Shown: positions 1 through 64,000, counted from the stretch's first letter. The stretch is DNA of 64,000 bases from Candidatus Lachnoclostridium stercorigallinarum (GCA_019116745.1 DXBC01000121.1:10953-74952), one strand, 5' to 3'. The notes: generated from the sequence alone by a model not told the origin. Numbers and translations: made by a program.

Positions 1-156
1 GGCAGCGAGCCTCACAAGGCGGCTGTGGTGGGAGACACGGTGGGAGATCCCTTTAAGGATACCTCCGGCCCGTCCATCAACATTCTCATCAAGCTGATGA
101 CCATTGTCTCCCTGGTATTCGCGCCTCTGTTTCTGACGGTGGGACCGCTGTTCTGA
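1..156 (+). CDS. hppA: 3' end of membrane-bound Na+/H+-translocating pyrophosphatase (partial)
   Basis: Frame 1 reads [33 protein letters not shown]...F*; DTVGDPxKDTSGPS is the C-terminal signature of membrane PPases. Confidence 0.93.
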
Positions 157-229
157 CAGGGGGAAAGGACGCCGGATTTTATCTGCGCCGGTGCAGGCGC
201 CGGGTCCGCTGTTCTCTGACCGGATAAAA

Positions 230-276
230 CCGGGTCTCTCCGGAATGATTTTCTTTGGAGAGGCCCGGCTTCTTCT
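230..276 (+). terminator. Probable intrinsic terminator after hppA
   Basis: Inverted repeat ccgggtctctcc (230-241) / ggagaggcccgg (257-268) followed by cttcttctt. Confidence 0.6.
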
Positions 277-297
277 TGGCAGAAAGCCTTGTTTTCC

Positions 298-326
298 TTG
301 AATTTTAGCGGCTTCTATAGTATATT
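298..326 (+). promoter_or_regulatory. Candidate sigma-A promoter for the rfbA operon
   Basis: TTGAAT-17 nt-TATATT in an AT-rich spacer. Confidence 0.5.
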
Positions 327-477
327 TGATGTGTTATATGGCCATTTTGCAGTAATTTCTATGTTTTTGTTAATAATAAAGTAAAAGATACTTAAAGTAT
401 ATTTTACGGTTCTACGTTATGATGATATAGAAAACATACTACGGTGAAAAATAATTCCATATACGGGAGGTACACAT

Positions 478-1371
478 ATGAAAGGAATCATTCTGGCCGG
501 CGGCTCCGGTACCAGACTTTATCCTCTGACGAAGGTGACGTCCAAGCAGCTCCTTCCCATCTATGACAAGCCCATGATCTACTACCCTCTCTCTGTCCTC
601 ATGGACGCGGGAATCCGGGATATTCTGATCATTTCCACTCCTGAGGATACGCCCAGGTTCCAGTCTCTGCTGGGAGACGGCCATCAGTTCGGCATTCAGC
701 TCTCCTACGCGGTGCAGCCCAGCCCCGACGGTCTGGCCCAGGCCTTTATCATCGGCGAGGAGTTTATCGGGGACGACCATGTGGCCATGATCCTGGGAGA
801 CAACATTTTCCAGGGACAGGGATTGAAAAAACGTCTTCGCGCCGCAGCGGCCAAGGAGACGGGAGCCACTGTGTTCGGCTACTACGTGGACGATCCGGAG
901 CGGTTCGGCATCGTGGAGTTTGACGAGAGCGGCAAGGCCATTTCCATCGAGGAGAAGCCGGAGAAGCCGAAGTCCAACTACTGCGTCACCGGCCTGTATT
1001 TCTACGACAACAAGGTGGTGGAGTACGCGAAGAACTTAAAGCCCTCCGCCAGAGGCGAGCTGGAAATCACCGATTTAAACCGGATCTATCTGGAAAACGG
1101 AGAGCTGGACGTGATTCTCCTGGGTCAGGGCTTTACCTGGCTGGATACGGGAACCCATGAATCCCTGGTGGAGGCCACCAACTTTGTGAAGACGGTGGAG
1201 ACCCATCAGCACCGGAAGATTGCCTGCCTGGAGGAGATCGGCTACTTAAACGGCTGGATCACCAAGGAGCAGGTGCTGGAAGCCTACGAGGTACTGAAGA
1301 AAAACCAGTACGGCAAGTACTTAAAGGACGTGCTGGACGGAAAATACGTGGACAAGCTGTCAGGAGAATAA
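478..1371 (+). CDS. rfbA: Glucose-1-phosphate thymidylyltransferase
   Basis: [18 protein letters not shown]...[31 protein letters not shown] motifs; RBS gggagg. Confidence 0.97.
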
Positions 1372-1436
1372 CGGCGGTCCGAAAATAAAGAGAGAACAGG
1401 GCGGCCGTCACGGGCCGCCCGGTGAAGGAGGAAGAC

Positions 1437-2459
1437 ATGAAAATCGTAGTGACAGGCGGAGCCGGATTCATCGGTTCCAATTTTGTAATCCATATGGTAA
1501 AGAAATATCCGGAGCATCAGATCATCAACCTGGATCTTCTGACCTATGCGGGAAACCTGGAGAACCTGACGGAGGTGGAGAACGCCCCCAATTATAAGTT
1601 TATCCGCGGGGATATTGCGGACCGGAAGTTTGTATTTGACCTGTTTGAGACGGAGAAGCCGGATATTATCGTAAACTTTGCGGCGGAGAGCCATGTGGAC
1701 CGCTCCATCGAGGACCCGGAGAGTTTTGTGAGAACCAACGTGATGGGAACCACCACTCTGCTGGACGCCTGCAAGGAGTACGGAATCAAGAGATTCCACC
1801 AGGTATCCACCGATGAGGTGTACGGAGACCTGCCCTTAGACCGCCCGGATCTGTTCTTTACGGAGGAGACGCCGCTGCACACATCCAGCCCCTACTCTTC
1901 CTCCAAGGCCAGCGCAGACCTGTTTGTCATGGCCTACCACAGAACCTTCGGAATTCCGGTGACCATTTCCCGGTGTTCCAACAACTACGGCCCCTACCAG
2001 TTCCCGGAGAAGCTGATCCCCTTAATCATCAGCCGTGCTCTGGCGGACGAGGAGCTGCCGGTATACGGAACGGGAGAGAACGTGAGAGACTGGCTCCATG
2101 TGTCTGATCACTGCGTAGCCATCGACCTGATTCTGGAGAAGGGCCGCGTGGGCGAGGTGTACAACATCGGAGGCCACAATGAGAGAACGAACCTGGAAGT
2201 GGTAAAGACCATCTTAAAGGCCCTGGACAAGCCGGAGAGCCTGATTAAGTTTGTGACGGACCGTCCCGGCCATGACCGGAGATATGCCATCGACCCGACG
2301 AAGATGGAGACGGAGCTGGGCTGGAAGCCTCAGTATGTGTTTGACACGGGCATGAAGCAGACGATCCAGTGGTATCTGGACAACAAGGCATGGTGGGAGC
2401 ACATCATCAACGGTGAGTACACCAGCTATTTTGAGAAAATGTACGGGGAGCGGTTATAA
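1437..2459 (+). CDS. rfbB: dTDP-glucose 4,6-dehydratase
   Basis: VTGGAGFIGSNF, AAESHVDRSI, VSTDEVYG, YSSSK; start moved to ATG 1437 behind aaggagg. Confidence 0.97.
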   Translation: MKIVVTGGAGFIGSNFVIHMVKKYPEHQIINLDLLTYAGNLENLTEVENAPNYKFIRGDIADRKFVFDLFETEKPDIIVNFAAESHVDRSIEDPESFVRTNVMGTTTLLDACKEYGIKRFHQVSTDEVYGDLPLDRPDLFFTEETPLHTSSPYSSSKASADLFVMAYHRTFGIPVTISRCSNNYGPYQFPEKLIPLIISRALADEELPVYGTGENVRDWLHVSDHCVAIDLILEKGRVGEVYNIGGHNERTNLEVVKTILKALDKPESLIKFVTDRPGHDRRYAIDPTKMETELGWKPQYVFDTGMKQTIQWYLDNKAWWEHIINGEYTSYFEKMYGERL

Positions 2460-3301
2460 TGAAAATTCTTGTGACAGGCGTAAACGGCCAGCTGGGCCAT
2501 GACGTGATGAATGAGCTGGCCAAGCGCGGGATCGAGGGCGTGGGAACGGACGTGGACAACATGGACGTCACCGACGCTGCGGCCTGCGAGCGGGTAATAA
2601 AAGAAGTGGGACCTGATGCGGTGATGCACTGCGCCGCATATACTGCAGTAGATGCGGCTGAGGATAATGTGGAGCTGTGCCGGAAAATCAACGGGGAAGG
2701 CACCAGAAACATTGCCGTGGTGTGCAGAGAGCTGGACATTCCCATGATGTATATCAGCACGGACTACGTGTTTGACGGCCAGGGCACCAGGCCCTGGGAG
2801 CCGGACGACGAGAGACACCCCTTAAATGTGTACGGTCAGACCAAATATGAGGGCGAGCTGGCAGTGGAAGAGCTGCTGGAGAAATATTTTACCGTCCGCA
2901 TTGCCTGGGTGTTCGGCGTAAACGGCAAAAACTTTATCAAGACCATGCTTCGTCTGGGAAAGGAGAGGGGAAAGGTCAGCGTGGTAAACGACCAGATCGG
3001 ATCCCCCACCTACACCTATGACCTGGCGAGACTGCTGGTGGATATGATTCAGACGGACAAATACGGCCGCTATCACGCCACCAACGAAGGCCTGTGCAGC
3101 TGGTTTGAGTTTGCCTGCGAGATCTTTAAGCAGGCGGGCATGGACAGCGTGGAGGTGACGCCGGTGACCAGCGCGGAGTATCCGGCAAAGGCAGCCAGAC
3201 CCTTCAACAGCCGCATGAGCAAGGAAAAGCTGACAGAAAATGGTTTCGAGCGTCTTCCGTCCTGGCAGGACGCGCTGGAGAGATACTTGAAACTGATTTA
3301 A
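2459..3301 (+). CDS. rfbD: dTDP-4-dehydrorhamnose reductase
   Basis: GVNGQLG, AAYTAVD, STDYVFDG, YGQTK, DQIGSPT; translationally coupled to rfbB. Confidence 0.96.
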   Translation: MKILVTGVNGQLGHDVMNELAKRGIEGVGTDVDNMDVTDAAACERVIKEVGPDAVMHCAAYTAVDAAEDNVELCRKINGEGTRNIAVVCRELDIPMMYISTDYVFDGQGTRPWEPDDERHPLNVYGQTKYEGELAVEELLEKYFTVRIAWVFGVNGKNFIKTMLRLGKERGKVSVVNDQIGSPTYTYDLARLLVDMIQTDKYGRYHATNEGLCSWFEFACEIFKQAGMDSVEVTPVTSAEYPAKAARPFNSRMSKEKLTENGFERLPSWQDALERYLKLI

Positions 3302-3317
3302 AAGGAGTGACAGAAGC

Positions 3318-4670
3318 ATGGGCAAGTATTTTGGAACAGACGGCTTCCGGGGAGAAGCCAATGTGGATCTGACGGTGGAGCACGCCTACAGAGTGGGCCG
3401 CTTCCTGGGCTGGTATTACGGAAAGAAAAATCCCGGCGAGAAATGCAGGATCGTCATCGGAAAGGATACGAGACGGAGCAGCTATATGTTTGAGTATTCC
3501 CTGGTGGCGGGACTTACGGCTTCAGGAGCGGATGCTTATCTGCTTCACGTGACCACCACTCCCAGCGTTTCCTATGTGGTGCGCACGGAAGGATTTCACT
3601 GCGGCATTATGATTTCCGCCAGTCACAACCCCTACTATGACAACGGCATCAAGGTGATCAACGAGAGAGGGGAAAAGCTGGAAGAGAGCGTGATCGAGGA
3701 GATTGAAAAGTACCTGGACGGCGAGATGGAGGAGATTCCCTTCGCCACCAAGGATGACATCGGAAAGACAGTGGATTTTGCCGCAGGCAGAAACCGCTAC
3801 ATCGGCTATCTGATCTCCATTGCCACCCGCTCTTTTAAGAACAGGAAGGTGGCCCTGGACTGCGCCAACGGAAGCGCCTCCGCCATTGCAAAGAGCGTGT
3901 TTGACGCCCTGGGAGCGGAGACCCATGTGATCAACAACGAACCCAACGGCCTGAATATCAATACGAACTGCGGATCCACTCACATTGAGGGCCTGCAGAA
4001 GTACGTGGTGGAGAAGGGCTGCGACGTGGGCTTTGCCTACGACGGAGACGCGGACCGCTGCCTGGCGGTGGACTGCAGCGGCAATCTGGTGGACGGCGAC
4101 CTGATCATGTACATATGCGGAAAGTACATGAAGGAGCAGGGAGCCCTGGTGGGAAATAAGATCGTCACCACCATCATGTCCAACTTCGGCCTGTACAAAG
4201 CCCTGGACCGGGAAGGAATCGGCTACGAGAAGACGGCGGTGGGCGACAAGTACGTATATGAGAATATGTCTCAGAACGGCTACTGCCTGGGAGGCGAGCA
4301 GTCGGGACATATTATTTTCAGCAAGAACGCCACCACAGGAGACGGGATTCTCACCTCTTTAAAGGTGATGGAAGTGATGCTGGAGAAAAAACAGCCCCTG
4401 GATAAGCTGGCGGCTGAAGTTGAGATCTATCCTCAGGTACTGAAAAACGTGCGGGTAAAGGATAAGAAGACGGCCCAGGAGGACGCAGACGTTCAGGCGG
4501 AGGTGTCAAAGGTGACAGAGGCCCTGGGAGACGACGGCCGGATCCTGCTGCGCCAGTCGGGAACTGAGCCGGTGGTGCGGGTGATGGTGGAAGCGCCGGA
4601 TCACGACACCTGTGAAAAGTATGTGGATCAGGTGATTGAGGTCATGAAAAAGAAAGGCCATGTATTATAA
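3318..4670 (+). CDS. glmM: Phosphoglucosamine mutase
   Basis: KYFGTDG, MISASHNP, DGDADR, GGEQSGH, RQSGTEP motifs. Confidence 0.95.
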   Translation: MGKYFGTDGFRGEANVDLTVEHAYRVGRFLGWYYGKKNPGEKCRIVIGKDTRRSSYMFEYSLVAGLTASGADAYLLHVTTTPSVSYVVRTEGFHCGIMISASHNPYYDNGIKVINERGEKLEESVIEEIEKYLDGEMEEIPFATKDDIGKTVDFAAGRNRYIGYLISIATRSFKNRKVALDCANGSASAIAKSVFDALGAETHVINNEPNGLNINTNCGSTHIEGLQKYVVEKGCDVGFAYDGDADRCLAVDCSGNLVDGDLIMYICGKYMKEQGALVGNKIVTTIMSNFGLYKALDREGIGYEKTAVGDKYVYENMSQNGYCLGGEQSGHIIFSKNATTGDGILTSLKVMEVMLEKKQPLDKLAAEVEIYPQVLKNVRVKDKKTAQEDADVQAEVSKVTEALGDDGRILLRQSGTEPVVRVMVEAPDHDTCEKYVDQVIEVMKKKGHVL

Positions 4671-4766
4671 AACAGGCTGTGTGATCAGAAAGGCCGTCTG
4701 CGAAAAGCAGGCGGAACAGGGACCGGTCTGCCGCGGCAGGCAATAAGAACGAGGAGAACATAACAG

Positions 4767-5870
4767 ATGAAAAAATATGATTATGTGCTGGTGGGAGCCG
4801 GACTGTACAGCGGCGTGTTCGCTTATCTGGCGGCAAAGCAGGGAAAGAAATGTCTGGTAGTGGAGCGCAGAAACCATCTGGGAGGAAATGTGTACTGTGA
4901 GGACATCGAGGGAATCCACGTGCACAAGTACGGCGCTCACATTTTTCACACCAGCAACCGGAAAGTCTGGGATTTTGTCAATCAGCTGGCAGAGTTTAAC
5001 CGGTATACCAACAGCCCCATGGCCAATTTCAAGGGGCAGATGTACAATATGCCCTTCAATATGAATACTTTCAGCAAAATGTGGGGAATTTCCACTCCGG
5101 CCCAGGCCCGTTCCATCATTGAAGAGCAGAGAAAGGGCATCCAGGGAGAGCCGAAGAACCTGGAAGAGCAGGCCATCAGCCTGGTGGGCATGGATATCTA
5201 CCGCAAGCTGGTAAAGGGATACACGGAAAAACAGTGGGGCCGGGAGTGCAGGGATCTGCCCGCGTTTATCATCAAGCGCCTTCCCGTTCGCTACACTTAC
5301 GACAACAACTATTTCAACGACCGCTACCAGGGAATTCCCATGGGCGGCTACAACGTGATCATAGAGAAGCTCTTTGAAAACTGCGACGTGGAGCTGGAAA
5401 AGGATTATCTGAAGGATAAGGAGCACTACGACAGTCTGGGAGAGAAAGTGATCTACACCGGCACCATTGACGGGTATTTCGATTACTGCTACGGAAAGCT
5501 GGAGTACCGGAGCCTGCGCTTTGAGACGGAGGTAAAGGACACGGACAATTACCAGGGCGTGGCCGTGGTAAACTACACCGACCGGGAAACTCCCTACACC
5601 AGAATCATTGAGCACAAGCATTTTGAGTTCGGAACTCAGGAGAAGACGGTGATCACCAGAGAATATCCCGTGACCTGGAAGGAAGGCATGGAGCCTTACT
5701 ATCCGGTAAACGACGAGAAAAATCAGGCTCTCTACCAGAAATACGCGGAGCTGGCGGCCGGGGAAACCAACGTGCTGTTCGGCGGAAGGCTGGGCGAGTA
5801 TAAATACTACGACATGGACAAAGTGATCGAGTCCGCCATGAACGCGGCGGAGCGGGAACTGGGGATGTAA
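4767..5870 (+). CDS. glf: UDP-galactopyranose mutase
   Basis: GAGLYSG FAD motif, HKYGAHIFHT, YFNDRYQG, EPYYP, GRLGEYKYYDMD. Confidence 0.97.
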   Translation: MKKYDYVLVGAGLYSGVFAYLAAKQGKKCLVVERRNHLGGNVYCEDIEGIHVHKYGAHIFHTSNRKVWDFVNQLAEFNRYTNSPMANFKGQMYNMPFNMNTFSKMWGISTPAQARSIIEEQRKGIQGEPKNLEEQAISLVGMDIYRKLVKGYTEKQWGRECRDLPAFIIKRLPVRYTYDNNYFNDRYQGIPMGGYNVIIEKLFENCDVELEKDYLKDKEHYDSLGEKVIYTGTIDGYFDYCYGKLEYRSLRFETEVKDTDNYQGVAVVNYTDRETPYTRIIEHKHFEFGTQEKTVITREYPVTWKEGMEPYYPVNDEKNQALYQKYAELAAGETNVLFGGRLGEYKYYDMDKVIESAMNAAERELGM

Positions 5871-5876
5871 TAAGAG

Positions 5877-5916
5877 AAGGATGGAAAATCGCGGGAGCGA
5901 TTTTCCATCCTTTTTT
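5877..5916. terminator. Bidirectional terminator between convergent glf and the cytidylyltransferase-PLP fusion
   Basis: Perfect 16 bp stem aaggatggaaaatcgc / gcgattttccatcctt, 4 nt loop, T-tract. Confidence 0.85.
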
Positions 5917-5922
5917 GTCTGC

Positions 5923-7785
5923 TCAGCCTTTCGCCATAATTTCCCTCAGCGCCTCTGTCAGCCGCGTATCGTCTGCCTGATTGCGGACGGCGATGCGGAT
6001 AAACTGGCGGTCTCCCGGGATCTTGGAGGAAAGATCCTTGATCAGGATGTTGAAGCGGTTTAAGAGCTGCTCCGTCAGCCATCTGGAAGAGCAGTCGGTC
6101 AGCTCCGCCATCAGGTAGTTGGCCTGGGAGGGAAGGACGCGGATTCCGGGAATGGTTTCCAGGTCTGCGGCAAACCGGCTCCGCTCCGCCTGCAGGAGCT
6201 TTAAGGAGGCGGCGTAGTCTTTCCGGTATTTCTCCTCGATCTGGAGGTAGAACTCTGCCAGGGAGTTGATGTTCCAGATGGCCACTTCTTTTTTCAGGAA
6301 GGCGATCAGCTCTCTGTCTCCGCTGGCGGCGATTCCCAGGCGCAGGCCGGGAACTCCGTAGGATTTGGAAATGCTTTTTACCACGGTCATGTGAGGATAT
6401 TCGTCCAGGAGAGCCTCATCAAGGATGGTGCCGGCTCCTGCCGGGGAGACATTCCGGCCGTCTGCCGGGTCATTTTCCTCCGTCTGTTCCGATGCAAAGT
6501 CGATAAAGGATTCATCCACGATCAGCCGGATGCCCCGCTCCTTTGTCCAGGCGGCCAGCCGGAGAATATCGCGCTTTGGAATATAGTTTCCGGAAGGATT
6601 GTCCGGATTGATGATCACCAGGTTTTTGATGTCCGTATTTCCGAAGAAATCCATGATGTCGTCGGCGCCGTACCGGAAATCCCCGTCGGCGGGGTTCATG
6701 ACCACCACGTCTTCTTTATCGCGGCGGTTGGCGTATTCCTCAAAGGTGGGCCGGATCACGCCCATTTTTCCGTCCATTCTTTCCACCAGGAGCTTGATCA
6801 GCTCTGCGGCGCCGTTTCCGGGGACGATCTGGTCCTGGCGGATGCCGAAGTTTCTGCCGGCCAGCAGGGAGTTGACGTACATGCCGGAGGGATACTGGCA
6901 GATCAGGCTGTCAAAGTTGGCCTTCATTTCCTCCAGCATCTTTTTCGGCGGGTAATAGCAGTTGACCAGATAGCAGAAATCCAGCATTTTCGGATACCGC
7001 CAGTAGCCGCCGTACCGTCTCTGGATCAGGGAGAGGCGGTCCTTATCCTCTGCAAACAGGGACTCGGCGATGTCCAGATCCTGGATGTCGTCGATTTCAT
7101 ACCATTTCTGGGAGTCATCCAGCCGCTTTGCCTTGATGCCGGGGTTGTCCAGCATGACGATCACCTTGAGAACCTGCTCGTAGTATTCGTTGTTGCCCAG
7201 GGCCTTTGTGTAGGCTTCCAGGAAGGGCACGTAGTGGGTGGCGGAGAAGGAACGGCTGAATTTGTACAGGTTTACAGTCTTATAATAATCGCCGGTGTCG
7301 CGGAAGGAGAACTTGCTTCCCGGGATCATGGCCTCAATGTCGTCGTTTTCGGACAGCTTTACGCAGGTGCCGTCCATCCAGGACTCGTATTTGGCCACCA
7401 GTGCCAGGCTCTCCCGCTCATCCTCCACCAGGCAGCGGAGCACGGAGTCCTCGAAAATAATGTCGGATTCCAGCAGCAGAGTGTCCTCCGCCACCAGATA
7501 TTCGCTGGCCAGAGCCAGGGAGTAAATGTTGTTGGTCTTGTCATATATGGGATTGTCAATAAAGCAGACGGGAGTTTTCACATCCAGAGCGGCGATGTGG
7601 TCCCGCAGCTTCTGACCTTCATATCCGGTGACAATGATGATTCTGGACAGATCCAGGCTGTCCAGCTGGCGAAGAGTCCTGTTGATCAGGGGGACGCCGT
7701 TAACCTTTACCATACATTTGGTATTGTTGCGGGTGAGCTGTTTTAAGCGTTTTCCCATGCCTGCGGCTAAAATGATTGCTTGCAT
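5923..7785 (-). CDS. LicC-like NTP (cytidylyl)transferase fused to a class I/II PLP enzyme (HisC/CobD-like)
   Basis: N-terminal AIILAAGMGKRL...TKCMV, WYEIDD; C-terminal GNGAAE, INPDNPSG, VDESF, KSISKSYGVPGLRLG (PLP Lys). Confidence 0.88.
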   Translation of the reverse strand: MQAIILAAGMGKRLKQLTRNNTKCMVKVNGVPLINRTLRQLDSLDLSRIIIVTGYEGQKLRDHIAALDVKTPVCFIDNPIYDKTNNIYSLALASEYLVAEDTLLLESDIIFEDSVLRCLVEDERESLALVAKYESWMDGTCVKLSENDDIEAMIPGSKFSFRDTGDYYKTVNLYKFSRSFSATHYVPFLEAYTKALGNNEYYEQVLKVIVMLDNPGIKAKRLDDSQKWYEIDDIQDLDIAESLFAEDKDRLSLIQRRYGGYWRYPKMLDFCYLVNCYYPPKKMLEEMKANFDSLICQYPSGMYVNSLLAGRNFGIRQDQIVPGNGAAELIKLLVERMDGKMGVIRPTFEEYANRRDKEDVVVMNPADGDFRYGADDIMDFFGNTDIKNLVIINPDNPSGNYIPKRDILRLAAWTKERGIRLIVDESFIDFASEQTEENDPADGRNVSPAGAGTILDEALLDEYPHMTVVKSISKSYGVPGLRLGIAASGDRELIAFLKKEVAIWNINSLAEFYLQIEEKYRKDYAASLKLLQAERSRFAADLETIPGIRVLPSQANYLMAELTDCSSRWLTEQLLNRFNILIKDLSSKIPGDRQFIRIAVRNQADDTRLTEALREIMAKG

Positions 7786-7828
7786 GATTGATCTCCTGTG
7801 ATTGATTTATTTTCGCGGTCGGAAATCC

Positions 7829-7884
7829 GGCGGGCGCGGTTTTCCATCTGCCTGGCGGGCGCGGTTTTCCATCTGCCCGGCGGG
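7829..7884. repeat. 25 bp tandem repeat, about 2.2 copies
   Basis: ggcgggcgcggttttccatctgcc(t/c) at 7829-7853 and 7854-7878, then ggcggg. Confidence 0.9.
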
Positions 7885-7886
7885 GG

Positions 7887-8810
7887 TCAGTTCTGAAATC
7901 CCGATCCCGGCGGATAGCGGCGGTCCATGCCGCCCGGTTTTTTCCCGATTCCCAGGAGCACATCCCGGTAAATCTTCATCCGGTAGCGGCGCTCTGCCTT
8001 TTTGCTGCCAAACAGGGACAGCAGGCCGTCGATGGCGATGTGGGCCAGGTGATTGAGCCGGATGTAGGCCAGATAGGCGGCCGGACAGGAGGAATAGGTC
8101 AGGCCGATGTCGATGGCGTTGCGGAATCCGTAGAAGTTCTTCCAGGAAACGGCAGGCGCTTTTTCCGGCGGAGCCGTCCGGTGATCCAGCTCTGCGTTGC
8201 AGACGTTCAGAATCCTGGTGTACTTCCGGAAGCGGAGGCAGTACTCCGTGTCGTCAAACCAGATGAAATATCTGGCTTTGGGAAGCCCGATCTTCCGGAT
8301 CAGGGAGACCTTTAACACCAGTCCGCAGAAGGTGCTCACATCGTAGAGAAAGGTCTCGTTTTCATAGGCGGTCTCCGGCACCGGGGTGTAAAACATCAGA
8401 CAGCGGTTGGTCAGCAGACGGCGGTGGGAAGTGTCAATGACGCCGCCGGTTTTCACTGTGCCGGAGTAGGCCAGGTACCGGTTTCCGGTAATGGCGTGCT
8501 GAATCTCTTCCATATATCGGGACTCGATCATGGCGTCGTCGTCAATGATGAGAACCCAGTCGCAGTCGCCGGCTGCGATTTCCTTCAGTCCTCTGGCGAA
8601 GCCGCCGGCTCCGCCGATATTTTCCGGCAGATGGAGAACGGTCAGCTCCGGATACTCCAAGCTGTCCAGATATTGGGCGGTGCCGTCGGTGCTGTGGTTG
8701 TCCACCACCAGAATCCGGTGGAAGGGAACGGTCTGGGAAAAGACATTCATCAGACATTCCCGCAGCAGGGCCAGACGGTTGTAAGTTACAATAATCACTC
8801 CGAATTTCAC
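7887..8810 (-). CDS. GT2 glycosyltransferase, GlfT1-like (possible galactofuranosyltransferase)
   Basis: IIVTYNR, DNHSTDGT, NIGGAGGF, IIDDD, FIWFDDTEY; likely start GTG at 8810 behind aggagg (the 9197 start overlaps the flippase). Confidence 0.85.
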   Translation of the reverse strand: MKFGVIIVTYNRLALLRECLMNVFSQTVPFHRILVVDNHSTDGTAQYLDSLEYPELTVLHLPENIGGAGGFARGLKEIAAGDCDWVLIIDDDAMIESRYMEEIQHAITGNRYLAYSGTVKTGGVIDTSHRRLLTNRCLMFYTPVPETAYENETFLYDVSTFCGLVLKVSLIRKIGLPKARYFIWFDDTEYCLRFRKYTRILNVCNAELDHRTAPPEKAPAVSWKNFYGFRNAIDIGLTYSSCPAAYLAYIRLNHLAHIAIDGLLSLFGSKKAERRYRMKIYRDVLLGIGKKPGGMDRRYPPGSGFQN

Positions 8811-8948
8811 GTCAATTCCTCCTGAATCAGTACTCACAATTATAAGCGATTTGCGGGTGTATGTCAAACCGGCGCCCGCCCGTTGCGCCGCCGGCGGGAT
8901 TGTGATAAAATCGGATTTAACTGATTTGGAAAGGAACGGAAAACTCCC

Positions 8949-10424
8949 ATGTTTGGCAGGAAAAAGAGGAAGGATTACGACGGCGCTGCGCCCAGTATCC
9001 GGGAAAACTACACCTACAATCTGCTGTATCAGATACTCACCCTGATCACTCCCTTTATCACCACCCCCTACATCGCCAGGGTGCTGGGGACCAACGGGGT
9101 GGGAATCCAGAGCTATACCAGTTCGGTGGTGCAGTATTTCTCCATTCTGGCGGCCCTGGGAACGGCCTCCTACGGACAGCGGGAGATTGCCAGGCATCGG
9201 GATGACAGGAAAGAAAGGAGCCGGGTGTTCTGGGAAATTGAGCTGCTGTGCGCCGGCACCACGGCTCTGTGCCTGGTGGTCTGGCTGGGAGTGATCGCTT
9301 TTTCAAAGGCTTACGCCCCCTACTATGCGGCTCTGACCATGACGCTGGCGGCGGTGGCCTTTGACATTTCCTGGATGTTCGGGGGGATGGAGCAGTACCG
9401 CCTCATTGTGATCCGCAATACGGTGATCAAGCTGACGGGAATCGCCCTGATGTTTCTGTTTGTGAAGGACAGCGGGGATCTCCTGCTGTATATTGCCCTG
9501 CTGGCGGCCACCGGCCTGCTGGGAAACATTTCCATGTGGGGATATCTGGGACAGTTTGTGGATCCGGTGGATATCCGTTCCCTGCGGATCCGCCGTCATC
9601 TGAAGGAAGTGATCGTATACTTTATTCCCACCATAGCCACGTCGGTGTACACCATCCTGGACAAGACTATGATCGGCTGGTTTTCCGGCAGCGACAAGTC
9701 GGAAAACGGCTATTATGAGTACGCTACCGGATTTGTAAACATGGCGAAGATTCTGATTATCTCCTTTAATGCGGTGATGTCCGCCAGAATGTCCTATCTG
9801 TTCGGCGCGGGCCGGCAGGAGGAGGTGAGGGAGAGAATCGGCGGTTCCGTGGATTTTGTCCTGCTTCTGGGCCTGCCCATCACCTTCGGGCTGGCGGGAA
9901 TCGCCTCCTGCTTTGTGCCCTGGTTTCTGGGAACGGAGTACGATCCGGTGATCCGCCTGCTGTGGCTGTGCAGCCCCCTGGTCCTCATTGTGGGGTTCAG
10001 TGACTGCATGGGAAGTCAGATTCTCACTCCCTGCGGAAAGCGGGCCCAGAGCGCGAAGGTGATTGTGGCCGGGGCCTGTGCCAACGGAGCCATGAACCTG
10101 ATGCTGATTCCCCGGTTTGGGGCTATGGGCGCGGCGGCGGCCTCCGTGCTGGCAGAGACTATGATCACCGGTCTGTATTTCAGGCTGTGCCGGGGATATA
10201 TTTCCCCGAGGATGGTAGTCCGCTGCGGATGGAAACGGCTGCTGGCCGCTCTGGTGATGCTGGCGGCGGTGCTGGTTCTGGGCCGGAACCTGGGGGCCGG
10301 GCCGGTCACCACCTTTCTCCAGATCGGCGGCGGGGCGGTGGTGTACTTCCTGGCGCTGCTGGTTATGAGGGATCGGACGGTGTTTGATCAGCTGCGGGGG
10401 CTGATTAAGAAGGTGCTGGGATAG
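8949..10424 (+). CDS. Wzx/MOP-family polysaccharide flippase
   Basis: NY.YNLLYQIL...PFITTPYIARVLG..G.G, YGQREIA, LDKTMIG; many hydrophobic segments. Confidence 0.9.
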   Translation: MFGRKKRKDYDGAAPSIRENYTYNLLYQILTLITPFITTPYIARVLGTNGVGIQSYTSSVVQYFSILAALGTASYGQREIARHRDDRKERSRVFWEIELLCAGTTALCLVVWLGVIAFSKAYAPYYAALTMTLAAVAFDISWMFGGMEQYRLIVIRNTVIKLTGIALMFLFVKDSGDLLLYIALLAATGLLGNISMWGYLGQFVDPVDIRSLRIRRHLKEVIVYFIPTIATSVYTILDKTMIGWFSGSDKSENGYYEYATGFVNMAKILIISFNAVMSARMSYLFGAGRQEEVRERIGGSVDFVLLLGLPITFGLAGIASCFVPWFLGTEYDPVIRLLWLCSPLVLIVGFSDCMGSQILTPCGKRAQSAKVIVAGACANGAMNLMLIPRFGAMGAAAASVLAETMITGLYFRLCRGYISPRMVVRCGWKRLLAALVMLAAVLVLGRNLGAGPVTTFLQIGGGAVVYFLALLVMRDRTVFDQLRGLIKKVLG

Positions 10425-10529
10425 AGTGCGGGTCCGGGACAGAGAAAGTGCGCGCCAGGCGCGCAGAAAAGCGCCGGGCCAAAGAAAACCGCGCCCGGCA
10501 CATTTTAGAGAGAGGAACAGGGATCATCG

Positions 10530-11408
10530 ATGGAAGACAGGGGTTTTTTTCAGGAAGAAGAGCGCTGCGGCTATCTCATAACAGAAAAGATGAAGCGGGT
10601 GTGGGCGGTACAGCTTGCCATGGTAGACGAGGTGGAGCGGATCTGCAGAAAGTACGGCCTGCAGTATTTTGCGGACAGCGGCACCCTTATCGGCGCCGTG
10701 CGGGACAGGGGATACATTCCCTGGGACGACGACATTGACCTGGTTATGCTCCGGGAGAATTATGACCGGTTCGTAAAGGTGGCTCCGAAAGAGCTGAAAG
10801 AAGGGCTGAAGCTGCAGACGGCATACACGGAGGAAAATTATCTGCGGGGCCATGCCCAGATCCGGGACAGCCGGACCACCGGCTTCAACGAGGAGGATGC
10901 AAAGGCCGGGTATAACTGCGGAATTTTCATAGATATCTTTCCCCTGGACGGGATGCCGGACGGGAAGCTGGCGGCCAGGTGGTGGGCTTTTCAGGTAAAG
11001 CTCTGCTGGATGGTTCTCTACACCTGGTACCGATATGATTATTATGAGAAAAAGACCCTGGCCGGCCGCCTGCTGTACCGGCTGGGCCGGCTCTTCCACA
11101 TTCCCATGAGACAGGCATTTTTCCGCTATGAGAAGCTGTGTGCCAGGTATAAGGGGAAGAACACAGAACGGGTCTGCGACACGGTGTTTATCAGCCAGCT
11201 GGAAAAGAATACCTGGAAACGGGAGTGGTTTGACAGGGCGGTGTACCTGCCCTTTGAGAACCGGAAGATTCCGGCCCCGGCAGGATATGACGGCCGCCTG
11301 AAGGCGGAGTACGGGGATTATATGAAGCCGGCGAAGGCCCCCACCATGCACGGGGGACTGGTGCTGGATCCGGATGTTCCCTATGAGGAATATGTGAGGA
11401 ACAGGTAA
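10530..11408 (+). CDS. licD: LicD-family phosphotransferase
   Basis: GTLIGAVRDRGYIPWDDDIDL, IDIFPLD, YGDYM. Confidence 0.9.
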   Translation: MEDRGFFQEEERCGYLITEKMKRVWAVQLAMVDEVERICRKYGLQYFADSGTLIGAVRDRGYIPWDDDIDLVMLRENYDRFVKVAPKELKEGLKLQTAYTEENYLRGHAQIRDSRTTGFNEEDAKAGYNCGIFIDIFPLDGMPDGKLAARWWAFQVKLCWMVLYTWYRYDYYEKKTLAGRLLYRLGRLFHIPMRQAFFRYEKLCARYKGKNTERVCDTVFISQLEKNTWKREWFDRAVYLPFENRKIPAPAGYDGRLKAEYGDYMKPAKAPTMHGGLVLDPDVPYEEYVRNR

Positions 11409-11415
11409 TACAAAA

Positions 11416-11452
11416 GGGGCCGGTGTGACTCACAGCGAATCACACCGGCCTC
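11416..11452. terminator. Hairpin/terminator between convergent licD and L,D-transpeptidase
   Basis: ggggccggtgtga ... tcacaccggcctc. Confidence 0.7.
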
Positions 11453-11493
11453 TCTCCGGGACTGTCTGCTTTATGACAGTTCTTTTATTTTTC

Positions 11494-12957
11494 TCACTGC
11501 AGCCCGTTCTCCGGCACGTTCACATCCGTGGGATCGTAAGTCTGGGTGTCCGGAATCATCTGCTGGATGGCCGGCCGCTCAAAGGGACCGGGAATCGCGG
11601 ACTCATATACGGTGATGGAAGTGCCCAGGGGGCAGTTGTCAAAGATCCACTTGGCGTCTTCCGTGGTAAAACGGATGCAGCCGTGGGATTTGGTAGCTCC
11701 CAGCCAGTTGTAGGTGCTGGGCTTTAAGGTGTAGGGATCCGGCTTCTCGTAGATTACGGAGTGAAGCAGGATGGAAAGTCCCTCGCCCAGACGGGTGCAG
11801 TACTGGCAGTACTCGTCTGTGTTCATCAGCCGCCAGCGGTATTTCACCGGAGTCTGGAAGGTACCCAGAGGGGTGTCGTCGCCGGTGGAACACAGGAACG
11901 TCTTGTAAGGGATAATGTATCCGTTGTCTCCGTCCTGAATATAGACGGTGGTACAGTTCATCTGCTTGTTGATCCGGATCTGGAAGGGGCCGGTGGAGTG
12001 AAGGTATGGCTCCAGGTCCTGAACCAGCTTTCCGTCGGTTTCAAAGAAATACTTGTATCCGTCAATATACTGCCAGCCGCTTACCGGGGTGTTGTCCACC
12101 ACGTAGTAGCGGTCGCTGTCGTTCCATACCCAGCCGGTAAAACTGTCTCCGGTGCCGTTGCTGAATACGGGCATTCCGTCCACGATGGTAATTCCGTCGG
12201 CGGCAGCGGCCACCAGGGGATTTTCCATATCGTAGGGGGCGTTGGGATCATTTTTGCCCCAGAGGGAATAACGGAAACCGGTTATGTATTTGCCCGCCGC
12301 CATGGCGCCGTTGGTGCCGCCTCTGGTGGACCAGCCGCACTGGGTTCCGTCGTTTAAAGTAGTGGTATAATACACATCATAGGTGTTGCCGAACACACCG
12401 GCGAGGCGTACCTGGACGGCTTCTACCGGTTCGGTATCCCAGTCTGTGTGGCCTCCGTTCATGGCCCAGTTGCTCCAGCCTCTCTGGGAGGCGTAGGTGC
12501 GGTAGAGCACATCTCCCGGCAGGTTGATGGCATATACGGACATGGACAGGAAGCCGTCGGCTCCCGGCTGGATGGTCACGTCCGTCCGCACGGGATCGCT
12601 CCATGTCATATCGGGGCGCAGGAACTGAAACTGAAGACAGGGAGTGTCTTCCGTGATCTCCCGGGTGGGAGTAGTCTGAATATTGGGGTCGGAAACAGGT
12701 TCTGTCCCTTCCGTCTGTGCGGTCTCGCCGCCCTCAATAGGGTCAACAGTCTGGGCACCGGACTGGGACTGACTGTCCGTCTGTTCTCCGGAAACGTCAG
12801 CAGTATCAGTTGTATCAGTATTCGGATTCTCGGGCTGTGTGCTGTCAATCAGCATACCCGGACCATAATTTTCATCGGCGAATGCCGTCGCGGTCTGTCC
12901 TGTCAGGAACACGGCTGTCAAGGCCAGAAGCGCAATGTGCCGAATGGTCTTTCGCAT
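11494..12957 (-). CDS. Secreted L,D-transpeptidase (YkuD) family protein with ChW-like and cell-wall-binding repeats
   Basis: Signal peptide, acidic linker, YRTYASQRGWSNWAMNG, FTGWVW...RYY / VSGWQYIDGYKYFF repeats, catalytic LLHS...SHGCIR. Confidence 0.87.
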   Translation of the reverse strand: MRKTIRHIALLALTAVFLTGQTATAFADENYGPGMLIDSTQPENPNTDTTDTADVSGEQTDSQSQSGAQTVDPIEGGETAQTEGTEPVSDPNIQTTPTREITEDTPCLQFQFLRPDMTWSDPVRTDVTIQPGADGFLSMSVYAINLPGDVLYRTYASQRGWSNWAMNGGHTDWDTEPVEAVQVRLAGVFGNTYDVYYTTTLNDGTQCGWSTRGGTNGAMAAGKYITGFRYSLWGKNDPNAPYDMENPLVAAAADGITIVDGMPVFSNGTGDSFTGWVWNDSDRYYVVDNTPVSGWQYIDGYKYFFETDGKLVQDLEPYLHSTGPFQIRINKQMNCTTVYIQDGDNGYIIPYKTFLCSTGDDTPLGTFQTPVKYRWRLMNTDEYCQYCTRLGEGLSILLHSVIYEKPDPYTLKPSTYNWLGATKSHGCIRFTTEDAKWIFDNCPLGTSITVYESAIPGPFERPAIQQMIPDTQTYDPTDVNVPENGLQ

Positions 12958-13101
12958 AGTGTAACCCTCCTAAGTATGATTTCAGTACCACCCTAATTTA
13001 TCATATTTAAGGGAAAAATGCCAGATACGATTTACTTTTTTGGCCGGTTACTGTAAAATCGTAAATAAAATGACCTTATAATGTAAGAAACAGGTGCCAT
13101 A

Positions 13102-14118
13102 ATGAAAAGGAAAGAAGAGACTGTAAACATCATATACGTGTCCAACGACGGCTATGCCCGTCATCTGGCGGCATCCCTGTATTCCCTTCTGGCCCACAGC
13201 CGGCAGATACAGGACATGGATATCTTTGTCCTGTCATCGGGAATGAGTCCGGAATACCAGAAACGGATCCAGGCAGTGGCAAAACGCTTCGGACGGCAGG
13301 TCTATGTGGAAGAGCTGGGAGATCTGAGGGAGAAATTTCCCTACGATGTGGACACCAGAGGCTTTGACATCAGCGCCATGGGGCGGTTGTTTGCCCCGGA
13401 GGTTCTGCCGGAGACGGTGGAGCGGGCCCTGTATCTGGACTGTGACACCATTGTGCTGGGAGATATCCGAAACCTGTACGGGACAGGCCTGACGGGATGT
13501 CTGGCGGGAATGGTGATGGAGCCCACTGTGTATAAGGAAATGAAGGAAGCCATCGGCATGGAGAAGGATGACGCCTATTTTAATTCCGGAGTCATCCTCA
13601 TGGATCTGGCCGGGTGGAGAAGGGAGCATGTGCTCAGGCAGATGCTGGATTTTTACGGAGCTCATGCGGGAAGTCTTTTTGCCTGCGACCAGGACACTAT
13701 CAACGGAACCCTGTCGGGGCGGATCCGTTCTCTTCCCCCAAAGTATAACTTTTTCACCAATTACCGGTATTTTCGCTATTCTACCCTGGAAAAGCTCTGC
13801 GGAGCTTACCGGGAGGTGGGAAAAGAAGCGTTCCGGGAGGCGAAAAAGCGTCCGGTGATCATCCATTACCTGGGGGACGAGCGGCCATGGATCGCCGGAA
13901 ACCACAACCATTACCGGCGGCTGTATGAGTACTGCCTGAATCACACTCCCTGGAAGGGAACGCCCCCGGAGAAGGGGAAAGAGATGTACATGCAGCTCTG
14001 GTGGTGCTTTAACCAGATGACCAGAATCTGCCCCGGGCTGCGGCTGTGGATCAGCCGGCGGTTCGGCATGAAGGTCATCGACGGGCGCAGGAAAAAGAGG
14101 GAAGCCGGAAATGGGTAA
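13102..14118 (+). CDS. GT8 glycosyltransferase
   Basis: YLDCD, YFNSGVILMDL, DQD, IIHY motifs. Confidence 0.9.
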   Translation: MKRKEETVNIIYVSNDGYARHLAASLYSLLAHSRQIQDMDIFVLSSGMSPEYQKRIQAVAKRFGRQVYVEELGDLREKFPYDVDTRGFDISAMGRLFAPEVLPETVERALYLDCDTIVLGDIRNLYGTGLTGCLAGMVMEPTVYKEMKEAIGMEKDDAYFNSGVILMDLAGWRREHVLRQMLDFYGAHAGSLFACDQDTINGTLSGRIRSLPPKYNFFTNYRYFRYSTLEKLCGAYREVGKEAFREAKKRPVIIHYLGDERPWIAGNHNHYRRLYEYCLNHTPWKGTPPEKGKEMYMQLWWCFNQMTRICPGLRLWISRRFGMKVIDGRRKKREAGNG

Positions 14119-15040
14119 GACGGTATGTATTATCTTAAATTATAATGATGCGGATACGGCCATAGGTTTGGCAGGAGAGCTGAAAGAAAGCCTGGAGATC
14201 GACGAGATTCTGCTGGTAGACAACCATTCTGCCGACGATTCCTGGGAAAAGCTGTCCGCATTTGCGGGGGGAGTGAGCGGCGGATGGCGGGAGGAGAATC
14301 CCGGAATCGCCCTGCTTCGGACAGAGAAAAACGGCGGCTACGGCTATGGCAATCAGGCCGGCATCGACGAGGCGGTGCGGCTGTGGAAGCCGGAATATGT
14401 GATTATCGCCAACCCGGATATCCATGTGACGGACCGGTGCATCCGCAAAGTAAGGGAGGCGCTTGAGAAGACGGAAAACGGGGCTGCGGCTTCCGCCATG
14501 GTGGCCTCTCCTGAGGGAAAGCGGCTGTTTTCCTATTGGGATCTGCTGCCGTTCTGGTGGGATCTGCTGGACACCGGCCCCATCTGCAGAAGGGTTTTTA
14601 AGCCGTGGCTGATCACTCCGCCCCGGCGCCTTCCCCGGGGCGGGACGGCCGGAAGCCGGATGGCGGGGGCCGTGCCCGGTTCCTTTTTTGTGCTGAAAAT
14701 GAGCGCGTTTCCGGGAAAATATGGGAAAGAGATTTTTGATCGGAAGGTATTTCTTTACTGTGAGGAGAAGATTCTGGCGCAGAAACTGAAGGCCCGGGGA
14801 CTGGGAGTGGTGCTGGTCACGGATGCGGAATACATCCATGCCCACTCGGTGAGTATTGACCGGAGCGTGGCGGGACTGGCGAAGAAGCAGGAGATTCTTC
14901 ACCGGAGCAAGCTCTACTATTACCGCAGATATCTGGGAGCAGGGCCTCTTCATATGCTGGCCGCCCGGATCTTTCTGGCGGCGGTGTACGGGGAAGTGTG
15001 GCTGTTTGAGGCAGCGATGAGGATACTGAAGCGGCCGTGA
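14111..15040 (+). CDS. GT2 glycosyltransferase
   Basis: IILNYN, VDNHSAD, NGGYGYGN, ANPD, FLYCEE. Confidence 0.88.
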   Translation: MGKTVCIILNYNDADTAIGLAGELKESLEIDEILLVDNHSADDSWEKLSAFAGGVSGGWREENPGIALLRTEKNGGYGYGNQAGIDEAVRLWKPEYVIIANPDIHVTDRCIRKVREALEKTENGAAASAMVASPEGKRLFSYWDLLPFWWDLLDTGPICRRVFKPWLITPPRRLPRGGTAGSRMAGAVPGSFFVLKMSAFPGKYGKEIFDRKVFLYCEEKILAQKLKARGLGVVLVTDAEYIHAHSVSIDRSVAGLAKKQEILHRSKLYYYRRYLGAGPLHMLAARIFLAAVYGEVWLFEAAMRILKRP

Positions 15041-15174
15041 GATGGCCGGCCAAAGAGGCAGAAAGGCTGTGAGACAGCCGGCCGGCGGAAGATGCTGAAG
15101 CAGCCGCAGGATGACCTGCCGGCCGGCGGGACGCAGGCTGCAGGTAAATTTACAGACAGGACGGAAAACGAAAC

Positions 15175-15864
15175 ATGAACCAGGTAATACTGATCATTCC
15201 GGCATTTAATGAAGAAAAAAACATACAGACTGTGGTGGAAAACCTGATGCGGAATTATCCGGATCTGGACTATGTGGTGGTCAACGACGGTTCTACAGAT
15301 GGTACGGAGCAGATTCTCAGGGAAGGCGGGTATAATCATATCACCCTTCCGGTCAATCTGGGTCTGGCGGGCTGCTTTCAGACAGGAATGAAATACGCCT
15401 GCGAGAGAGGATACTCCTACGCGGTCCAGTTTGACGGAGACGGACAGCATCGGGCGGAATATGTGTCGGAAATGAAAGAAAAGATGGATGAGGGCTACAG
15501 CATTGTCATCGGCTCCCGTTTTGTGGATCAAAGGAAAGATTTCTCTCTCCGGATGGTGGGAAGCCGGATGATCGGCCTGGCCATCTGGCTGACAACGGGG
15601 GCCAGAGTCACCGACCCCACTTCGGGAATGCGGATGTTTGACCGGGAAATGATGGAAAAATTTGCTTATCGGATGAATTACGGGCCGGAGCCTGACACTA
15701 TCTCTCTTCTGATTCATCAGGGAGCAAAGGTGGCGGAGGTGCCGGTGGTGATCGACGAGCGGAAAGGCGGAGAGAGCTATTTAAAGCCGGGAGTGGCTGT
15801 AAAATATATGCTGCGGATGCTGACCTCCATTCTGGTGATCCAGAATTTCCGCGGAAGAGGATGA
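15175..15864 (+). CDS. GT2 polyprenol-phosphate glycosyltransferase (DPM1/GacI-like)
   Basis: IIPAFNEE, VNDGSTDGT, FDGDGQH, IGSRF, DPTSG. Confidence 0.88.
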   Translation: MNQVILIIPAFNEEKNIQTVVENLMRNYPDLDYVVVNDGSTDGTEQILREGGYNHITLPVNLGLAGCFQTGMKYACERGYSYAVQFDGDGQHRAEYVSEMKEKMDEGYSIVIGSRFVDQRKDFSLRMVGSRMIGLAIWLTTGARVTDPTSGMRMFDREMMEKFAYRMNYGPEPDTISLLIHQGAKVAEVPVVIDERKGGESYLKPGVAVKYMLRMLTSILVIQNFRGRG

Positions 15865-15868
15865 GAAT

Positions 15869-17185
15869 ATGACAGAATTTGTGAAACGGTTTCTGGTGTA
15901 TGACGGGGACCGCAGAGAGCGACAGAATGTGATCTGGAACACGGTGGGCAGCGGGGTGTATGCCCTGGCTTCCATGGTGCTGGCCTTTATCGTGATGAGA
16001 ATGGTGGGGGAGGACGAGGGAGGAATCTTTGGGTTCGGCTTTTCTACCTACGGCCAGCAGATGTTTATTATCGCCTATTTCGGCATTCGCCCCTTCCAGA
16101 TCACAGACGGAAAGCAGGAGTATACCTTCGGGGACTATCTGCGGCTGCGGGCGGCTACCTGCGGGGCTGCGGCTGCGGCTGCGGCTCTGCATCTGTCGTT
16201 CCTCTGGTTTCAGGGAGAGTACAGCTTTCACAAGTCGGCGGTAATATTTTTCCTGGCCTGCTACAAGATTATCGACGGATTTGCCGACGTGTATGAATCA
16301 GAGTTTCAGCGGCAGGGGAGCCTGTACCTCACGGGAAAGTCCAACACCTTCCGTACCATTTTGTCGGTGACGGTGTTTCTTGCCGCTCTTCAGATTTCCG
16401 GAAATCTGCTGACTGCCTCCATGGCGGCGGTTCTGGCGCAGTTGGCCGGCGTGTTTGCGTTTAATCTCAGCGTGATCCGGGCGGGAGTACTGCCGAATGT
16501 GAGGTTTGAGGCGGAGACGAAGGCCTGCCTGCGTTTGTTGAAAAATACGGCTCTGCTGTTTGTGTCCGTGTTTCTGGATTTTTACGTATTTTCCGCAGCG
16601 AAGTACGCCATTGACCGGGAATTGACCGACGCCATGAGCGGATATTTCAACATTCTGTTTATGCCTACATCGGTGATCTATCTGGTGTCCAACTTTGTGA
16701 TCCGCCCATTCCTCACCAGATTGACGGAATGCTGGGATAAACAGGATTTTGACGGATTCGGGAAGATCCGCAGGCAGATTGCCATAGTGATCGGCGGACT
16801 GACGGTGCTGGCAGTGGCGGGAACGCTGGTGTTGGGCCGTCCTGTTCTGGGGATCATGGAGCGGATTCTGGGACAGGGCTACGAGGGTTCTCTCACTGCC
16901 TACTGGATTCCTTTTGTGATCATTATTCTGGGAGGCGGCCTGTACGCCCTGGCAAACCTTTACTATTATCTGCTGGTGATCATGAGGCGGCAGGGAGTGA
17001 TCTTTCTGGTGTATCTGGCGGCGGCAGCGGCCGCCTGGCTGGTCTCCCCGGTGCTTGTGAGAAATTTTGCCATTATGGGGGCGTCTGTCTGCTATCTGGG
17101 ACTGATGGGCGGACTGGTTCTGGGATTCGGAGCCGTTCAGGGCCTGCTGTTCCGGCGGGCAAAGGAGGGAAAATATGACCATTGA
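15869..17185 (+). CDS. Polytopic membrane protein, flippase-like (MOP superfamily)
   Basis: About 12 hydrophobic segments; NVIWN..GS, FGIRPFQITD, KYAID pattern of polysaccharide-locus flippase-like proteins. Confidence 0.72.
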   Translation: MTEFVKRFLVYDGDRRERQNVIWNTVGSGVYALASMVLAFIVMRMVGEDEGGIFGFGFSTYGQQMFIIAYFGIRPFQITDGKQEYTFGDYLRLRAATCGAAAAAAALHLSFLWFQGEYSFHKSAVIFFLACYKIIDGFADVYESEFQRQGSLYLTGKSNTFRTILSVTVFLAALQISGNLLTASMAAVLAQLAGVFAFNLSVIRAGVLPNVRFEAETKACLRLLKNTALLFVSVFLDFYVFSAAKYAIDRELTDAMSGYFNILFMPTSVIYLVSNFVIRPFLTRLTECWDKQDFDGFGKIRRQIAIVIGGLTVLAVAGTLVLGRPVLGIMERILGQGYEGSLTAYWIPFVIIILGGGLYALANLYYYLLVIMRRQGVIFLVYLAAAAAAWLVSPVLVRNFAIMGASVCYLGLMGGLVLGFGAVQGLLFRRAKEGKYDH

Positions 17186-18107
17186 CGTGCTGATACCGGT
17201 CTATAAGCCGGGGAAAAAATTTGCCAGGCTGCTGGCCATGCTGGAAAAGCAGAAGGAGCCGGTGAGAAAGATTATTGTCATCAATACGGAAAAAGCCTAC
17301 TGGAACGAGGAGGGATTTTCCGGTGTCCGGGGGCTGGAGGTCCATCACATAAAAAAGGAAGAATTTGACCACGGGGCCACCAGAAACCGTCTCATGAGCC
17401 TGTCGGACGCGGATATCTGCATCTGCATGACCGATGACGCGGTGCCGGCGGACGAGCATCTCACGGAAAATCTGTTAAAGGGTTTTGAGAAGACGGGGTC
17501 GTCCGGGGAGCCGGTGATCGCCGTCTACGCCAGGCAGCTGGCGGATAAGGACTGCGCTCCGGCGGAGCGCTTTACCCGGTCCTTCAATTATCCGGAGGAG
17601 AGCGCCGTAAAGACAAGAGCGGACGTTTCCCGGCTGGGGATCAAGGCCTACTTTGCCTCCAATGTGTGCTGCGCCTACCGCAGGGAGCTGTTTCTGAAAC
17701 AGGGGGGCTTTATCTCCAGGACGATTTTCAATGAAGATATGATTTTCGCGGCAGGAGCTCTGGCTGCCGGCTACGGGATCTGCTACCAGGCGGACGCCAG
17801 GGTGATCCACTCCCATAACTACAGCTGTATGCAGCAGCTGAGGAGAAATTTCGATCTGGGGGTGTCTCAGGCGGACCATCCGGAGGTGTTTGAGGGCGTG
17901 CCCTCAGAGGGAGAAGGAATCCGACTGGTGAAGAACACGGCCCGCTGGCTGTTTTCCACCGGGAGACTTCTGCAGATTCCCGGCCTGATTGTGAAGAGCG
18001 GCTTTAAATATGTGGGATACCGGCTGGGAAAAGCCTATCGGCATCTTCCTATGAAGGCGGTGCTGTGGCTGACTATGAATAAAAATTACTGGAGGAACGG
18101 AAAATGA
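17175..18107 (+). CDS. GT2 glycosyltransferase (rhamnosyltransferase-like)
   Basis: FDHGATRN, MTDDA, YARQL, SNVC..Y, NEDM, HSHNY. Confidence 0.87.
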   Translation: MTIDVLIPVYKPGKKFARLLAMLEKQKEPVRKIIVINTEKAYWNEEGFSGVRGLEVHHIKKEEFDHGATRNRLMSLSDADICICMTDDAVPADEHLTENLLKGFEKTGSSGEPVIAVYARQLADKDCAPAERFTRSFNYPEESAVKTRADVSRLGIKAYFASNVCCAYRRELFLKQGGFISRTIFNEDMIFAAGALAAGYGICYQADARVIHSHNYSCMQQLRRNFDLGVSQADHPEVFEGVPSEGEGIRLVKNTARWLFSTGRLLQIPGLIVKSGFKYVGYRLGKAYRHLPMKAVLWLTMNKNYWRNGK

Positions 18108-18469
18108 CCATGATGCTGAGGGCAGTGCTGATCGTCGGCTCCCTGCTGACGACGGCGCTGATCATAAGGAAAATCAGACAGTCCAAGGTCCAGATTGAGG
18201 ATTCGGTGTTCTGGGTGTTTGTGTCCGCGATTCTCATCATATTCAGCATATTTCCAAAGACGGCAGACATCCTTTCCAGGCTGGCGGGAACCTATTCCAC
18301 ATCCAATTTTATCTTTCTGTTTATTATCTTTCTGCTGCTGGTAAAGGTGTTCTCCCTGACGCTGAGGGTGTCTCAGCTGGAATCAAAGCAGAGAGAACTG
18401 GTGCAGAGAATCGCTCTGAACGAAAAAGAGAGGGAGGAGAAGCAGGATGAAAAGCCGGAGAGAGAGTGA
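18104..18469 (+). CDS. DUF2304-like small membrane protein (GacJ-like partner)
   Basis: Three TM segments, IFP, SNFIF, C-terminal LVQRIAL; in the same operon as the DPM1-like GT2. Confidence 0.78.
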   Translation: MTMMLRAVLIVGSLLTTALIIRKIRQSKVQIEDSVFWVFVSAILIIFSIFPKTADILSRLAGTYSTSNFIFLFIIFLLLVKVFSLTLRVSQLESKQRELVQRIALNEKEREEKQDEKPERE

Positions 18470-20093
18470 GACGGCCCAGGTCAGGGCTGTTTTCAGAAAT
18501 ATTCCCTGGTGGATTCTGGGAGTCCTTCTTGTGGCTGCTCTGGGCGCCTGGCACATGAAAAATGTGCGGGCGGGAGTGCTGGAATCCAAAGATACCTTTC
18601 TTTACAGCTGGTATAATCTTCTGATTGTGTGTTCTGTCATCGTCACCGGTGCGGCCGGCTGGCTCTTTTTCCGGAAGAAAGCGGCTCTGGAAATGGTGTT
18701 TGCCGTGTGTGTGCTGGCACTGGGCTCCATGTATCTGGCAGTTCTGGCCCCTCTGTCCGCTCCGGACGAGGTGAGCCATTTTATCACGGCCTACCGCCTG
18801 GCAAATACCATCATGGGGCAGCCGGCGGCAGATGAAAACGGCCATGTGTACATCCGAACCCAGGACGCCTTTGTGCTGGATACGGACCTGGCCCCGGGAG
18901 AGAGTCTGGCAGCCCAGGAGGAGTCAAAAGATACTCAGGTGCTGGGGCAGACTCTGACGGAACATACTTACCGGAAAATCCATGACACAGGCCTCTGGGG
19001 AACGGGGGAAGAGGAGATGGAGACCACGGTAAAGCCGCCGGTGGAGACCACGCCTCTGGCGTACCTGCCCCAGGCTCTGGGAATCGTTCTGGGGCGGCTT
19101 CTGGGGTTTGGCGGTCTGGGCCTTCTGTACCTGGGCCGGTTTGGAAACCTGCTGTTTTTCACGGCGGCTTCCTGGTATGCCATGAAGCGGCTGCCGTTTG
19201 GGAAAGAGGTGCTCTTCGGAGTGGCTCTGCTGCCCATGACCCTTCATCTGGCGGCGTCCTTTTCCTATGACGCCATCATTCTGTGCCTGTCCTTTGTGTT
19301 CACGGCGGTGACTCTGCAGCTGACCTATGGGGCGGGGGATGTGAGAAAAAGGGATGTGGCTCTGATGGCTGCGGTGATGGGGGTGCTGGGCCCATGCAAA
19401 ATGATCTACGGGGTGCTTTTGGGCCTCTGCCTGCTGGTTCCGGTGAAAAAGTTCGGAAACCGGAGAAACTGGGTGCTGTCTGCGGCAGCTGTCCTTGGGG
19501 TCTACGCCGCCGCCATGATCCTGGTAAACAGCCAAACCATCGTTCAGTACGCGGCGGAGACGGAGAGCTTTGTGGGCTGGGCAGGGGAGAGTGGATATAC
19601 TTTTGAGTGGGTGGTTCACAACCCCATAAAGACCCTGAGGATTTTTTACAACACCCTTCTGGAAAAAGGAGATTATTACCATCTGACCATGATGGGCAAC
19701 TGGCTGGGCAACCTGGACCAGGTGCTGGACGTGCCCTATCTTCTCATTCTAGCCATGACCTTTGTGCTGTTTTTCCTGGCTATGAAAAAACCAGGAGGAG
19801 AGACGGTTTATCTGACCGGAAGCCGGCGGGCCTGGACTCTCTTTCTGTGCGCGGCCTGTGCCGGGGCGGCCATGCTCTCCATGTTTATTGCCTGGACGCC
19901 GGCCAGCTCCAAAATCGTCATGGGGGTTCAGGGAAGATATTTCCTGCCCATTCTGCCGGTATTTCTCATGGCCCTGAAAAATAACTGGATTGTTCTGACG
20001 AAAAACAGGGACCGGGAGCTTCTGTATTTTCTGGTCTGCGTCAACGGATATGTGCTGCTGCGGCTGTTTTCTATTGTCAGTATCCGAATCTAG
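18447..20093 (+). CDS. DUF2142-like membrane protein (putative GT-C glycosyltransferase)
   Basis: PLSAPDEVSH loop after TM, YLPQALG, SFSYD, GVQGRYFLP. Confidence 0.82.
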   Translation: MKSRRESETAQVRAVFRNIPWWILGVLLVAALGAWHMKNVRAGVLESKDTFLYSWYNLLIVCSVIVTGAAGWLFFRKKAALEMVFAVCVLALGSMYLAVLAPLSAPDEVSHFITAYRLANTIMGQPAADENGHVYIRTQDAFVLDTDLAPGESLAAQEESKDTQVLGQTLTEHTYRKIHDTGLWGTGEEEMETTVKPPVETTPLAYLPQALGIVLGRLLGFGGLGLLYLGRFGNLLFFTAASWYAMKRLPFGKEVLFGVALLPMTLHLAASFSYDAIILCLSFVFTAVTLQLTYGAGDVRKRDVALMAAVMGVLGPCKMIYGVLLGLCLLVPVKKFGNRRNWVLSAAAVLGVYAAAMILVNSQTIVQYAAETESFVGWAGESGYTFEWVVHNPIKTLRIFYNTLLEKGDYYHLTMMGNWLGNLDQVLDVPYLLILAMTFVLFFLAMKKPGGETVYLTGSRRAWTLFLCAACAGAAMLSMFIAWTPASSKIVMGVQGRYFLPILPVFLMALKNNWIVLTKNRDRELLYFLVCVNGYVLLRLFSIVSIRI

Positions 20094-20140
20094 TGCTATA
20101 GTATTGCTTGATAAGTCTGTTGAAAAGTGAGGACGAACAT

Positions 20141-20695
20141 ATGGGAAAGATTAAAGTTACAACCTGTGATATTAAAGGACTCTGCGTAATTGAGCCCACG
20201 GTTTTTAAGGATGAGAGAGGCTATTTCATGGAGACCTACAATCAGAATGATTTTAAGGAAGCCGGTCTGGATATGGTCTTTGTGCAGGACAACCAGTCCA
20301 TGTCTGTGAGAGGCGTGCTGAGAGGTCTTCATTATCAGAAGCAGTTCCCCCAGGGCAAGCTGGTGCGCGTGGTGCGGGGCGAGGTCTTTGACGTGGCAGT
20401 GGATCTGCGGGCGGATTCCGAGACTTACGGAAAGTGGTTCGGAGTAACCCTTTCTGCGGACAATAAAAAACAGTTCTACATTCCGGAAGGCTTTGCCCAC
20501 GGATTCCTGGTGCTTTCCGACGAGGCAGAATTTGCCTACAAATGTACGGATTTCTACCATCCGGGAGACGAGGGCGGCATGGCCTGGAACGATCCGGATA
20601 TCGGCATCGAATGGCCTCTGCAGGACGGCGTGGAGCTGATCATCTCGGAAAAGGATCAAAAATGGGGCGGATTTAAGGACACCTTTAAGTTCTGA
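20141..20695 (+). CDS. rfbC: dTDP-4-dehydrorhamnose 3,5-epimerase
   Basis: DERGYF, QDNQS, GVLRGLHYQ, VFDVAVDLR, GFAHGF; ATG 20141 behind gagg. Confidence 0.96.
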   Translation: MGKIKVTTCDIKGLCVIEPTVFKDERGYFMETYNQNDFKEAGLDMVFVQDNQSMSVRGVLRGLHYQKQFPQGKLVRVVRGEVFDVAVDLRADSETYGKWFGVTLSADNKKQFYIPEGFAHGFLVLSDEAEFAYKCTDFYHPGDEGGMAWNDPDIGIEWPLQDGVELIISEKDQKWGGFKDTFKF

Positions 20696-20718
20696 CCGGT
20701 TGTGAGAGGAATTTTCGG

Positions 20719-21528
20719 ATGAAAGAAGTTATTTCCCTGCTGAGGGAGATCGTCAAAAGGCGGAAGCTGATCTGGGATCTGTCCAAAGCGGATTTTAGGA
20801 AGAGATTTGTGGGCTCTTATTTTGGCATCGTGTGGATGTTTGTGCAGCCGGTAGTGACAGTGCTCATCTATTTCTGCATCTTCCAGCTGGGTTTCAAGAG
20901 CGTGCCGCCGGTGCCTGGAGTTCCCTACGTGCTGTGGCTGGTGCCTGGCATTGTGCCATGGTTTTTCTTCAGCGAAGCTCTCAATACGGTAACAGGCTGT
21001 CTGCAGGAATACAGCTATCTGGTGAAGAAAGTGGTATTTCAGGTGGAGGTGCTGCCGGTGATCAAGCTGATCTCCAGCCTGATGGTTCACTGCTTTTTCG
21101 TGATTATCATGATTGTTATGGCCCTCTGCTACGGCCGGGCGCCCATGGCCACCTGGATTCAGGTGATCTATTACACCTTTGGGGCGTCCATGCTGGCTCT
21201 GGGAATCGGATACTTTACCTGCGCGGTGAACGTATTTTTCAAGGATATGGCTCAGATTGTGGGAATCTGCCTGCAGTTTGGCATGTGGCTGGTGCCCATC
21301 ATGTATCAGGAGTCCATGTTTGCGGATATTCCCATGGTGATGACGCTGCTGAAGTTCAACCCGTTTTACTACATTGTGGCGGGATACCGGGACAGCATCC
21401 TGACGGGACACTGGTTCTTTGAGCGCCCCACCATGACCCTGTATTTCTGGGTGGTGACCCTGGTGATTTTCTTTGTGGGCCTGAAGGTATTTAAGCGGCT
21501 GCGGCCCCATTTTTCCGATGTGCTGTAA
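20719..21528 (+). CDS. wzm: Polysaccharide ABC exporter permease (Wzm/RgpC)
   Basis: DFRKRFVGSYFG..W, GIVPWFFF, LVKKVVF, PIMY, NP, FSDVL. Confidence 0.92.
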   Translation: MKEVISLLREIVKRRKLIWDLSKADFRKRFVGSYFGIVWMFVQPVVTVLIYFCIFQLGFKSVPPVPGVPYVLWLVPGIVPWFFFSEALNTVTGCLQEYSYLVKKVVFQVEVLPVIKLISSLMVHCFFVIIMIVMALCYGRAPMATWIQVIYYTFGASMLALGIGYFTCAVNVFFKDMAQIVGICLQFGMWLVPIMYQESMFADIPMVMTLLKFNPFYYIVAGYRDSILTGHWFFERPTMTLYFWVVTLVIFFVGLKVFKRLRPHFSDVL

Positions 21529-21549
21529 GGCACGGACGAGGTTTGCGGA

Positions 21550-22152
21550 ATGTTAAAAGAAATTATAGTAAAAGCGCCTTCTGCGGAGGGCGCTCTTTCC
21601 ATATGCGTGGAAGTGATCTATTCCGGGCGTCGGACCCTGGGGCTGGAAGTGACTGCTGACGAAAGGGTGCTGGCCCGGGTTCCCAGGCGCGCCTCAGACC
21701 GGGCGGTGAGACAGTTTGTGGAGGAGAAAAAGGACTGGATCCTGGAAAAATACCTTCTCCAGAAAAGCAGAAATGAGAGACGGCAGGAAGCTGCCCGGGA
21801 CAGGGACTATGAGAAGGATCCGGCCCTGGAAGCCAGGTACCGGGAGCTGGCCCGTATGGTGATCGGCCAGCGGGTGTCCTGGTTTGCGGCAAAAATGGGA
21901 GTCACCTACGGCCGGATCTCCATTCGGGCCCAGAAGACCCGGTGGGGCAGCTGCAGCAGCCGGGGAAACTTAAATTTTAACTGGAAGCTGATTCTCATGC
22001 CCCCGGAGATTCTGGACTATGTAGTGGTCCACGAGCTGGCCCACAGAAAGCAGATGAACCACTCGAAGCTGTTCTGGGCAGAGGTGGAACAGATACTGCC
22101 GGACTATGAAACGAGGCGGCGGTGGCTGAAAGAGAACGGGGGAGGGGTGTGA
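21550..22152 (+). CDS. YgjP/DUF45 (M48-like) zinc-dependent hydrolase
   Basis: QKTRWGSCS, DYVVVHELAH, NHS..FW. Confidence 0.9.
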   Translation: MLKEIIVKAPSAEGALSICVEVIYSGRRTLGLEVTADERVLARVPRRASDRAVRQFVEEKKDWILEKYLLQKSRNERRQEAARDRDYEKDPALEARYRELARMVIGQRVSWFAAKMGVTYGRISIRAQKTRWGSCSSRGNLNFNWKLILMPPEILDYVVVHELAHRKQMNHSKLFWAEVEQILPDYETRRRWLKENGGGV

Positions 22153-22206
22153 GAAAGAAAAACTCCCCCGACCGCGCCGGCCAGTGTTACCGGAATCCCT
22201 TCGGCT

Positions 22207-22539
22207 TTAGAAAGACGACATCTGAAGCAGTGCCATGTCCGCCACATATAACACCACCCAGGCGGTGAGAAACCGGTATCTGTGATCATCCCTTATGGTA
22301 CGGAAATAGATGTAGAGGGGGATGAAAATCAGTCCGGAGATATAGATATAGAGGGGATATTCCCGGGTTTTTCTGTTTTTGAAATAGTCATAGGATACAA
22401 AGAATATATTTAATCCAAATACAATTACAGGTACAGCGGGGCTGTTTCCCAGCGATGCGTGCAGAATCAGGGACGCAAGCAGCGGAATGACGGACAGCAG
22501 CCAGGCAGACAGATCTTCTTTTTCCATAATATTCTCCAT
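22207..22539 (-). CDS. Small hypothetical membrane protein downstream of the DeoR gene
   Basis: 110 aa with about four hydrophobic segments, starts 6 bp after the DeoR stop on the same strand. Confidence 0.6.
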   Translation of the reverse strand: MENIMEKEDLSAWLLSVIPLLASLILHASLGNSPAVPVIVFGLNIFFVSYDYFKNRKTREYPLYIYISGLIFIPLYIYFRTIRDDHRYRFLTAWVVLYVADMALLQMSSF

Positions 22540-22545
22540 TTCTTT

Positions 22546-23316
22546 TTACGCAAGTATGATTTCAATTCCCTGTTCTCTCAGCTTGTCAATGTTTTCTTTA
22601 TTTTCCTCAGTTTCCACAGTTATGATCGTGTCTATCTCGCGAAAGTCGCAGAACGGGTAAAAACCGCTGGACAAAAACTTGGAAGAGTCGATGAGCAGCA
22701 CTACCTTGTTGGAAACCTGAACCATTTTCTGCTTGATATCCAGAAGGAAGGGCGTCGATATGGTGGGCCCGGTGGTATGAAGAATGCCGCAGGAGCCGAT
22801 AAAGGCAATATCTGCGTGGATCCCAGAAAAGAATTCCTTTGTCTGCACGCCATAGATGGTCTTGCTGTAGTGATGAACGACGCCCGGCGGCATGGAGACT
22901 GTGGAAAAATTGGACAGGGAAAGGGCGACATCCAGGCCGTTGGTGATGATACAGCTGTTGTTGAGCTCCTTATGGACGTTCAGCTCTTTTGCCAGTTCCA
23001 GAATCGTGGTTCCTGAATCCAGCAGAATAGAATAATGATTGTCTATCATCTGAAGAGCGCGCTTTGCGATTCGCTGCTTCTCAGACTGGAACATGCCGAT
23101 CCTGTACCGATTGTCGTCGTTGTTGTAATCTTCGTTTAGAAAAGCATATCCGCGGGAGCGCCGTATCTGGTGATTCGCCTCAAGCTCCAGCAGATCCCTT
23201 CTTATGGTGGTGGGAGTCACGGAAAAGAGCTTTGACAGCTCATCTACCGCTACCGCCTTTTTCTGAAGCAGGAGCTTCATGATGGCGTCCTGCCTGTAAT
23301 TTCCCTTATTGGCCAT
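22546..23316 (-). CDS. DeoR/GlpR family transcriptional regulator
   Basis: ELSKLFSVTPTTIRRDL HTH, EKQRIA, LDSGTT, ITN, DSSKF; RBS aaaggagg. Confidence 0.93.
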   Translation of the reverse strand: MANKGNYRQDAIMKLLLQKKAVAVDELSKLFSVTPTTIRRDLLELEANHQIRRSRGYAFLNEDYNNDDNRYRIGMFQSEKQRIAKRALQMIDNHYSILLDSGTTILELAKELNVHKELNNSCIITNGLDVALSLSNFSTVSMPPGVVHHYSKTIYGVQTKEFFSGIHADIAFIGSCGILHTTGPTISTPFLLDIKQKMVQVSNKVVLLIDSSKFLSSGFYPFCDFREIDTIITVETEENKENIDKLREQGIEIILA

Positions 23317-23637
23317 GTCGTTCCTCCTTTAAAGAACCCCCATTCAATCCGGCTGCGGGGGGCGGCGCCGTATATTTTGGTGAGGTGCTGTGATTTAATC
23401 ATAGTATAACATGAAACAACTTTATAGTAAATAACGAACATTTGATTTCGAACAAAAAAGTGCGCAAAAATTATCAGATAATGAATTTGCGTGAGTATTA
23501 TTGACGATAATATGCGTAATGTGTTATATAAAATTATAGAAAAAGTACAAAGCACGACATAAAAAGAAAAAATAAAACGAATATATTTTTCTTTTATGAA
23601 CATTAAAACGCAAAAAAGAAATGGAGAAAACGAAAAA
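23317..23637. promoter_or_regulatory. AT-rich divergent promoter region (deoR / btpA operon) with candidate operator repeats
   Basis: TTGACG at 23501 followed by TG-T-TATATA at 23522-23530; repeated CGAACA/CGAATA/TGAACA motifs. Confidence 0.55.
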
Positions 23638-24447
23638 ATGTTTCAAGAAGCTCGCCAAAACAATCAGAAACTGATATTCGGGCTCATTCATCTGAAGCCT
23701 ATGCCCGGGACGCCGTTTTATAAGGAAGGAGATTATGAGGCGTCCATTGAAAAGGCGGTAAAGGACGCCAAGGCCCTGGAAAACGGCGGAGCGTCCGGCT
23801 GCCTGATACAGACGGTGGATAAGGTCTATCCCACCGGGGATGACAGCGACTACGTCAGAGCGACCTGCCTGGCAGTCATCGCAAATGAAGTGAAAAAACA
23901 TGTGGGGGCGGATTTCAAAATCGGAGTTCAGCTTATGTGGAACTGCATCACGCCGTCCATTGCAGCGGCAAAGGCAGTGAACGCAGATTATACCAGATGT
24001 ACGGCCCTTGTGGGACAGACCTCCTCGCCTTTTGGAGGCGTGATCAATGCGGATCCCCTGAAAGTGCTGGAATACAGGAAAAAGATAGACGCGGAAAATG
24101 TGGAGCTGCTGGCGGAAATCGCAGGCTATCATTTCCACGGCGGATATGATAAGGAAGCCCTGCTCAGCCGTGTAAGCTCGGCTGTGATGGTGAGAGCCAA
24201 TGCGGTGGAGATCATGAGCAAGGACGAAGAACTGAACAACCGTATGGAACTGGACATCAGGGCGGCATATCCCGATCTTCCCATCATCCTGGGAGGAGGC
24301 ACTGATGTGGAAAGCGCGGCTTCCCGGTTGAAAAACGCGGACGGCGCTCTCGTAGGAAGATGCTTTGAGGGGAATAACTGGGGAGGCGGCATAGATGAAG
24401 CCATCGTCGCCGCTTATATGAAAGAAGTAAGAAGCATTTCGGGTTAA
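23638..24447 (+). CDS. BtpA/SgcQ family TIM-barrel protein (divergent)
   Basis: GLIHLKPMPGTP, DAKALENGG, LGGG, ADGALVG; ATG 23638 behind ggag. Confidence 0.85.
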   Translation: MFQEARQNNQKLIFGLIHLKPMPGTPFYKEGDYEASIEKAVKDAKALENGGASGCLIQTVDKVYPTGDDSDYVRATCLAVIANEVKKHVGADFKIGVQLMWNCITPSIAAAKAVNADYTRCTALVGQTSSPFGGVINADPLKVLEYRKKIDAENVELLAEIAGYHFHGGYDKEALLSRVSSAVMVRANAVEIMSKDEELNNRMELDIRAAYPDLPIILGGGTDVESAASRLKNADGALVGRCFEGNNWGGGIDEAIVAAYMKEVRSISG

Positions 24448-24568
24448 GTACAACAATACCGATGGCTGAAATGGGGAAATGTTAGCAAAAATTCCGCTTC
24501 CGGACCTGCCTTCTGCACAGAGTCCGGGGCGGGGAATTTAAAAAAATATTTATAAGGAGGAAAAAGAT

Positions 24569-25765
24569 ATGAAAAAACGTTTTGTGGGACTTTTGGCGGC
24601 GGGTATGCTTGCGGCGACGCTTGCAGGCTGCGGGGGGTCGACAGAAGAAACTACAGCGGCAAATGCGGCTGCAGGGACAACCGCAGAAGAGGGAGCGGAG
24701 ACTTCCGGTGAGAATACGGATTCTCCGGAGGGCAAAAAGCTGCTGTTCTTTGCTTTCCAGAACATCGGTGACTACGGAACCAACGACCTGGGATATTATG
24801 CGGCTCAGGAGATTGCAGAAAAGTATGACATTGAGATGACCCTGGTGGAAGGCGGAATGGACGCATCCACGAGAACCACAACGCTTCTGGATGCCATTGA
24901 GACAGGCGGATATGACTATGTAATCAGCTCCAGCTGGTATATTCAGGATGATCTGCTGGCCAATGTGGACAGATTCCCGGATATGAAGTTTATCCTCTAT
25001 GATACGGCTCCCACCCTGGATCTGAGCGAGTATCCCAATGTGTTCGGCGTAAGCTTCAGACAGGACGAAGGATCCTTCCTTACCGCTATTTACCAGTGCC
25101 TGATGTCCGAAAACCACAAGATCGGCGCAGCGGCCAACCAGGACTCCCCGATCCTCAACGACTTCGTGACCGGCTGGCTGGCAGGCGTGAAGTACTACAA
25201 CGACAATATGGCGGCAGACGGCGAAGAAGTTGAGTACAACATCGCCTACTATTCTGATCAGACCGTTCAGGGCGCTTATGAGACCGTAAACGTACTTTAC
25301 AACAACGGCTGTGATGTGGTTTACAACATCGGCGGAAGCTATTGCGTAGGCGCATTAAATGCCTGCTCTGAGCACGGCGGAATCGAGAATGGCCAGTATC
25401 TGATCGGTGTTGATTACGACCAGTATACCACCTTTGCAAATGCAGAAACTGAAGTGGCCGGCTATGAGAACCTTGTAACCTCCATGGAGAAGAGAATCAC
25501 AGAGTGCTGCGTACTTGCATTTGACGGAATCGTGAGCGGCGATATGGAAATGGGCAACCACAGATTCGGCGTTGCAGACGGCGGTACAGGACTTGCGTAC
25601 AACGAGAACTACTACGCTCATACTCCTGAGGACGTTCAGAACACCATAACTGAAATTGAGCAGAAGATCGCCAACGGCGAGATCGTAGTGCCCAGCTATT
25701 ATGATCTTCCGGACTATGATACCTTTGCACAGTTCAGAGATGATCCTGACTATCGTTTACAGTAA
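24569..25765 (+). CDS. BMP-family ABC transporter substrate-binding lipoprotein (nucleoside/sugar type)
   Basis: Lipobox LAGC, IGDYGTND, FRQDEGSF, GCDVVY, IGVDYDQ, TSMEK, IANGEIVVP. Confidence 0.9.
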   Translation: MKKRFVGLLAAGMLAATLAGCGGSTEETTAANAAAGTTAEEGAETSGENTDSPEGKKLLFFAFQNIGDYGTNDLGYYAAQEIAEKYDIEMTLVEGGMDASTRTTTLLDAIETGGYDYVISSSWYIQDDLLANVDRFPDMKFILYDTAPTLDLSEYPNVFGVSFRQDEGSFLTAIYQCLMSENHKIGAAANQDSPILNDFVTGWLAGVKYYNDNMAADGEEVEYNIAYYSDQTVQGAYETVNVLYNNGCDVVYNIGGSYCVGALNACSEHGGIENGQYLIGVDYDQYTTFANAETEVAGYENLVTSMEKRITECCVLAFDGIVSGDMEMGNHRFGVADGGTGLAYNENYYAHTPEDVQNTITEIEQKIANGEIVVPSYYDLPDYDTFAQFRDDPDYRLQ

Positions 25766-25802
25766 TCGCAATTAGGCAAATCGTAATTAAGCAAATTTTC
25801 AT

Positions 25803-25833
25803 AGGGCTGCCGCGGGGTTGGCGGCAGCCCTTT
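25803..25833 (+). terminator. Stem-loop after the binding-protein gene (partial terminator or mRNA stabiliser)
   Basis: agggctgccgc / gcggcagccct perfect 11 bp stem, short T-run. Confidence 0.7.
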
Positions 25834-25855
25834 AAGATTGAAGACAGGTGGAGTG

Positions 25856-27406
25856 ATGGCAAAAGAACTTTTAAAAATGGAAGGGATAACGAAAATTTAC
25901 GGTAATGGATTTATGGCCAACAAGGACATCACCTTTACGGTAAATGAAGGAGAAATCCACGCGCTGATCGGAGAAAACGGCGCTGGCAAGACGACTCTCA
26001 TGAAGATACTTTTCGGTCTTGAAAATTGTCAGCAGGGAAAAATCTATCTCAACGGAGAAGAAGCGCACATAGAGAATCCGCTGGACGCCATTGCAAAAGG
26101 CGTCGGTATGGTACACCAGCACTTCATGCTGGTACCGAATCTGAGTGTAGCGGAAAATGTGGTTCTCGGCATTGAACCGGGACCGGGACAGATATTTGAC
26201 AAGAAGACGGCCATCCGCATGACGGAAGAGGCGTCGGAAAAATTTCAGCTCAAGGTAGATCCGAATGCCCTTGTACGAGATATCAGCGTGGGGTTAAAGC
26301 AGAAGGTAGAGCTTCTCAAGGCGCTGATCCGCGGAGCAAAGGTATTAATTCTGGACGAACCGACGGCTGTGCTGACTCCCCAGGAAGTAAGGGAGCTGTT
26401 TGTTCAGCTCAAGTCGCTGAAGGAGAGCGGCTACGGCATTATTTTTATTTCTCACAAACTGGACGAGGTTATGGAACTCTGTGATTCGGCCACTGTACTG
26501 AGACATGGAAGAGTCACCGGTTTCGTAAAAAAAGAGGAGATGAATGAGCTTCTGCTTTCAAAGCTGATTGTGGGAAGAGATGTGGTAAGCACCATTGAAA
26601 AGAGCGAGAGCACCGTGGGCGATACGGTTCTGAAAATACGAAATGTCACTTACGTGGACGACATCGGGAAAAAACTGGTGGATGACGTCTCTTTCGGCGT
26701 CAGAGCCGGCGAGATTGTGGGCATTGCAGGCGTGGAGGGAAACGGACAGAACGAGATTTCCGAAATTATAACCGGTCTGCTGCACATGACAAAAGGAACG
26801 GTGAGCATAAACGGCACGGAAACCACCGGCCTGAACATCGCTCAGATCAGAAAACTGGGTCTTGCACATATTTCAGAGGACCGTATGACCTATGGATGTG
26901 CTCAGGATATGTCCATATACGACAACCTCTCATCCATCTACCTGGACAATCCCAAATTCACAAAGGGCGTTTTCGTAAACCAGAAGATACTGGATCAGTA
27001 TGTGAAAGACTGTATCGAAGAGTTTGAAATCGCCTGTGATTCTGAGAAGAGTCCGGTGAGGATGCTTTCAGGAGGAAATATACAGAAGGTAATCGTGGCC
27101 AGGGAGTTTACCAGCGGAGCCAATATCATTATCGCGAATCAGCCTACCAGAGGCATCGACGTGGGTACCGCTTCCCTGATACACAAACTTCTGCAGAAAT
27201 ATACCAGAGAAAAGGGATTCGCCGTTCTTCTGATTTCTTCAGACCTGAACGAAGTTATGAACCTCTCAGACAGGCTGCTGATTATGAGAGACGGCAGAAT
27301 TGCCGCACATTTCACGGATATGAAAAAGGTAAATGACGAGCTGATGGGCGAGTATATGCTTGGCATCAGAAAAATGAGTGAAGAGGAAAGGGGGGAGCTG
27401 TATTGA
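25856..27406 (+). CDS. ABC transporter ATP-binding protein, tandem-domain sugar/nucleoside type
   Basis: GENGAGKT, MVHQHF, LDEPT, ISHKL, GVEGNGQ, LSGGNIQK, QPTRGID. Confidence 0.94.
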   Translation: MAKELLKMEGITKIYGNGFMANKDITFTVNEGEIHALIGENGAGKTTLMKILFGLENCQQGKIYLNGEEAHIENPLDAIAKGVGMVHQHFMLVPNLSVAENVVLGIEPGPGQIFDKKTAIRMTEEASEKFQLKVDPNALVRDISVGLKQKVELLKALIRGAKVLILDEPTAVLTPQEVRELFVQLKSLKESGYGIIFISHKLDEVMELCDSATVLRHGRVTGFVKKEEMNELLLSKLIVGRDVVSTIEKSESTVGDTVLKIRNVTYVDDIGKKLVDDVSFGVRAGEIVGIAGVEGNGQNEISEIITGLLHMTKGTVSINGTETTGLNIAQIRKLGLAHISEDRMTYGCAQDMSIYDNLSSIYLDNPKFTKGVFVNQKILDQYVKDCIEEFEIACDSEKSPVRMLSGGNIQKVIVAREFTSGANIIIANQPTRGIDVGTASLIHKLLQKYTREKGFAVLLISSDLNEVMNLSDRLLIMRDGRIAAHFTDMKKVNDELMGEYMLGIRKMSEEERGELY

Positions 27407-28500
27407 AAAAGGTACAGAGAGTCGAGGCTTTGTTTGAATTTCTGCGGGTAGTGCTGGGTCTTCTTCTGGCGTATGTGATCACGCTGGTGATTATTATTCT
27501 GACCTCTGACGTGTCCCCTCAGGAAGTAATAACGAATTTCGTTTTGGGCCCCTTTACCACGCCCAGACGTTTCGGACAGCTCATGGGAAAATTTATTCCC
27601 TATGTGCTGGGCGGCTGCGGAATGTGCTTTATCTATGGCTGCGGACGCTTCAATCTTATCGGCGAGGGAGTTGTGAACTTTGCCCCTGCGGTAGCCTGTA
27701 TTGTACTGTTTAATACTCCCATATTCAATAATCTGCCGTGGATTGCCGGAGTAGGGCTGCTGCTTATAATCTGCTGTGCAGTGGGCGGCGGCCTGGCCAT
27801 GATACCTGCGGTGGGAAGAGAGAAACTGAAGATCTCCGAGATGGTTACTTCCATTATCATGAACTATATGCTTCTCTATCTCTCCCTCTGGTTCCTGAAG
27901 ATTTTCTTCGCGGACCGGTCGCAGGCATTCCTGTGCAGCCCCATGTATCCGGACAACGCCAGCTTCTTCCAGATCTGGGAGGGAACCAATCTCCATGCGG
28001 GAATCTTTGTCAGCATCATCGGCTGGATTGTGGCCTGCCTGATGTTCAACCGCATGAGAATCGGCGTAAAAATCAGAATCTGCGGCTCCAACGGAATGTT
28101 TGCAAGATATTCCGGACTGAACACAACGAAGATCGTACTGATCGCTCAGCTTATAGGCGGTATCTACGCCGGAGCGGCAGCCTGTGTGGACGCGTTTGGA
28201 ATGTATACCAGATATCAGTACAGCGTACTGACCAACATCGGAATGGACGCCCTGGTAGTTGCAGTTATCGCGAGAAAGAAACCCATATTTATCCCGCTTT
28301 CCGCGTTTGTACTGGCATATATCAGAACGTCGGCAGTTGTGCTGAACCTCTCGACCAACATTCCGATCGAGTTCGTAAACATGATGCAGGCAGTGCTGAT
28401 CTTCTTCGTGGCAGCGCAGAGCTTCTTAAAGAAGTCGAAGGAGAAGGCAATCTATAAAATTTCCATGGAAGAAAACAAGGAGAAAGGAGCGGTGGTATGA
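27403..28500 (+). CDS. ABC transporter permease 1 (nucleoside-type)
   Basis: FNLIGEG, SEMVTSIIMNY, G.N..FARYSG; overlaps the ATPase stop. Confidence 0.9.
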   Translation: MKKVQRVEALFEFLRVVLGLLLAYVITLVIIILTSDVSPQEVITNFVLGPFTTPRRFGQLMGKFIPYVLGGCGMCFIYGCGRFNLIGEGVVNFAPAVACIVLFNTPIFNNLPWIAGVGLLLIICCAVGGGLAMIPAVGREKLKISEMVTSIIMNYMLLYLSLWFLKIFFADRSQAFLCSPMYPDNASFFQIWEGTNLHAGIFVSIIGWIVACLMFNRMRIGVKIRICGSNGMFARYSGLNTTKIVLIAQLIGGIYAGAAACVDAFGMYTRYQYSVLTNIGMDALVVAVIARKKPIFIPLSAFVLAYIRTSAVVLNLSTNIPIEFVNMMQAVLIFFVAAQSFLKKSKEKAIYKISMEENKEKGAVV

Positions 28501-29450
28501 GTTTGGAATATATCGAGACATTTCTGTTCTCGGCAGTCAGAATCGCTACTCCCATCATGTATGTGGCTCTCTGCTCCACCATAGCTTTGCAGGGAGGCCT
28601 TACCAATATGGCGGCTGAGTCCATGATGCTGATTTCGGCAGTTACGGGAGTTATCTTCTCGGCAATTACCCAGAATCTGCTCATCGGTATCCTGGCCGGC
28701 ATGATGAGCTCGATTCTCATCACTCTGTTTCTCTGCTTTGCCGCGTTTGTCATGAAGGTGGACCTGTACCTAATGTCCATCGCTCTGAACACGGCCATGA
28801 GCGGCGCCACGATTTACATTATGTATGTGACCACAGGCAACAAGGCCAATACGGCAGGATATTTCGCCTCCCTTCAGATGCCTGACATCAACATTCCCAT
28901 CATAGAAGATATTCCCATTATAGGAAGTATTCTGTCGGGACACAATGGATTTACCTATCTGGCAGTGGTCATGATATTTGTAGTGTGGTTTATTATCTTC
29001 CGCACAAAACTGGGCCTGAGAATCCGTGCCGTGGGACAGAATCCTCAGGCGGCGGAATCCGTGGGAATCAATCCCAGCAAGATTTACACCATCGCTTTTG
29101 TGATGGCCAGCGCCATCGCAAGCCTTGGCGGTATGTTCCTTTCCATGGGATATCAGAATATGTTTATCAGGGATATGACAGGAGGAAAGGGATTCATCGG
29201 TATGGCGGCGGCTACCATCGCCGGAGCTTCGCCGGTAGGTTCCGCGCTGCTTGCAGTGGTATTCGGAGTGGCAGAGGCCGTGACCAACTACTCCAAGCTT
29301 TACATTACAGACGCGCAGTTTCTGTCGGCAATGCCGTACATTATCACCACAGTGCTGCTCTTTATACTTTCCTATATCCGTCTGAAGAATAATGAAAGCG
29401 ATATGAGAAAGAGAAAAGCGGCTGCTTTGAAGGCACATGAAAACGCTTAG
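28497..29450 (+). CDS. ABC transporter permease 2 (nucleoside-type)
   Basis: RIATP, TKLGLRIRAVGQNPQAAESVGI, GKGFI, MPY; ATGA overlap. Confidence 0.9.
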   Translation: MSLEYIETFLFSAVRIATPIMYVALCSTIALQGGLTNMAAESMMLISAVTGVIFSAITQNLLIGILAGMMSSILITLFLCFAAFVMKVDLYLMSIALNTAMSGATIYIMYVTTGNKANTAGYFASLQMPDINIPIIEDIPIIGSILSGHNGFTYLAVVMIFVVWFIIFRTKLGLRIRAVGQNPQAAESVGINPSKIYTIAFVMASAIASLGGMFLSMGYQNMFIRDMTGGKGFIGMAAATIAGASPVGSALLAVVFGVAEAVTNYSKLYITDAQFLSAMPYIITTVLLFILSYIRLKNNESDMRKRKAAALKAHENA

Positions 29451-29468
29451 GATACCGGAGGCTTAGTT

Positions 29469-30413
29469 ATGGATTATGTAATAGGGGGAAACGTGATGCT
29501 GGATACCGTCCGCTTCCCCGGAGAAAATACTTCATCTCATGAACATATAGGAGGTCCCGCCACATTCGCTTATTCCGGAGTGCGGCTGTATACGGACAGC
29601 GTCATGCAGTGCTCCAATGTGGGCGAGGACTACGAACCCCTTTTTATCCCCTGGATGGAGAAAAATGAAGTTTTCAGAGAGGGACTTAAGGTAAAGGTGG
29701 AACACTGCAACCATTCTTACCTTGTATACAATGAGGACGGTACCTACAGCTCGGATCCCACAGTAAAGAGATTCCGCAGCGACTGGATCCAGGACTTCGG
29801 CTATATGAAAACGTCTCCGGAGGAGATCGGGGAGTGGACAAAAGGTGGAGGAGTGAAGGGCGTTTATGTGGCCCAGAATGTGGACCGGGTATTCTGGCGG
29901 AAAATGAAGGAGATCAAGGCGAGAGACGGTTTCAAGCTCATGTGGGAGATCGAAGGGCCCAGCTCCTATAAGGAATTTATGCCGGAAGTCATGAATGCCA
30001 TGGAAAACGTGGACATCTTTTCCATCAACATACAGGAGGCGAGACTTCTCTTTGAAGTGAAGTCGGAGGAAGAGTGTATCCGGGAACTGCAGAAATGCCC
30101 TGTGGATATGACCCTTTTCCGTGTAGGCGCAAGAGGCGCCTACATGGTGACGCCGGAACGGTATTACTACCTGCCGCCGGCGCCGTCAGACAGAATCGTA
30201 GATCCCACAGGCTGCGGCAACACATCCACAGGAGCGGCTCTGTACGGGTATGCGGAAGGCTATGACGCGCTGAAGGTGGGCATTATCGCTAATGTGGCGG
30301 CCGCCCAGAATATACGGCAGTACGGGGTTATGCCTGATTTTAAGGCAGTGAGAGACTTTGCCCTGAACCAGGTGGACGAACTGTACAGGCAGTATAAGGC
30401 CAAATATGATTGA
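29469..30413 (+). CDS. PfkB/ribokinase-family protein with atypical GCGN anion-hole motif
   Basis: N-terminal GGPA, SINIQEA (NxxE), GARG, VDPTGCGN. Confidence 0.85.
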   Translation: MDYVIGGNVMLDTVRFPGENTSSHEHIGGPATFAYSGVRLYTDSVMQCSNVGEDYEPLFIPWMEKNEVFREGLKVKVEHCNHSYLVYNEDGTYSSDPTVKRFRSDWIQDFGYMKTSPEEIGEWTKGGGVKGVYVAQNVDRVFWRKMKEIKARDGFKLMWEIEGPSSYKEFMPEVMNAMENVDIFSINIQEARLLFEVKSEEECIRELQKCPVDMTLFRVGARGAYMVTPERYYYLPPAPSDRIVDPTGCGNTSTGAALYGYAEGYDALKVGIIANVAAAQNIRQYGVMPDFKAVRDFALNQVDELYRQYKAKYD

Positions 30414-30436
30414 TCAATTTGTGGAGAATAATTGAT

Positions 30437-31627
30437 ATGGAGAAAAAACGGTATGCAAATCCTCTGGGCAGCCAGGTGCTCAGCCTGCCTTCCATGGTGG
30501 ACGAGCAGGTGGACTATTGCTTTTCAGACGAAGTTCAGCAGAGCATTATGACTATGGCGGAAGCCTTTGACGTGAGGAAAATCTATATAACCGGCTGCGG
30601 CGATTCCATCGCCGCGGCCGGGGCCATGGCTCCGGTGGTACACCGGCTTGCAGGAGTATTTCAGTGCGAGATGGTGGAGCCTATGGAGTTTACCAGATTT
30701 ATGCCGGCCAGTGATATCGGCATCGGGGAGCCCAACAGCCCCCTGGTAATCGGCATCAGCGCAGGCGGGAGCACCTCCAGGGTGGTGGAAGCCATGAGAA
30801 AGGCCAACGAGATGGGAGCTTTCACCATTGCCCTTACAAATAACGGAGAGAGCCCTGTGGCAAAGGAGGCAAAACGGTCGTTTGTGCTGAATACGCCGAA
30901 AATGCAGGACGATTTTCCCGGCCTCAGATCCTATTTTGCCAGTATGGTGGGGCTGATCGCCATAGCCTGCCGTCTGGGAAGGGTGAGAAATGTCCTTCCT
31001 CCCGGTTCGGACCGGGTTCTGGCTGAGAGCGTAAAGGCCTATGTGCACAGATATGCCGGAGTGCTGGAAGAGCTGGACAACCGCATGTTTGAGCTGGCAG
31101 GGACCTGGAAGGACCTGGAACGCTTCGATTTTATCGGCGACGGAAAGGAACTGTATTCCGCTCTCTTTGCCATGGAGAAGTTTATAGAGTGCAACGGGGT
31201 TATGGCCAACTATGATGACGCTGAGAACTGGTGCCATGTGGGCTATCACATCGCGGATCCGGAGAGTATCGGTACGGTGTTCTTTGCGGACGCTCTCTCG
31301 GCGGATTACGGAAGACTTCAGGAGACGGTCCGCGCGGCGGCTGCTATCAAACGGCCGGTTCTGGTGATCACAAACGGAGAGAAAAAGGACTTCCCGGAAG
31401 AGGTGCAGGTGGTGCGGATCCCGGGTACGGAACCGGGAAACGAGTGGATGCAGCCGATGATGGATTATGCGCCGGCCGCCCTGCTTGCCGGCTACTGCTG
31501 TACTCTGGCGGGCAGAAAGTTCTTTAATGAGTACGATCCCATGGCAAAAGAGTACAACGGAAGCGGAGCCTATTTTGCCGAGGGCGTCAGAACCATGAAA
31601 AACAGCAAAATTGAGATATTTGTTTGA
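30437..31627 (+). CDS. Double-SIS-domain protein 1 (GlmS/FrlB/AgaS-like isomerase or deglycase)
   Basis: TGCGDS, ISAGG, LTNN..SP, PGLRSY, KFIE, ENWCH. Confidence 0.87.
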   Translation: MEKKRYANPLGSQVLSLPSMVDEQVDYCFSDEVQQSIMTMAEAFDVRKIYITGCGDSIAAAGAMAPVVHRLAGVFQCEMVEPMEFTRFMPASDIGIGEPNSPLVIGISAGGSTSRVVEAMRKANEMGAFTIALTNNGESPVAKEAKRSFVLNTPKMQDDFPGLRSYFASMVGLIAIACRLGRVRNVLPPGSDRVLAESVKAYVHRYAGVLEELDNRMFELAGTWKDLERFDFIGDGKELYSALFAMEKFIECNGVMANYDDAENWCHVGYHIADPESIGTVFFADALSADYGRLQETVRAAAAIKRPVLVITNGEKKDFPEEVQVVRIPGTEPGNEWMQPMMDYAPAALLAGYCCTLAGRKFFNEYDPMAKEYNGSGAYFAEGVRTMKNSKIEIFV

Positions 31628-31636
31628 GGTACATAT

Positions 31637-32476
31637 ATGTTCAGACGGGAATATATAGAAACGGAATTCAAGGGCTACCCCTCGATTACCCAGAGGCTGA
31701 ATGAGCTTGTGGAGGAAAGCGGAATCCAGGAAGGACTCTGCATCGTCAGCGTTCCGGAGCTTACCACGGCTCTCTGCATTACCTCTTTCTGGGATAAGAG
31801 GGGGCTGGATGACCTGATGGATGAGATCGACCGCAATTTCCCGGCCCGGGTAAACTACAAAAGCCAGATCACACCCTTTGACTCCGCGGGAAATGTGAAA
31901 GCCGCCGCGGTGGGAAGAAGTCTGACCCTTCTGGTGCACGGGGGCAAGCTGATTTTAGGCTCCTCCCAGGGCGTGGTGCTGCTGGAGTTTGACGGACCGA
32001 GAAAACGGGCCTTTGAGGTACAGATTGCTGAACGGGAAATGAAGCTTTATAAAACCGGCATTAAAACCCGATATATGGGGATGTGCAATATGACAGAGTG
32101 GGTGAGATCCTGCGTAAAGAACAGCGGAATCCGGGAAGGCCTCTGCCACATTTCCCAGCTTCATTCCACAGCCGGCGTGATTCTATGCGACGCCACGGAA
32201 AACGGGGCAGCGGATATTATGGGAGATATTGAAAAAATGGTTCCCACACGGGCCGATTTCAAGCACAGGGAGACCGCTTCCGATGCAGGCGGCCATGTAA
32301 AAACCGCATTGACGGGAAGTCAGATTTCCCTGCCGGTGCATGAGGGAGAGCTGGTGATCGGAGACCGGCAGGGAATCGTGTTTGCCGAGTTTGACGGCCC
32401 CAGGCCGAGGACCGTTTACGCGGCCGTGATGGCCAGCCAGTTTTATATAGGGCAGAATGGAGATTTCAATGGATAA
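31637..32476 (+). CDS. Tandem two-domain YjbQ/UPF0047 protein
   Basis: Two repeats each with SGI.EGLC and QG.V..EFDGPR.R; second repeat has HSTA and FKH...DAGGHVK. Confidence 0.87.
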   Translation: MFRREYIETEFKGYPSITQRLNELVEESGIQEGLCIVSVPELTTALCITSFWDKRGLDDLMDEIDRNFPARVNYKSQITPFDSAGNVKAAAVGRSLTLLVHGGKLILGSSQGVVLLEFDGPRKRAFEVQIAEREMKLYKTGIKTRYMGMCNMTEWVRSCVKNSGIREGLCHISQLHSTAGVILCDATENGAADIMGDIEKMVPTRADFKHRETASDAGGHVKTALTGSQISLPVHEGELVIGDRQGIVFAEFDGPRPRTVYAAVMASQFYIGQNGDFNG

Positions 32477-33626
32477 AACGATACATGACAATCAGCTGCG
32501 CAGACAGTGTCTGGATATACCGGTGATGTGCGAAGCGCAGTTAAGCGGGATCAGAAAAGGGCTTGAGGCGGTGCCGGATGAGCTTTTGAAAAAAATAAGA
32601 AAGGTGATCCTGACCGGCTGCGGCGATTCCTATTTCGCAGGCATAGCCGCCGTGCCCGCCTTTAAAAAGTATGCGGGGGCGTTTGCATCCTCTTTTGAGG
32701 CAGTGAGGTGCATGGACGCTGCCCGGTATCTGGAGTATGAAAAAGGTCAGGAGGACGCCACGCTGGTGGTGGCGGTCAGCGCTTCCGGAAGCCCCGTCAG
32801 GGTCATGGAGGCGTTAAGGAGAGCCAATCAAAAAGGGTGCCATACCCTGGCGGTGACGAATATTCCCGATTCCAGGGCGGCAAAAGAGGCCGAGTATTCC
32901 CTGATCGTTCACACTCCTCCTTTCCCTGAACCGGGTCCGGGACTGAGAAACTACTTTGCCTCCATCTCCGCTTTGTTTTTGCTGGCGGCCAGGATGGGGA
33001 CTGTGAAAGGCTGCTGCGATGCCGGAAGCGAGGAGGCTCTGTGCAGAGCCATCGCCGAATACACCGATTCTTACGCAAAGGCTTTTGACGCCATGGATAC
33101 CCTGATGTTTGACATGGCGAAGGAATGGAAGGACGACATCGGAAATGAGATGATCGGCGACGCTTCCATGTACGCCACAGCGGCATTTATCGGGGCCAAA
33201 TTTGTGGAAGCTGCAGGGAAGATGACCAATGCCGTGGATTCGGAAAACTGGTGCCACGTGAACTTTTTCCGGCACCGGCCAGAACAGTCAGGGCTCATCC
33301 TGGTGGCAGACAGCGCCGATCACAATCATTCGAGAATGACAGAAACCATGCAGCAGGCTGTGAAGATTGGAAGAAGCTGCATCCTGATCACAGATACGGA
33401 TGGGGAGAGCTACGGGGCGCCGGAAGGCGTAACGGTGTGTACCGTTCCCGGTACGCCGGAAGGGTATGGATTCCTGTCTCCTCTTCTCAATTACATACCG
33501 GGAACTTTGCTGGCAGCATATATTGCTTCTCTGCGGGGAGAGACCTATTTCAGAGCGGAGGATTCTCTGCAGAAGCGGTCTGAAGTCGGTTCTACCATAG
33601 GAGACAGCAGAGTCGAGATTTTTTAA
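32469..33626 (+). CDS. Double-SIS-domain protein 2
   Basis: TGCGDS, VSASG, VTN.P.S, PGLRNY, KFVE, ENWCH. Confidence 0.87.
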   Translation: MDKTIHDNQLRRQCLDIPVMCEAQLSGIRKGLEAVPDELLKKIRKVILTGCGDSYFAGIAAVPAFKKYAGAFASSFEAVRCMDAARYLEYEKGQEDATLVVAVSASGSPVRVMEALRRANQKGCHTLAVTNIPDSRAAKEAEYSLIVHTPPFPEPGPGLRNYFASISALFLLAARMGTVKGCCDAGSEEALCRAIAEYTDSYAKAFDAMDTLMFDMAKEWKDDIGNEMIGDASMYATAAFIGAKFVEAAGKMTNAVDSENWCHVNFFRHRPEQSGLILVADSADHNHSRMTETMQQAVKIGRSCILITDTDGESYGAPEGVTVCTVPGTPEGYGFLSPLLNYIPGTLLAAYIASLRGETYFRAEDSLQKRSEVGSTIGDSRVEIF

Positions 33627-33638
33627 GGGAGATAGACT

Positions 33639-34028
33639 ATGTTTGTGCAAAACAGCGTTTGCGTTAAGGGGCAAAAAAGCCGGGATATCACTTCGGAGAT
33701 CGTAAAGGCGTCTGCGGAGAGCGGAGTAAAAGAAGGGATCTGCTGTGTTTCCGCCCTCAGCGAACATACGGGGATTGTGAGCATTCCTGAAAAAAGGCAG
33801 GAAATTCTTGAGGATATCCGGGATGACCTGGAGAGGATACTGCCGCCCAGGACCAATTACAGGGACTGCTGCGATCCTGAGCTGTCGGCTGGAAGAAGCA
33901 GGGCGGCCCTTCTGGAGTCTTCCAAAGATTTTATTATACATGAAGGAGAGGTTCTGATTTCGGGAAACGTATACCTTATGCCCTTTTCAGATACCTGTGA
34001 GTGCAGCTATACCATCACATGCTGCTGA
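33639..34028 (+). CDS. Degenerate single-domain YjbQ-like protein
   Basis: DIT..I.....ESGVKEGIC, DIRDDLERILP.R.NY, SAGRSRAALL aligns by eye to the repeats of 31637-32476. Confidence 0.72.
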   Translation: MFVQNSVCVKGQKSRDITSEIVKASAESGVKEGICCVSALSEHTGIVSIPEKRQEILEDIRDDLERILPPRTNYRDCCDPELSAGRSRAALLESSKDFIIHEGEVLISGNVYLMPFSDTCECSYTITCC

Positions 34029-34045
34029 TGAGTGGGAAGTGAAAC

Positions 34046-35032
34046 ATGGAAGCATATTTTTCGGTTGAAGTATCCATGTTCCTCACATTGCTGGCAGCGG
34101 CAATGTGGGGAAGCTGGATGCAGATTCAGAAGCACCTTCATGGCTATCCCATTGCAGGTGTGATATTCTGGCTTTATACATTTTCTTTTATTCTTATCTG
34201 GGCAATCACATTGATCGTATCACCGTTTCTGCTGGACAGGAGCATCCTGGAGATCTCTCTGGAAAATGCAGACACGGTTCTCACAATTCTGGTGGGAGGA
34301 GGACTCATGTCCATGGGACTTTACACCTCCCTGGTAGTGGTGGGAAAGGTGGGACTGCTGCTGTCCACCACTATCAGCGGCGGCATCGGAATCGTGCTGG
34401 GCGTCTTTACTTCCATAGCGGAGGAAGGGCTTCCGGAAGATGATGTGGCTCTCATGCTGATTGTCGTCTCCACAGTGATCTTTATTGCGGCGGGATTTGT
34501 CTGCGCGGCGGCCTCCAGTTCCAGAGATAAGGACCATAAAGTGAAGGAAAAAGCAGGAACCATGTCGGCCGGCGTGATTCTGCTGATGCTTTTCACCGCG
34601 ATTCTTCAAAATGGCTGGTCCATGGGAACGGCAGCGGGAACGGCCAGGAACTTTGCTCCTGTGCTCACCTGCGCCTATATGGCCACCGGATCGTTTATAA
34701 GCGTGGCTGTGGTGACGGGGATCAGCTTCACCCGGAAAAAGCAGTGGAAGCAGGTATTTGCGGTGGGAGAGAGCAAGGCCCCCATCGTGATGTCGGCGGG
34801 GGCGGCCCTCTGCCATTACGGGGGAAACCTGATGTCCATATATTCCATGCCGGCCCTCAGCGCCACAGTTTCTTTCCTGCTGGGGAAATCGGCAAATGTG
34901 TGGACCATATTCTGGGGAATGTACTATAAGGAGTTTTCCCATATAAGCAGAAAAACGAAAGTGCTTCTGTGGTCAGGCATAGGCCTGTATTTTGCAGGAA
35001 TTATCCTTTTAGGCATATATTATTTATTCTGA
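34046..35032 (+). CDS. Approximately 10-TM transporter, DMT-superfamily-like (ureide permease/RhaT/GlcU-like)
   Basis: AMWGSW at TM1 and WG...KEF near the C-terminus; two-fold hydrophobic pattern. Confidence 0.7.
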   Translation: MEAYFSVEVSMFLTLLAAAMWGSWMQIQKHLHGYPIAGVIFWLYTFSFILIWAITLIVSPFLLDRSILEISLENADTVLTILVGGGLMSMGLYTSLVVVGKVGLLLSTTISGGIGIVLGVFTSIAEEGLPEDDVALMLIVVSTVIFIAAGFVCAAASSSRDKDHKVKEKAGTMSAGVILLMLFTAILQNGWSMGTAAGTARNFAPVLTCAYMATGSFISVAVVTGISFTRKKQWKQVFAVGESKAPIVMSAGAALCHYGGNLMSIYSMPALSATVSFLLGKSANVWTIFWGMYYKEFSHISRKTKVLLWSGIGLYFAGIILLGIYYLF

Positions 35033-35054
35033 TCTTAGAGAGGTGAGTTGGGCG

Positions 35055-36326
35055 ATGGACAGAAAAAGAGGCGGACTGCATTACGCATGGAAGATCATGA
35101 TCGCATGTATGTGTATAAAAATGGGGTCTGCAGGCGCCTTGACCGTGGCCATGGGCAATTTTGTGACTCCCATTGTGCAGGAGCTGAACTGTGAGGTCAG
35201 CAGCCTTACCATGTTTGTCAGCATACAGGCCATGTCCATGGCGCTTATGTACACCCTGGCGTCAAGAATACTGATGAGCAGAAAAATAGGTCGGGTTATG
35301 GGAATCGCCTCTGTGGCTGAGGTGAGCGGACTGGCGCTGATGGCCACCTATCATTCGCCGTATATGTTTTACCTGTCCGGACTGGTCACGGGAGTGGCTC
35401 AGGCGTTTACCGGCTATGTGGCCATACCGACAGTGATCAATATGTGGTTTAAGAAAAAAGCAGGTACAGTGCTGGGAATGGTGATCGCGGTGGGCAGCGC
35501 GGCCGGCATTTTCTACAATATGCTGTCAGCAAAACTGATCGTCGTATTTGGATGGAGAGCGGCATATCTGATACTGGCCCTCATAGCGGCTGTGGTTACC
35601 ATACCTGCTGTATTTATGATCATAAAGACTCCCAGGGAGATGGGGATTGCTCCTTACGGGGAAGAACACGGAACTGCCGCCGCAGGAGAGAGGAATACAC
35701 CTGTCGGTACAGAGGACGGATACGGACTGACTCTGAAGCAGGCCTTCCATTCCGGTTTCTTTTACCTGGCCTGGATCGCCTGCATACTCATAAGCTACGC
35801 CAGCGGTGTTTCAGGCTATACGGCCACATATACCACTATGGAGCTGAAGCAGAGCATTGAGTTTGGTTCCATTGCAGGTATCTGCGTCAATGTGGGCACC
35901 ATTATCAGCAGCATTGTGCTGGGAAGGCTCAACGACAGGCTGGGCGTCAGAGCCGGACTTCTGTGGGGAGCCGGTACGGCCTTTGCGGGCTATTCCATTA
36001 TGCTGCTGAGCCGGACAAATCCGGTCCTGGTTCTTCCGGGCGCGTTTATCGTGGGACTGGGAGCCAGTATGTATGCGGTGCAGTGTCCGCTTCTGGCAAA
36101 GAAAATTGTGGGAGACAGGCACTATTCTCAGATCTGGTCCTGGATGATGATGGCAAACAGTCTGATCGGAGGCGGCCTGTATTCTTCCATAGGCATGTTT
36201 TACGACAGATTCGGAAGCTATAAAGGGACGTTTATTATGGCAATCGTTCTCTATGCAGGAGCCATGATCATAGGAATGGCAGCCCTTTCCGCGTCCGAGA
36301 GAAAGAAAAAGAGAGAGTTTGGTTGA
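35055..36326 (+). CDS. MFS transporter 1
   Basis: HYAW N-terminus, INMWFKKKAGTVLG, GRLNDRLG, YD..GSY; 12-TM pattern. Confidence 0.88.
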   Translation: MDRKRGGLHYAWKIMIACMCIKMGSAGALTVAMGNFVTPIVQELNCEVSSLTMFVSIQAMSMALMYTLASRILMSRKIGRVMGIASVAEVSGLALMATYHSPYMFYLSGLVTGVAQAFTGYVAIPTVINMWFKKKAGTVLGMVIAVGSAAGIFYNMLSAKLIVVFGWRAAYLILALIAAVVTIPAVFMIIKTPREMGIAPYGEEHGTAAAGERNTPVGTEDGYGLTLKQAFHSGFFYLAWIACILISYASGVSGYTATYTTMELKQSIEFGSIAGICVNVGTIISSIVLGRLNDRLGVRAGLLWGAGTAFAGYSIMLLSRTNPVLVLPGAFIVGLGASMYAVQCPLLAKKIVGDRHYSQIWSWMMMANSLIGGGLYSSIGMFYDRFGSYKGTFIMAIVLYAGAMIIGMAALSASERKKKREFG

Positions 36327-36328
36327 TT

Positions 36329-37597
36329 ATGGGAACAAAAGCTGGGAAAAGGCACTATGCGTGGACCATCGTCGTCTGCTGTGTGCTGATCTATTTTACA
36401 ACAAGTGTGGTTACAGTCAGTCTGGGGAACTTTGTCTCGCCGGTGGTGAATGACTTCGGCATTCAGGTGAGGCAGCTGACGCTGACAAACAGCATTGAGT
36501 GCGCGGTTATGGCTGTGCTCTATCCGGTGGCAGGGAAGGTACTGAATACGAAAAAGCTGAGCATTGTGGTGCCTTCCGCTCTGCTTCTGATGCTGTTGGG
36601 AATGTTTCTCATGGGTTCCTACAGCTCTGTATATGGATTTTATGTATCCGGAGTGATGATCGGTATCGGCTCCGCCTTTACACAGTATCTGGCCATGCCG
36701 CTGATCATCAATATGTGGTTTAAGAAAAAGACGGGCACGGCCCTGGGCATCTGTGTGTCCTGCGGCAATGCCTTCGGCATCCTGTTTAATCTGATCAGCG
36801 CGCAGCTGATCGTGCGCACCGGATGGAGATCGGCATATCACATTCTGGCGCTGATCCCCCTGATCGTTGCCCTCCCCTATGTGGTGACTCATCTGAAAAG
36901 CCCGGCGGAGGTGGGATGCAGGCCTTACGGCGCGGAGGAGGCGGAAGCGGAGGCTCTGGCCGATCCCAACGCCGGCATGGCATGGGGCGTGACGAGAAAG
37001 CAGGCGTTCCGCCTGCCCATGCTCTACTTTGCATGGATGGTTTGCCTCTGCTACAGCGTGGGAAGCAGCGTGCCCAACTATATCGCGACCTTTGCCACCC
37101 TGGAGTTAGGAACCAGTGTGGAGCTGGGATCCATAGCCTCCAGCATCTACAGTGTCGGCTCTGTCTGCTGCGGCTTCCTTCTTGGAAAGATCAACGACAG
37201 GTACGGAGTGAAGGCCGGCATGACCTGGGGCATGGTATTTATGGCTCTGGGTATGGGCGGGCTGATGCTCTCCATACAGAACAGCGCCCTGCTGATTCCG
37301 TCCTGCTTCCTGACCGGATTCGGCGGACTGAATATGTACAGCGTGCAGGCGCCTCTGGTGGCCCGCACCGTAGTGGGAGACCGGTACTATTCGGAGATCT
37401 GGGCTGTGCTCATGATCGGAAACAGCATGATCGCCGCGCTGGTATACTCGCCTATCGGGGGAATTTATGATGCGACGGGATCATTTGCCGGAGCCTTTGT
37501 GCTGGGTACCGTTACCTATACGGCAGCTTTGATTTTTGGAATTATCGCTCTCAACATGAGCAGAAAATATAGAGAGACTCACGAAAGAGCTCTTTAA
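36329..37597 (+). CDS. MFS transporter 2 (paralogue of the upstream gene)
   Basis: HYAW, INMWFKKKTGTALG, GKINDRYG, VGDRYYSEIW, YDATGSF. Confidence 0.88.
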   Translation: MGTKAGKRHYAWTIVVCCVLIYFTTSVVTVSLGNFVSPVVNDFGIQVRQLTLTNSIECAVMAVLYPVAGKVLNTKKLSIVVPSALLLMLLGMFLMGSYSSVYGFYVSGVMIGIGSAFTQYLAMPLIINMWFKKKTGTALGICVSCGNAFGILFNLISAQLIVRTGWRSAYHILALIPLIVALPYVVTHLKSPAEVGCRPYGAEEAEAEALADPNAGMAWGVTRKQAFRLPMLYFAWMVCLCYSVGSSVPNYIATFATLELGTSVELGSIASSIYSVGSVCCGFLLGKINDRYGVKAGMTWGMVFMALGMGGLMLSIQNSALLIPSCFLTGFGGLNMYSVQAPLVARTVVGDRYYSEIWAVLMIGNSMIAALVYSPIGGIYDATGSFAGAFVLGTVTYTAALIFGIIALNMSRKYRETHERAL

Positions 37598-37623
37598 ATA
37601 AAATAATTAGGAGGAGAATAAGC

Positions 37624-38826
37624 TTGAAAAGAGACAGCTACACAAATTCTGTTTTGCATCAGGTGCGGGATCTGAGAGAGCTTGCCGGGATTCAGAAGGA
37701 GAAGTGCTTTGATCTGGAAAAGCTTTCCCGGATTATGGAAAGGGAGAGCTGCGCAGGGATCAAAAGGGTGATACTTACGGGCTGCGGAGATTCCTATTCC
37801 GCTGCGGGGGCAATGCTTCCCGGCTTTAAAAAGCTGAGCGGTTTAAAGCTCTGCAACGCCCCGGACATCATGGATTTCTGTCACTATTATAGCCGGGAGA
37901 AGATCCTGAGAGGCCGGAAGCCGGAGGAGGTGCTGGTGGTGGCCATCAGTTTCAGCGGCTCGGCAGAAAGGCTGGCCCAGGCCCTTGAGAAAGCCTCAGA
38001 GTTGGGGGCAAAGACCATGATTATCACGAAAAATCCTGATTCCAGGGGAGGCCGGGCCGCGGAGATGGTTTTTAATGTGGAGACTCCCGACGGCTGCAAT
38101 TCTCCGGGACTTCGCTCCTATTACGCCAGCATGGTGGGGATTGCGGCTCTGGGAGCTTACATAGGCGTCTGCAGCGGCCGCCTGAGCAAAGAAGATTTTT
38201 ATAAGACGGGAGAAGAAATCGCCGGATATACTCTCCGTTTTATGGAGGATCTGGATCGGATCGATGAGGAAATGTTTGCGGAAGCCGTCCGGATGAAAGA
38301 CCTGAGAAAATTTGAGGTCATAGCGGATGGAAATGAAGGAAGCTCCGCCCAGTTTGTGGAGCAGAAGTTTATTGAGTGCAGCGGGGTATACTGCGATCAC
38401 ACCACTTCGGAGGAATTTGCCCACATCAGCTATTTCTTCCGGGGACCGGAGGAATTCGGCACGGTGGTTATGATCAACGGGGCGGATAAAAGTCTGAGCC
38501 GTATGAAGGATACCGTAGGCGGCTGTCTGGCCCAGCAACGCCCCACTGTTGTGGTGACAGATCTGGAAGAGGCGGAGTTTGAAGTGCGGCAGCGGGATAC
38601 CAGCGATATTGACAATTTCTACGGCATCGCTGAAATGGGGGTAAATTCCATGGAAAAAGCGGGCCGGGCGTCTGTCTGCCGTATTGCGGAGGCACCGCAG
38701 CAGTGGATGTCTCCCTTTGTGGACTTCATCCCCGGATCTCTGCTGGCAGCTTATCATGCGGCGGTCAATGAGCACAATTTCTTTAACGGACGCTTTGATT
38801 TCAGAACGGAAACTTGGATCGGTTGA
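37624..38826 (+). CDS. Double-SIS-domain protein 3
   Basis: TTG start behind aggagg; TGCGDS, ISFSG, PGLRSY, KFIE, EEFAH. Confidence 0.87.
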   Translation: MKRDSYTNSVLHQVRDLRELAGIQKEKCFDLEKLSRIMERESCAGIKRVILTGCGDSYSAAGAMLPGFKKLSGLKLCNAPDIMDFCHYYSREKILRGRKPEEVLVVAISFSGSAERLAQALEKASELGAKTMIITKNPDSRGGRAAEMVFNVETPDGCNSPGLRSYYASMVGIAALGAYIGVCSGRLSKEDFYKTGEEIAGYTLRFMEDLDRIDEEMFAEAVRMKDLRKFEVIADGNEGSSAQFVEQKFIECSGVYCDHTTSEEFAHISYFFRGPEEFGTVVMINGADKSLSRMKDTVGGCLAQQRPTVVVTDLEEAEFEVRQRDTSDIDNFYGIAEMGVNSMEKAGRASVCRIAEAPQQWMSPFVDFIPGSLLAAYHAAVNEHNFFNGRFDFRTETWIG

Positions 38827-38834
38827 GGTGAGCC

Positions 38835-40004
38835 ATGTATAGAAGATTAAATGATGAAAAGTATTACAGAAAGTTTTATTTTCAGGACAGTTTTCACGCT
38901 CAGTGCATGGATGTGGAACCTTTAAGCCTTATCCAGACAGAGCGTTCTGCGGAGGCAGTGAGAGGCATTATCAATGCTCCTGTATTTAAACAGGTGAAAC
39001 ATATTATCGCCAGCGGCTGCGGCGATTCCAATCTGGTAGCTTTTGCAGTTAAGGGGGCCTTTGAACATTATCTGCCTGAGGCGGAATATGAAGCGGTGGA
39101 AGCCATAGAGCTGAGCCGTCACTATGATTATGAAGGGAGAAGCGAGGACACCATCGCTTTCTTCATCAGCTATTCGGGAAAGATTTACCGCACCATAGAG
39201 GCTATGGAGCAGTGCAGGAGGCACGGCATCACCACTGTGGCGGTGACGGACAATCCGGAATCAGCCACCGCAAAGGCTGCGGATATCCTCTGCTATACCA
39301 ATATTCCAAAAGGGGACAACAACGCCGGTCTCCGCACCTATTTTGCCAATGTCCTGACCATGATGACCATGGCGGCCGCTATAGGGGAGGTTCAGCACGG
39401 CGTGGAGAACATTTCCGCTTTCGGGGACGCGGTGAGAATGTACCACAGCGGCTTTTTCGCAAAACTGGCAGAGATCGATGACAGCTGCTTTGCGGCAGCG
39501 ATCCGCTGGATGGATAAGAAATACCTTGAGATTACCGGTGACGGCCCTCAGTTCTGGGCGGGGAAATTTATCCAGGCAAAGGTGGTGGAGCTCTCCGGCG
39601 ACGCCTGCGCCGTCATTGACAGCGAGAATTTCAAACACGTCAACGTGATGATGGAGCCGGGAAATGAAATCGGAGAACTGGTGCTCATCAACACCAATGA
39701 CAGCAATCTTTCCCAGATCGTGGAAACGGTAAAGGTTATGACGGGAAGAGGGAAAAGAGATGTGCTTCTCTTCTGCGATAAAAAACCGGAGGAAATCGGC
39801 TTGGAAGCCGATGTGGTGTACTGTCCCATGCCGGTGCCGGATAAGGAGTACAACTTTCTGGCTCCCCTCTACACCTACCTTCCCGGGGCGATCTTTGCAG
39901 GCTTCCGCCACACGACCATAGGGGAGCCCATGTTCCGCGGAGGCATGGATCCCAGCATCTTCATTCCGACTTACTATTCGCCGGTGGACGTGGTGGACCT
40001 GTGA
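38835..40004 (+). CDS. Double-SIS-domain protein 4
   Basis: SGCGDS, ISYSG, VTDNPES, AGLRTY, KVVE, ENFKH. Confidence 0.87.
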   Translation: MYRRLNDEKYYRKFYFQDSFHAQCMDVEPLSLIQTERSAEAVRGIINAPVFKQVKHIIASGCGDSNLVAFAVKGAFEHYLPEAEYEAVEAIELSRHYDYEGRSEDTIAFFISYSGKIYRTIEAMEQCRRHGITTVAVTDNPESATAKAADILCYTNIPKGDNNAGLRTYFANVLTMMTMAAAIGEVQHGVENISAFGDAVRMYHSGFFAKLAEIDDSCFAAAIRWMDKKYLEITGDGPQFWAGKFIQAKVVELSGDACAVIDSENFKHVNVMMEPGNEIGELVLINTNDSNLSQIVETVKVMTGRGKRDVLLFCDKKPEEIGLEADVVYCPMPVPDKEYNFLAPLYTYLPGAIFAGFRHTTIGEPMFRGGMDPSIFIPTYYSPVDVVDL

Positions 40005-40055
40005 GGGGGAGAGGGGCCTGAACATAAAAACATAATCTTCTTCCTTTTTTAACAG

Positions 40056-40095
40056 AAGTGCTGCGGGATCATGGGTTTGCGATCCGGCAGCACTT
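40056..40095. terminator. Hairpin between the convergent SIS operon and hicB
   Basis: aagtgctgc-gggatc ... gatccg-gcagcactt. Confidence 0.7.
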
Positions 40096-40111
40096 TCGTT
40101 TTCTCTCCAAA

Positions 40112-40537
40112 TCATTCCCGGATTCGCTCCTTCAGCGCCTCCTGGAGAACTTTGGAAAAGTTTAGCCCCCGTTTCAGGGCTTCCTGGTTCAGCCAGACGG
40201 GGATGGTCAGCGTCTTCTTGACAGATTTTTCAAAATGTTCCCTGGCATATGCGTCCACATCCACGGAGACCATGGTGATAAAATAGTCCGGGACAGGCAG
40301 GTCCTCATAAATGTTCTTTAAATATTCTTCCGGGCGGAGAGCCTCTGGTTTGGAAGGGGAGGAAACAGCTTCCTGGAGCTGACGGCAGAGATAGAGGTGG
40401 CCGGCCAGGCAGTCAACCGCCATTTCCATGGCTTCCTCCAGGGTCTCACCGCAGGTGGAAAGATAGTTGAGATCAGGAAAAATAACAGAATAACCGGAAT
40501 CTTCCTTGCAGAAATAAGCAGGATAAACAGATAACAT
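40112..40537 (-). CDS. hicB: HicB-family antitoxin (orphan)
   Basis: YPA.F..E..GYSVIFPDL....TCGETLEEA..MA.D.L; C-terminal VKKTLTIP.WLN..A...GLNFS.VLQEAL DNA-binding domain. Confidence 0.92.
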   Translation of the reverse strand: MLSVYPAYFCKEDSGYSVIFPDLNYLSTCGETLEEAMEMAVDCLAGHLYLCRQLQEAVSSPSKPEALRPEEYLKNIYEDLPVPDYFITMVSVDVDAYAREHFEKSVKKTLTIPVWLNQEALKRGLNFSKVLQEALKERIRE

Positions 40538-40552
40538 GAGAGGTTCCTCCTT

Positions 40553-40590
40553 TCAGGGCGGGGTTATTTGCATAGACAGTTCTTCCTCCT
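40553..40590 (-). pseudogene. Probable remnant of a deleted hicA toxin gene
   Basis: Strong RBS aaggagg + ATG (40573) opening only MQITPP*, immediately before hicB's own aaggagg RBS. Confidence 0.55.
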
Positions 40591-40600
40591 TCATAATACT

Positions 40601-40646
40601 ATTAACACACGTGCCATGTTAATACGTATCAAAATAATACGTATAA
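40601..40646. promoter_or_regulatory. Candidate HicB operator array
   Basis: Palindromes CACGTG (40608-13), ATACGTAT (40622-29), ATACGTAT (40637-44); ACGT cores exactly 15 bp apart. Confidence 0.6.
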
Positions 40647-40862
40647 TTTACGCCGATAAAAACTTTTTCCTTTCACAGCTTTGGAAAGAATGAATTGAAA
40701 AAAGAATCACAGAATTTGGAAATGAAAAATGAAAATACAGATTTGCATCAGCAGGCCGCCATCCGGCGGCCTGCCGCATCTCAGAAAATTCGAAAATTTT
40801 GCGCCGCGCCCGCGCTTTCGCCATACTGCGCGCCGGCGCCTTCACAATGCAGTGCCCGCCTC

Positions 40863-41327
40863 CTACAGCGTCCGCGCCCGCTCGGCGATGTTCTGGTGGA
40901 AGTTGATGATATTGTGCTCGTACTCCTGATCCATAAATTTGGAAGTGATCATAAAGTCCGCCGTGGCCTTGTTGTTGGCGATGGGGATGTCGTAGACCTG
41001 GGCGATGCGCAGCAGGGCCTTCACATCCGGGTCGTGGGGCTGGGCGGTGAGGGGATCGGAGAAGAAGATCACAAAGTCGATCCGTCCTTCTACGATCTTG
41101 GCGCCGATCTGCTGGTCACCGCCTAAGGGGCCGCTGTTGTAGCCCTTTACCGGCAGGCCGGTGGCTTCCGTGATCATGCGGGCCGTGGTCCCGGTGCCGC
41201 AGAGAAAATGATGTTTTAAAATTTCCTTGTGTTCCTCGCACCAGTTGATGATCTCGTGCTTTTTGCTGTCATGGGCAATGAGCGCGATGTTTTTTTGCTT
41301 CCCAATAGTCATTGTCAGATAATCCAT
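40863..41327 (-). CDS. mgsA: Methylglyoxal synthase
   Basis: IALIAHD..K, GTGTT, SGPLGGDQQIG, DPL..QPHDPDVKALLR. Confidence 0.96.
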   Translation of the reverse strand: MDYLTMTIGKQKNIALIAHDSKKHEIINWCEEHKEILKHHFLCGTGTTARMITEATGLPVKGYNSGPLGGDQQIGAKIVEGRIDFVIFFSDPLTAQPHDPDVKALLRIAQVYDIPIANNKATADFMITSKFMDQEYEHNIINFHQNIAERARTL

Positions 41328-41492
41328 ATATATAACCTCCTTTTGAGCGCGTATTTTGCGTTTGGTATCTTCAATTTTGATTTTGACACAGAAGAACGGG
41401 AGCTGTCAAGCAAAGTGCGGTAAAAATCTGGAAATACTAAGAACAATGTAAGAAAATCCCGCTGGAAAACGGTGTAAAAACGGGAGGGATTG

Positions 41493-41501
41493 TGCTATAA
41501 T
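41493..41501 (+). promoter_or_regulatory. Extended -10 promoter for the wzt operon
   Basis: TG-C-TATAAT about 30 bp upstream of the wzt ATG. Confidence 0.6.
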
Positions 41502-41530
41502 ATGACAAACTATGCTTTTTGGAGGAAACC

Positions 41531-42874
41531 ATGCCTGGAGAATATGCAATCGACGTCCGGGATGTGACGAAAATATATAAGCTTTACGACAAGCCCATCG
41601 ACCGGCTGAAGGAGTCCTTAAATCCCTTTCACAGAAATTATCACAGGGATTTTTATGCCCTCAATCACATTTCCTTTCAGGTGAAAAAGGGAGAGACGGT
41701 GGGCATCATCGGAACTAACGGGTCCGGCAAATCCACTATTTTAAAAATTATTACGGGAGTGCTCACCCCCACCACGGGAACGGCAGAGGTGGACGGAGTG
41801 ATTTCTGCCCTTCTGGAGCTGGGAGCCGGCTTCAATATGGACTATACGGGAATTGAAAATATTTACATGAACGGCACCATGATGGGGTTTTCCAGAAAAG
41901 AGATGGATGAGAAGCTCCAGGATATTCTGGATTTTGCCGATATCGGCGACTTTGTGTACCAGCCGGTGAAAACCTATTCCAGCGGTATGTTTGTCCGCTT
42001 GGCTTTCGCCCTGGCCATCAACGTGGATCCGGAGATTCTGATCGTGGATGAGGCCCTGTCTGTGGGAGATGTATTTTTCCAGGCCAAATGCTACCGCCGG
42101 ATGGAAGAGATCCGAAAGAGCGGCACCACAATTCTCATGGTGACCCATGACATGGGGAGCATCATCAAATACTGCGACAAGGTGGTTCTGCTGAATAAGG
42201 GAGAATTTGTGGCGGAAGGCGCTCCCGGCCGCATGGTGGACATGTATAAGAAGATCCTGGCGGGTCAGATGGACTCCCTGAAGGAGGAGCTGGAGGAGAT
42301 GAATGATTTCTCCGGCGACAGCGTTTCCGGCGGCGGTCTGGAGGACAAGACCTTTAAAAAGGAAGAAACCCACGGCGGCGGCCTGATGAAGGACAGGATC
42401 GCGGTGAACGCCAACCGGACGGAGTACGGAGACGGTCGGGCGGAGATTTTTGACTTTGGCCTGGAGGATCAGCGGGGGAATCTGTCCAATCTGATTTTAA
42501 AAGGAGAGATGTTTACCATCCGGGAGAAAATCCGGTTTTACGCCGACATCAAGGCGCCGATCTTCACCTACACCATAAAGGATAAAAAGGGCACCAGCCT
42601 CACCGGCACCAACACCATGTATGAGGGGGCCGACATCAAACCGGTGAAAAACGGGGACATGTACGAGGTGTCCTTCACCCAGAAAATGACCCTTCAGGGC
42701 GGGGAATACCTGCTTTCCATGAGCTGCACCGGCTTTGAGGGGGAGGAACACGTGGTGTACCACCGTCTCTACGACGTGGCCAGCATCACGGTGATTTCCA
42801 ATAAAAACACTGTGGGCGTCTACGATATGGAGTCCACGGTGGAAGCGAAACTGACGAAAGGCGGGGAAGGGTAA
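41531..42874 (+). CDS. wzt: Polysaccharide ABC exporter ATPase with C-terminal carbohydrate-binding domain (Wzt/RgpD)
   Basis: GTNGSGKST, LLELGAGF, YSSGMFVRLAF, VDEALSVGD; about 150 aa beta-rich C-terminal extension; ATG behind ggagg. Confidence 0.93.
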   Translation: MPGEYAIDVRDVTKIYKLYDKPIDRLKESLNPFHRNYHRDFYALNHISFQVKKGETVGIIGTNGSGKSTILKIITGVLTPTTGTAEVDGVISALLELGAGFNMDYTGIENIYMNGTMMGFSRKEMDEKLQDILDFADIGDFVYQPVKTYSSGMFVRLAFALAINVDPEILIVDEALSVGDVFFQAKCYRRMEEIRKSGTTILMVTHDMGSIIKYCDKVVLLNKGEFVAEGAPGRMVDMYKKILAGQMDSLKEELEEMNDFSGDSVSGGGLEDKTFKKEETHGGGLMKDRIAVNANRTEYGDGRAEIFDFGLEDQRGNLSNLILKGEMFTIREKIRFYADIKAPIFTYTIKDKKGTSLTGTNTMYEGADIKPVKNGDMYEVSFTQKMTLQGGEYLLSMSCTGFEGEEHVVYHRLYDVASITVISNKNTVGVYDMESTVEAKLTKGGEG

Positions 42875-43741
42875 ATGGGACAGACGGCAGAGAAGCTGCT
42901 GGAGCTTTTGGAGCAGTACGGCGGCGATGAAAAACAGATTTTGCGGGAGAACCGGGAGCTGGAGTATTTCTATGCCCTTTCGGATATGAGGGAGAATCTG
43001 CTGGAGTGGTATCCCTTTGGAACGGAAGATAACCTTCTCCAGATCGGTTCCGGCTGCGGAGCCATGACCGGGCTTTTTGGGGCCCGGGTGAAGACGGTGA
43101 CGGTGCTGGATGGGGATGAGACAGACCTGGCAGTGAATCGGAAGCGCCACGGCGCCTGTGACAATATAAATTATGTAAACTGTACTCTAAAGGAGTACGC
43201 GGCGAAGGCCGCTGGGGAGGCTCCGGCGGCTGCCTCGAAACATTCTTCCGGGGAGGCTCCGGCGGCTGTTTCGGAACATTTTTCCGGCGCGGCTTCAGCC
43301 GCAGCTCCCTGCAGCGATTTCCAGTACGACTGCGTGACCCTGGTGGACGGTCTGGGAGAGGATCCGGAGGAGACCATCACCCTTGCCAAAATGTTTGTGA
43401 AGCCCGGCGGCGTCCTTCTTCTGGCAGCGGACAATCCCCTGGGATTAAAGCACTGGGCCGGGGCGCCGAAGGAGCCGGGAGCCATGGGAAGGGAAAGGCT
43501 TGCGGCCCTTCTTCCCGGAGCGGAGTGCTATTATCCCCTGCCGGACTACCGGGCGGCGTCGGAGATCTACTCCGACAGAAGGCTGCCGGCGAAGGGGGAT
43601 CTGACGGGAATGGTGATTTCCTACGACTATCCTGAGTTCCTGCGCACGGACGTGGGAGCGTCCTGGGACACCATCTGCCAGGAAGGCAGCTTCCGGGAAT
43701 TTGCCAATTCATACCTGATGGTTTGGAGGAGACATGGCTGA
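42875..43741 (+). CDS. Class I SAM-dependent methyltransferase-like protein
   Basis: RENLLEWY, LLQIGSGCGA.T (motif I), KPGGVLLLA.DN.LG.K.WAG, YYPLPDY, FANSY. Confidence 0.8.
   Translation: MGQTAEKLLELLEQYGGDEKQILRENRELEYFYALSDMRENLLEWYPFGTEDNLLQIGSGCGAMTGLFGARVKTVTVLDGDETDLAVNRKRHGACDNINYVNCTLKEYAAKAAGEAPAAASKHSSGEAPAAVSEHFSGAASAAAPCSDFQYDCVTLVDGLGEDPEETITLAKMFVKPGGVLLLAADNPLGLKHWAGAPKEPGAMGRERLAALLPGAECYYPLPDYRAASEIYSDRRLPAKGDLTGMVISYDYPEFLRTDVGASWDTICQEGSFREFANSYLMVWRRHG
43214..43302 (+). repeat. In-frame 36 bp tandem repeat inside the methyltransferase
   Basis: ggggaggctccggcggctg...cat(t)..tcc at 43214-43249 and 43250-43285 plus a degenerate third copy (GEAPAAASKHSS/GEAPAAVSEHFS). Confidence 0.88.
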
Positions 43742-46700
43742 CGTAATTTATATCAAATACAATCGGACGAGAAAAGAAGAATTTCAGATAAAAACGGAGA
43801 TTCTGGAGGAGGACGGGACCAAATGGGTGGAAAAATCTGCCCTCACGGAGGCGGGAAAGGCCCACATCCGCTCCTTCCAGGACAAATATGAGGCCTTAAA
43901 AAAGCAGCACGTGAACATTCAGGCGGCAGAGCCTGAGATTTTAGAGGACGGAAAGACGGCCCGGTTCGCTTACCTTACAGGGAAGACCCTGGCGGAGGTG
44001 CTGGGGGAGAACATTGCCAGCGGCCAGGCACCGGTGGAGGCCATCCGGGAGGTGCTGGGAAAGATCTGCGAGGTGTATCCGGAGTATCTGTCTCCCTTTG
44101 CCATCACGGACCGCCTGACGGAGGTGTTCGGCCCGGTGCCGAAGTTTCGCGATCAGGCCATGGCCGTGTCCAACATTGACGCCCTGCTGGAAAACATTCT
44201 GGTGACGGAAAAGGGCTGGTATTTCCTGGACTACGAATGGGTATACGATTTCCCCGTGCCCCTGGGCTTTGTAAAATACCGGATTCTGTTCTATTTCTAC
44301 CGGAAGTATGCCAGCCTGATGGAGTATGCCGGCCCGGAGGAATTTTTAAAGGAATTCGGCATGGACGAGGAGCTTTCAGAGGCCTACGGCGACATGGAGA
44401 CGGCCTTTCAGAGCTATGTCCACGGGGACAATCAGGCTCTCTACCTGTTAAACTACCGGAAGGACTACCGGCCGGTGGAGCAGCTGGAGGAGGAGCATGT
44501 GGAGCTTCTGGAGGCGAGAAAACGGCTCTGCCATTTAAACGATGTGGAGTTTGAGCTGGGAAATGTCACCACGGAACTGAAGAAGTTAAAAGAGGTTCAC
44601 CGTCTGACGGAAAACCATGTGGGCAACCTGGACGTGATCATCGCGGACCTGCGCCGGGAAAACGGGGTGATGGCCCAGACCATCGCCGTGCTCAACAGCC
44701 ACATTTCCGTGCCCTACAGGATTCGCAGGAAGCTGGGGGCCATTTTCAATAAGAAGTTCCCCAAGGGAACCAGAAAGAGAAAGATTTTAAGCTACTGCAA
44801 GAATACGGTATTTCATCCGGTGAAATACATGAAGCTCTACACCTCCGAGGATGGGCGAAACCGGATCCACGGAGATTTTGAAATCGGCGAGGAGTACTTT
44901 GTCCACGGCATGGTTCATCTGCCGAAGGAGGACCATCCCCTGGTATCCATTGTGATTCCGGTGTACAACCAGATTCACTATACCTACGCCTGCCTGCAGT
45001 CCATCGCGGAGCACACAAAGGACGTGCCCTACGAGGTGATTATCGCCGACGACGTCTCCACCGACGCCACCAGGGAGCTGTCCCGGTACGTGGAGAATGC
45101 GGTGATCCGCAGAAATACGGTAAACCAGGGATTTTTGGGCAACTGCAATCAGGCGGCGGAAGCGGCCAGGGGAAAATACATCCTGTTTTTAAACAACGAC
45201 ACCCAGGTGACGGAGAACTGGCTCTCCTCCCTGGTGAACCTGATCGAGTCGGATAAGACCATCGGCATGGTGGGATCCAAGCTGGTGTACCCGGACGGAC
45301 GGCTTCAGGAGGCCGGCGGAATCATCTGGAGCGACGGCTCCGGCTGGAACTACGGCCGCATGGACGATCCGGACAAGCCGGAGTACAACTATGTGAAGGA
45401 CGTGGACTACATTTCCGGTGCCTCCATTATGCTGCCGGTGTGGCTGTGGAAACAGATCGGCGGCTTTGACAAGCGGTACGCCCCGGCCTACTGTGAGGAC
45501 GCGGACCTGGCCTTCGAGGTGAGGAAGGCGGGCTACCGGGTGGTGTACCAGCCCTTATCCAAAGTCATCCACTTTGAGGGCGTTTCCAACGGCACCGACG
45601 TCAACGGCACCGGCCTGAAGCGCTACCAGGTGGAAAACAGCAGAAAGCTGAGAGAAAAATGGGCGGAAGAGTTTAAAAACCAGTATGAGAACACCGGCAA
45701 CCCCGACCCCTTCCGGGCCAGAGAGCGCAGCCGGGGCAAGGAGATCATCCTGGTGGTGGATCATTACGTTCCCACCTTCGATAAGGACGCCGGTTCCAAA
45801 TGTACCTACCAGTACATGAAGATGTTTGTGGAAAAGGGATTTGTGGTGAAATTCCTGGGGGACAACTACGCCCATGAGGAGCCTTACACCACAGCCCTGG
45901 AACAGATGGGCATTGAGGTCCTCTACGGGGAAAGCTACCGCACCGGCATCTGGGACTGGCTGGAAAAGCATGGAAAGGACATTGCCTTTGCCTACTTAAA
46001 CCGCCCCCATATTGCGGTGAAATATATTGACTTTATCAAAGAGCACACGGATATCAAGGTGCTGTATTTCGGCCACGACCTCCATTTCCTTCGGGAGACG
46101 AGAGAGTACGAGATCACCGGAGACGAGGAGATCAAAAAATCTGCGGATTACTGGCGTTCCGTGGAGCTGTCCCTGATGAAAAAGGTGGATATGGCCTACT
46201 ATCCCTCCTACGTGGAGCGTGACCTGATCCATGACATCAGCCCGAAGATCCATGTAAAGGACATTCCCCTCTACGTCTATGAGAGCTTCAAGGAAGATCT
46301 GGACGAGAAATTTGAGGAGAAGGAAGGCCTGCTGTTTGTGGGCGGCTTCGGCCATCCGCCAAACGGAGACGCGGTGATCTGGTTTGTACAGGAGATCTTC
46401 CCGAAGATCCGGGAGAGCCTGAAGGTGAATTTCTACATTGTGGGCTCGAAGGTGACGGATGAGATCAGGGCTCTGGAGCAGCCTGGAAACGGCGTGGTGG
46501 TCAAGGGCTTTGTCAGCGACGAGGAGCTGGAGGAGCTTTACCGGAAATGCCGGATCGTGGTGGTTCCCCTTCGCTACGGCGCGGGAATCAAGGGAAAAGT
46601 GCTGGAAGCCATGTACAACGGCGCCGTGGTGGTCACCACCTCCATCGGAGCCGAGGGCATCAAGGATTCGGAGAAAGCGCTCACAGTCCGGGACGAGGCG

Positions 46701-46844
46701 GAAAATTTCGCCCGGGCAGTGATGGACCTCTACGGAGATCCGGACCGGTGCCGCCTGATTTCCGGCGCCACCCAGGTGTATATGAAAGAGCATTTCAGCC
46801 TGGACGCAGTCTGGAACTGCGTGAAGGACGACTTTAAGAGATAG
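43734..46844 (+). CDS. Multidomain glycosyltransferase: kinase-like domain, coiled coil, GT2, GT4-like (GT-B)
   Basis: SNIDALLENIL...LDYEW; heptad-rich segment; VSIVIPVYN, ADDVSTD, FLNND, YCEDAD; FVGGFGHPPN, PLRYGAGIKGKVLEAM. Confidence 0.88.
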   Translation: MADVIYIKYNRTRKEEFQIKTEILEEDGTKWVEKSALTEAGKAHIRSFQDKYEALKKQHVNIQAAEPEILEDGKTARFAYLTGKTLAEVLGENIASGQAPVEAIREVLGKICEVYPEYLSPFAITDRLTEVFGPVPKFRDQAMAVSNIDALLENILVTEKGWYFLDYEWVYDFPVPLGFVKYRILFYFYRKYASLMEYAGPEEFLKEFGMDEELSEAYGDMETAFQSYVHGDNQALYLLNYRKDYRPVEQLEEEHVELLEARKRLCHLNDVEFELGNVTTELKKLKEVHRLTENHVGNLDVIIADLRRENGVMAQTIAVLNSHISVPYRIRRKLGAIFNKKFPKGTRKRKILSYCKNTVFHPVKYMKLYTSEDGRNRIHGDFEIGEEYFVHGMVHLPKEDHPLVSIVIPVYNQIHYTYACLQSIAEHTKDVPYEVIIADDVSTDATRELSRYVENAVIRRNTVNQGFLGNCNQAAEAARGKYILFLNNDTQVTENWLSSLVNLIESDKTIGMVGSKLVYPDGRLQEAGGIIWSDGSGWNYGRMDDPDKPEYNYVKDVDYISGASIMLPVWLWKQIGGFDKRYAPAYCEDADLAFEVRKAGYRVVYQPLSKVIHFEGVSNGTDVNGTGLKRYQVENSRKLREKWAEEFKNQYENTGNPDPFRARERSRGKEIILVVDHYVPTFDKDAGSKCTYQYMKMFVEKGFVVKFLGDNYAHEEPYTTALEQMGIEVLYGESYRTGIWDWLEKHGKDIAFAYLNRPHIAVKYIDFIKEHTDIKVLYFGHDLHFLRETREYEITGDEEIKKSADYWRSVELSLMKKVDMAYYPSYVERDLIHDISPKIHVKDIPLYVYESFKEDLDEKFEEKEGLLFVGGFGHPPNGDAVIWFVQEIFPKIRESLKVNFYIVGSKVTDEIRALEQPGNGVVVKGFVSDEELEELYRKCRIVVVPLRYGAGIKGKVLEAMYNGAVVVTTSIGAEGIKDSEKALTVRDEAENFARAVMDLYGDPDRCRLISGATQVYMKEHFSLDAVWNCVKDDFKR

Positions 46845-46891
46845 AACAGGCCGCGGCGTGAGAAAGGCGGCGAAAAGGAGATGGATCAAAG

Positions 46892-47674
46892 ATGACACAT
46901 ACATTTGCCGTCTGTGCCTACGGGGATTCCCCTTATCTGGAAAACTGCCTCCGCTCTCTGGTGAGGCAGCCGGGGAATCCGGAGATTATCTGCTGTACCT
47001 CCACCCCCAGTCACTACATCGAGGAGACGGTGTGGAAGTACGGGATTCCCCTGCATGTGCGGGACGGAGAGAGCAATATCCAGGACGACTGGAACTTCGC
47101 CTATGAGACGGCGAAGGGAGATCTGGTCACCCTGGCCCATCAGGATGATATGTACCACAGGGACTACGGAGCGGTTCTCAGGAAGAGGGCCGGCGAGTAC
47201 CCGGATATGACTGTATTTTTCACCGATTACGCCACGGTAAAGGGAACCCGCCTTATGGAAGGAAAGGGCCTGGTGGAGTGGGTGAAGACCATTCTCCGTC
47301 TGCCCCTCATCAATCCGGACTGGAACGACAGGGAGTGGCTGAAAAAGGCGGCCCTGATCTTTGGAAATCCTGTGTGCTGCCCTTCCTGCACCTACAATAA
47401 AAAGCTGCTGGGAACTCCTCTGTTTCAGTCGGAATTTCAGTATGTGCTGGACTGGGACACGCTGTGGAGACTGGCGGGAGAGCGGGGGCGCTTCGTCTGC
47501 GAGGAGCGGCCTCTGATGTACTACCGGGTTCACGACGGGGCCACCACAAAGCAGTGGATCGGCGATCGCCGGCGGACGGAGGAGGAGCTGGCCATGTTCC
47601 GGAAGTTCTGGCCGGAGCCGGCGGTGCAGCTTATTGAGACATTTTACAGGAGAGCGTACAGAGCCTATGACTGA
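46892..47674 (+). CDS. GT2 (GT-A) glycosyltransferase
   Basis: FAVCAY, DWNFA, LAHQDD.Y, CPS, LDW, YRVH. Confidence 0.85.
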   Translation: MTHTFAVCAYGDSPYLENCLRSLVRQPGNPEIICCTSTPSHYIEETVWKYGIPLHVRDGESNIQDDWNFAYETAKGDLVTLAHQDDMYHRDYGAVLRKRAGEYPDMTVFFTDYATVKGTRLMEGKGLVEWVKTILRLPLINPDWNDREWLKKAALIFGNPVCCPSCTYNKKLLGTPLFQSEFQYVLDWDTLWRLAGERGRFVCEERPLMYYRVHDGATTKQWIGDRRRTEEELAMFRKFWPEPAVQLIETFYRRAYRAYD

Positions 47675-49037
47675 CAAGAGATGGAGATGGATGTACTGGG
47701 CCGTTCCCCTCATGGGACTGGCCTTCATCCTGTGGTATATTCTGGCCGCCACCTGCGACGCGGCCTATTCCGATTATATCAGGCAGATTTTATCCTATCT
47801 GCCGGATGTGTGGAATCCGGAGAAATTTTTCGTTCCGGACATTCTGACCCGCATCCCCATCAATTTCCCGGTACGGGCCTTCAACGTGTCCGTTCTGGGA
47901 TTTTCCGTCACCTTTGACCTGATTTTAGGCGGACTGGGACTGGGGCTGGCGGGAGCCGTGGTGGGCGTCTACTGCCGGAAGAGGCAGGTGGGGCCGGTGT
48001 GGTTTCTCCTGCTCATGTTCCTGTTTTTCAGCCTGAATAAATGGGAGATGCTGACAAACGGCACCGGCTGGGTTCATTTTCTGGCTTTTGCCTGCTTTTA
48101 TTACCACTATCTGGTGCTGGACCGGGTGGAGTTTGGAGAAGAAAAACGGGGCGACGAGCTGCGCCTTCGGGTCCTTCCCTTTGTGACCACCCTCTGTATC
48201 GCCGGCCCCTACTGCGCCGTGTATTCCGGCGTTCTGCTTCTGGCCTATGTCTTTCTGGCAGCGGTGAAATATAAAAAAACGGGGCGGTGGGACGGCAGAT
48301 ACGGCTGGCGCGCCCTCTGTGTCCTCATTCCCCTTCTGCTCTATATGGCGAGCAATTCCATGGCGGTGTACGAGCACACCGGGGCCTACACCGGCCCCAT
48401 GCTTCCCGTGCTTCTGGAGCAGCCGGAGCTGTTTGTGAAGTTCTTTATCAAGTCCTTCGGCGGAATGGTGATGGAGAAAGAGACCCTTGAGTTCGGGGTG
48501 AACATGGGATATTTTCCCTATGCTGTGGTGTATCTCATGGGCGGGGCGGTGATGGCCGCCTATCTCATTGCCCTGTGGCTGAATCTGAAGTACCGGCTCT
48601 ATGAGCGGACCATTTTTCCCCTGATCCTCATTGTGTCGGGGGGAATGAACCACGTGCTGATCCTGCTGTCCCGGTGGATTTTCCTGCGGGACGATTACGG
48701 AATGAGCGCCAGGTATGCTCTGCAGTTTCAGGTGGGAATCCTGGGAATCATTCTCACCTGTGCTCTGCTGTGGAAGGAGATCCGCAGTACGGTTCTGAAG
48801 GTGCTGGTGATCTGCTGGTGCGCCATGATGACGGCGGGAAACGGATTTACGGATTACAGGGAACTGAAGACGGCCCCCGGCAGAGAGGCCTGGGGGGAGA
48901 CGGTGACGGAGATGGCGGGCCATCTGGACGATTACACCGACGAGGAGCTGGTGCATCAGTTCCAGTACGGCAGCGCCGACAAGATCCGTCAGGCCATGAA
49001 GATTCTGGAAGACAATCATTTGAATATGTACCGATAG
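47667..49037 (+). CDS. Polytopic membrane protein, possible GT-C glycosyltransferase
   Basis: About 11-12 hydrophobic segments, Asp-bearing loop after TM1 (DAAYSDY), late SARY motif; polysaccharide-locus context. Confidence 0.6.
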   Translation: MTDKRWRWMYWAVPLMGLAFILWYILAATCDAAYSDYIRQILSYLPDVWNPEKFFVPDILTRIPINFPVRAFNVSVLGFSVTFDLILGGLGLGLAGAVVGVYCRKRQVGPVWFLLLMFLFFSLNKWEMLTNGTGWVHFLAFACFYYHYLVLDRVEFGEEKRGDELRLRVLPFVTTLCIAGPYCAVYSGVLLLAYVFLAAVKYKKTGRWDGRYGWRALCVLIPLLLYMASNSMAVYEHTGAYTGPMLPVLLEQPELFVKFFIKSFGGMVMEKETLEFGVNMGYFPYAVVYLMGGAVMAAYLIALWLNLKYRLYERTIFPLILIVSGGMNHVLILLSRWIFLRDDYGMSARYALQFQVGILGIILTCALLWKEIRSTVLKVLVICWCAMMTAGNGFTDYRELKTAPGREAWGETVTEMAGHLDDYTDEELVHQFQYGSADKIRQAMKILEDNHLNMYR

Positions 49038-49127
49038 ATCAGATGCCCGGCGGCAGAGAAGCCGGGCATGAAAATGGAAAACGCAGAAACGAAATGATGT
49101 TTTATACGGAGAGAGGAGAACAGACAG

Positions 49128-49904
49128 ATGAAGGTAGTGATACTGGCCGGCGGCTTTGGGACGCGGATCAGCGAGGAGAGCCATTTAAAGCCGAAGCCCA
49201 TGGTGGAGATCGGGGAAAAACCCATTCTGTGGCACATTATGAAGTACTATTCCGCTTACGGATTTCATGATTTTATCATTTGCTGCGGCTACAAGCAGCA
49301 CGTGATCAAGGAGTGGTTCGCGGACTATTATCTTCACAACAGCGATGTGACCTTTGATCTGGCAAACAACAAGATGGAGGTTCACAACAATTATTCGGAG
49401 CCATGGCGGGTGACCCTGGTGGATACGGGATTAAATACCATGACCGGCGGACGGATCAAGCGGATCGAACCCTACGTAAAGGGAGAGACCTTTATGATGA
49501 CCTACGGGGACGGGGTGTGCAATGTGGATCTGGACGCCCTGGTGAAATTCCATGAAAGCCATGGAAAGACGGCTACCATCACCACGGTGAACATCGGTCA
49601 GGTGAAAGGCGTGCTGGACATTGATCAGGACAACAACATCACCTCTTTCCGGGAGAAAGACGACAGCGACGGAAGCCTGATTAACGGAGGCTTTATGGTG
49701 CTGAATCCGGAGATTTTCCAGTATCTGGACGGAGATGAGACGGTGTTTGAAAGGGAACCCATGCAGAGACTGGCGGCGGAAGGCCAGCTGAAATCCTTCT
49801 ACCACGATGGCTTCTGGCAGTGCATGGACACTCAGCGGGAGATGAAGAAGCTGGAGGAGCTGTGGCAAAGCGGAAAGGCTCCGTGGAAGATCTGGGACAA
49901 ATAG
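49128..49904 (+). CDS. rfbF: Glucose-1-phosphate cytidylyltransferase
   Basis: ILAGGFGTRISEES..KPKPMVEIG, TMTGGR, YGDGV, FWQCMDT, APW. Confidence 0.96.
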   Translation: MKVVILAGGFGTRISEESHLKPKPMVEIGEKPILWHIMKYYSAYGFHDFIICCGYKQHVIKEWFADYYLHNSDVTFDLANNKMEVHNNYSEPWRVTLVDTGLNTMTGGRIKRIEPYVKGETFMMTYGDGVCNVDLDALVKFHESHGKTATITTVNIGQVKGVLDIDQDNNITSFREKDDSDGSLINGGFMVLNPEIFQYLDGDETVFEREPMQRLAAEGQLKSFYHDGFWQCMDTQREMKKLEELWQSGKAPWKIWDK

Positions 49905-49916
49905 GAGGAGAAAACG

Positions 49917-50972
49917 GTGGATTTTAAGGAACTGGAAGCGTTTTACAGAGGAAAGCGGGTGCTGGTGACCGGGCACACAGGATTTAAGGGGACATGGCTG
50001 TGCCGGATTCTGACTCTGGCGGGGGCCCAGGTGACGGGATATGCCCTGGATCCGCCCACCAGCCCCAGCATTTTTGACCAGACGGGCCTGGGAGAGACCA
50101 TCCATTCGGTGATTGGGGACATCCGGGATCTGGAGAAGCTGCGGGAAACCTTTGATCAGGCCCGGCCGGAGGTGGTGTTTCACCTGGCGGCTCAGCCCAT
50201 TGTGCGGGATTCTTACAAGGATCCGGTGTACACCTACGAGACCAATGTGATGGGCACGGTGAATGTGCTGGAGTGCGTCCGCCTCACCGGCTCTGTGAAA
50301 TCTTTTCTCAACGTGACCACGGACAAGGTGTATGACAACCGGGAGTGGGAGTACGGCTACCGGGAGACTGATCCCCTGGACGGCTACGACCCCTACTCCA
50401 ACAGCAAATCCTGTTCCGAGCTGGTGACCCACAGCTACAAAAAGTCCTTCTTCCAGGGAGGACGCTGCGCCGTGTCCACCTGCCGGGCCGGCAATGTGAT
50501 TGGCGGCGGAGACTACGCCAACGACCGGATTATTCCGGACTGTGTCCGGGCGGCTGAGGCGGGGAAGGATATTATCGTGAGAAACCCCTACTCCACCAGA
50601 CCCTACCAGCACGTGCTGGAGCCTCTGGCAGTATACCTTGAGATCACGGCAAAGCAGTATGAGGAGCGGAAATACGAAGGATATTATAACGTGGGGCCGG
50701 ACGACTGCGACTGCGTGACTACGGGAGAACTGGCAGATCTGTTCTGCGCCTCCTGGGGCGGAGTCAGATGGATCAACGTCCACGACGGAGGTCCTCACGA
50801 GGCCAGCTTCCTGAAGCTGGACTGCTCGCGGATCAAGTCCGTATTTGGCTGGCGTCCCAGACTTCACGTATCCCAGGCGGTGGACATGACTGTGGAGTGG
50901 ACGAAGGCCGCGGCGGCCGGCGAACACCCCATGTCCGTCACCGACAGACAGATTCGGGAGTTTTTCCGGTAG
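49917..50972 (+). CDS. rfbG: CDP-glucose 4,6-dehydratase
   Basis: VLVTGHTGFKG.WL, HLAAQP, TTDKVY, DPYSNSK, RAGNVIGGGD, HVLEPL. Confidence 0.95.
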   Translation: MDFKELEAFYRGKRVLVTGHTGFKGTWLCRILTLAGAQVTGYALDPPTSPSIFDQTGLGETIHSVIGDIRDLEKLRETFDQARPEVVFHLAAQPIVRDSYKDPVYTYETNVMGTVNVLECVRLTGSVKSFLNVTTDKVYDNREWEYGYRETDPLDGYDPYSNSKSCSELVTHSYKKSFFQGGRCAVSTCRAGNVIGGGDYANDRIIPDCVRAAEAGKDIIVRNPYSTRPYQHVLEPLAVYLEITAKQYEERKYEGYYNVGPDDCDCVTTGELADLFCASWGGVRWINVHDGGPHEASFLKLDCSRIKSVFGWRPRLHVSQAVDMTVEWTKAAAAGEHPMSVTDRQIREFFR

Positions 50973-51058
50973 ATCCGGGAGCTTTTTCGGATAAATGAGC
51001 ATGGAGGCCGGGAGCGCGGCATCCCATGGGAAAGATAGGAAAGGAGCAGCAGACAAGC

Positions 51059-52399
51059 ATGTTTGAGCATATGACAGAGCAGGAGGCCAGAAACCAGATC
51101 CTGGAGATGACGGCGGCCTACTGCAGGGAATACCACAATAAGAAAAAAACTTTTGAACCCGGAGACAGGATCTCCTACGCCTCCCGGGTGTATGATGAAA
51201 AGGAAATGGTAAACCTGGTGGACAGCGCCCTGGAATTCTGGCTGACAGCCGGACGCTACACCGATGAGTTTGAGCGGAAGCTGGGAGAATACCTGGGTGT
51301 GCGGTACTGCTCTCTGGTAAACTCCGGTTCCTCTGCCAACCTTCTCGCCTTTATGGCCCTCACCTCCCCTCTTCTGGGAGACCGGAGAGTGTTTAAGGGA
51401 GACGAAGTGATTACCGTGGCAGCGGGATTTCCTACCACAGTGACTCCCATGCTTCAGTACGGTGCGGTGCCGGTGTTTGTGGACGTGACCATCCCCCAGT
51501 ACAACATTGACGTGACCAGGCTGGAGGCGGCCCGGTCGGAAAAGACCAAAGCGGTGATGGTGGCCCACACCCTGGGAAACCCCTTTGATCTGAAAGCAGT
51601 GAAGGAATTCTGCGACAGATACGGTCTCTGGCTGGTGGAGGACAACTGCGACGCCCTGGGAAGCCGGTATGAGATGAACGGGGAGATGAAATTTACGGGA
51701 ACGGTGGGAGACATCGGCACGTCCAGCTTCTATCCGCCCCATCACATGACTATGGGAGAGGGGGGAGCGGTTTACACCGACAATCCTCTGCTGAATAAGA
51801 TTATCCGCTCTATGAGAGACTGGGGACGGGACTGCGTCTGTCCGTCCGGCAGGGACAACCTGTGCGGCCACCGCTTTGACCGGCAGTACGGGGAGCTTCC
51901 TCTGGGCTATGACCACAAATATGTGTACTCCCATTTTGGCTACAACCTGAAGGCGACGGATATGCAGGCGGCTATCGGCTGCGCCCAGCTGGATAAGTTT
52001 CCCGGTTTTGTGGAGAGAAGAAAGCACAATTTTGCCAGGCTGAGAGAAGGTCTGGCGGGGACGGAGGAGAAACTGATTCTTCCTGAGGCCTGCCCCGGAT
52101 CTGATCCCAGCTGGTTTGGCTTTCTCATCACCTGCAGGGACGGCGTGGACCGGAATCAAGTGGTTCAGCATATGGAGAGCAGAGGAGTTCAGACCAGAAT
52201 GCTCTTTGCCGGAAACCTGATCAAGCATCCCTGTTTTGACGAGATGCGGGCGTCCGGGACAGGATACCGTGTTGTGGGAGACCTGGCAAATACGGACCGG
52301 ATCATGAGCGATACCTTCTGGGTAGGTGTTTATCCGGGCATGACCGACGAGATGATCGACTATATGGCAGCAGTCATCCGGGAAGCCATCGGAGAGTGA
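51059..52399 (+). CDS. rfbH: CDP-4-keto-6-deoxyglucose 3-dehydrase (E1, DdhC/RfbH)
   Basis: NSGSSANL, EDNCDALG, SFYPPHHMTMGEGG (His instead of PLP Lys), WGRDCVC...C, YDHKY. Confidence 0.93.
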   Translation: MFEHMTEQEARNQILEMTAAYCREYHNKKKTFEPGDRISYASRVYDEKEMVNLVDSALEFWLTAGRYTDEFERKLGEYLGVRYCSLVNSGSSANLLAFMALTSPLLGDRRVFKGDEVITVAAGFPTTVTPMLQYGAVPVFVDVTIPQYNIDVTRLEAARSEKTKAVMVAHTLGNPFDLKAVKEFCDRYGLWLVEDNCDALGSRYEMNGEMKFTGTVGDIGTSSFYPPHHMTMGEGGAVYTDNPLLNKIIRSMRDWGRDCVCPSGRDNLCGHRFDRQYGELPLGYDHKYVYSHFGYNLKATDMQAAIGCAQLDKFPGFVERRKHNFARLREGLAGTEEKLILPEACPGSDPSWFGFLITCRDGVDRNQVVQHMESRGVQTRMLFAGNLIKHPCFDEMRASGTGYRVVGDLANTDRIMSDTFWVGVYPGMTDEMIDYMAAVIREAIGE

Positions 52400-52434
52400 C
52401 GGCTTCCGGAAAGAAGGATAACAGGAGGAGAGAC

Positions 52435-53274
52435 ATGGAAGGATACGGACTGGAAAAGGTTCATGAAGCTAATCTGAAGATCCTGGACGAGGTAGACCGG
52501 ATCTGCAGAAAATACCGGATCCGCTATATGCTGGATGCGGGTACTCTGCTGGGAGCCGTGCGCCATAAGGGGTTTATTCCCTGGGACGACGACGTGGACA
52601 TTATTTTTACCAGAAGCCAGTACGAGGCCTTCATGAAGGTGGCGGCCAGGGAGCTTCCGGACACCATGGAGGTGATGGACTATCGGACCCTTCACGGGGG
52701 AAAGGGATTTTATGACTTTACCTCCCGCATCCTCTATCTTCCCAGCAAAAAGCACGAGGACGGGCCGGAGATGGAGTTTTACGGCGGGAAGCTGAATCAT
52801 CTGTGGGTGGACCTTTTTGTGCTGGACGAGCTGCCGGACAGCGGGTGGGCGGCAGCGGCGGTCCGCCTTTTCCAGACCCTGCTCTACGGCCTGGCCATGG
52901 GACACCGGTACCGCCTGGATTTTTCCAGATATAAAGGGAAGGAGCTGGCGGCGGTGAAGTTTTTGTCCATGGTGGGAAAATGTCTCCCCATGAAATGGAT
53001 CTTTGCCCTTCAGCGGCGTTTTTCCCTGCTGTTTGACAGCGGAAATCACGGAAAGCTTTACGCCAGCAACTACCAGCCGGATTTTCTCTATGTGACCTGG
53101 GAAAAAGCCTGGGCGGAGAAAACTTCCCAGGTGGAATTTGAGGGGCGCTCCCTTATGGCCCCGGCGGATCCGGACGGAGTGCTGAGGATGCTGTATGGAG
53201 ATTACATGAAGCTGCCGCCGGAGGAGCAGAGAGTTCCCTCTCACTCCAGCATGAAAATTCAGATCTATGGATGA
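52435..53274 (+). CDS. licD: LicD-family phosphotransferase (second copy)
   Basis: GTLLGAVRHKGFIPWDDDVD, VDLFVLD, YGDYMKLPP...R; ATG behind aggagg. Confidence 0.9.
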   Translation: MEGYGLEKVHEANLKILDEVDRICRKYRIRYMLDAGTLLGAVRHKGFIPWDDDVDIIFTRSQYEAFMKVAARELPDTMEVMDYRTLHGGKGFYDFTSRILYLPSKKHEDGPEMEFYGGKLNHLWVDLFVLDELPDSGWAAAAVRLFQTLLYGLAMGHRYRLDFSRYKGKELAAVKFLSMVGKCLPMKWIFALQRRFSLLFDSGNHGKLYASNYQPDFLYVTWEKAWAEKTSQVEFEGRSLMAPADPDGVLRMLYGDYMKLPPEEQRVPSHSSMKIQIYG

Positions 53275-53324
53275 TTCAGAGGGCCGGAGTGACTCCGGTG
53301 ATGACAACAGGGAATGGTGACGGT

Positions 53325-54269
53325 ATGAAAACAGTGACAGTAGTGGTGTCTGTCTACAATGAAGAGCAGGCGCTTCCGAAATTTTTTGAAGCGGTAAAAA
53401 CCGTACTGGACCAGGTAGCCTGGGATTATGAGCTGCTGTTTGTCAACGACGGGAGCACAGACGGAAGTCTGGAGATTCTGGAGCGGATGGCGGCGTCTGA
53501 CGGTCGGGTGAAGCTGGTGTCATTTTCCAGAAATTTTGGCCATGAGGCGGCCATGATCGCCGGGCTGGACTACAGCAGCGGCGATCTGGTGATTTGCATG
53601 GACGCGGATCTGCAGCACCCGCCGGAGTGCATTCCTCAGATTCTGGCGGCGGCGGAGGACGGCTGCGATGTGATTACTATGGTCCGCACCAGAAACCGTT
53701 CGGCGGGGCTTATAAAGGAAGCGGCGTCTGCCGCGTTTTACCGGGTTATCAACGCCCTGTCGGATGTGCAGTTTGAGGCCAATGCCTCCGATTTTTTCGC
53801 GGTGAGCCGGCGGGCGGCGGAGGTGCTCAAGGGCAGCTACCGGGAAAAAGTCCGTTTTCTCAGAGGCTATGTACAGAATCTGGGCTTTAAAAAGGCAAAG
53901 CTGGAGTATGAGGCGGGAGTCCGGGTGGCCGGGGAGAGCAAGTACAGTATAAGAAAACTGTTTTCCTTTGCTGTCAACACTATTCTCTGCTTTTCCAATC
54001 TGCCTCTGAGGCTGGGAATCTACGCAGGCGTTTTTACCGGCAGCCTGGGCTTTCTGGTGATGATTTATACCATTTATACCTGGGTACGGGTGGGAACGCC
54101 GGATGGATATGCCACTATTGTGGTGCTGATCTGCTTTATGTTTGCGGTGCTGTTTCTCATGGTGGGAATCATCGGAGAGTACATTGCCATCCTGTTTGCG
54201 GAGCTGAAGGACAGGCCCATCTATATTGTGGAGAAAACGGAAAACATTAGCCAGAACCGGGCCACCTGA
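53325..54269 (+). CDS. GtrB/YkcC-like bactoprenol glycosyltransferase (GT2 + 2 TM)
   Basis: VNDGSTDGS, SRNFGHEAA..AG, DADLQHPP, AGESKY, GIIGEYI......K.RP.YIV. Confidence 0.9.
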   Translation: MKTVTVVVSVYNEEQALPKFFEAVKTVLDQVAWDYELLFVNDGSTDGSLEILERMAASDGRVKLVSFSRNFGHEAAMIAGLDYSSGDLVICMDADLQHPPECIPQILAAAEDGCDVITMVRTRNRSAGLIKEAASAAFYRVINALSDVQFEANASDFFAVSRRAAEVLKGSYREKVRFLRGYVQNLGFKKAKLEYEAGVRVAGESKYSIRKLFSFAVNTILCFSNLPLRLGIYAGVFTGSLGFLVMIYTIYTWVRVGTPDGYATIVVLICFMFAVLFLMVGIIGEYIAILFAELKDRPIYIVEKTENISQNRAT

Positions 54270-54357
54270 ATCGGGAGACATCCGACAAAATAAGCAACAA
54301 ATCGACCTTATTTCCCGTCTTTTTTTACTAAACTATTGGTAAAAGGAGTTGAGGAAA

Positions 54358-54597
54358 ATGAGAGTCTGTGAAGCGACCAGAGAACGAATCCGGGAACTTT
54401 GTGCAGAGAGGAAAATGACGGAATATATGCTGATCTACAACGCGGGGATGCCGCCGTCTACAGTGAAGAGCATCATCAGCGGGAGAAGCAAAAATCCGGG
54501 AATTTTAAATATAAAGAGGATCACAGAGGGATTGGGCGTTTCACTGAGAGAATTTTATGATTCTGATATGTTCGAGGATCTGGAGCAGGAAGACTAG
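54358..54597 (+). CDS. Small XRE-family HTH regulator
   Basis: RIRELC.ER.MT.Y.L...AG.P.ST...I..G.SKNP....I..I..GLGVSL.EF. Confidence 0.85.
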   Translation: MRVCEATRERIRELCAERKMTEYMLIYNAGMPPSTVKSIISGRSKNPGILNIKRITEGLGVSLREFYDSDMFEDLEQED

Positions 54598-54635
54598 GCG
54601 CAAACTGTCCGGAAGTCCCGGAAAAGTGCCTGAAA

Positions 54636-54700
54636 AAACATCCCTGTTGGAAGGGGAAGAGCCGTGGAAGGCTCTCTTTCCAACAGGGATGTTTGTTTTG
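54636..54700. terminator. Bidirectional terminator between the XRE gene and BCCT
   Basis: aaacatccctgttggaa / ttccaacagggatgttt 17 bp perfect arms flanked by A/T tracts. Confidence 0.85.
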
Positions 54701-54712
54701 AAGGAAGGAAAA

Positions 54713-56293
54713 TCAGAGGTTTCCGCCCCGACGGGCGCCTGCTTCCGGAGAGGAGGTTTCTCCCGGAGGACAGCTTCCCGTTCCAGGGAAGGAGGTTTCC
54801 CTCAGATACGCGGACGCGTCCTTAAAGAAACTGGCGATGATCAGGACGATGACAAACCCGATGGGGAAGGCCGCGATGATGGAGACGGTCTGCAGGTTTG
54901 ACATGGAGTTTTCTGAAAAAATCAGGGCAATGGGAAGAAGCATCAGGGACAGAGACCAGAAGAGCTTCAGTCTCCGGTCCGGGTCTTCGTCCGCTTCCAG
55001 ATTCTTATAGGAGTAGGCGGAGGCCACCACCGCCATGGCGTCAAAAGATGTAGCGTAAAAGGTGATCATGGTCAGGGCCAGAAGAATGAGCACCAGAGCT
55101 GGAAACGGAAGGGTCTCCAGGATGGCCAGAATAGCCTGGTACAGATCTCCGGCTGCCTGGTAGATGGCCAGCGCGTCCAGTTTGCCTTTCATCTGCAGGG
55201 CAAGGCCGTAATTTCCCAGCACAATGAAAGAAGTAAAAGTGCCGGCCAGGCCCCAGAAATATCCTCCCAGAATGGTCTGGCGAACCGTTCTTCCCTTGCT
55301 GATGGAGCCGATAAAGAACGGCGCAGCCACACACCATACCATCCAGTAAGCCCAGTAGAAGATGGTCCAGTTCTGAGGGAAGGAGGAGGTGCGCAGCGGA
55401 TCAGTCCAGGTGGCCATGGAGAGGAAGTTCTGAGCCAGATTTCCCAGGGCGGACAGACCGGTTTCCACCGTGTATTTTGCCTCGCCTCCTCCGATGAACA
55501 CATAGAGCAGCAGGGCGAAAAACAGGTAAATGCAGGAGGTGGCCAGACGGATGATGCCGTTCATGCCGAAATATACTGCGGCGGTGTAGGTGGCACATGT
55601 GATCACCAGGATGGCCACGGTGAGAAAGTTGCTCTGAGGAATGTGAAGAACCCGGCTGATGGCCAGGGACAGCAGAGGCGTCGCCAGGGCAAAGGTGGTG
55701 GCGGTGCCGGCCAGCAGAGCAAAGAGAGCCAGCAGGTCGATCAGCCTTCCGGGAAGTTTGTCTGTGTATTTTCCCAGGAGAGGTCTGCAGGCCTCAGAAT
55801 ATTTCTGTTTGTTCCGTCTGCGTACATGGAGCATGAAGCCAAAGGCCACTGCCAGAGTCATATAGAAGCTCCAGGGAATGGGGCCCCAGTGGAAAAGAGG
55901 AAATACAGACGCCCAGTCCTGTATTCCGCCCATTTCGGCGATGTGGGGCTCTGTGGCGTAGAGCATCCACTCGCAGAGAGAATAAAAGAGAATGTCGGCG
56001 GCCAGGCCGGCAGTAAACATCATGGAACCCCATTTGAAATTGGAATACTGAGGCTTATCCAGGTTTCCCAGGCGGATAGAGCCGAATCTGGAAAAAGCGA
56101 TGTAGAGAGAGCAGATAAATACTCCCAGACCGATCACCAGATAATAGGTCCCGAACGTGTCTCCCAGAAAAAAACGGATGGATTCCAGTACGCCGGAAGA
56201 GGTTTCCGGAAATGCCAGAAACAAAATGCACAGCAGGACCACGGAAAGAAAGGGGATCAGTGTGATGGGGTAGTCCAGACGTTTTGACAACAT
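54713..56293 (-). CDS. BCCT (betaine/carnitine/choline) transporter
   Basis: W.SMMFTAG, FHWG..PW..Y, WTIFYWAYWMVW, FI..IS.GRT.RQ, LQT.SI..AFP. Confidence 0.92.
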   Translation of the reverse strand: MLSKRLDYPITLIPFLSVVLLCILFLAFPETSSGVLESIRFFLGDTFGTYYLVIGLGVFICSLYIAFSRFGSIRLGNLDKPQYSNFKWGSMMFTAGLAADILFYSLCEWMLYATEPHIAEMGGIQDWASVFPLFHWGPIPWSFYMTLAVAFGFMLHVRRRNKQKYSEACRPLLGKYTDKLPGRLIDLLALFALLAGTATTFALATPLLSLAISRVLHIPQSNFLTVAILVITCATYTAAVYFGMNGIIRLATSCIYLFFALLLYVFIGGGEAKYTVETGLSALGNLAQNFLSMATWTDPLRTSSFPQNWTIFYWAYWMVWCVAAPFFIGSISKGRTVRQTILGGYFWGLAGTFTSFIVLGNYGLALQMKGKLDALAIYQAAGDLYQAILAILETLPFPALVLILLALTMITFYATSFDAMAVVASAYSYKNLEADEDPDRRLKLFWSLSLMLLPIALIFSENSMSNLQTVSIIAAFPIGFVIVLIIASFFKDASAYLRETSFPGTGSCPPGETSSPEAGARRGGNL

Positions 56294-56473
56294 AAATGCC
56301 TCCTATTTTGTTCAAAAAGTGTAAAAAATAAATTATATTGAACATATTACCATCGGGACATGGAAAAATCAAGGGGGAAATGTGAAGATTTTCTGACTTT
56401 TTTTGAAAACCCCTATAAAAAACCCGGGACATCCGATATAATATCGAAAGCAGAAAAAAGGAGGAACAGACAG

Positions 56474-57091
56474 ATGAAGAAGACACTCGTTGCCCTGGGA
56501 CTGGGATGTGCGGTCCTGCTCAGCGGCTGTACGGAGAGTAATATTGTAGATCCCCAGAACGGTTCGGCAGTTCCGGAGACAGGAATTGTGGAAGGAATTC
56601 AGATCGACTGGAATCAGGTTCAGGAAGAGCTGGACGAGGAATTTGTGGGTTCGGATGATTATCCTTACGGCAAGGAAATATATTTCTATGTGGAGGACGG
56701 CAACGCTTACATGATGATCACCGTGGAAGATGGAGTCTCAAAAGAGGAAGCCGCCAACTACGCCACAGAGATTATCAAGGCCCTCAATGACAGCGTGGCC
56801 ATGCAGGACTTCTCCTATCAGAACGACGGAACCAGCATGTACGGAAAGTTCTCTCAGGAGAATGTGGTGTGGATTTATGTGATGCCGGAGAGCACTGCAG
56901 ATGTGGAGAGCACCTGGCTGGTGGACGATGCCATTGTACCCGGACAGGAGCGGCCGGTAGAGCCTAATTATACGGACGCCGAGTGGGAGACTGCAGAGCA
57001 GAACGAGGACGGCACGTACAGGACCGTACAGACGGGCGGCGGAGAGACCGCTGCGGAATCTTCCGCTGAGACTTCCGCAGCCGAAGGGTAA
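56474..57091 (+). CDS. Acidic lipoprotein of unknown function
   Basis: MKKTLVALGLGCAVLLSGC lipobox; ATG behind aaggagg. Confidence 0.8.
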   Translation: MKKTLVALGLGCAVLLSGCTESNIVDPQNGSAVPETGIVEGIQIDWNQVQEELDEEFVGSDDYPYGKEIYFYVEDGNAYMMITVEDGVSKEEAANYATEIIKALNDSVAMQDFSYQNDGTSMYGKFSQENVVWIYVMPESTADVESTWLVDDAIVPGQERPVEPNYTDAEWETAEQNEDGTYRTVQTGGGETAAESSAETSAAEG

Positions 57092-57097
57092 GCGCCT

Positions 57098-58237
57098 ATG
57101 TGGGGGCGGAGAATCTATGCGGCCATCCTGGCGGCTTTCGGTCTGCTGCTTTTGACGGGAGTAAAGAGCGGCGGTCCCTATGAGCTTCCCGATGGGCTGG
57201 AGGTAAAAAAAAGCGGAATTGAATTTCTGAGCGTTTCCGGCGGGCCGTCGTCAGAGGGAACGGCGCCGTCTGCTGTGGCAGACGGTGCTGCCGTTTCTGC
57301 AGAGGGCGCTTCTGCCCTGACAGGCGGCGCGGCCCAGGCGGGGAACGCCTCTGCTGCGGCAGGCAGCGGGACAGATTCCGGGCAGATATCAGACAGCCTG
57401 GCGCCCGGAGCCCAGGAAAAGTATCTGGGAGGAGGCAGGATTGTGCTTCTGGCCAATCAGACGGCCAGCCAGATGCTCTCTTCTGTTATTCAGACGAAGG
57501 ACGGAAGCGTGATTGTAGTGGACGGGGGAACGCCGGAGGATGCGCCTCATCTTATTGAGACGGTTCAGTCCATGGGCGGCCGGGTCAGTGCCTGGCTTAT
57601 CACCCATCTGCACAATGACCACTGCGGAGCGCTCACAGCCATCCTTAATATGGAAGAGATCCCTCTGGAGATCGACGGAATCTATTATTCCGTGGCATCT
57701 CAGGAGTGGTATGATGAAAATGACCCCACCAGGGCGCAGACGGCGGCAGCCTTTATGTCCGCCATCGGAAAAGTACCGGCGGAAAAGCTCCATGATGACA
57801 TAAAGAAGGGAACTCAGATTCCGGTGGGAGACGCCATGGTTACGGTGATGAACCGGCGGTATCTGCTGTCTGTGGACAGCGGAAACAATGCTTCTGTGGC
57901 TTACCGGGTCACCTTAAACGGCAAAAATATTCTCTATCTGGGAGATCTGGGCTTAAACGGCGGCGATCTGCTCCTTCAGGAGTGGAGCGGCGAGGATATG
58001 AAGTGCGATATTATTCAGATGGCGCACCACGGTCAGAACGGAGTGGGAGAAAATTTTTATCAGACGGTGAGACCGGAGATCTGTCTGTGGCCGACGCCCC
58101 AGTGGCTGTGGGACAATGACAACGGCGGAGGAGCGGGCAGCGGCCCGTGGAGAACCCTGGAGACCAGAGGCTGGATGGACAGACTGGGAGTGACTCAGCA
58201 CTACTGCATCAAGGACGGAGATCAGATTATTGAGTAG
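57098..58237 (+). CDS. Exported MBL-fold metallohydrolase (ComEC C-terminal/Pce-like)
   Basis: N-terminal signal/anchor, Ala/Gly/Ser linker, VDGG, THLHNDHCG, NNAS, LGD, AHHG. Confidence 0.87.
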   Translation: MWGRRIYAAILAAFGLLLLTGVKSGGPYELPDGLEVKKSGIEFLSVSGGPSSEGTAPSAVADGAAVSAEGASALTGGAAQAGNASAAAGSGTDSGQISDSLAPGAQEKYLGGGRIVLLANQTASQMLSSVIQTKDGSVIVVDGGTPEDAPHLIETVQSMGGRVSAWLITHLHNDHCGALTAILNMEEIPLEIDGIYYSVASQEWYDENDPTRAQTAAAFMSAIGKVPAEKLHDDIKKGTQIPVGDAMVTVMNRRYLLSVDSGNNASVAYRVTLNGKNILYLGDLGLNGGDLLLQEWSGEDMKCDIIQMAHHGQNGVGENFYQTVRPEICLWPTPQWLWDNDNGGGAGSGPWRTLETRGWMDRLGVTQHYCIKDGDQIIE

Positions 58238-58264
58238 ACCGGATGGGATTTCCGGGGTGAATTT

Positions 58265-58309
58265 CAGAAAAAACGGGACAGGCACTTTCCGCCTGTCCCG
58301 TTTTTTCTG
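58265..58309. terminator. Bidirectional intrinsic terminator
   Basis: cagaaaaaacgggacaggc / gcctgtcccgttttttctg perfect 19 bp arms between convergent genes. Confidence 0.9.
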
Positions 58310-58479
58310 TGAAAGCCCGGTCTCAAAGCAGAGGCGGAATGGGCTGCTTGCAGACCGGATCGCATGAGTGCGCAGCACGGAGCGGTCCGAGGGCTTTCAT
58401 GGTTCGTGGTGTCCGCGTTAGCGGGCACGGAGGTTTGTGCAATAAGCGGGTAGCAGCGCCCCATTCAGCAATGCCGCAT

Positions 58480-59460
58480 TCAGTCGCTCACATCCAGCCC
58501 GCTGTGGTAGGAGTGATTTCCCAGCTCTTTCAAGAGCAGATGAAAATCCTGTTCTTCCATGGGAACCCGGGATGTGAGACACTGGTTTAACAGATAATAA
58601 ACCAGGCTGCACTTGGCCAGGGACTGATGAAACAGCTCCGGAAATGTGGAGTTGGAGGCCAGGGACTGGTTCCATGGATTGCACCAGATTTCCCGATCCA
58701 GGTTCAGGCATTTTCTGGGGTTGGACACGGAGTCGGTCACCAGTTTGGTGGAGGCAATGGGGTTTTTCAGAAAAATGGACTCCACAAATTCAATGCTGTT
58801 TTTCTTTCTCCCGGACTTGTCCGCCAGAGTACGGCAGCCGAACCGCATGGCCAGAATGGATCGGTGCACCATGCGGGGGGTCACCTGAAAATTGTTTTTG
58901 TAGGTGATGGGGTAGTAAGCCTCGTTGATGCAGGATGCCAGAAAACGGGAGATAAACTGGGTTTCCTGGGGATTCAGGCAGATGGTGGCTGCCTGATTAA
59001 ACTGAGACGGCTTCTTTTTCTTGTATTTTTTCAGAAGAAGGGCGTCGATGTCATTTTCCAGGGAGGCGTGCTGCCCGTGGTGGTGGGTGGACGGGTTGTT
59101 GACATTATAGCCGATCCGCCCGTATACGTAGGGGTGACAGATGGAGTCGCCTATATAGTGGCAGAAAAAACCGGCCAGGTAGGAGATTCCCTGCTCCCGC
59201 TGCTGTTTGGATTTCAGGCCGGCCAGCTGGGTCAGATAGCACCGGAAAAAATCGTTTACATGGTGCTCGTGCATATAGGATCCCACGTTCCGGTAGTCCC
59301 GGTGACGAAGGATGGGAATGTTGTAGAAAAACATATCCGGACCCTGCAGACCAAGCTGATAAAGCCAGCGGTATTTGGCAATGATATGCTTTAACGGCTG
59401 AAAACCCATATCATTGTAAGCTTTCATACCCATTATGTAATGAGTGGTAAAACCAGGCAT
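58480..59460 (-). CDS. Zinc-dependent phospholipase C family protein
   Basis: MPGFTTH, LGLQGPD.FFY, MH, GFFCHYIGD..CHPYV, H..LE; start moved to ATG 59460. Confidence 0.85.
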   Translation of the reverse strand: MPGFTTHYIMGMKAYNDMGFQPLKHIIAKYRWLYQLGLQGPDMFFYNIPILRHRDYRNVGSYMHEHHVNDFFRCYLTQLAGLKSKQQREQGISYLAGFFCHYIGDSICHPYVYGRIGYNVNNPSTHHHGQHASLENDIDALLLKKYKKKKPSQFNQAATICLNPQETQFISRFLASCINEAYYPITYKNNFQVTPRMVHRSILAMRFGCRTLADKSGRKKNSIEFVESIFLKNPIASTKLVTDSVSNPRKCLNLDREIWCNPWNQSLASNSTFPELFHQSLAKCSLVYYLLNQCLTSRVPMEEQDFHLLLKELGNHSYHSGLDVSD

Positions 59461-59534
59461 AAAATCCCTCGTTTCTGAAAATCTTTTATGTGAATAAGTA
59501 TAGCACACCCGTTCATAAAATGCGATAGAAAACA

Positions 59535-60902
59535 ATGGAAAGAAGTGAGCGGATGATACACAGGCTGCAGGAACTGGTCTGGGGACCGTGGATGGTGGCG
59601 GCGCTTCTGGGACTGGGGGTTTATTTCACGGTAAAGAGCGGCTTCTTTCAGCTGAGGAGGTTTCCGGTATGGTGGTCGGCGACGGCGGGAAGTCTGCAGC
59701 GGGGAGAGAAAGAGAAAACCAGCGGGGGAATCTCCTCCTTTCAGACGGCGTGCACGGCTCTGGCAGCCACCATAGGAACCGGAAACATTGTGGGAGTGGC
59801 CACGGCGCTGACGGCGGGAGGACCAGGGGCTATTTTCTGGATGTGGATTTCCGCTATCATGGGAATGATGACTGCTTACGGGGAGACTTATCTGGGCGTC
59901 CGCTACCGGCGCCGGGTGGAAAACGGGTGGATGGGCGGCCCCATGGTCTACCTGGAAGACCGTCTGCACCTGCCGGCGGCAGGACTGCTGTACGCGTTTT
60001 TCTGCATGATGGCATCCATGGGCATGGGCAGTATGGTGCAGGCCAATTCCGCAGCGGAGACAGCGGCCTACAGCTTTTCGGTTCCTCCGGCAGTCACGGC
60101 GGCCGCGGTGACGCTTTTTGCCGGGCTGGTGATTGCCGGCGGCCCCAGGCGGATCGCGGCCGTTTCCGGGAAACTGATGCCGGCAGCCGCCGGAATTTAC
60201 ATTTTATTTTCCGTGACGGTGATTCTGTCCTGGTATGACCGCCTTCCCGAAGTGTTTTCTTCTATCTTTCAGTCGGCGTTTCAGCCGGATGCCGCTGCCG
60301 GAGGCGCCGCCGGTTTTCTGGTGAGCCGCAGCCTGCGCTATGGCGTTTCCCGGGGGGTCTTTTCCAATGAGGCCGGACTGGGAACTCTGGCCGTCCTGCA
60401 CAGCCCGGCGGATGACGGGGACGGAGTGAAGCAGGGAATGTGGGCCATGTTTGAGGTGTTTTTTGACACCATTGTAATCTGCACCCTGACGGCTGTTGTG
60501 ATTCTGGCCGCCGCTGGGGACGGACAGGGAGCGGGGTATGACGGGGCTGCCCTGACGGCCTGGAGCTTTTCCAGGCGTCTTGGGCGTGCCGGAGAGTACC
60601 TGGTATCCGGATCCATGATCGTATTTGCCTTCGCCACCCTGACAGCCTGGTATTATATGGGGCGGCAGGCTTTTTCCTATCTGCTTTTGAAAACACGATT
60701 TCCGGTAAAGCTGGGAAACCGGATCTATATGCTGCTGTATCTGAATGCCATTTTTCTCGGCTGTCTGGCCAGGCTGGATACGGTATGGCAGCTTTCCGAT
60801 ATCTGGAACGGCCTGATGGCAGTGCCCAACCTTCTGGCGCTGCTTCTGCTGCGGCGGGAGATACCGGACAGCCTGAAACAGGGGCCGCGGAAAATTTCTT
60901 GA
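59535..60902 (+). CDS. Alanine/glycine:cation symporter (AGCS)
   Basis: IGTGNIVGVA.A..AGGPGAIFWMW, GGPM.Y, RGVFSNEAGLG, VFFDTIVICT, MAVPNL. Confidence 0.93.
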   Translation: MERSERMIHRLQELVWGPWMVAALLGLGVYFTVKSGFFQLRRFPVWWSATAGSLQRGEKEKTSGGISSFQTACTALAATIGTGNIVGVATALTAGGPGAIFWMWISAIMGMMTAYGETYLGVRYRRRVENGWMGGPMVYLEDRLHLPAAGLLYAFFCMMASMGMGSMVQANSAAETAAYSFSVPPAVTAAAVTLFAGLVIAGGPRRIAAVSGKLMPAAAGIYILFSVTVILSWYDRLPEVFSSIFQSAFQPDAAAGGAAGFLVSRSLRYGVSRGVFSNEAGLGTLAVLHSPADDGDGVKQGMWAMFEVFFDTIVICTLTAVVILAAAGDGQGAGYDGAALTAWSFSRRLGRAGEYLVSGSMIVFAFATLTAWYYMGRQAFSYLLLKTRFPVKLGNRIYMLLYLNAIFLGCLARLDTVWQLSDIWNGLMAVPNLLALLLLRREIPDSLKQGPRKIS

Positions 60903-60927
60903 CAGAGAGATTTTTTTTCAGTATACT
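60899..60927 (+). promoter_or_regulatory. Near-consensus sigma-A promoter overlapping the AGCS stop codon
   Basis: TTGACA-17 nt-TATACT just upstream of the riboswitch. Confidence 0.85.
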
Positions 60928-60935
60928 TTTTCACA

Positions 60936-61072
60936 GGATAAAAGGGAGTAGCTTCCATTGAAAAATGTTGTGTGCGGCCGTCATCACAGTTAAGCTTAAC
61001 TCGGCGTACACATAATAAGCGAGACTTTGATCGTACTCTTGAAGTGCGTAGGGGTGCTCGCTTTTTTGTTTT
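60936..61072 (+). ncRNA. yybP-ykoY (Mn2+-sensing) riboswitch with downstream terminator
   Basis: Family hallmarks aaagggagtagc ... gtcatcac ... agcgagacttt; alternative terminator aagcgag / ctcgct + tttttgtttt uses the 3' strand of P1. Confidence 0.85.
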
Positions 61073-61098
61073 ACACTGTGTGAGAGGAAGAAAAGGGT

Positions 61099-62031
61099 AT
61101 GATAACAGTTTATCTGTGGCTGATTATAGGGTTTGTGCTGCTGATCAGAGGCGCGGACTTTTTTGTGGAGGGCAGTTCATCGGCGGCAAAGCTGCTGCGG
61201 GTGCCGGGAGTGATCATAGGAATGACGGTGGTGGCGTTCGGCACCAGCGCCCCGGAACTGGCGGTGAGCGTCACGGCCTCCCTGACCAGCAATAACGGGA
61301 TTGCCCTGGGAAACGTAATAGGATCCAATATGTTCAACCTGCTGATGGTGATCGGTTTGAGCTGCATTCTGTCAGAGATGCCTGTGGACCATAAGATCAT
61401 GAACGGGGATTTTTTCTATTCTATTGTGATTTCCGTGGTGGCCCTGGCTCTGGTGGCATTTGACCGGAAGATCGGACGGGTGGACGGGGTGATTCTGCTG
61501 GCCCTGTTCGGATACTTTCTCTATCGCGTCTTCAGCTCCGCCGTAAAAGAGAGAAAGGGGACGGAGCCGGTAAGGCGGGAGCTGTCGCCGGTTCTCAGCA
61601 TCGCCTGTATTGTCGGCGGCCTGGTGGCTGTGGTGGCCGGCAGCAGCCTGGTGGTGGGCAGCGCCAGCGCCATTGCGGAGGCGTTCGGTTTCAGCGAAAA
61701 TCTGATCGGCCTCACAATAGTGGCCCTGGGGACGTCTCTCCCGGAGCTGGTGACCAGCGCGGTGGCGGCCAGAAAAGGAGAAAACGGCCTGGCCCTGGGG
61801 AATGTGATCGGATCCAATATTTTCAATATTCTGCTGATTCTGGGAATTTCTGCTCTGTTAAGTCCTGTACAGGTGACGGTGTCCACAGTGTATGACCTGA
61901 TCTGTCTGATCCTGGTCAGCTGCCTGTGCTGGGCTATGGGGAAAAGAAAAATGTGCTACGCGCGGGTTCACGGAATAATCATGGTGGTCCTGTACGCCTC
62001 ATACATGGTTTATGTGGTGGCCAGGGCATAA
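61099..62031 (+). CDS. Calcium/sodium (CaCA, YrbG-like) antiporter
   Basis: Two alpha repeats GTSAPE...GNVIGSN and GTSLPE...GNVIGSN. Confidence 0.94.
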   Translation: MITVYLWLIIGFVLLIRGADFFVEGSSSAAKLLRVPGVIIGMTVVAFGTSAPELAVSVTASLTSNNGIALGNVIGSNMFNLLMVIGLSCILSEMPVDHKIMNGDFFYSIVISVVALALVAFDRKIGRVDGVILLALFGYFLYRVFSSAVKERKGTEPVRRELSPVLSIACIVGGLVAVVAGSSLVVGSASAIAEAFGFSENLIGLTIVALGTSLPELVTSAVAARKGENGLALGNVIGSNIFNILLILGISALLSPVQVTVSTVYDLICLILVSCLCWAMGKRKMCYARVHGIIMVVLYASYMVYVVARA

Positions 62032-62126
62032 GACCGGACGAAGTGCGGATGCATATGGATAAAAGCGCAGATACATACAGATAAGACGAAGAAATCCGGG
62101 AGGCCCGCGCCGCCCGGATTCATATT

Positions 62127-62209
62127 ATAAAAAAGGGAGGAGAGCTGATAAAATCAGCCCAAGTATTATGAAAAAAATCTTGTAATTCATAGCAGCTCTC
62201 GCTGTCTAT
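62127..62209 (-). ncRNA. Candidate ~83 nt small regulatory RNA
   Basis: Minus-strand TATACT -10 at 62216-62221, 5' hairpin with GAGA loop, uuuuuuucau, 3' hairpin + cuccuccc + U6; no ORF. Confidence 0.5.
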
Positions 62210-62392
62210 GGTTGTAGTATATCCGGGAATCATGAAGAAAAAATGTTGATTGTGTAAATGGTTTTTAAATATATTTTGAACAAAATATGAACGAAATCAA
62301 TTTCCGGTTGTGCGGCAATGAAGGGAATGTTATACTTGACTGGAAGAAGGACGCCGGTTTTTGGCGTCTGTCAAAGAAAGGAAGAAACAGAT

Positions 62393-62911
62393 ATGGCAAA
62401 TCCAATTGTGACCATTGAGATGGAAAACGGAGATGTGATAAAAGCGGAGCTGTATCCGGAGATTGCTCCCAATACGGTAAACAATTTCATCAGCCTGATT
62501 AAAAAGGGCTATTATGACGGGCTGATTTTTCACCGGGTTATCAGAGACTTTATGATCCAGGGCGGCTGCCCTCATGGAACGGGTATGGGAGGCCCGGGCT
62601 ATGCCATTCGGGGAGAGTTTTCCCAGAACGGATTCCGCAATCCGTTAAAGCATACGGCGGGTGTGCTTTCCATGGCGAGAGCCATGCATCCGGACAGCGC
62701 CGGATCCCAGTTCTTTATCATGCACAGGGATGCCCCTCATCTGGACGGCTCCTATGCGGCTTTCGGAAAGGTGACGGAGGGAATGGACGCGGTGAACCGG
62801 ATTGCGGAATGCAGGACGGACTACAGCGACCGCCCCATGAAGGAGCAGAAGATCCGCAAAATGACGGTGGAGACATTCGGCATGGAGTATCCGGAACCGG
62901 AAAAAATGTGA
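62393..62911 (+). CDS. Cyclophilin-type peptidyl-prolyl cis-trans isomerase
   Basis: AP.TV.NF, YYDGLIFHRVI.DFMIQGG, GVLSMAR, SAGSQFFI, HLDG.Y..FG. Confidence 0.95.
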   Translation: MANPIVTIEMENGDVIKAELYPEIAPNTVNNFISLIKKGYYDGLIFHRVIRDFMIQGGCPHGTGMGGPGYAIRGEFSQNGFRNPLKHTAGVLSMARAMHPDSAGSQFFIMHRDAPHLDGSYAAFGKVTEGMDAVNRIAECRTDYSDRPMKEQKIRKMTVETFGMEYPEPEKM

Positions 62912-62921
62912 GGATGAGACC

Positions 62922-63632
62922 GTGAGGGAAGAACGGACCGTAGTGGTGGACGGTGTAAGCCGCACAGTCGTAATTTCCGATGAGAGGGAGGCTCTCCTGG
63001 CCGCAGATGCGGCCGGGAGGGCCTCTGTTGCTCTGTGGGACGGAAGCAGCGGGGAATTTCTGCCGGCCATGTTTGCGGTGGAGGATCTGCAGGACGCGGA
63101 CGAGGAGTTTCTGGAGCGGGCGGTCAGGAGAAAGCTGGGTCTGCCGTGGGTGATCTGTACCACGGAAAGACTGTTGATCCGGGAATTTTCGGAGGCGGAC
63201 AGGGAGCAGATTCCGAAAGAAGAGTGCGCGGGGCCGGGAGATGAGATATTTCTGGACAGAGAAAAGCTGCGGGCCTATATCCGGCAGCAGTACGGCTTCT
63301 GCCAGTACGGAATCTGGGCGGTGATCGAAAAAGAGAGCGGCAGACTGATCGGAAAACTGGGATTTTCCCCGGCGGAGGAAGGCGGGAGCGGGCTGGAGCT
63401 GGGGTATCACATTTTTCTGCCCTGGAGGGGAATGGGCTATGCTCTGGAAGGCTGTCTGGCCGTTCTGGACTGGGAGGAGAAAGAGCTGGGACTGCCGGTG
63501 TATGCCAGAGTGAAAAAAGATAACCGGCCGTCCCTTGGGCTGGCGGAAAAACTGGGATTTTTTCCAGAGATGGAGAAAAATGACATATTATATCTGGTCC
63601 GGCCGCAAGGAGCGCCCGGGAAAGTAAAATAA
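62922..63632 (+). CDS. RimJ/RimL-type GNAT acetyltransferase with N-terminal extension
   Basis: TERLLIRE, YGIWAV, ELGY....WRGMGYA.E, N..S..LAEKLGF. Confidence 0.87.
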   Translation: MREERTVVVDGVSRTVVISDEREALLAADAAGRASVALWDGSSGEFLPAMFAVEDLQDADEEFLERAVRRKLGLPWVICTTERLLIREFSEADREQIPKEECAGPGDEIFLDREKLRAYIRQQYGFCQYGIWAVIEKESGRLIGKLGFSPAEEGGSGLELGYHIFLPWRGMGYALEGCLAVLDWEEKELGLPVYARVKKDNRPSLGLAEKLGFFPEMEKNDILYLVRPQGAPGKVK

Positions 63633-63665
63633 TTGACGGAATCTGAAAAAAACGGGCGGAAAGGC

Positions 63666-63709
63666 TTGTACTTTTGCTTTTGTTGGGATATAATATATTG
63701 TATACAATA
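63666..63709 (+). promoter_or_regulatory. Sigma-A promoter with adjacent palindromic operator upstream of ispE
   Basis: TTGTAC-17 nt-TATAAT (63666-63694) followed by the perfect palindrome TATTGTATACAATA (63696-63709). Confidence 0.75.
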
Positions 63710-63740
63710 AAACGTGTAAATACAATCGGGTGGGGTGCCT

Positions 63741-64000
63741 ATGATAAAGCGCATGAAACTGAAGGCTTACGGAAAGATTAATCTGGGCCTGGATGTACTT
63801 CGGAAAAGGGAAGACGGATATCATGAGGTGAAGATGGTGATGCAGACGGTAGGTCTTTATGACATCATTGATCTGCGGGCCACGGAGCAGAAAGGGATCC
63901 GTGTGGAGACCAACCTTTATTATCTGCCCAGCGATAGGAACAATCTGGTCTGGAAGGCAGCGGAAATGCTGATGTCGGAGTTTGATCTGCCGGGAGGGCT
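63741..64000 (+). CDS. ispE: 4-diphosphocytidyl-2-C-methyl-D-erythritol kinase, 5' part (runs off window)
   Basis: Reads MIKRMKLKAYGKINLGLDVLRKREDGYHEVKMVMQTV.LYD...NLVWKAA. Confidence 0.95.
   Translation, partial: MIKRMKLKAYGKINLGLDVLRKREDGYHEVKMVMQTVGLYDIIDLRATEQKGIRVETNLYYLPSDRNNLVWKAAEMLMSEFDLPGG

Follow-up and report, generated by a model that had tools for sequence, protein, structure and literature searches.

In the biosynthesis of altemicidin and SB-203208, ADP-ribose is removed from a dihydronicotinamide ring by SbzN, SbzO and SbzH (PMC9516700), which together constitute a de-ADP-ribosylation unit (PMC9516700, PMC13518217). SbzN is a sugar isomerase of 385 amino acids and SbzO a BtpA protein of 268 amino acids (PMC13518217), and de-ADP-ribosylation by this SIS protein and its BtpA partner has been reconstituted in vitro (PMC9516700). 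In the sbz pathway, the diphosphate of the dinucleotide is cleaved first and the glycosidic cut is made thereafter. Judged by sequence comparison, SbzN and SbzO appear to be the closest characterised relatives of a gene cluster located in a 64,000-nucleotide stretch of DNA from Candidatus Lachnoclostridium stercorigallinarum (the window), a kinship that an earlier, sequence-only reading had overlooked. Both the Sbz unit and the window cluster combine SIS protein and BtpA barrel of matching sizes, but identities to Sbz-like proteins amount to only 25-46%, and the apparently catabolic window cluster includes genes for uptake, regulation and export, an additional GxGN kinase, a predicted YjbQ trimer and a SIS complement grown to two alpha/beta pairs. 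Homologues of SbzH and SbzP are absent from every catabolic locus searched; tblastn detected SbzH, among the loci searched, in L133 and L134 only, and one unlinked SbzH homologue resides in the window's own genome (contig C180).

The cluster comprises 15 co-oriented genes at positions 23638-40004 of the plus strand. Their reading frames and that of a divergent deoR gene are intact, and apart from the first two gaps (121 and 90 nt) the genes are spaced by -8 to +26 nt, 23 nt lying upstream of SIS1 when its start is taken at 30437. Contigs from RNA runs cover the operon and its flanks equally. Among 71 genome loci retrieved via the cluster's kinase, SIS genes are present in 49, BtpA of the window's type in 39 and YjbQ in 32, with SIS and SbzO-type BtpA co-occurring in 38. 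Since the gene order is identical in five of these loci and the full set of 13 scored elements is found in seven, the arrangement is not due to chance: the cluster is real and conserved across many gut and other bacteria. The system is co-conserved, and its proposed role in the breakdown of a sugar-nitrogen or nucleoside-like compound is upheld; our search for a characterised pathway of the same make-up likewise found none. We lean towards the view that the operon imports non-aromatic N-ribosides, converts them to their 5'-phosphates and cuts the N-glycosidic bond by means of the SIS pairs and BtpA, yielding pentose phosphate. Related loci contain up to six kinases in tandem and up to two SIS pairs, and this paralog expansion suggests a range of related substrates.

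The regulator (22546..23316, minus strand; PF00455, E 4e-39; PF08220) belongs to the DeoR family, scores below every equivalog cut-off and is predicted to be a repressor with a sugar-phosphate intermediate as its signal. Six nucleotides behind deoR lies a gene for a 110-amino-acid hydrophobic protein (22207..22539, minus strand) that profile searches assign to no known family; it is likely co-transcribed with deoR and has homologues at the same place only in the five closest loci (L001-L005). A predicted operator, AACGAACATT (23433..23442), derived from a motif in orthologous intergenic regions, adjoins the -35 element of the deoR promoter predicted by the promoter scan (23431-23403, minus strand). 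Of the 18 orthologous intergenic regions examined, 16 contain it with at most one mismatch, against a mean of 1.3 (maximum 4) in 100 shuffles, a figure that is optimistic because the motif was chosen from the same regions. The promoter predicted for the operon, of the sigma-A type (TTGACG, 17-18 nt, TATATA; 23501..23530, plus strand), was read from the sequence and is absent from the output of the promoter scan; similar TTGAC boxes are seen by eye in the orthologous regions. Downstream, a terminator-like hairpin (40051..40100, plus strand; -26.7 kcal/mol, z -5.1), matched in stability by none of 200 shuffles, closes the cluster as the sequence-only reading had described and is possibly shared with a converging hicB-like gene. 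It is not listed by the consensus terminator scan, probably because of its loop of 10 nt.

The first gene of the operon encodes a BtpA-family TIM barrel of 269 amino acids (23638..24447, plus strand; PF03437), which is 36-46% identical to SbzO-like proteins, stand-ins from sbz-like clusters and not SbzO itself, versus 21-30% to other full-length BtpA/SgcQ proteins. It shares the motifs Q-T-V-D/E and A-E-I-x-x-x-H with the SbzO-like proteins, and its clade (11 rows) is sister to BtpA proteins from Rhodococcus, Nonomuraea and Streptosporangium (support 100/100, stem 1.37). The Rhodococcus and Nonomuraea proteins sit in NAD-derived biosynthetic clusters: the PLP enzyme of the former matches PseP (E 1e-156), and the Nonomuraea locus combines SbzH-, F-, Q- and P-like genes with BtpA and SIS genes. 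The statement that BtpA has no settled function needs qualification in view of the reconstituted SbzN/SbzO reaction. The structural model (pLDDT 93) shows a generic phosphate-binding barrel without a standout neighbour, aldolases, hexulose-phosphate synthase, ThiE and others being tied. Such a barrel would also suit an operon for rare nitrogen-free sugars, with BtpA as epimerase, the SIS proteins as aldose-ketose isomerases and YjbQ as mutarotase. In E. coli, too, a member of the BtpA family belongs to a sugar-phosphate operon of the DeoR type, sgcXBCQAER, and this PTS operon is considered to handle pentitols (PMC13343008); the RhaT-like DMT carrier of the window would fit as well. SgcQ, however, is only 23% identical to the window BtpA and falls in another clade, the sgc operon takes up its substrate by a PTS and has no SIS gene, and BMP-type uptake, nucleoside and ADP-ribosyl hydrolases as neighbours and the kinship with SbzN/SbzO all point to glycosides, making nitrogen-free sugars very unlikely substrates.

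Profiles, alignments and trees place SIS1 (30437..31627, plus strand), a double-SIS protein tentatively assigned to the SbzN-like family, in an alpha and SIS2 (32469..33626, plus strand) in a beta subtype; by alignment and trees SIS3 (37624..38826, plus strand) and SIS4 (38835..40004, plus strand) are the alpha and beta members of a second, YjbQ-free pair. All four share the motifs GxGDS, PGxRxY, KxxE and ExxxH with SbzN-like proteins, again stand-ins from sbz-like clusters rather than SbzN, and group with them in the trees with moderate support (SH-aLRT 82-94); an initial tree that included one wrong-strand row left this grouping unresolved. An identity with GlmS was rejected: the proteins consist of SIS domains only (385-400 amino acids), with neither a glutamine amidotransferase domain nor the C-terminal Lys motif (the RNLAKSVTVE tail). 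The four SIS proteins are better read as two alpha/beta pairs than as separate activities.

The PfkB-fold kinase (29469..30413, plus strand; PF00294 above cut-off) reads DPTGCGN, with Asn for the catalytic Asp, as noted before. Since the usual catalytic residue is missing, it is an assumption that the protein acts as a kinase at all. The model (pLDDT 90, Foldseek TM about 0.7) has the ribokinase/nucleoside-kinase fold, with 12-19% identity to solved chains. Among the best 150 profile hits Asn was found in 126 and Asp in none, 20 being unparsed; within the loci Asn occurs in 116 of 121 paralogues, a count biased by the search pattern. In one protein (P0439) a GCGN kinase is fused to a SIS domain.

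A kinase followed by a SIS enzyme is also the design of Amadori-compound utilisation. The E. coli frlABCD operon provides import, phosphorylation by a PfkB kinase, release of sugar phosphate by a SIS protein and a TIM-barrel helper, much as proposed for the window; further fructosamine operons are B. subtilis frlBONMD and Salmonella fra. Accordingly, a fructosamine or ribulosamine could be imported and phosphorylated, and SIS deglycases could form aldose phosphate and amine, as in frl, fra or gfr. The GlmS/FrlB-aligned Glu and His, as well as the GlmS-aligned Lys, are retained in all four SIS proteins, operons with two deglycases exist (gfrE/gfrF), and several related loci contain genes similar to TrpF, of the Amadori isomerase family. 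FrlB, however, groups with GlmS (support 99), a clade uniting it with the window SIS family is rejected (AU p=0.0003), and the FrlB model NF008481 yields at most 28 bits for the window proteins against a cut-off of 430. FrlD keeps Asp (GAGD), the transporter of fructosamine operons is of another class, E. coli frl has neither BtpA nor YjbQ, and the TrpF-like genes have another kinase and a nucleoside hydrolase as companions, also in a separate locus of the window's own genome. The window's BMP/nucleoside-type transporter and nucleoside enzymes as neighbours also speak against this reading. FrlD and FrlB, the lead of the sequence-only reading, are not the relatives of the window proteins, and we regard Amadori compounds as unlikely substrates.

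Uptake of an N-riboside would be the task of the ABC transport genes. A BMP/PnrA-type binding lipoprotein (24569..25765; PF02608), an ABC ATPase of the CUT2/nucleoside type (25856..27406; family profile) and two permeases (27403..28500 and 28497..29450; both PF02653), all on the plus strand, repeat the composition of the PnrA, TmpC and BmpA-D nucleoside importers, i.e. Bmp lipoprotein, ATPase and two BPD_transp_2 permeases. The matches are distant (nearest solved chains Lbp, BmpA, BmpD and TmpC; best E 6e-23); VD and K motifs are kept, and the D-K-S-F motif has lost its Phe, which most orthologues have replaced as well. In PnrA-type proteins the kept Asp and Lys bind the ribose 2',3'-diol, with Phe as the stacking residue. 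Further downstream on the plus strand are encoded a DMT-superfamily carrier (34046..35032), present in 31 of 71 loci and assigned by a weak RhaT-like hit in NCBIfam only (NF010022, E 4e-6), and two MFS carriers (35043..36326 and 36329..37597; PF07690) that are 42% identical.

Known YjbQ members are single-gene homotrimers. The window encodes a tandem protein with domains A and B (31637..32476, plus strand; PF01894) and a degenerate domain C (33639..34028, plus strand), all three exceeding the PF01894 cut-off. They share the fold family and the His/Asp motif set with E. coli YjbQ and solved structures (PDB 1ve0, 2p6c, 1vmf and others), but an alignment of 98 domains, from which subtypes A, B and C were defined, shows the motifs divided among the subtypes, whereas single-gene forms have the whole set. 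Domain A has TSFWD and SSQG loops and domain B the full His/His/Asp/His set and EFDGPR; S-F/P-W-D and S-S-Q-G replace N-E-N-x-D and T-W-Q-G of known YjbQ proteins. A complex model of AB with C scored 0.90 versus 0.01 for the best control (contacts agreeing to at least 91%, pLDDT of the partners no lower than 88) and passed a mark that 116 of 157 solved pairs and two of 215 mismatched ones attain, although the pass may reflect likeness to solved YjbQ homologues. The three domains are predicted to form one lopsided trimer with a single intact site. Instead of seven separate activities, the four SIS proteins and three YjbQ domains appear to represent two SIS pairs and one YjbQ trimer. Every one of the 32 YjbQ loci contains genes of the SIS1 and SIS2 types as well, and SIS3 and SIS4 occur without YjbQ in 11 loci. 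YjbQ/UPF0047 members have been described as having 'no clear function' (bioRxiv 10.64898/2026.06.26.734693).

Nucleoside hydrolases or phosphorylases lie within 10 kb in 20 of the 71 loci, where about 5-6% of 20-kb stretches would be expected from seven such hits in the window's own 2.5-Mb genome. This neighbourhood counts in favour of N-ribosides. It would also suit sugar-modified nucleosides, e.g. 2'-O-methyl nucleosides from rRNA or tRNA, the base of which is freed by a hydrolase elsewhere while kinase, SIS, BtpA and YjbQ turn the odd pentose (2-O-methylribose is an example) into ribulose or xylulose 5-phosphate. Some SIS enzymes, NagB-II and MurQ, expel C2 substituents, L060 contains a PsuG-like gene, and the distant kinase-BtpA locus L058 leads into genes that, judged by the start of their sequences, resemble those for FGGY kinase, epimerase and class II aldolase. 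On the other hand, the window operon has no nucleoside hydrolase, in 51 of the 71 loci neither a hydrolase nor a phosphorylase is close by, the BMP protein retains the residues for the ribose diol, the two MFS carriers and the DMT carrier suggest export of a bulky leftover, and SbzN/SbzO provide a precedent for glycosidic cleavage, not for conversion of a free sugar; modified pentoses are accordingly improbable.

Other neighbours count partly for and partly against the N-riboside reading. In its favour, ADP-ribosylglycohydrolase genes adjoin all three single-SIS Lachnospiraceae loci fetched and two of six Chloroflexota loci, and the long form occurs in nine of 47 cluster-bearing versus six of 249 class-level genomes, kin not being independent; against it, none of the 71 kinase-anchored loci has such a gene. 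A Bacillus operon (L055) speaks for it by including an enamidase (PDB 2vun, E 1e-140) and an amidase, but the amidase is nearer to RutB/N-carbamoyl amidases than to nicotinamidases, and the enamidase is not general, occurring in two of 47 cluster genomes (the query's own among them) versus one of 251. Also unfavourably, in three of the six Chloroflexota loci the SIS gene is adjoined by none of the other cluster enzymes or only by an Asp-type PfkB. The distant SIS-BtpA locus L136 contains DeoC, which counts against N-ribosides because a 2-deoxy sugar is incapable of Amadori-type chemistry.

In the N-riboside pathway, the BMP-ABC system would bring in the riboside and the GxGN kinase would yield the 5'-monophosphate, the phosphorylated intermediate being sensed by DeoR. 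In the SIS alpha/beta pairs His would open the furanose and Glu would move the C2 proton, i.e. iminium/Amadori-type chemistry, such that together with the SbzO-like barrel pentose 5-phosphate and the N-compound would be freed. The YjbQ trimer, with its one predicted metal site at one interface, would serve the SIS1/SIS2 branch only and may either stand in for SbzH or act as a hydrolase on an imine or amide from this branch, while the aglycone would be exported by the DMT and MFS carriers. Nicotinamide ribosides in reduced, hydrated or anomerised form, together with ribosyl-amines left over from ADP-ribosylation, are the tentative leading candidates for the substrate; with still more reserve, RNA nucleosides whose ring is saturated or opened, for instance dihydrouridine and ureido-ribosides, may be considered. 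Ordinary nucleoside hydrolases would leave such N-ribosides uncut, whereas the pathway would allow their pentose phosphate to be catabolised. If this is true, damaged NAD or RNA breakdown products are possibly used as food.

The catabolic gene cluster is real and conserved. Every gene named in the sequence-only reading was found again in the ORF list and by family scans: deoR on the minus strand (22546-23316) is divergent from 15 plus-strand genes (23638-40004), which encode, in this order, BtpA, a BMP lipoprotein, an ABC ATPase, two permeases, a PfkB protein with the motif DPTGCGN, SIS1, a two-domain YjbQ, SIS2, a one-domain YjbQ, a DMT-like carrier, two MFS carriers, SIS3 and SIS4. Starting with the first permease, neighbouring genes either overlap or are spaced by at most 26 nt, and the closing hairpin, also noted before, lies at 40051-40100 and is more stable than 200 of 200 shuffles. 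A HicB-like antitoxin gene on the minus strand (40112-40537) converges on it. A 10-base motif at 23433 is a plausible candidate for the DeoR operator, as 16 of the 18 orthologous intergenic regions on the DeoR side contain it, versus 1.3 in shuffles, the motif having been chosen on the same regions. An Rfam scan of 15 related loci for riboswitches returned tRNAs only. In contigs from four chicken-gut metatranscriptome runs of a single study, operon and flanks have similar depth and the contigs extend beyond the hairpin; since this leaves room for DNA carry-over, they say nothing for or against co-transcription.

Judged by labels from sequence reading, the cluster interrupts a putative surface-polysaccharide export locus, with the permease gene (20719) on one side and the ATPase gene (41519) on the other. 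The two parts of this locus (20108-21528 and 41519-46844) comprise rfbC-like and ABC-2 permease genes and, beyond the insert, ABC ATPase, methyltransferase-like and glycosyltransferase genes, again labelled from sequence reading. The insert of about 20 kb consists of the catabolic cluster, the hicB-like gene and mgsA. The nearest named relative, L001 from Candidatus Lachnoclostridium avicola, encodes a 96% identical kinase and has the same flanks, including the polysaccharide locus on the left.

A kinase-alignment scan with one genome per species confirmed 90 stretches, of which 80 were kept, yielding 71 loci. These bear out the co-occurrence across genomes that the sequence-only reading had proposed to check by gene neighbourhood: 49 contain SIS genes, 32 contain yjbQ, and 39 contain a BtpA at least 40% identical to that of the window. 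SIS or some BtpA is within reach in 64 loci, several of the remaining seven being short contigs. Uptake genes vary, with a BMP protein in 37 loci and an ECF S component instead in 15. By gene type, a first module, SIS1-YjbQ(A)-YjbQ(B)-SIS2-YjbQ(C), is present in 32/32 YjbQ loci, a few of which have only two YjbQ genes; in 11 loci a second module, SIS3-SIS4, occurs with YjbQ absent. Lachnospiraceae, Oscillospiraceae, Limnochordia and Bacillus are among the carriers. Chloroflexota and Rhizobium have simpler versions, the latter with a GGGN kinase, one SIS, one YjbQ and a phosphorylase. The distribution is patchy (5 of 300 genomes of the family, 1 of 400 of the phylum at E < 1e-100, and 5 of 401 in a Chloroflexota sample).

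A distant group (L054-L058 and L062-L071; Erysipelotrichaceae, Oscillospiraceae, Anaerolineaceae) combines an ECF transporter, a GCGN kinase, a divergent BtpA and an Asp-type PfkB without SIS, often with a hydrolase or M24-fold gene. Furthermore, 18 of the 71 loci (L027:14348-14782 and 17 others) encode, after BtpA or the second kinase, a hydrophobic protein of 144 aa that matches no known family; it was not found in the window's cluster.

All four SIS proteins retain GxGDS, the SxSG loop and the Lys, Glu and His residues aligned with the isomerase residues of GlmS, but lack the C-terminal Lys tail of GlmS. The enzymes of the E. coli fructosamine pathway, whose chemistry the sequence-only reading had cited as a parallel, are not close kin: FrlB and GlmS form a separate branch (support 99-100), and a clade forcing FrlB into the window's SIS family was rejected (p-AU 0.0003). 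The cluster does not belong to the frl family. Instead, the window's SIS family and SbzN-like proteins together occupy one side of a branch whose support is 82-94 (not starred); two long-branch rows, L059 and L026, were omitted in later runs of these trees. The groupings SIS1+SIS3 and SIS2+SIS4 were recovered in two trees and unresolved in a third, and by sequence the set likely represents two alpha/beta pairs, probably heterodimers. A physical SIS-YjbQ complex is not claimed, because tandem duplication of a SIS-YjbQ unit accounts for the gene order.

BtpA leads to the same relatives. Its best matches in the plasmid collection (36-46% identity) are three actinobacterial records, each also holding one of the best SIS matches. 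The Rhodococcus locus encodes IleS, an LLM oxidoreductase, an aldose epimerase, BtpA, a PLP enzyme (E 1e-156 against PseP), a TauD dioxygenase and an AMP ligase, its SIS gene being located about 20 kb away; the Nonomuraea locus has the same gene set with SIS adjacent. This is the layout of the sbz cluster for altemicidin/SB-203208 biosynthesis (PMC13518217). A tree of 32 rows places the window-type BtpA clade as sister to an SbzO-like clade (100/100), with SgcQ and other BtpA proteins apart; an authentic, named SbzO was absent from the best 120 matches. The Streptosporangium SIS/BtpA pair occurs without SbzH or SbzP nearby, in the presence of a NUDIX hydrolase and 7-deazaguanine genes, which fits our inference that SIS and BtpA form a glycoside-cutting unit. 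The window's cluster probably resembles SbzN/SbzO in its chemistry, yet it is not an sbz cluster. The authors of the sbz study describe these enzymes as functionally novel with unresolved mechanism (PMC9516700). A sequence search yielded no solved structure related to the window's BtpA, and fold searches ended in a tie among TIM barrels (Z 16-19).

Two side observations concern BtpA relatives. On Streptosporangium plasmid NZ_CP109431.1 (L074, about 70-87 kb), the SbzO/N-like pair stands beside folE-queE-queD, PRTase, NUDIX and phosphotransferase genes, possibly an undescribed 7-deazapurine biosynthetic cluster. In the alphaproteobacterial loci L141 and L142, BtpA proteins of other clades are encoded beside PfkB kinases and ureide/allantoate-type hydrolases.

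The kinase model has a ribokinase fold and no close solved relative. Among the best 150 profile hits, the position of the catalytic Asp is occupied by Asn in 126 and by another residue in four, 20 were unparsed, and none has Asp. One hit is a natural kinase-SIS fusion, and up to six paralogues occur in tandem. Fold, position behind the importer and SIS fusion suggest that the GCGN protein is still a kinase. PfkB look-alikes in the Atlas bear generic names only.

An alignment of 98 YjbQ domains revealed three subtypes. Subtype A keeps TSFWDxRG and SSQG and has often lost its histidines; B keeps HSTAG, H-R/T-E, D-A-x-G-H and E-F/Y-DGPR and has lost the TSFWDxRG/SSQG loops; C is degenerate. Single-gene YjbQ proteins (Rhizobium, three Lachnospiraceae) carry all motifs on one chain. 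The simplest reading of these motif patterns is an A-B-C trimer with one complete site that would have evolved from a homotrimer. The AB+C complex model scored 0.90 versus 0.01 for the best control (contact agreement at least 91%, partner pLDDT at least 88), above a mark that 116 of 157 solved pairs and 2 of 215 mismatched ones attained; because solved YjbQ homologues exist, this score speaks for likeness, not binding. A June 2026 preprint still calls yjbQ a gene of no clear function (bioRxiv 10.64898/2026.06.26.734693).

Several neighbours bear on the substrate. Of the 71 loci, 20 have a nucleoside hydrolase (17 loci) or phosphorylase (4) close by, and PsuG-like, NTPase, TrpF-like and ARMT1-like genes accompany some related loci. 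ADP-ribosylglycohydrolases flank 3/3 single-SIS Lachnospiraceae and 2/6 Chloroflexota loci and none of the 71 kinase-anchored ones; the long form occurs in 9 of 47 carrier genomes, close kin included, versus 6 of 249 background genomes. The Bacillus operon additionally has an enamidase and an amidase leaning to RutB. The substrate of enamidase is a tetrahydro-oxonicotinate; as a general partner it was dismissed (2/47 cluster genomes versus 1/251). In the BMP protein, what we take to be the ribose-binding motifs are kept and the presumed stacking Phe is mostly absent. Taken together, neighbour genes, enamidase and amidase, ureide-linked BtpA and BMP motifs point to ribose joined via nitrogen to a non-planar or acyclic group. 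These clues fit NAD-derived and RNA-derived compounds alike and do not choose between them.

Related gene groups were seen elsewhere. The own genome has two satellite nucleoside loci, which encode a BMP-ABC system with a hydrolase and a 746-aa ADP-ribosylglycohydrolase (contig C162, about 5.8-14.1 kb) and another, its ATPase 56% identical to the window's, with hydrolases, a TrpF-like protein and PfkB (contig C22, about 12.4-24.5 kb). At L146:3329-7545 and L148:11702-15938, ADP-ribosylglycohydrolases of 700 aa occur in tandem, their C-terminal extension matching no Pfam family; the same operons encode a sugar ABC importer, a GGGN kinase, SIS, YjbQ, a hydrolase and a deoxyribosyltransferase-like protein. 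At L147:2329-3705, an MtmB-like methyltransferase and an ADP-ribosylglycohydrolase adjoin SIS-YjbQ, a hint that the aglycone may be methylated in this lineage. TrpF-like (PRA isomerase) genes outside trp operons (L077:2699-3412, L022:13694-14500, L149:15040-15735, L151:14244-15597) go together with a PfkB kinase and in many cases with a nucleoside hydrolase, and possibly encode a catabolic Amadori isomerase. Replacement of BtpA by TrpF-like proteins was rejected, as both co-occur in L149 and L151 and the latter track another kinase and hydrolase.

The cluster likely operates in the manner of SbzN/SbzO, with a kinase supplying the substrate, and we lean slightly towards N-riboside cleavage as its function. 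A bolder and rather doubtful proposal is a widespread, undescribed salvage of damaged NAD-derived ribosides, the primary-metabolic counterpart of SbzN/O chemistry borrowed by antibiotic pathways; its substrates would be reduced, hydrated or anomerised nicotinamide ribosides, or ribosyl-amine remains of ADP-ribosylation. Among the matches listed in a literature collection with few subscription papers, and judged mostly from those listings, no characterised pathway of this make-up was found for YjbQ/UPF0047, BtpA with SgcQ or nucleosides, the sgc genes, modified nucleosides with PfkB/SIS, MAK32 with PfkB, degradation of dihydrouridine, NRH and NADHX, or ADP-ribosylglycohydrolase operons. Literature combining BtpA, sugar isomerase, NAD and glycosidic bond gave the sbz review only.

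The cluster links three poorly understood families, BtpA, YjbQ and GxGN PfkB, to one testable route, and the SbzN/SbzO precedent names candidate substrates that can be bought or made. Soluble catabolic relatives in cultured strains (Hungatella hathewayi WAL-18680, Lachnoclostridium sp. An14, Anaerofilum hominis BX8, Bacillus sp. JJ1562) provide an entry point. Should salvage of NAD ribosides prove true, it would provide the first physiological reaction for the YjbQ family, carried out by a three-subunit, one-site trimer, and the Asp-less PfkB kinases would form a new class. In gut communities, the cluster would represent a sink not yet mapped for reduced or damaged vitamin B3 ribosides or modified RNA nucleosides, provided that these are its substrates.
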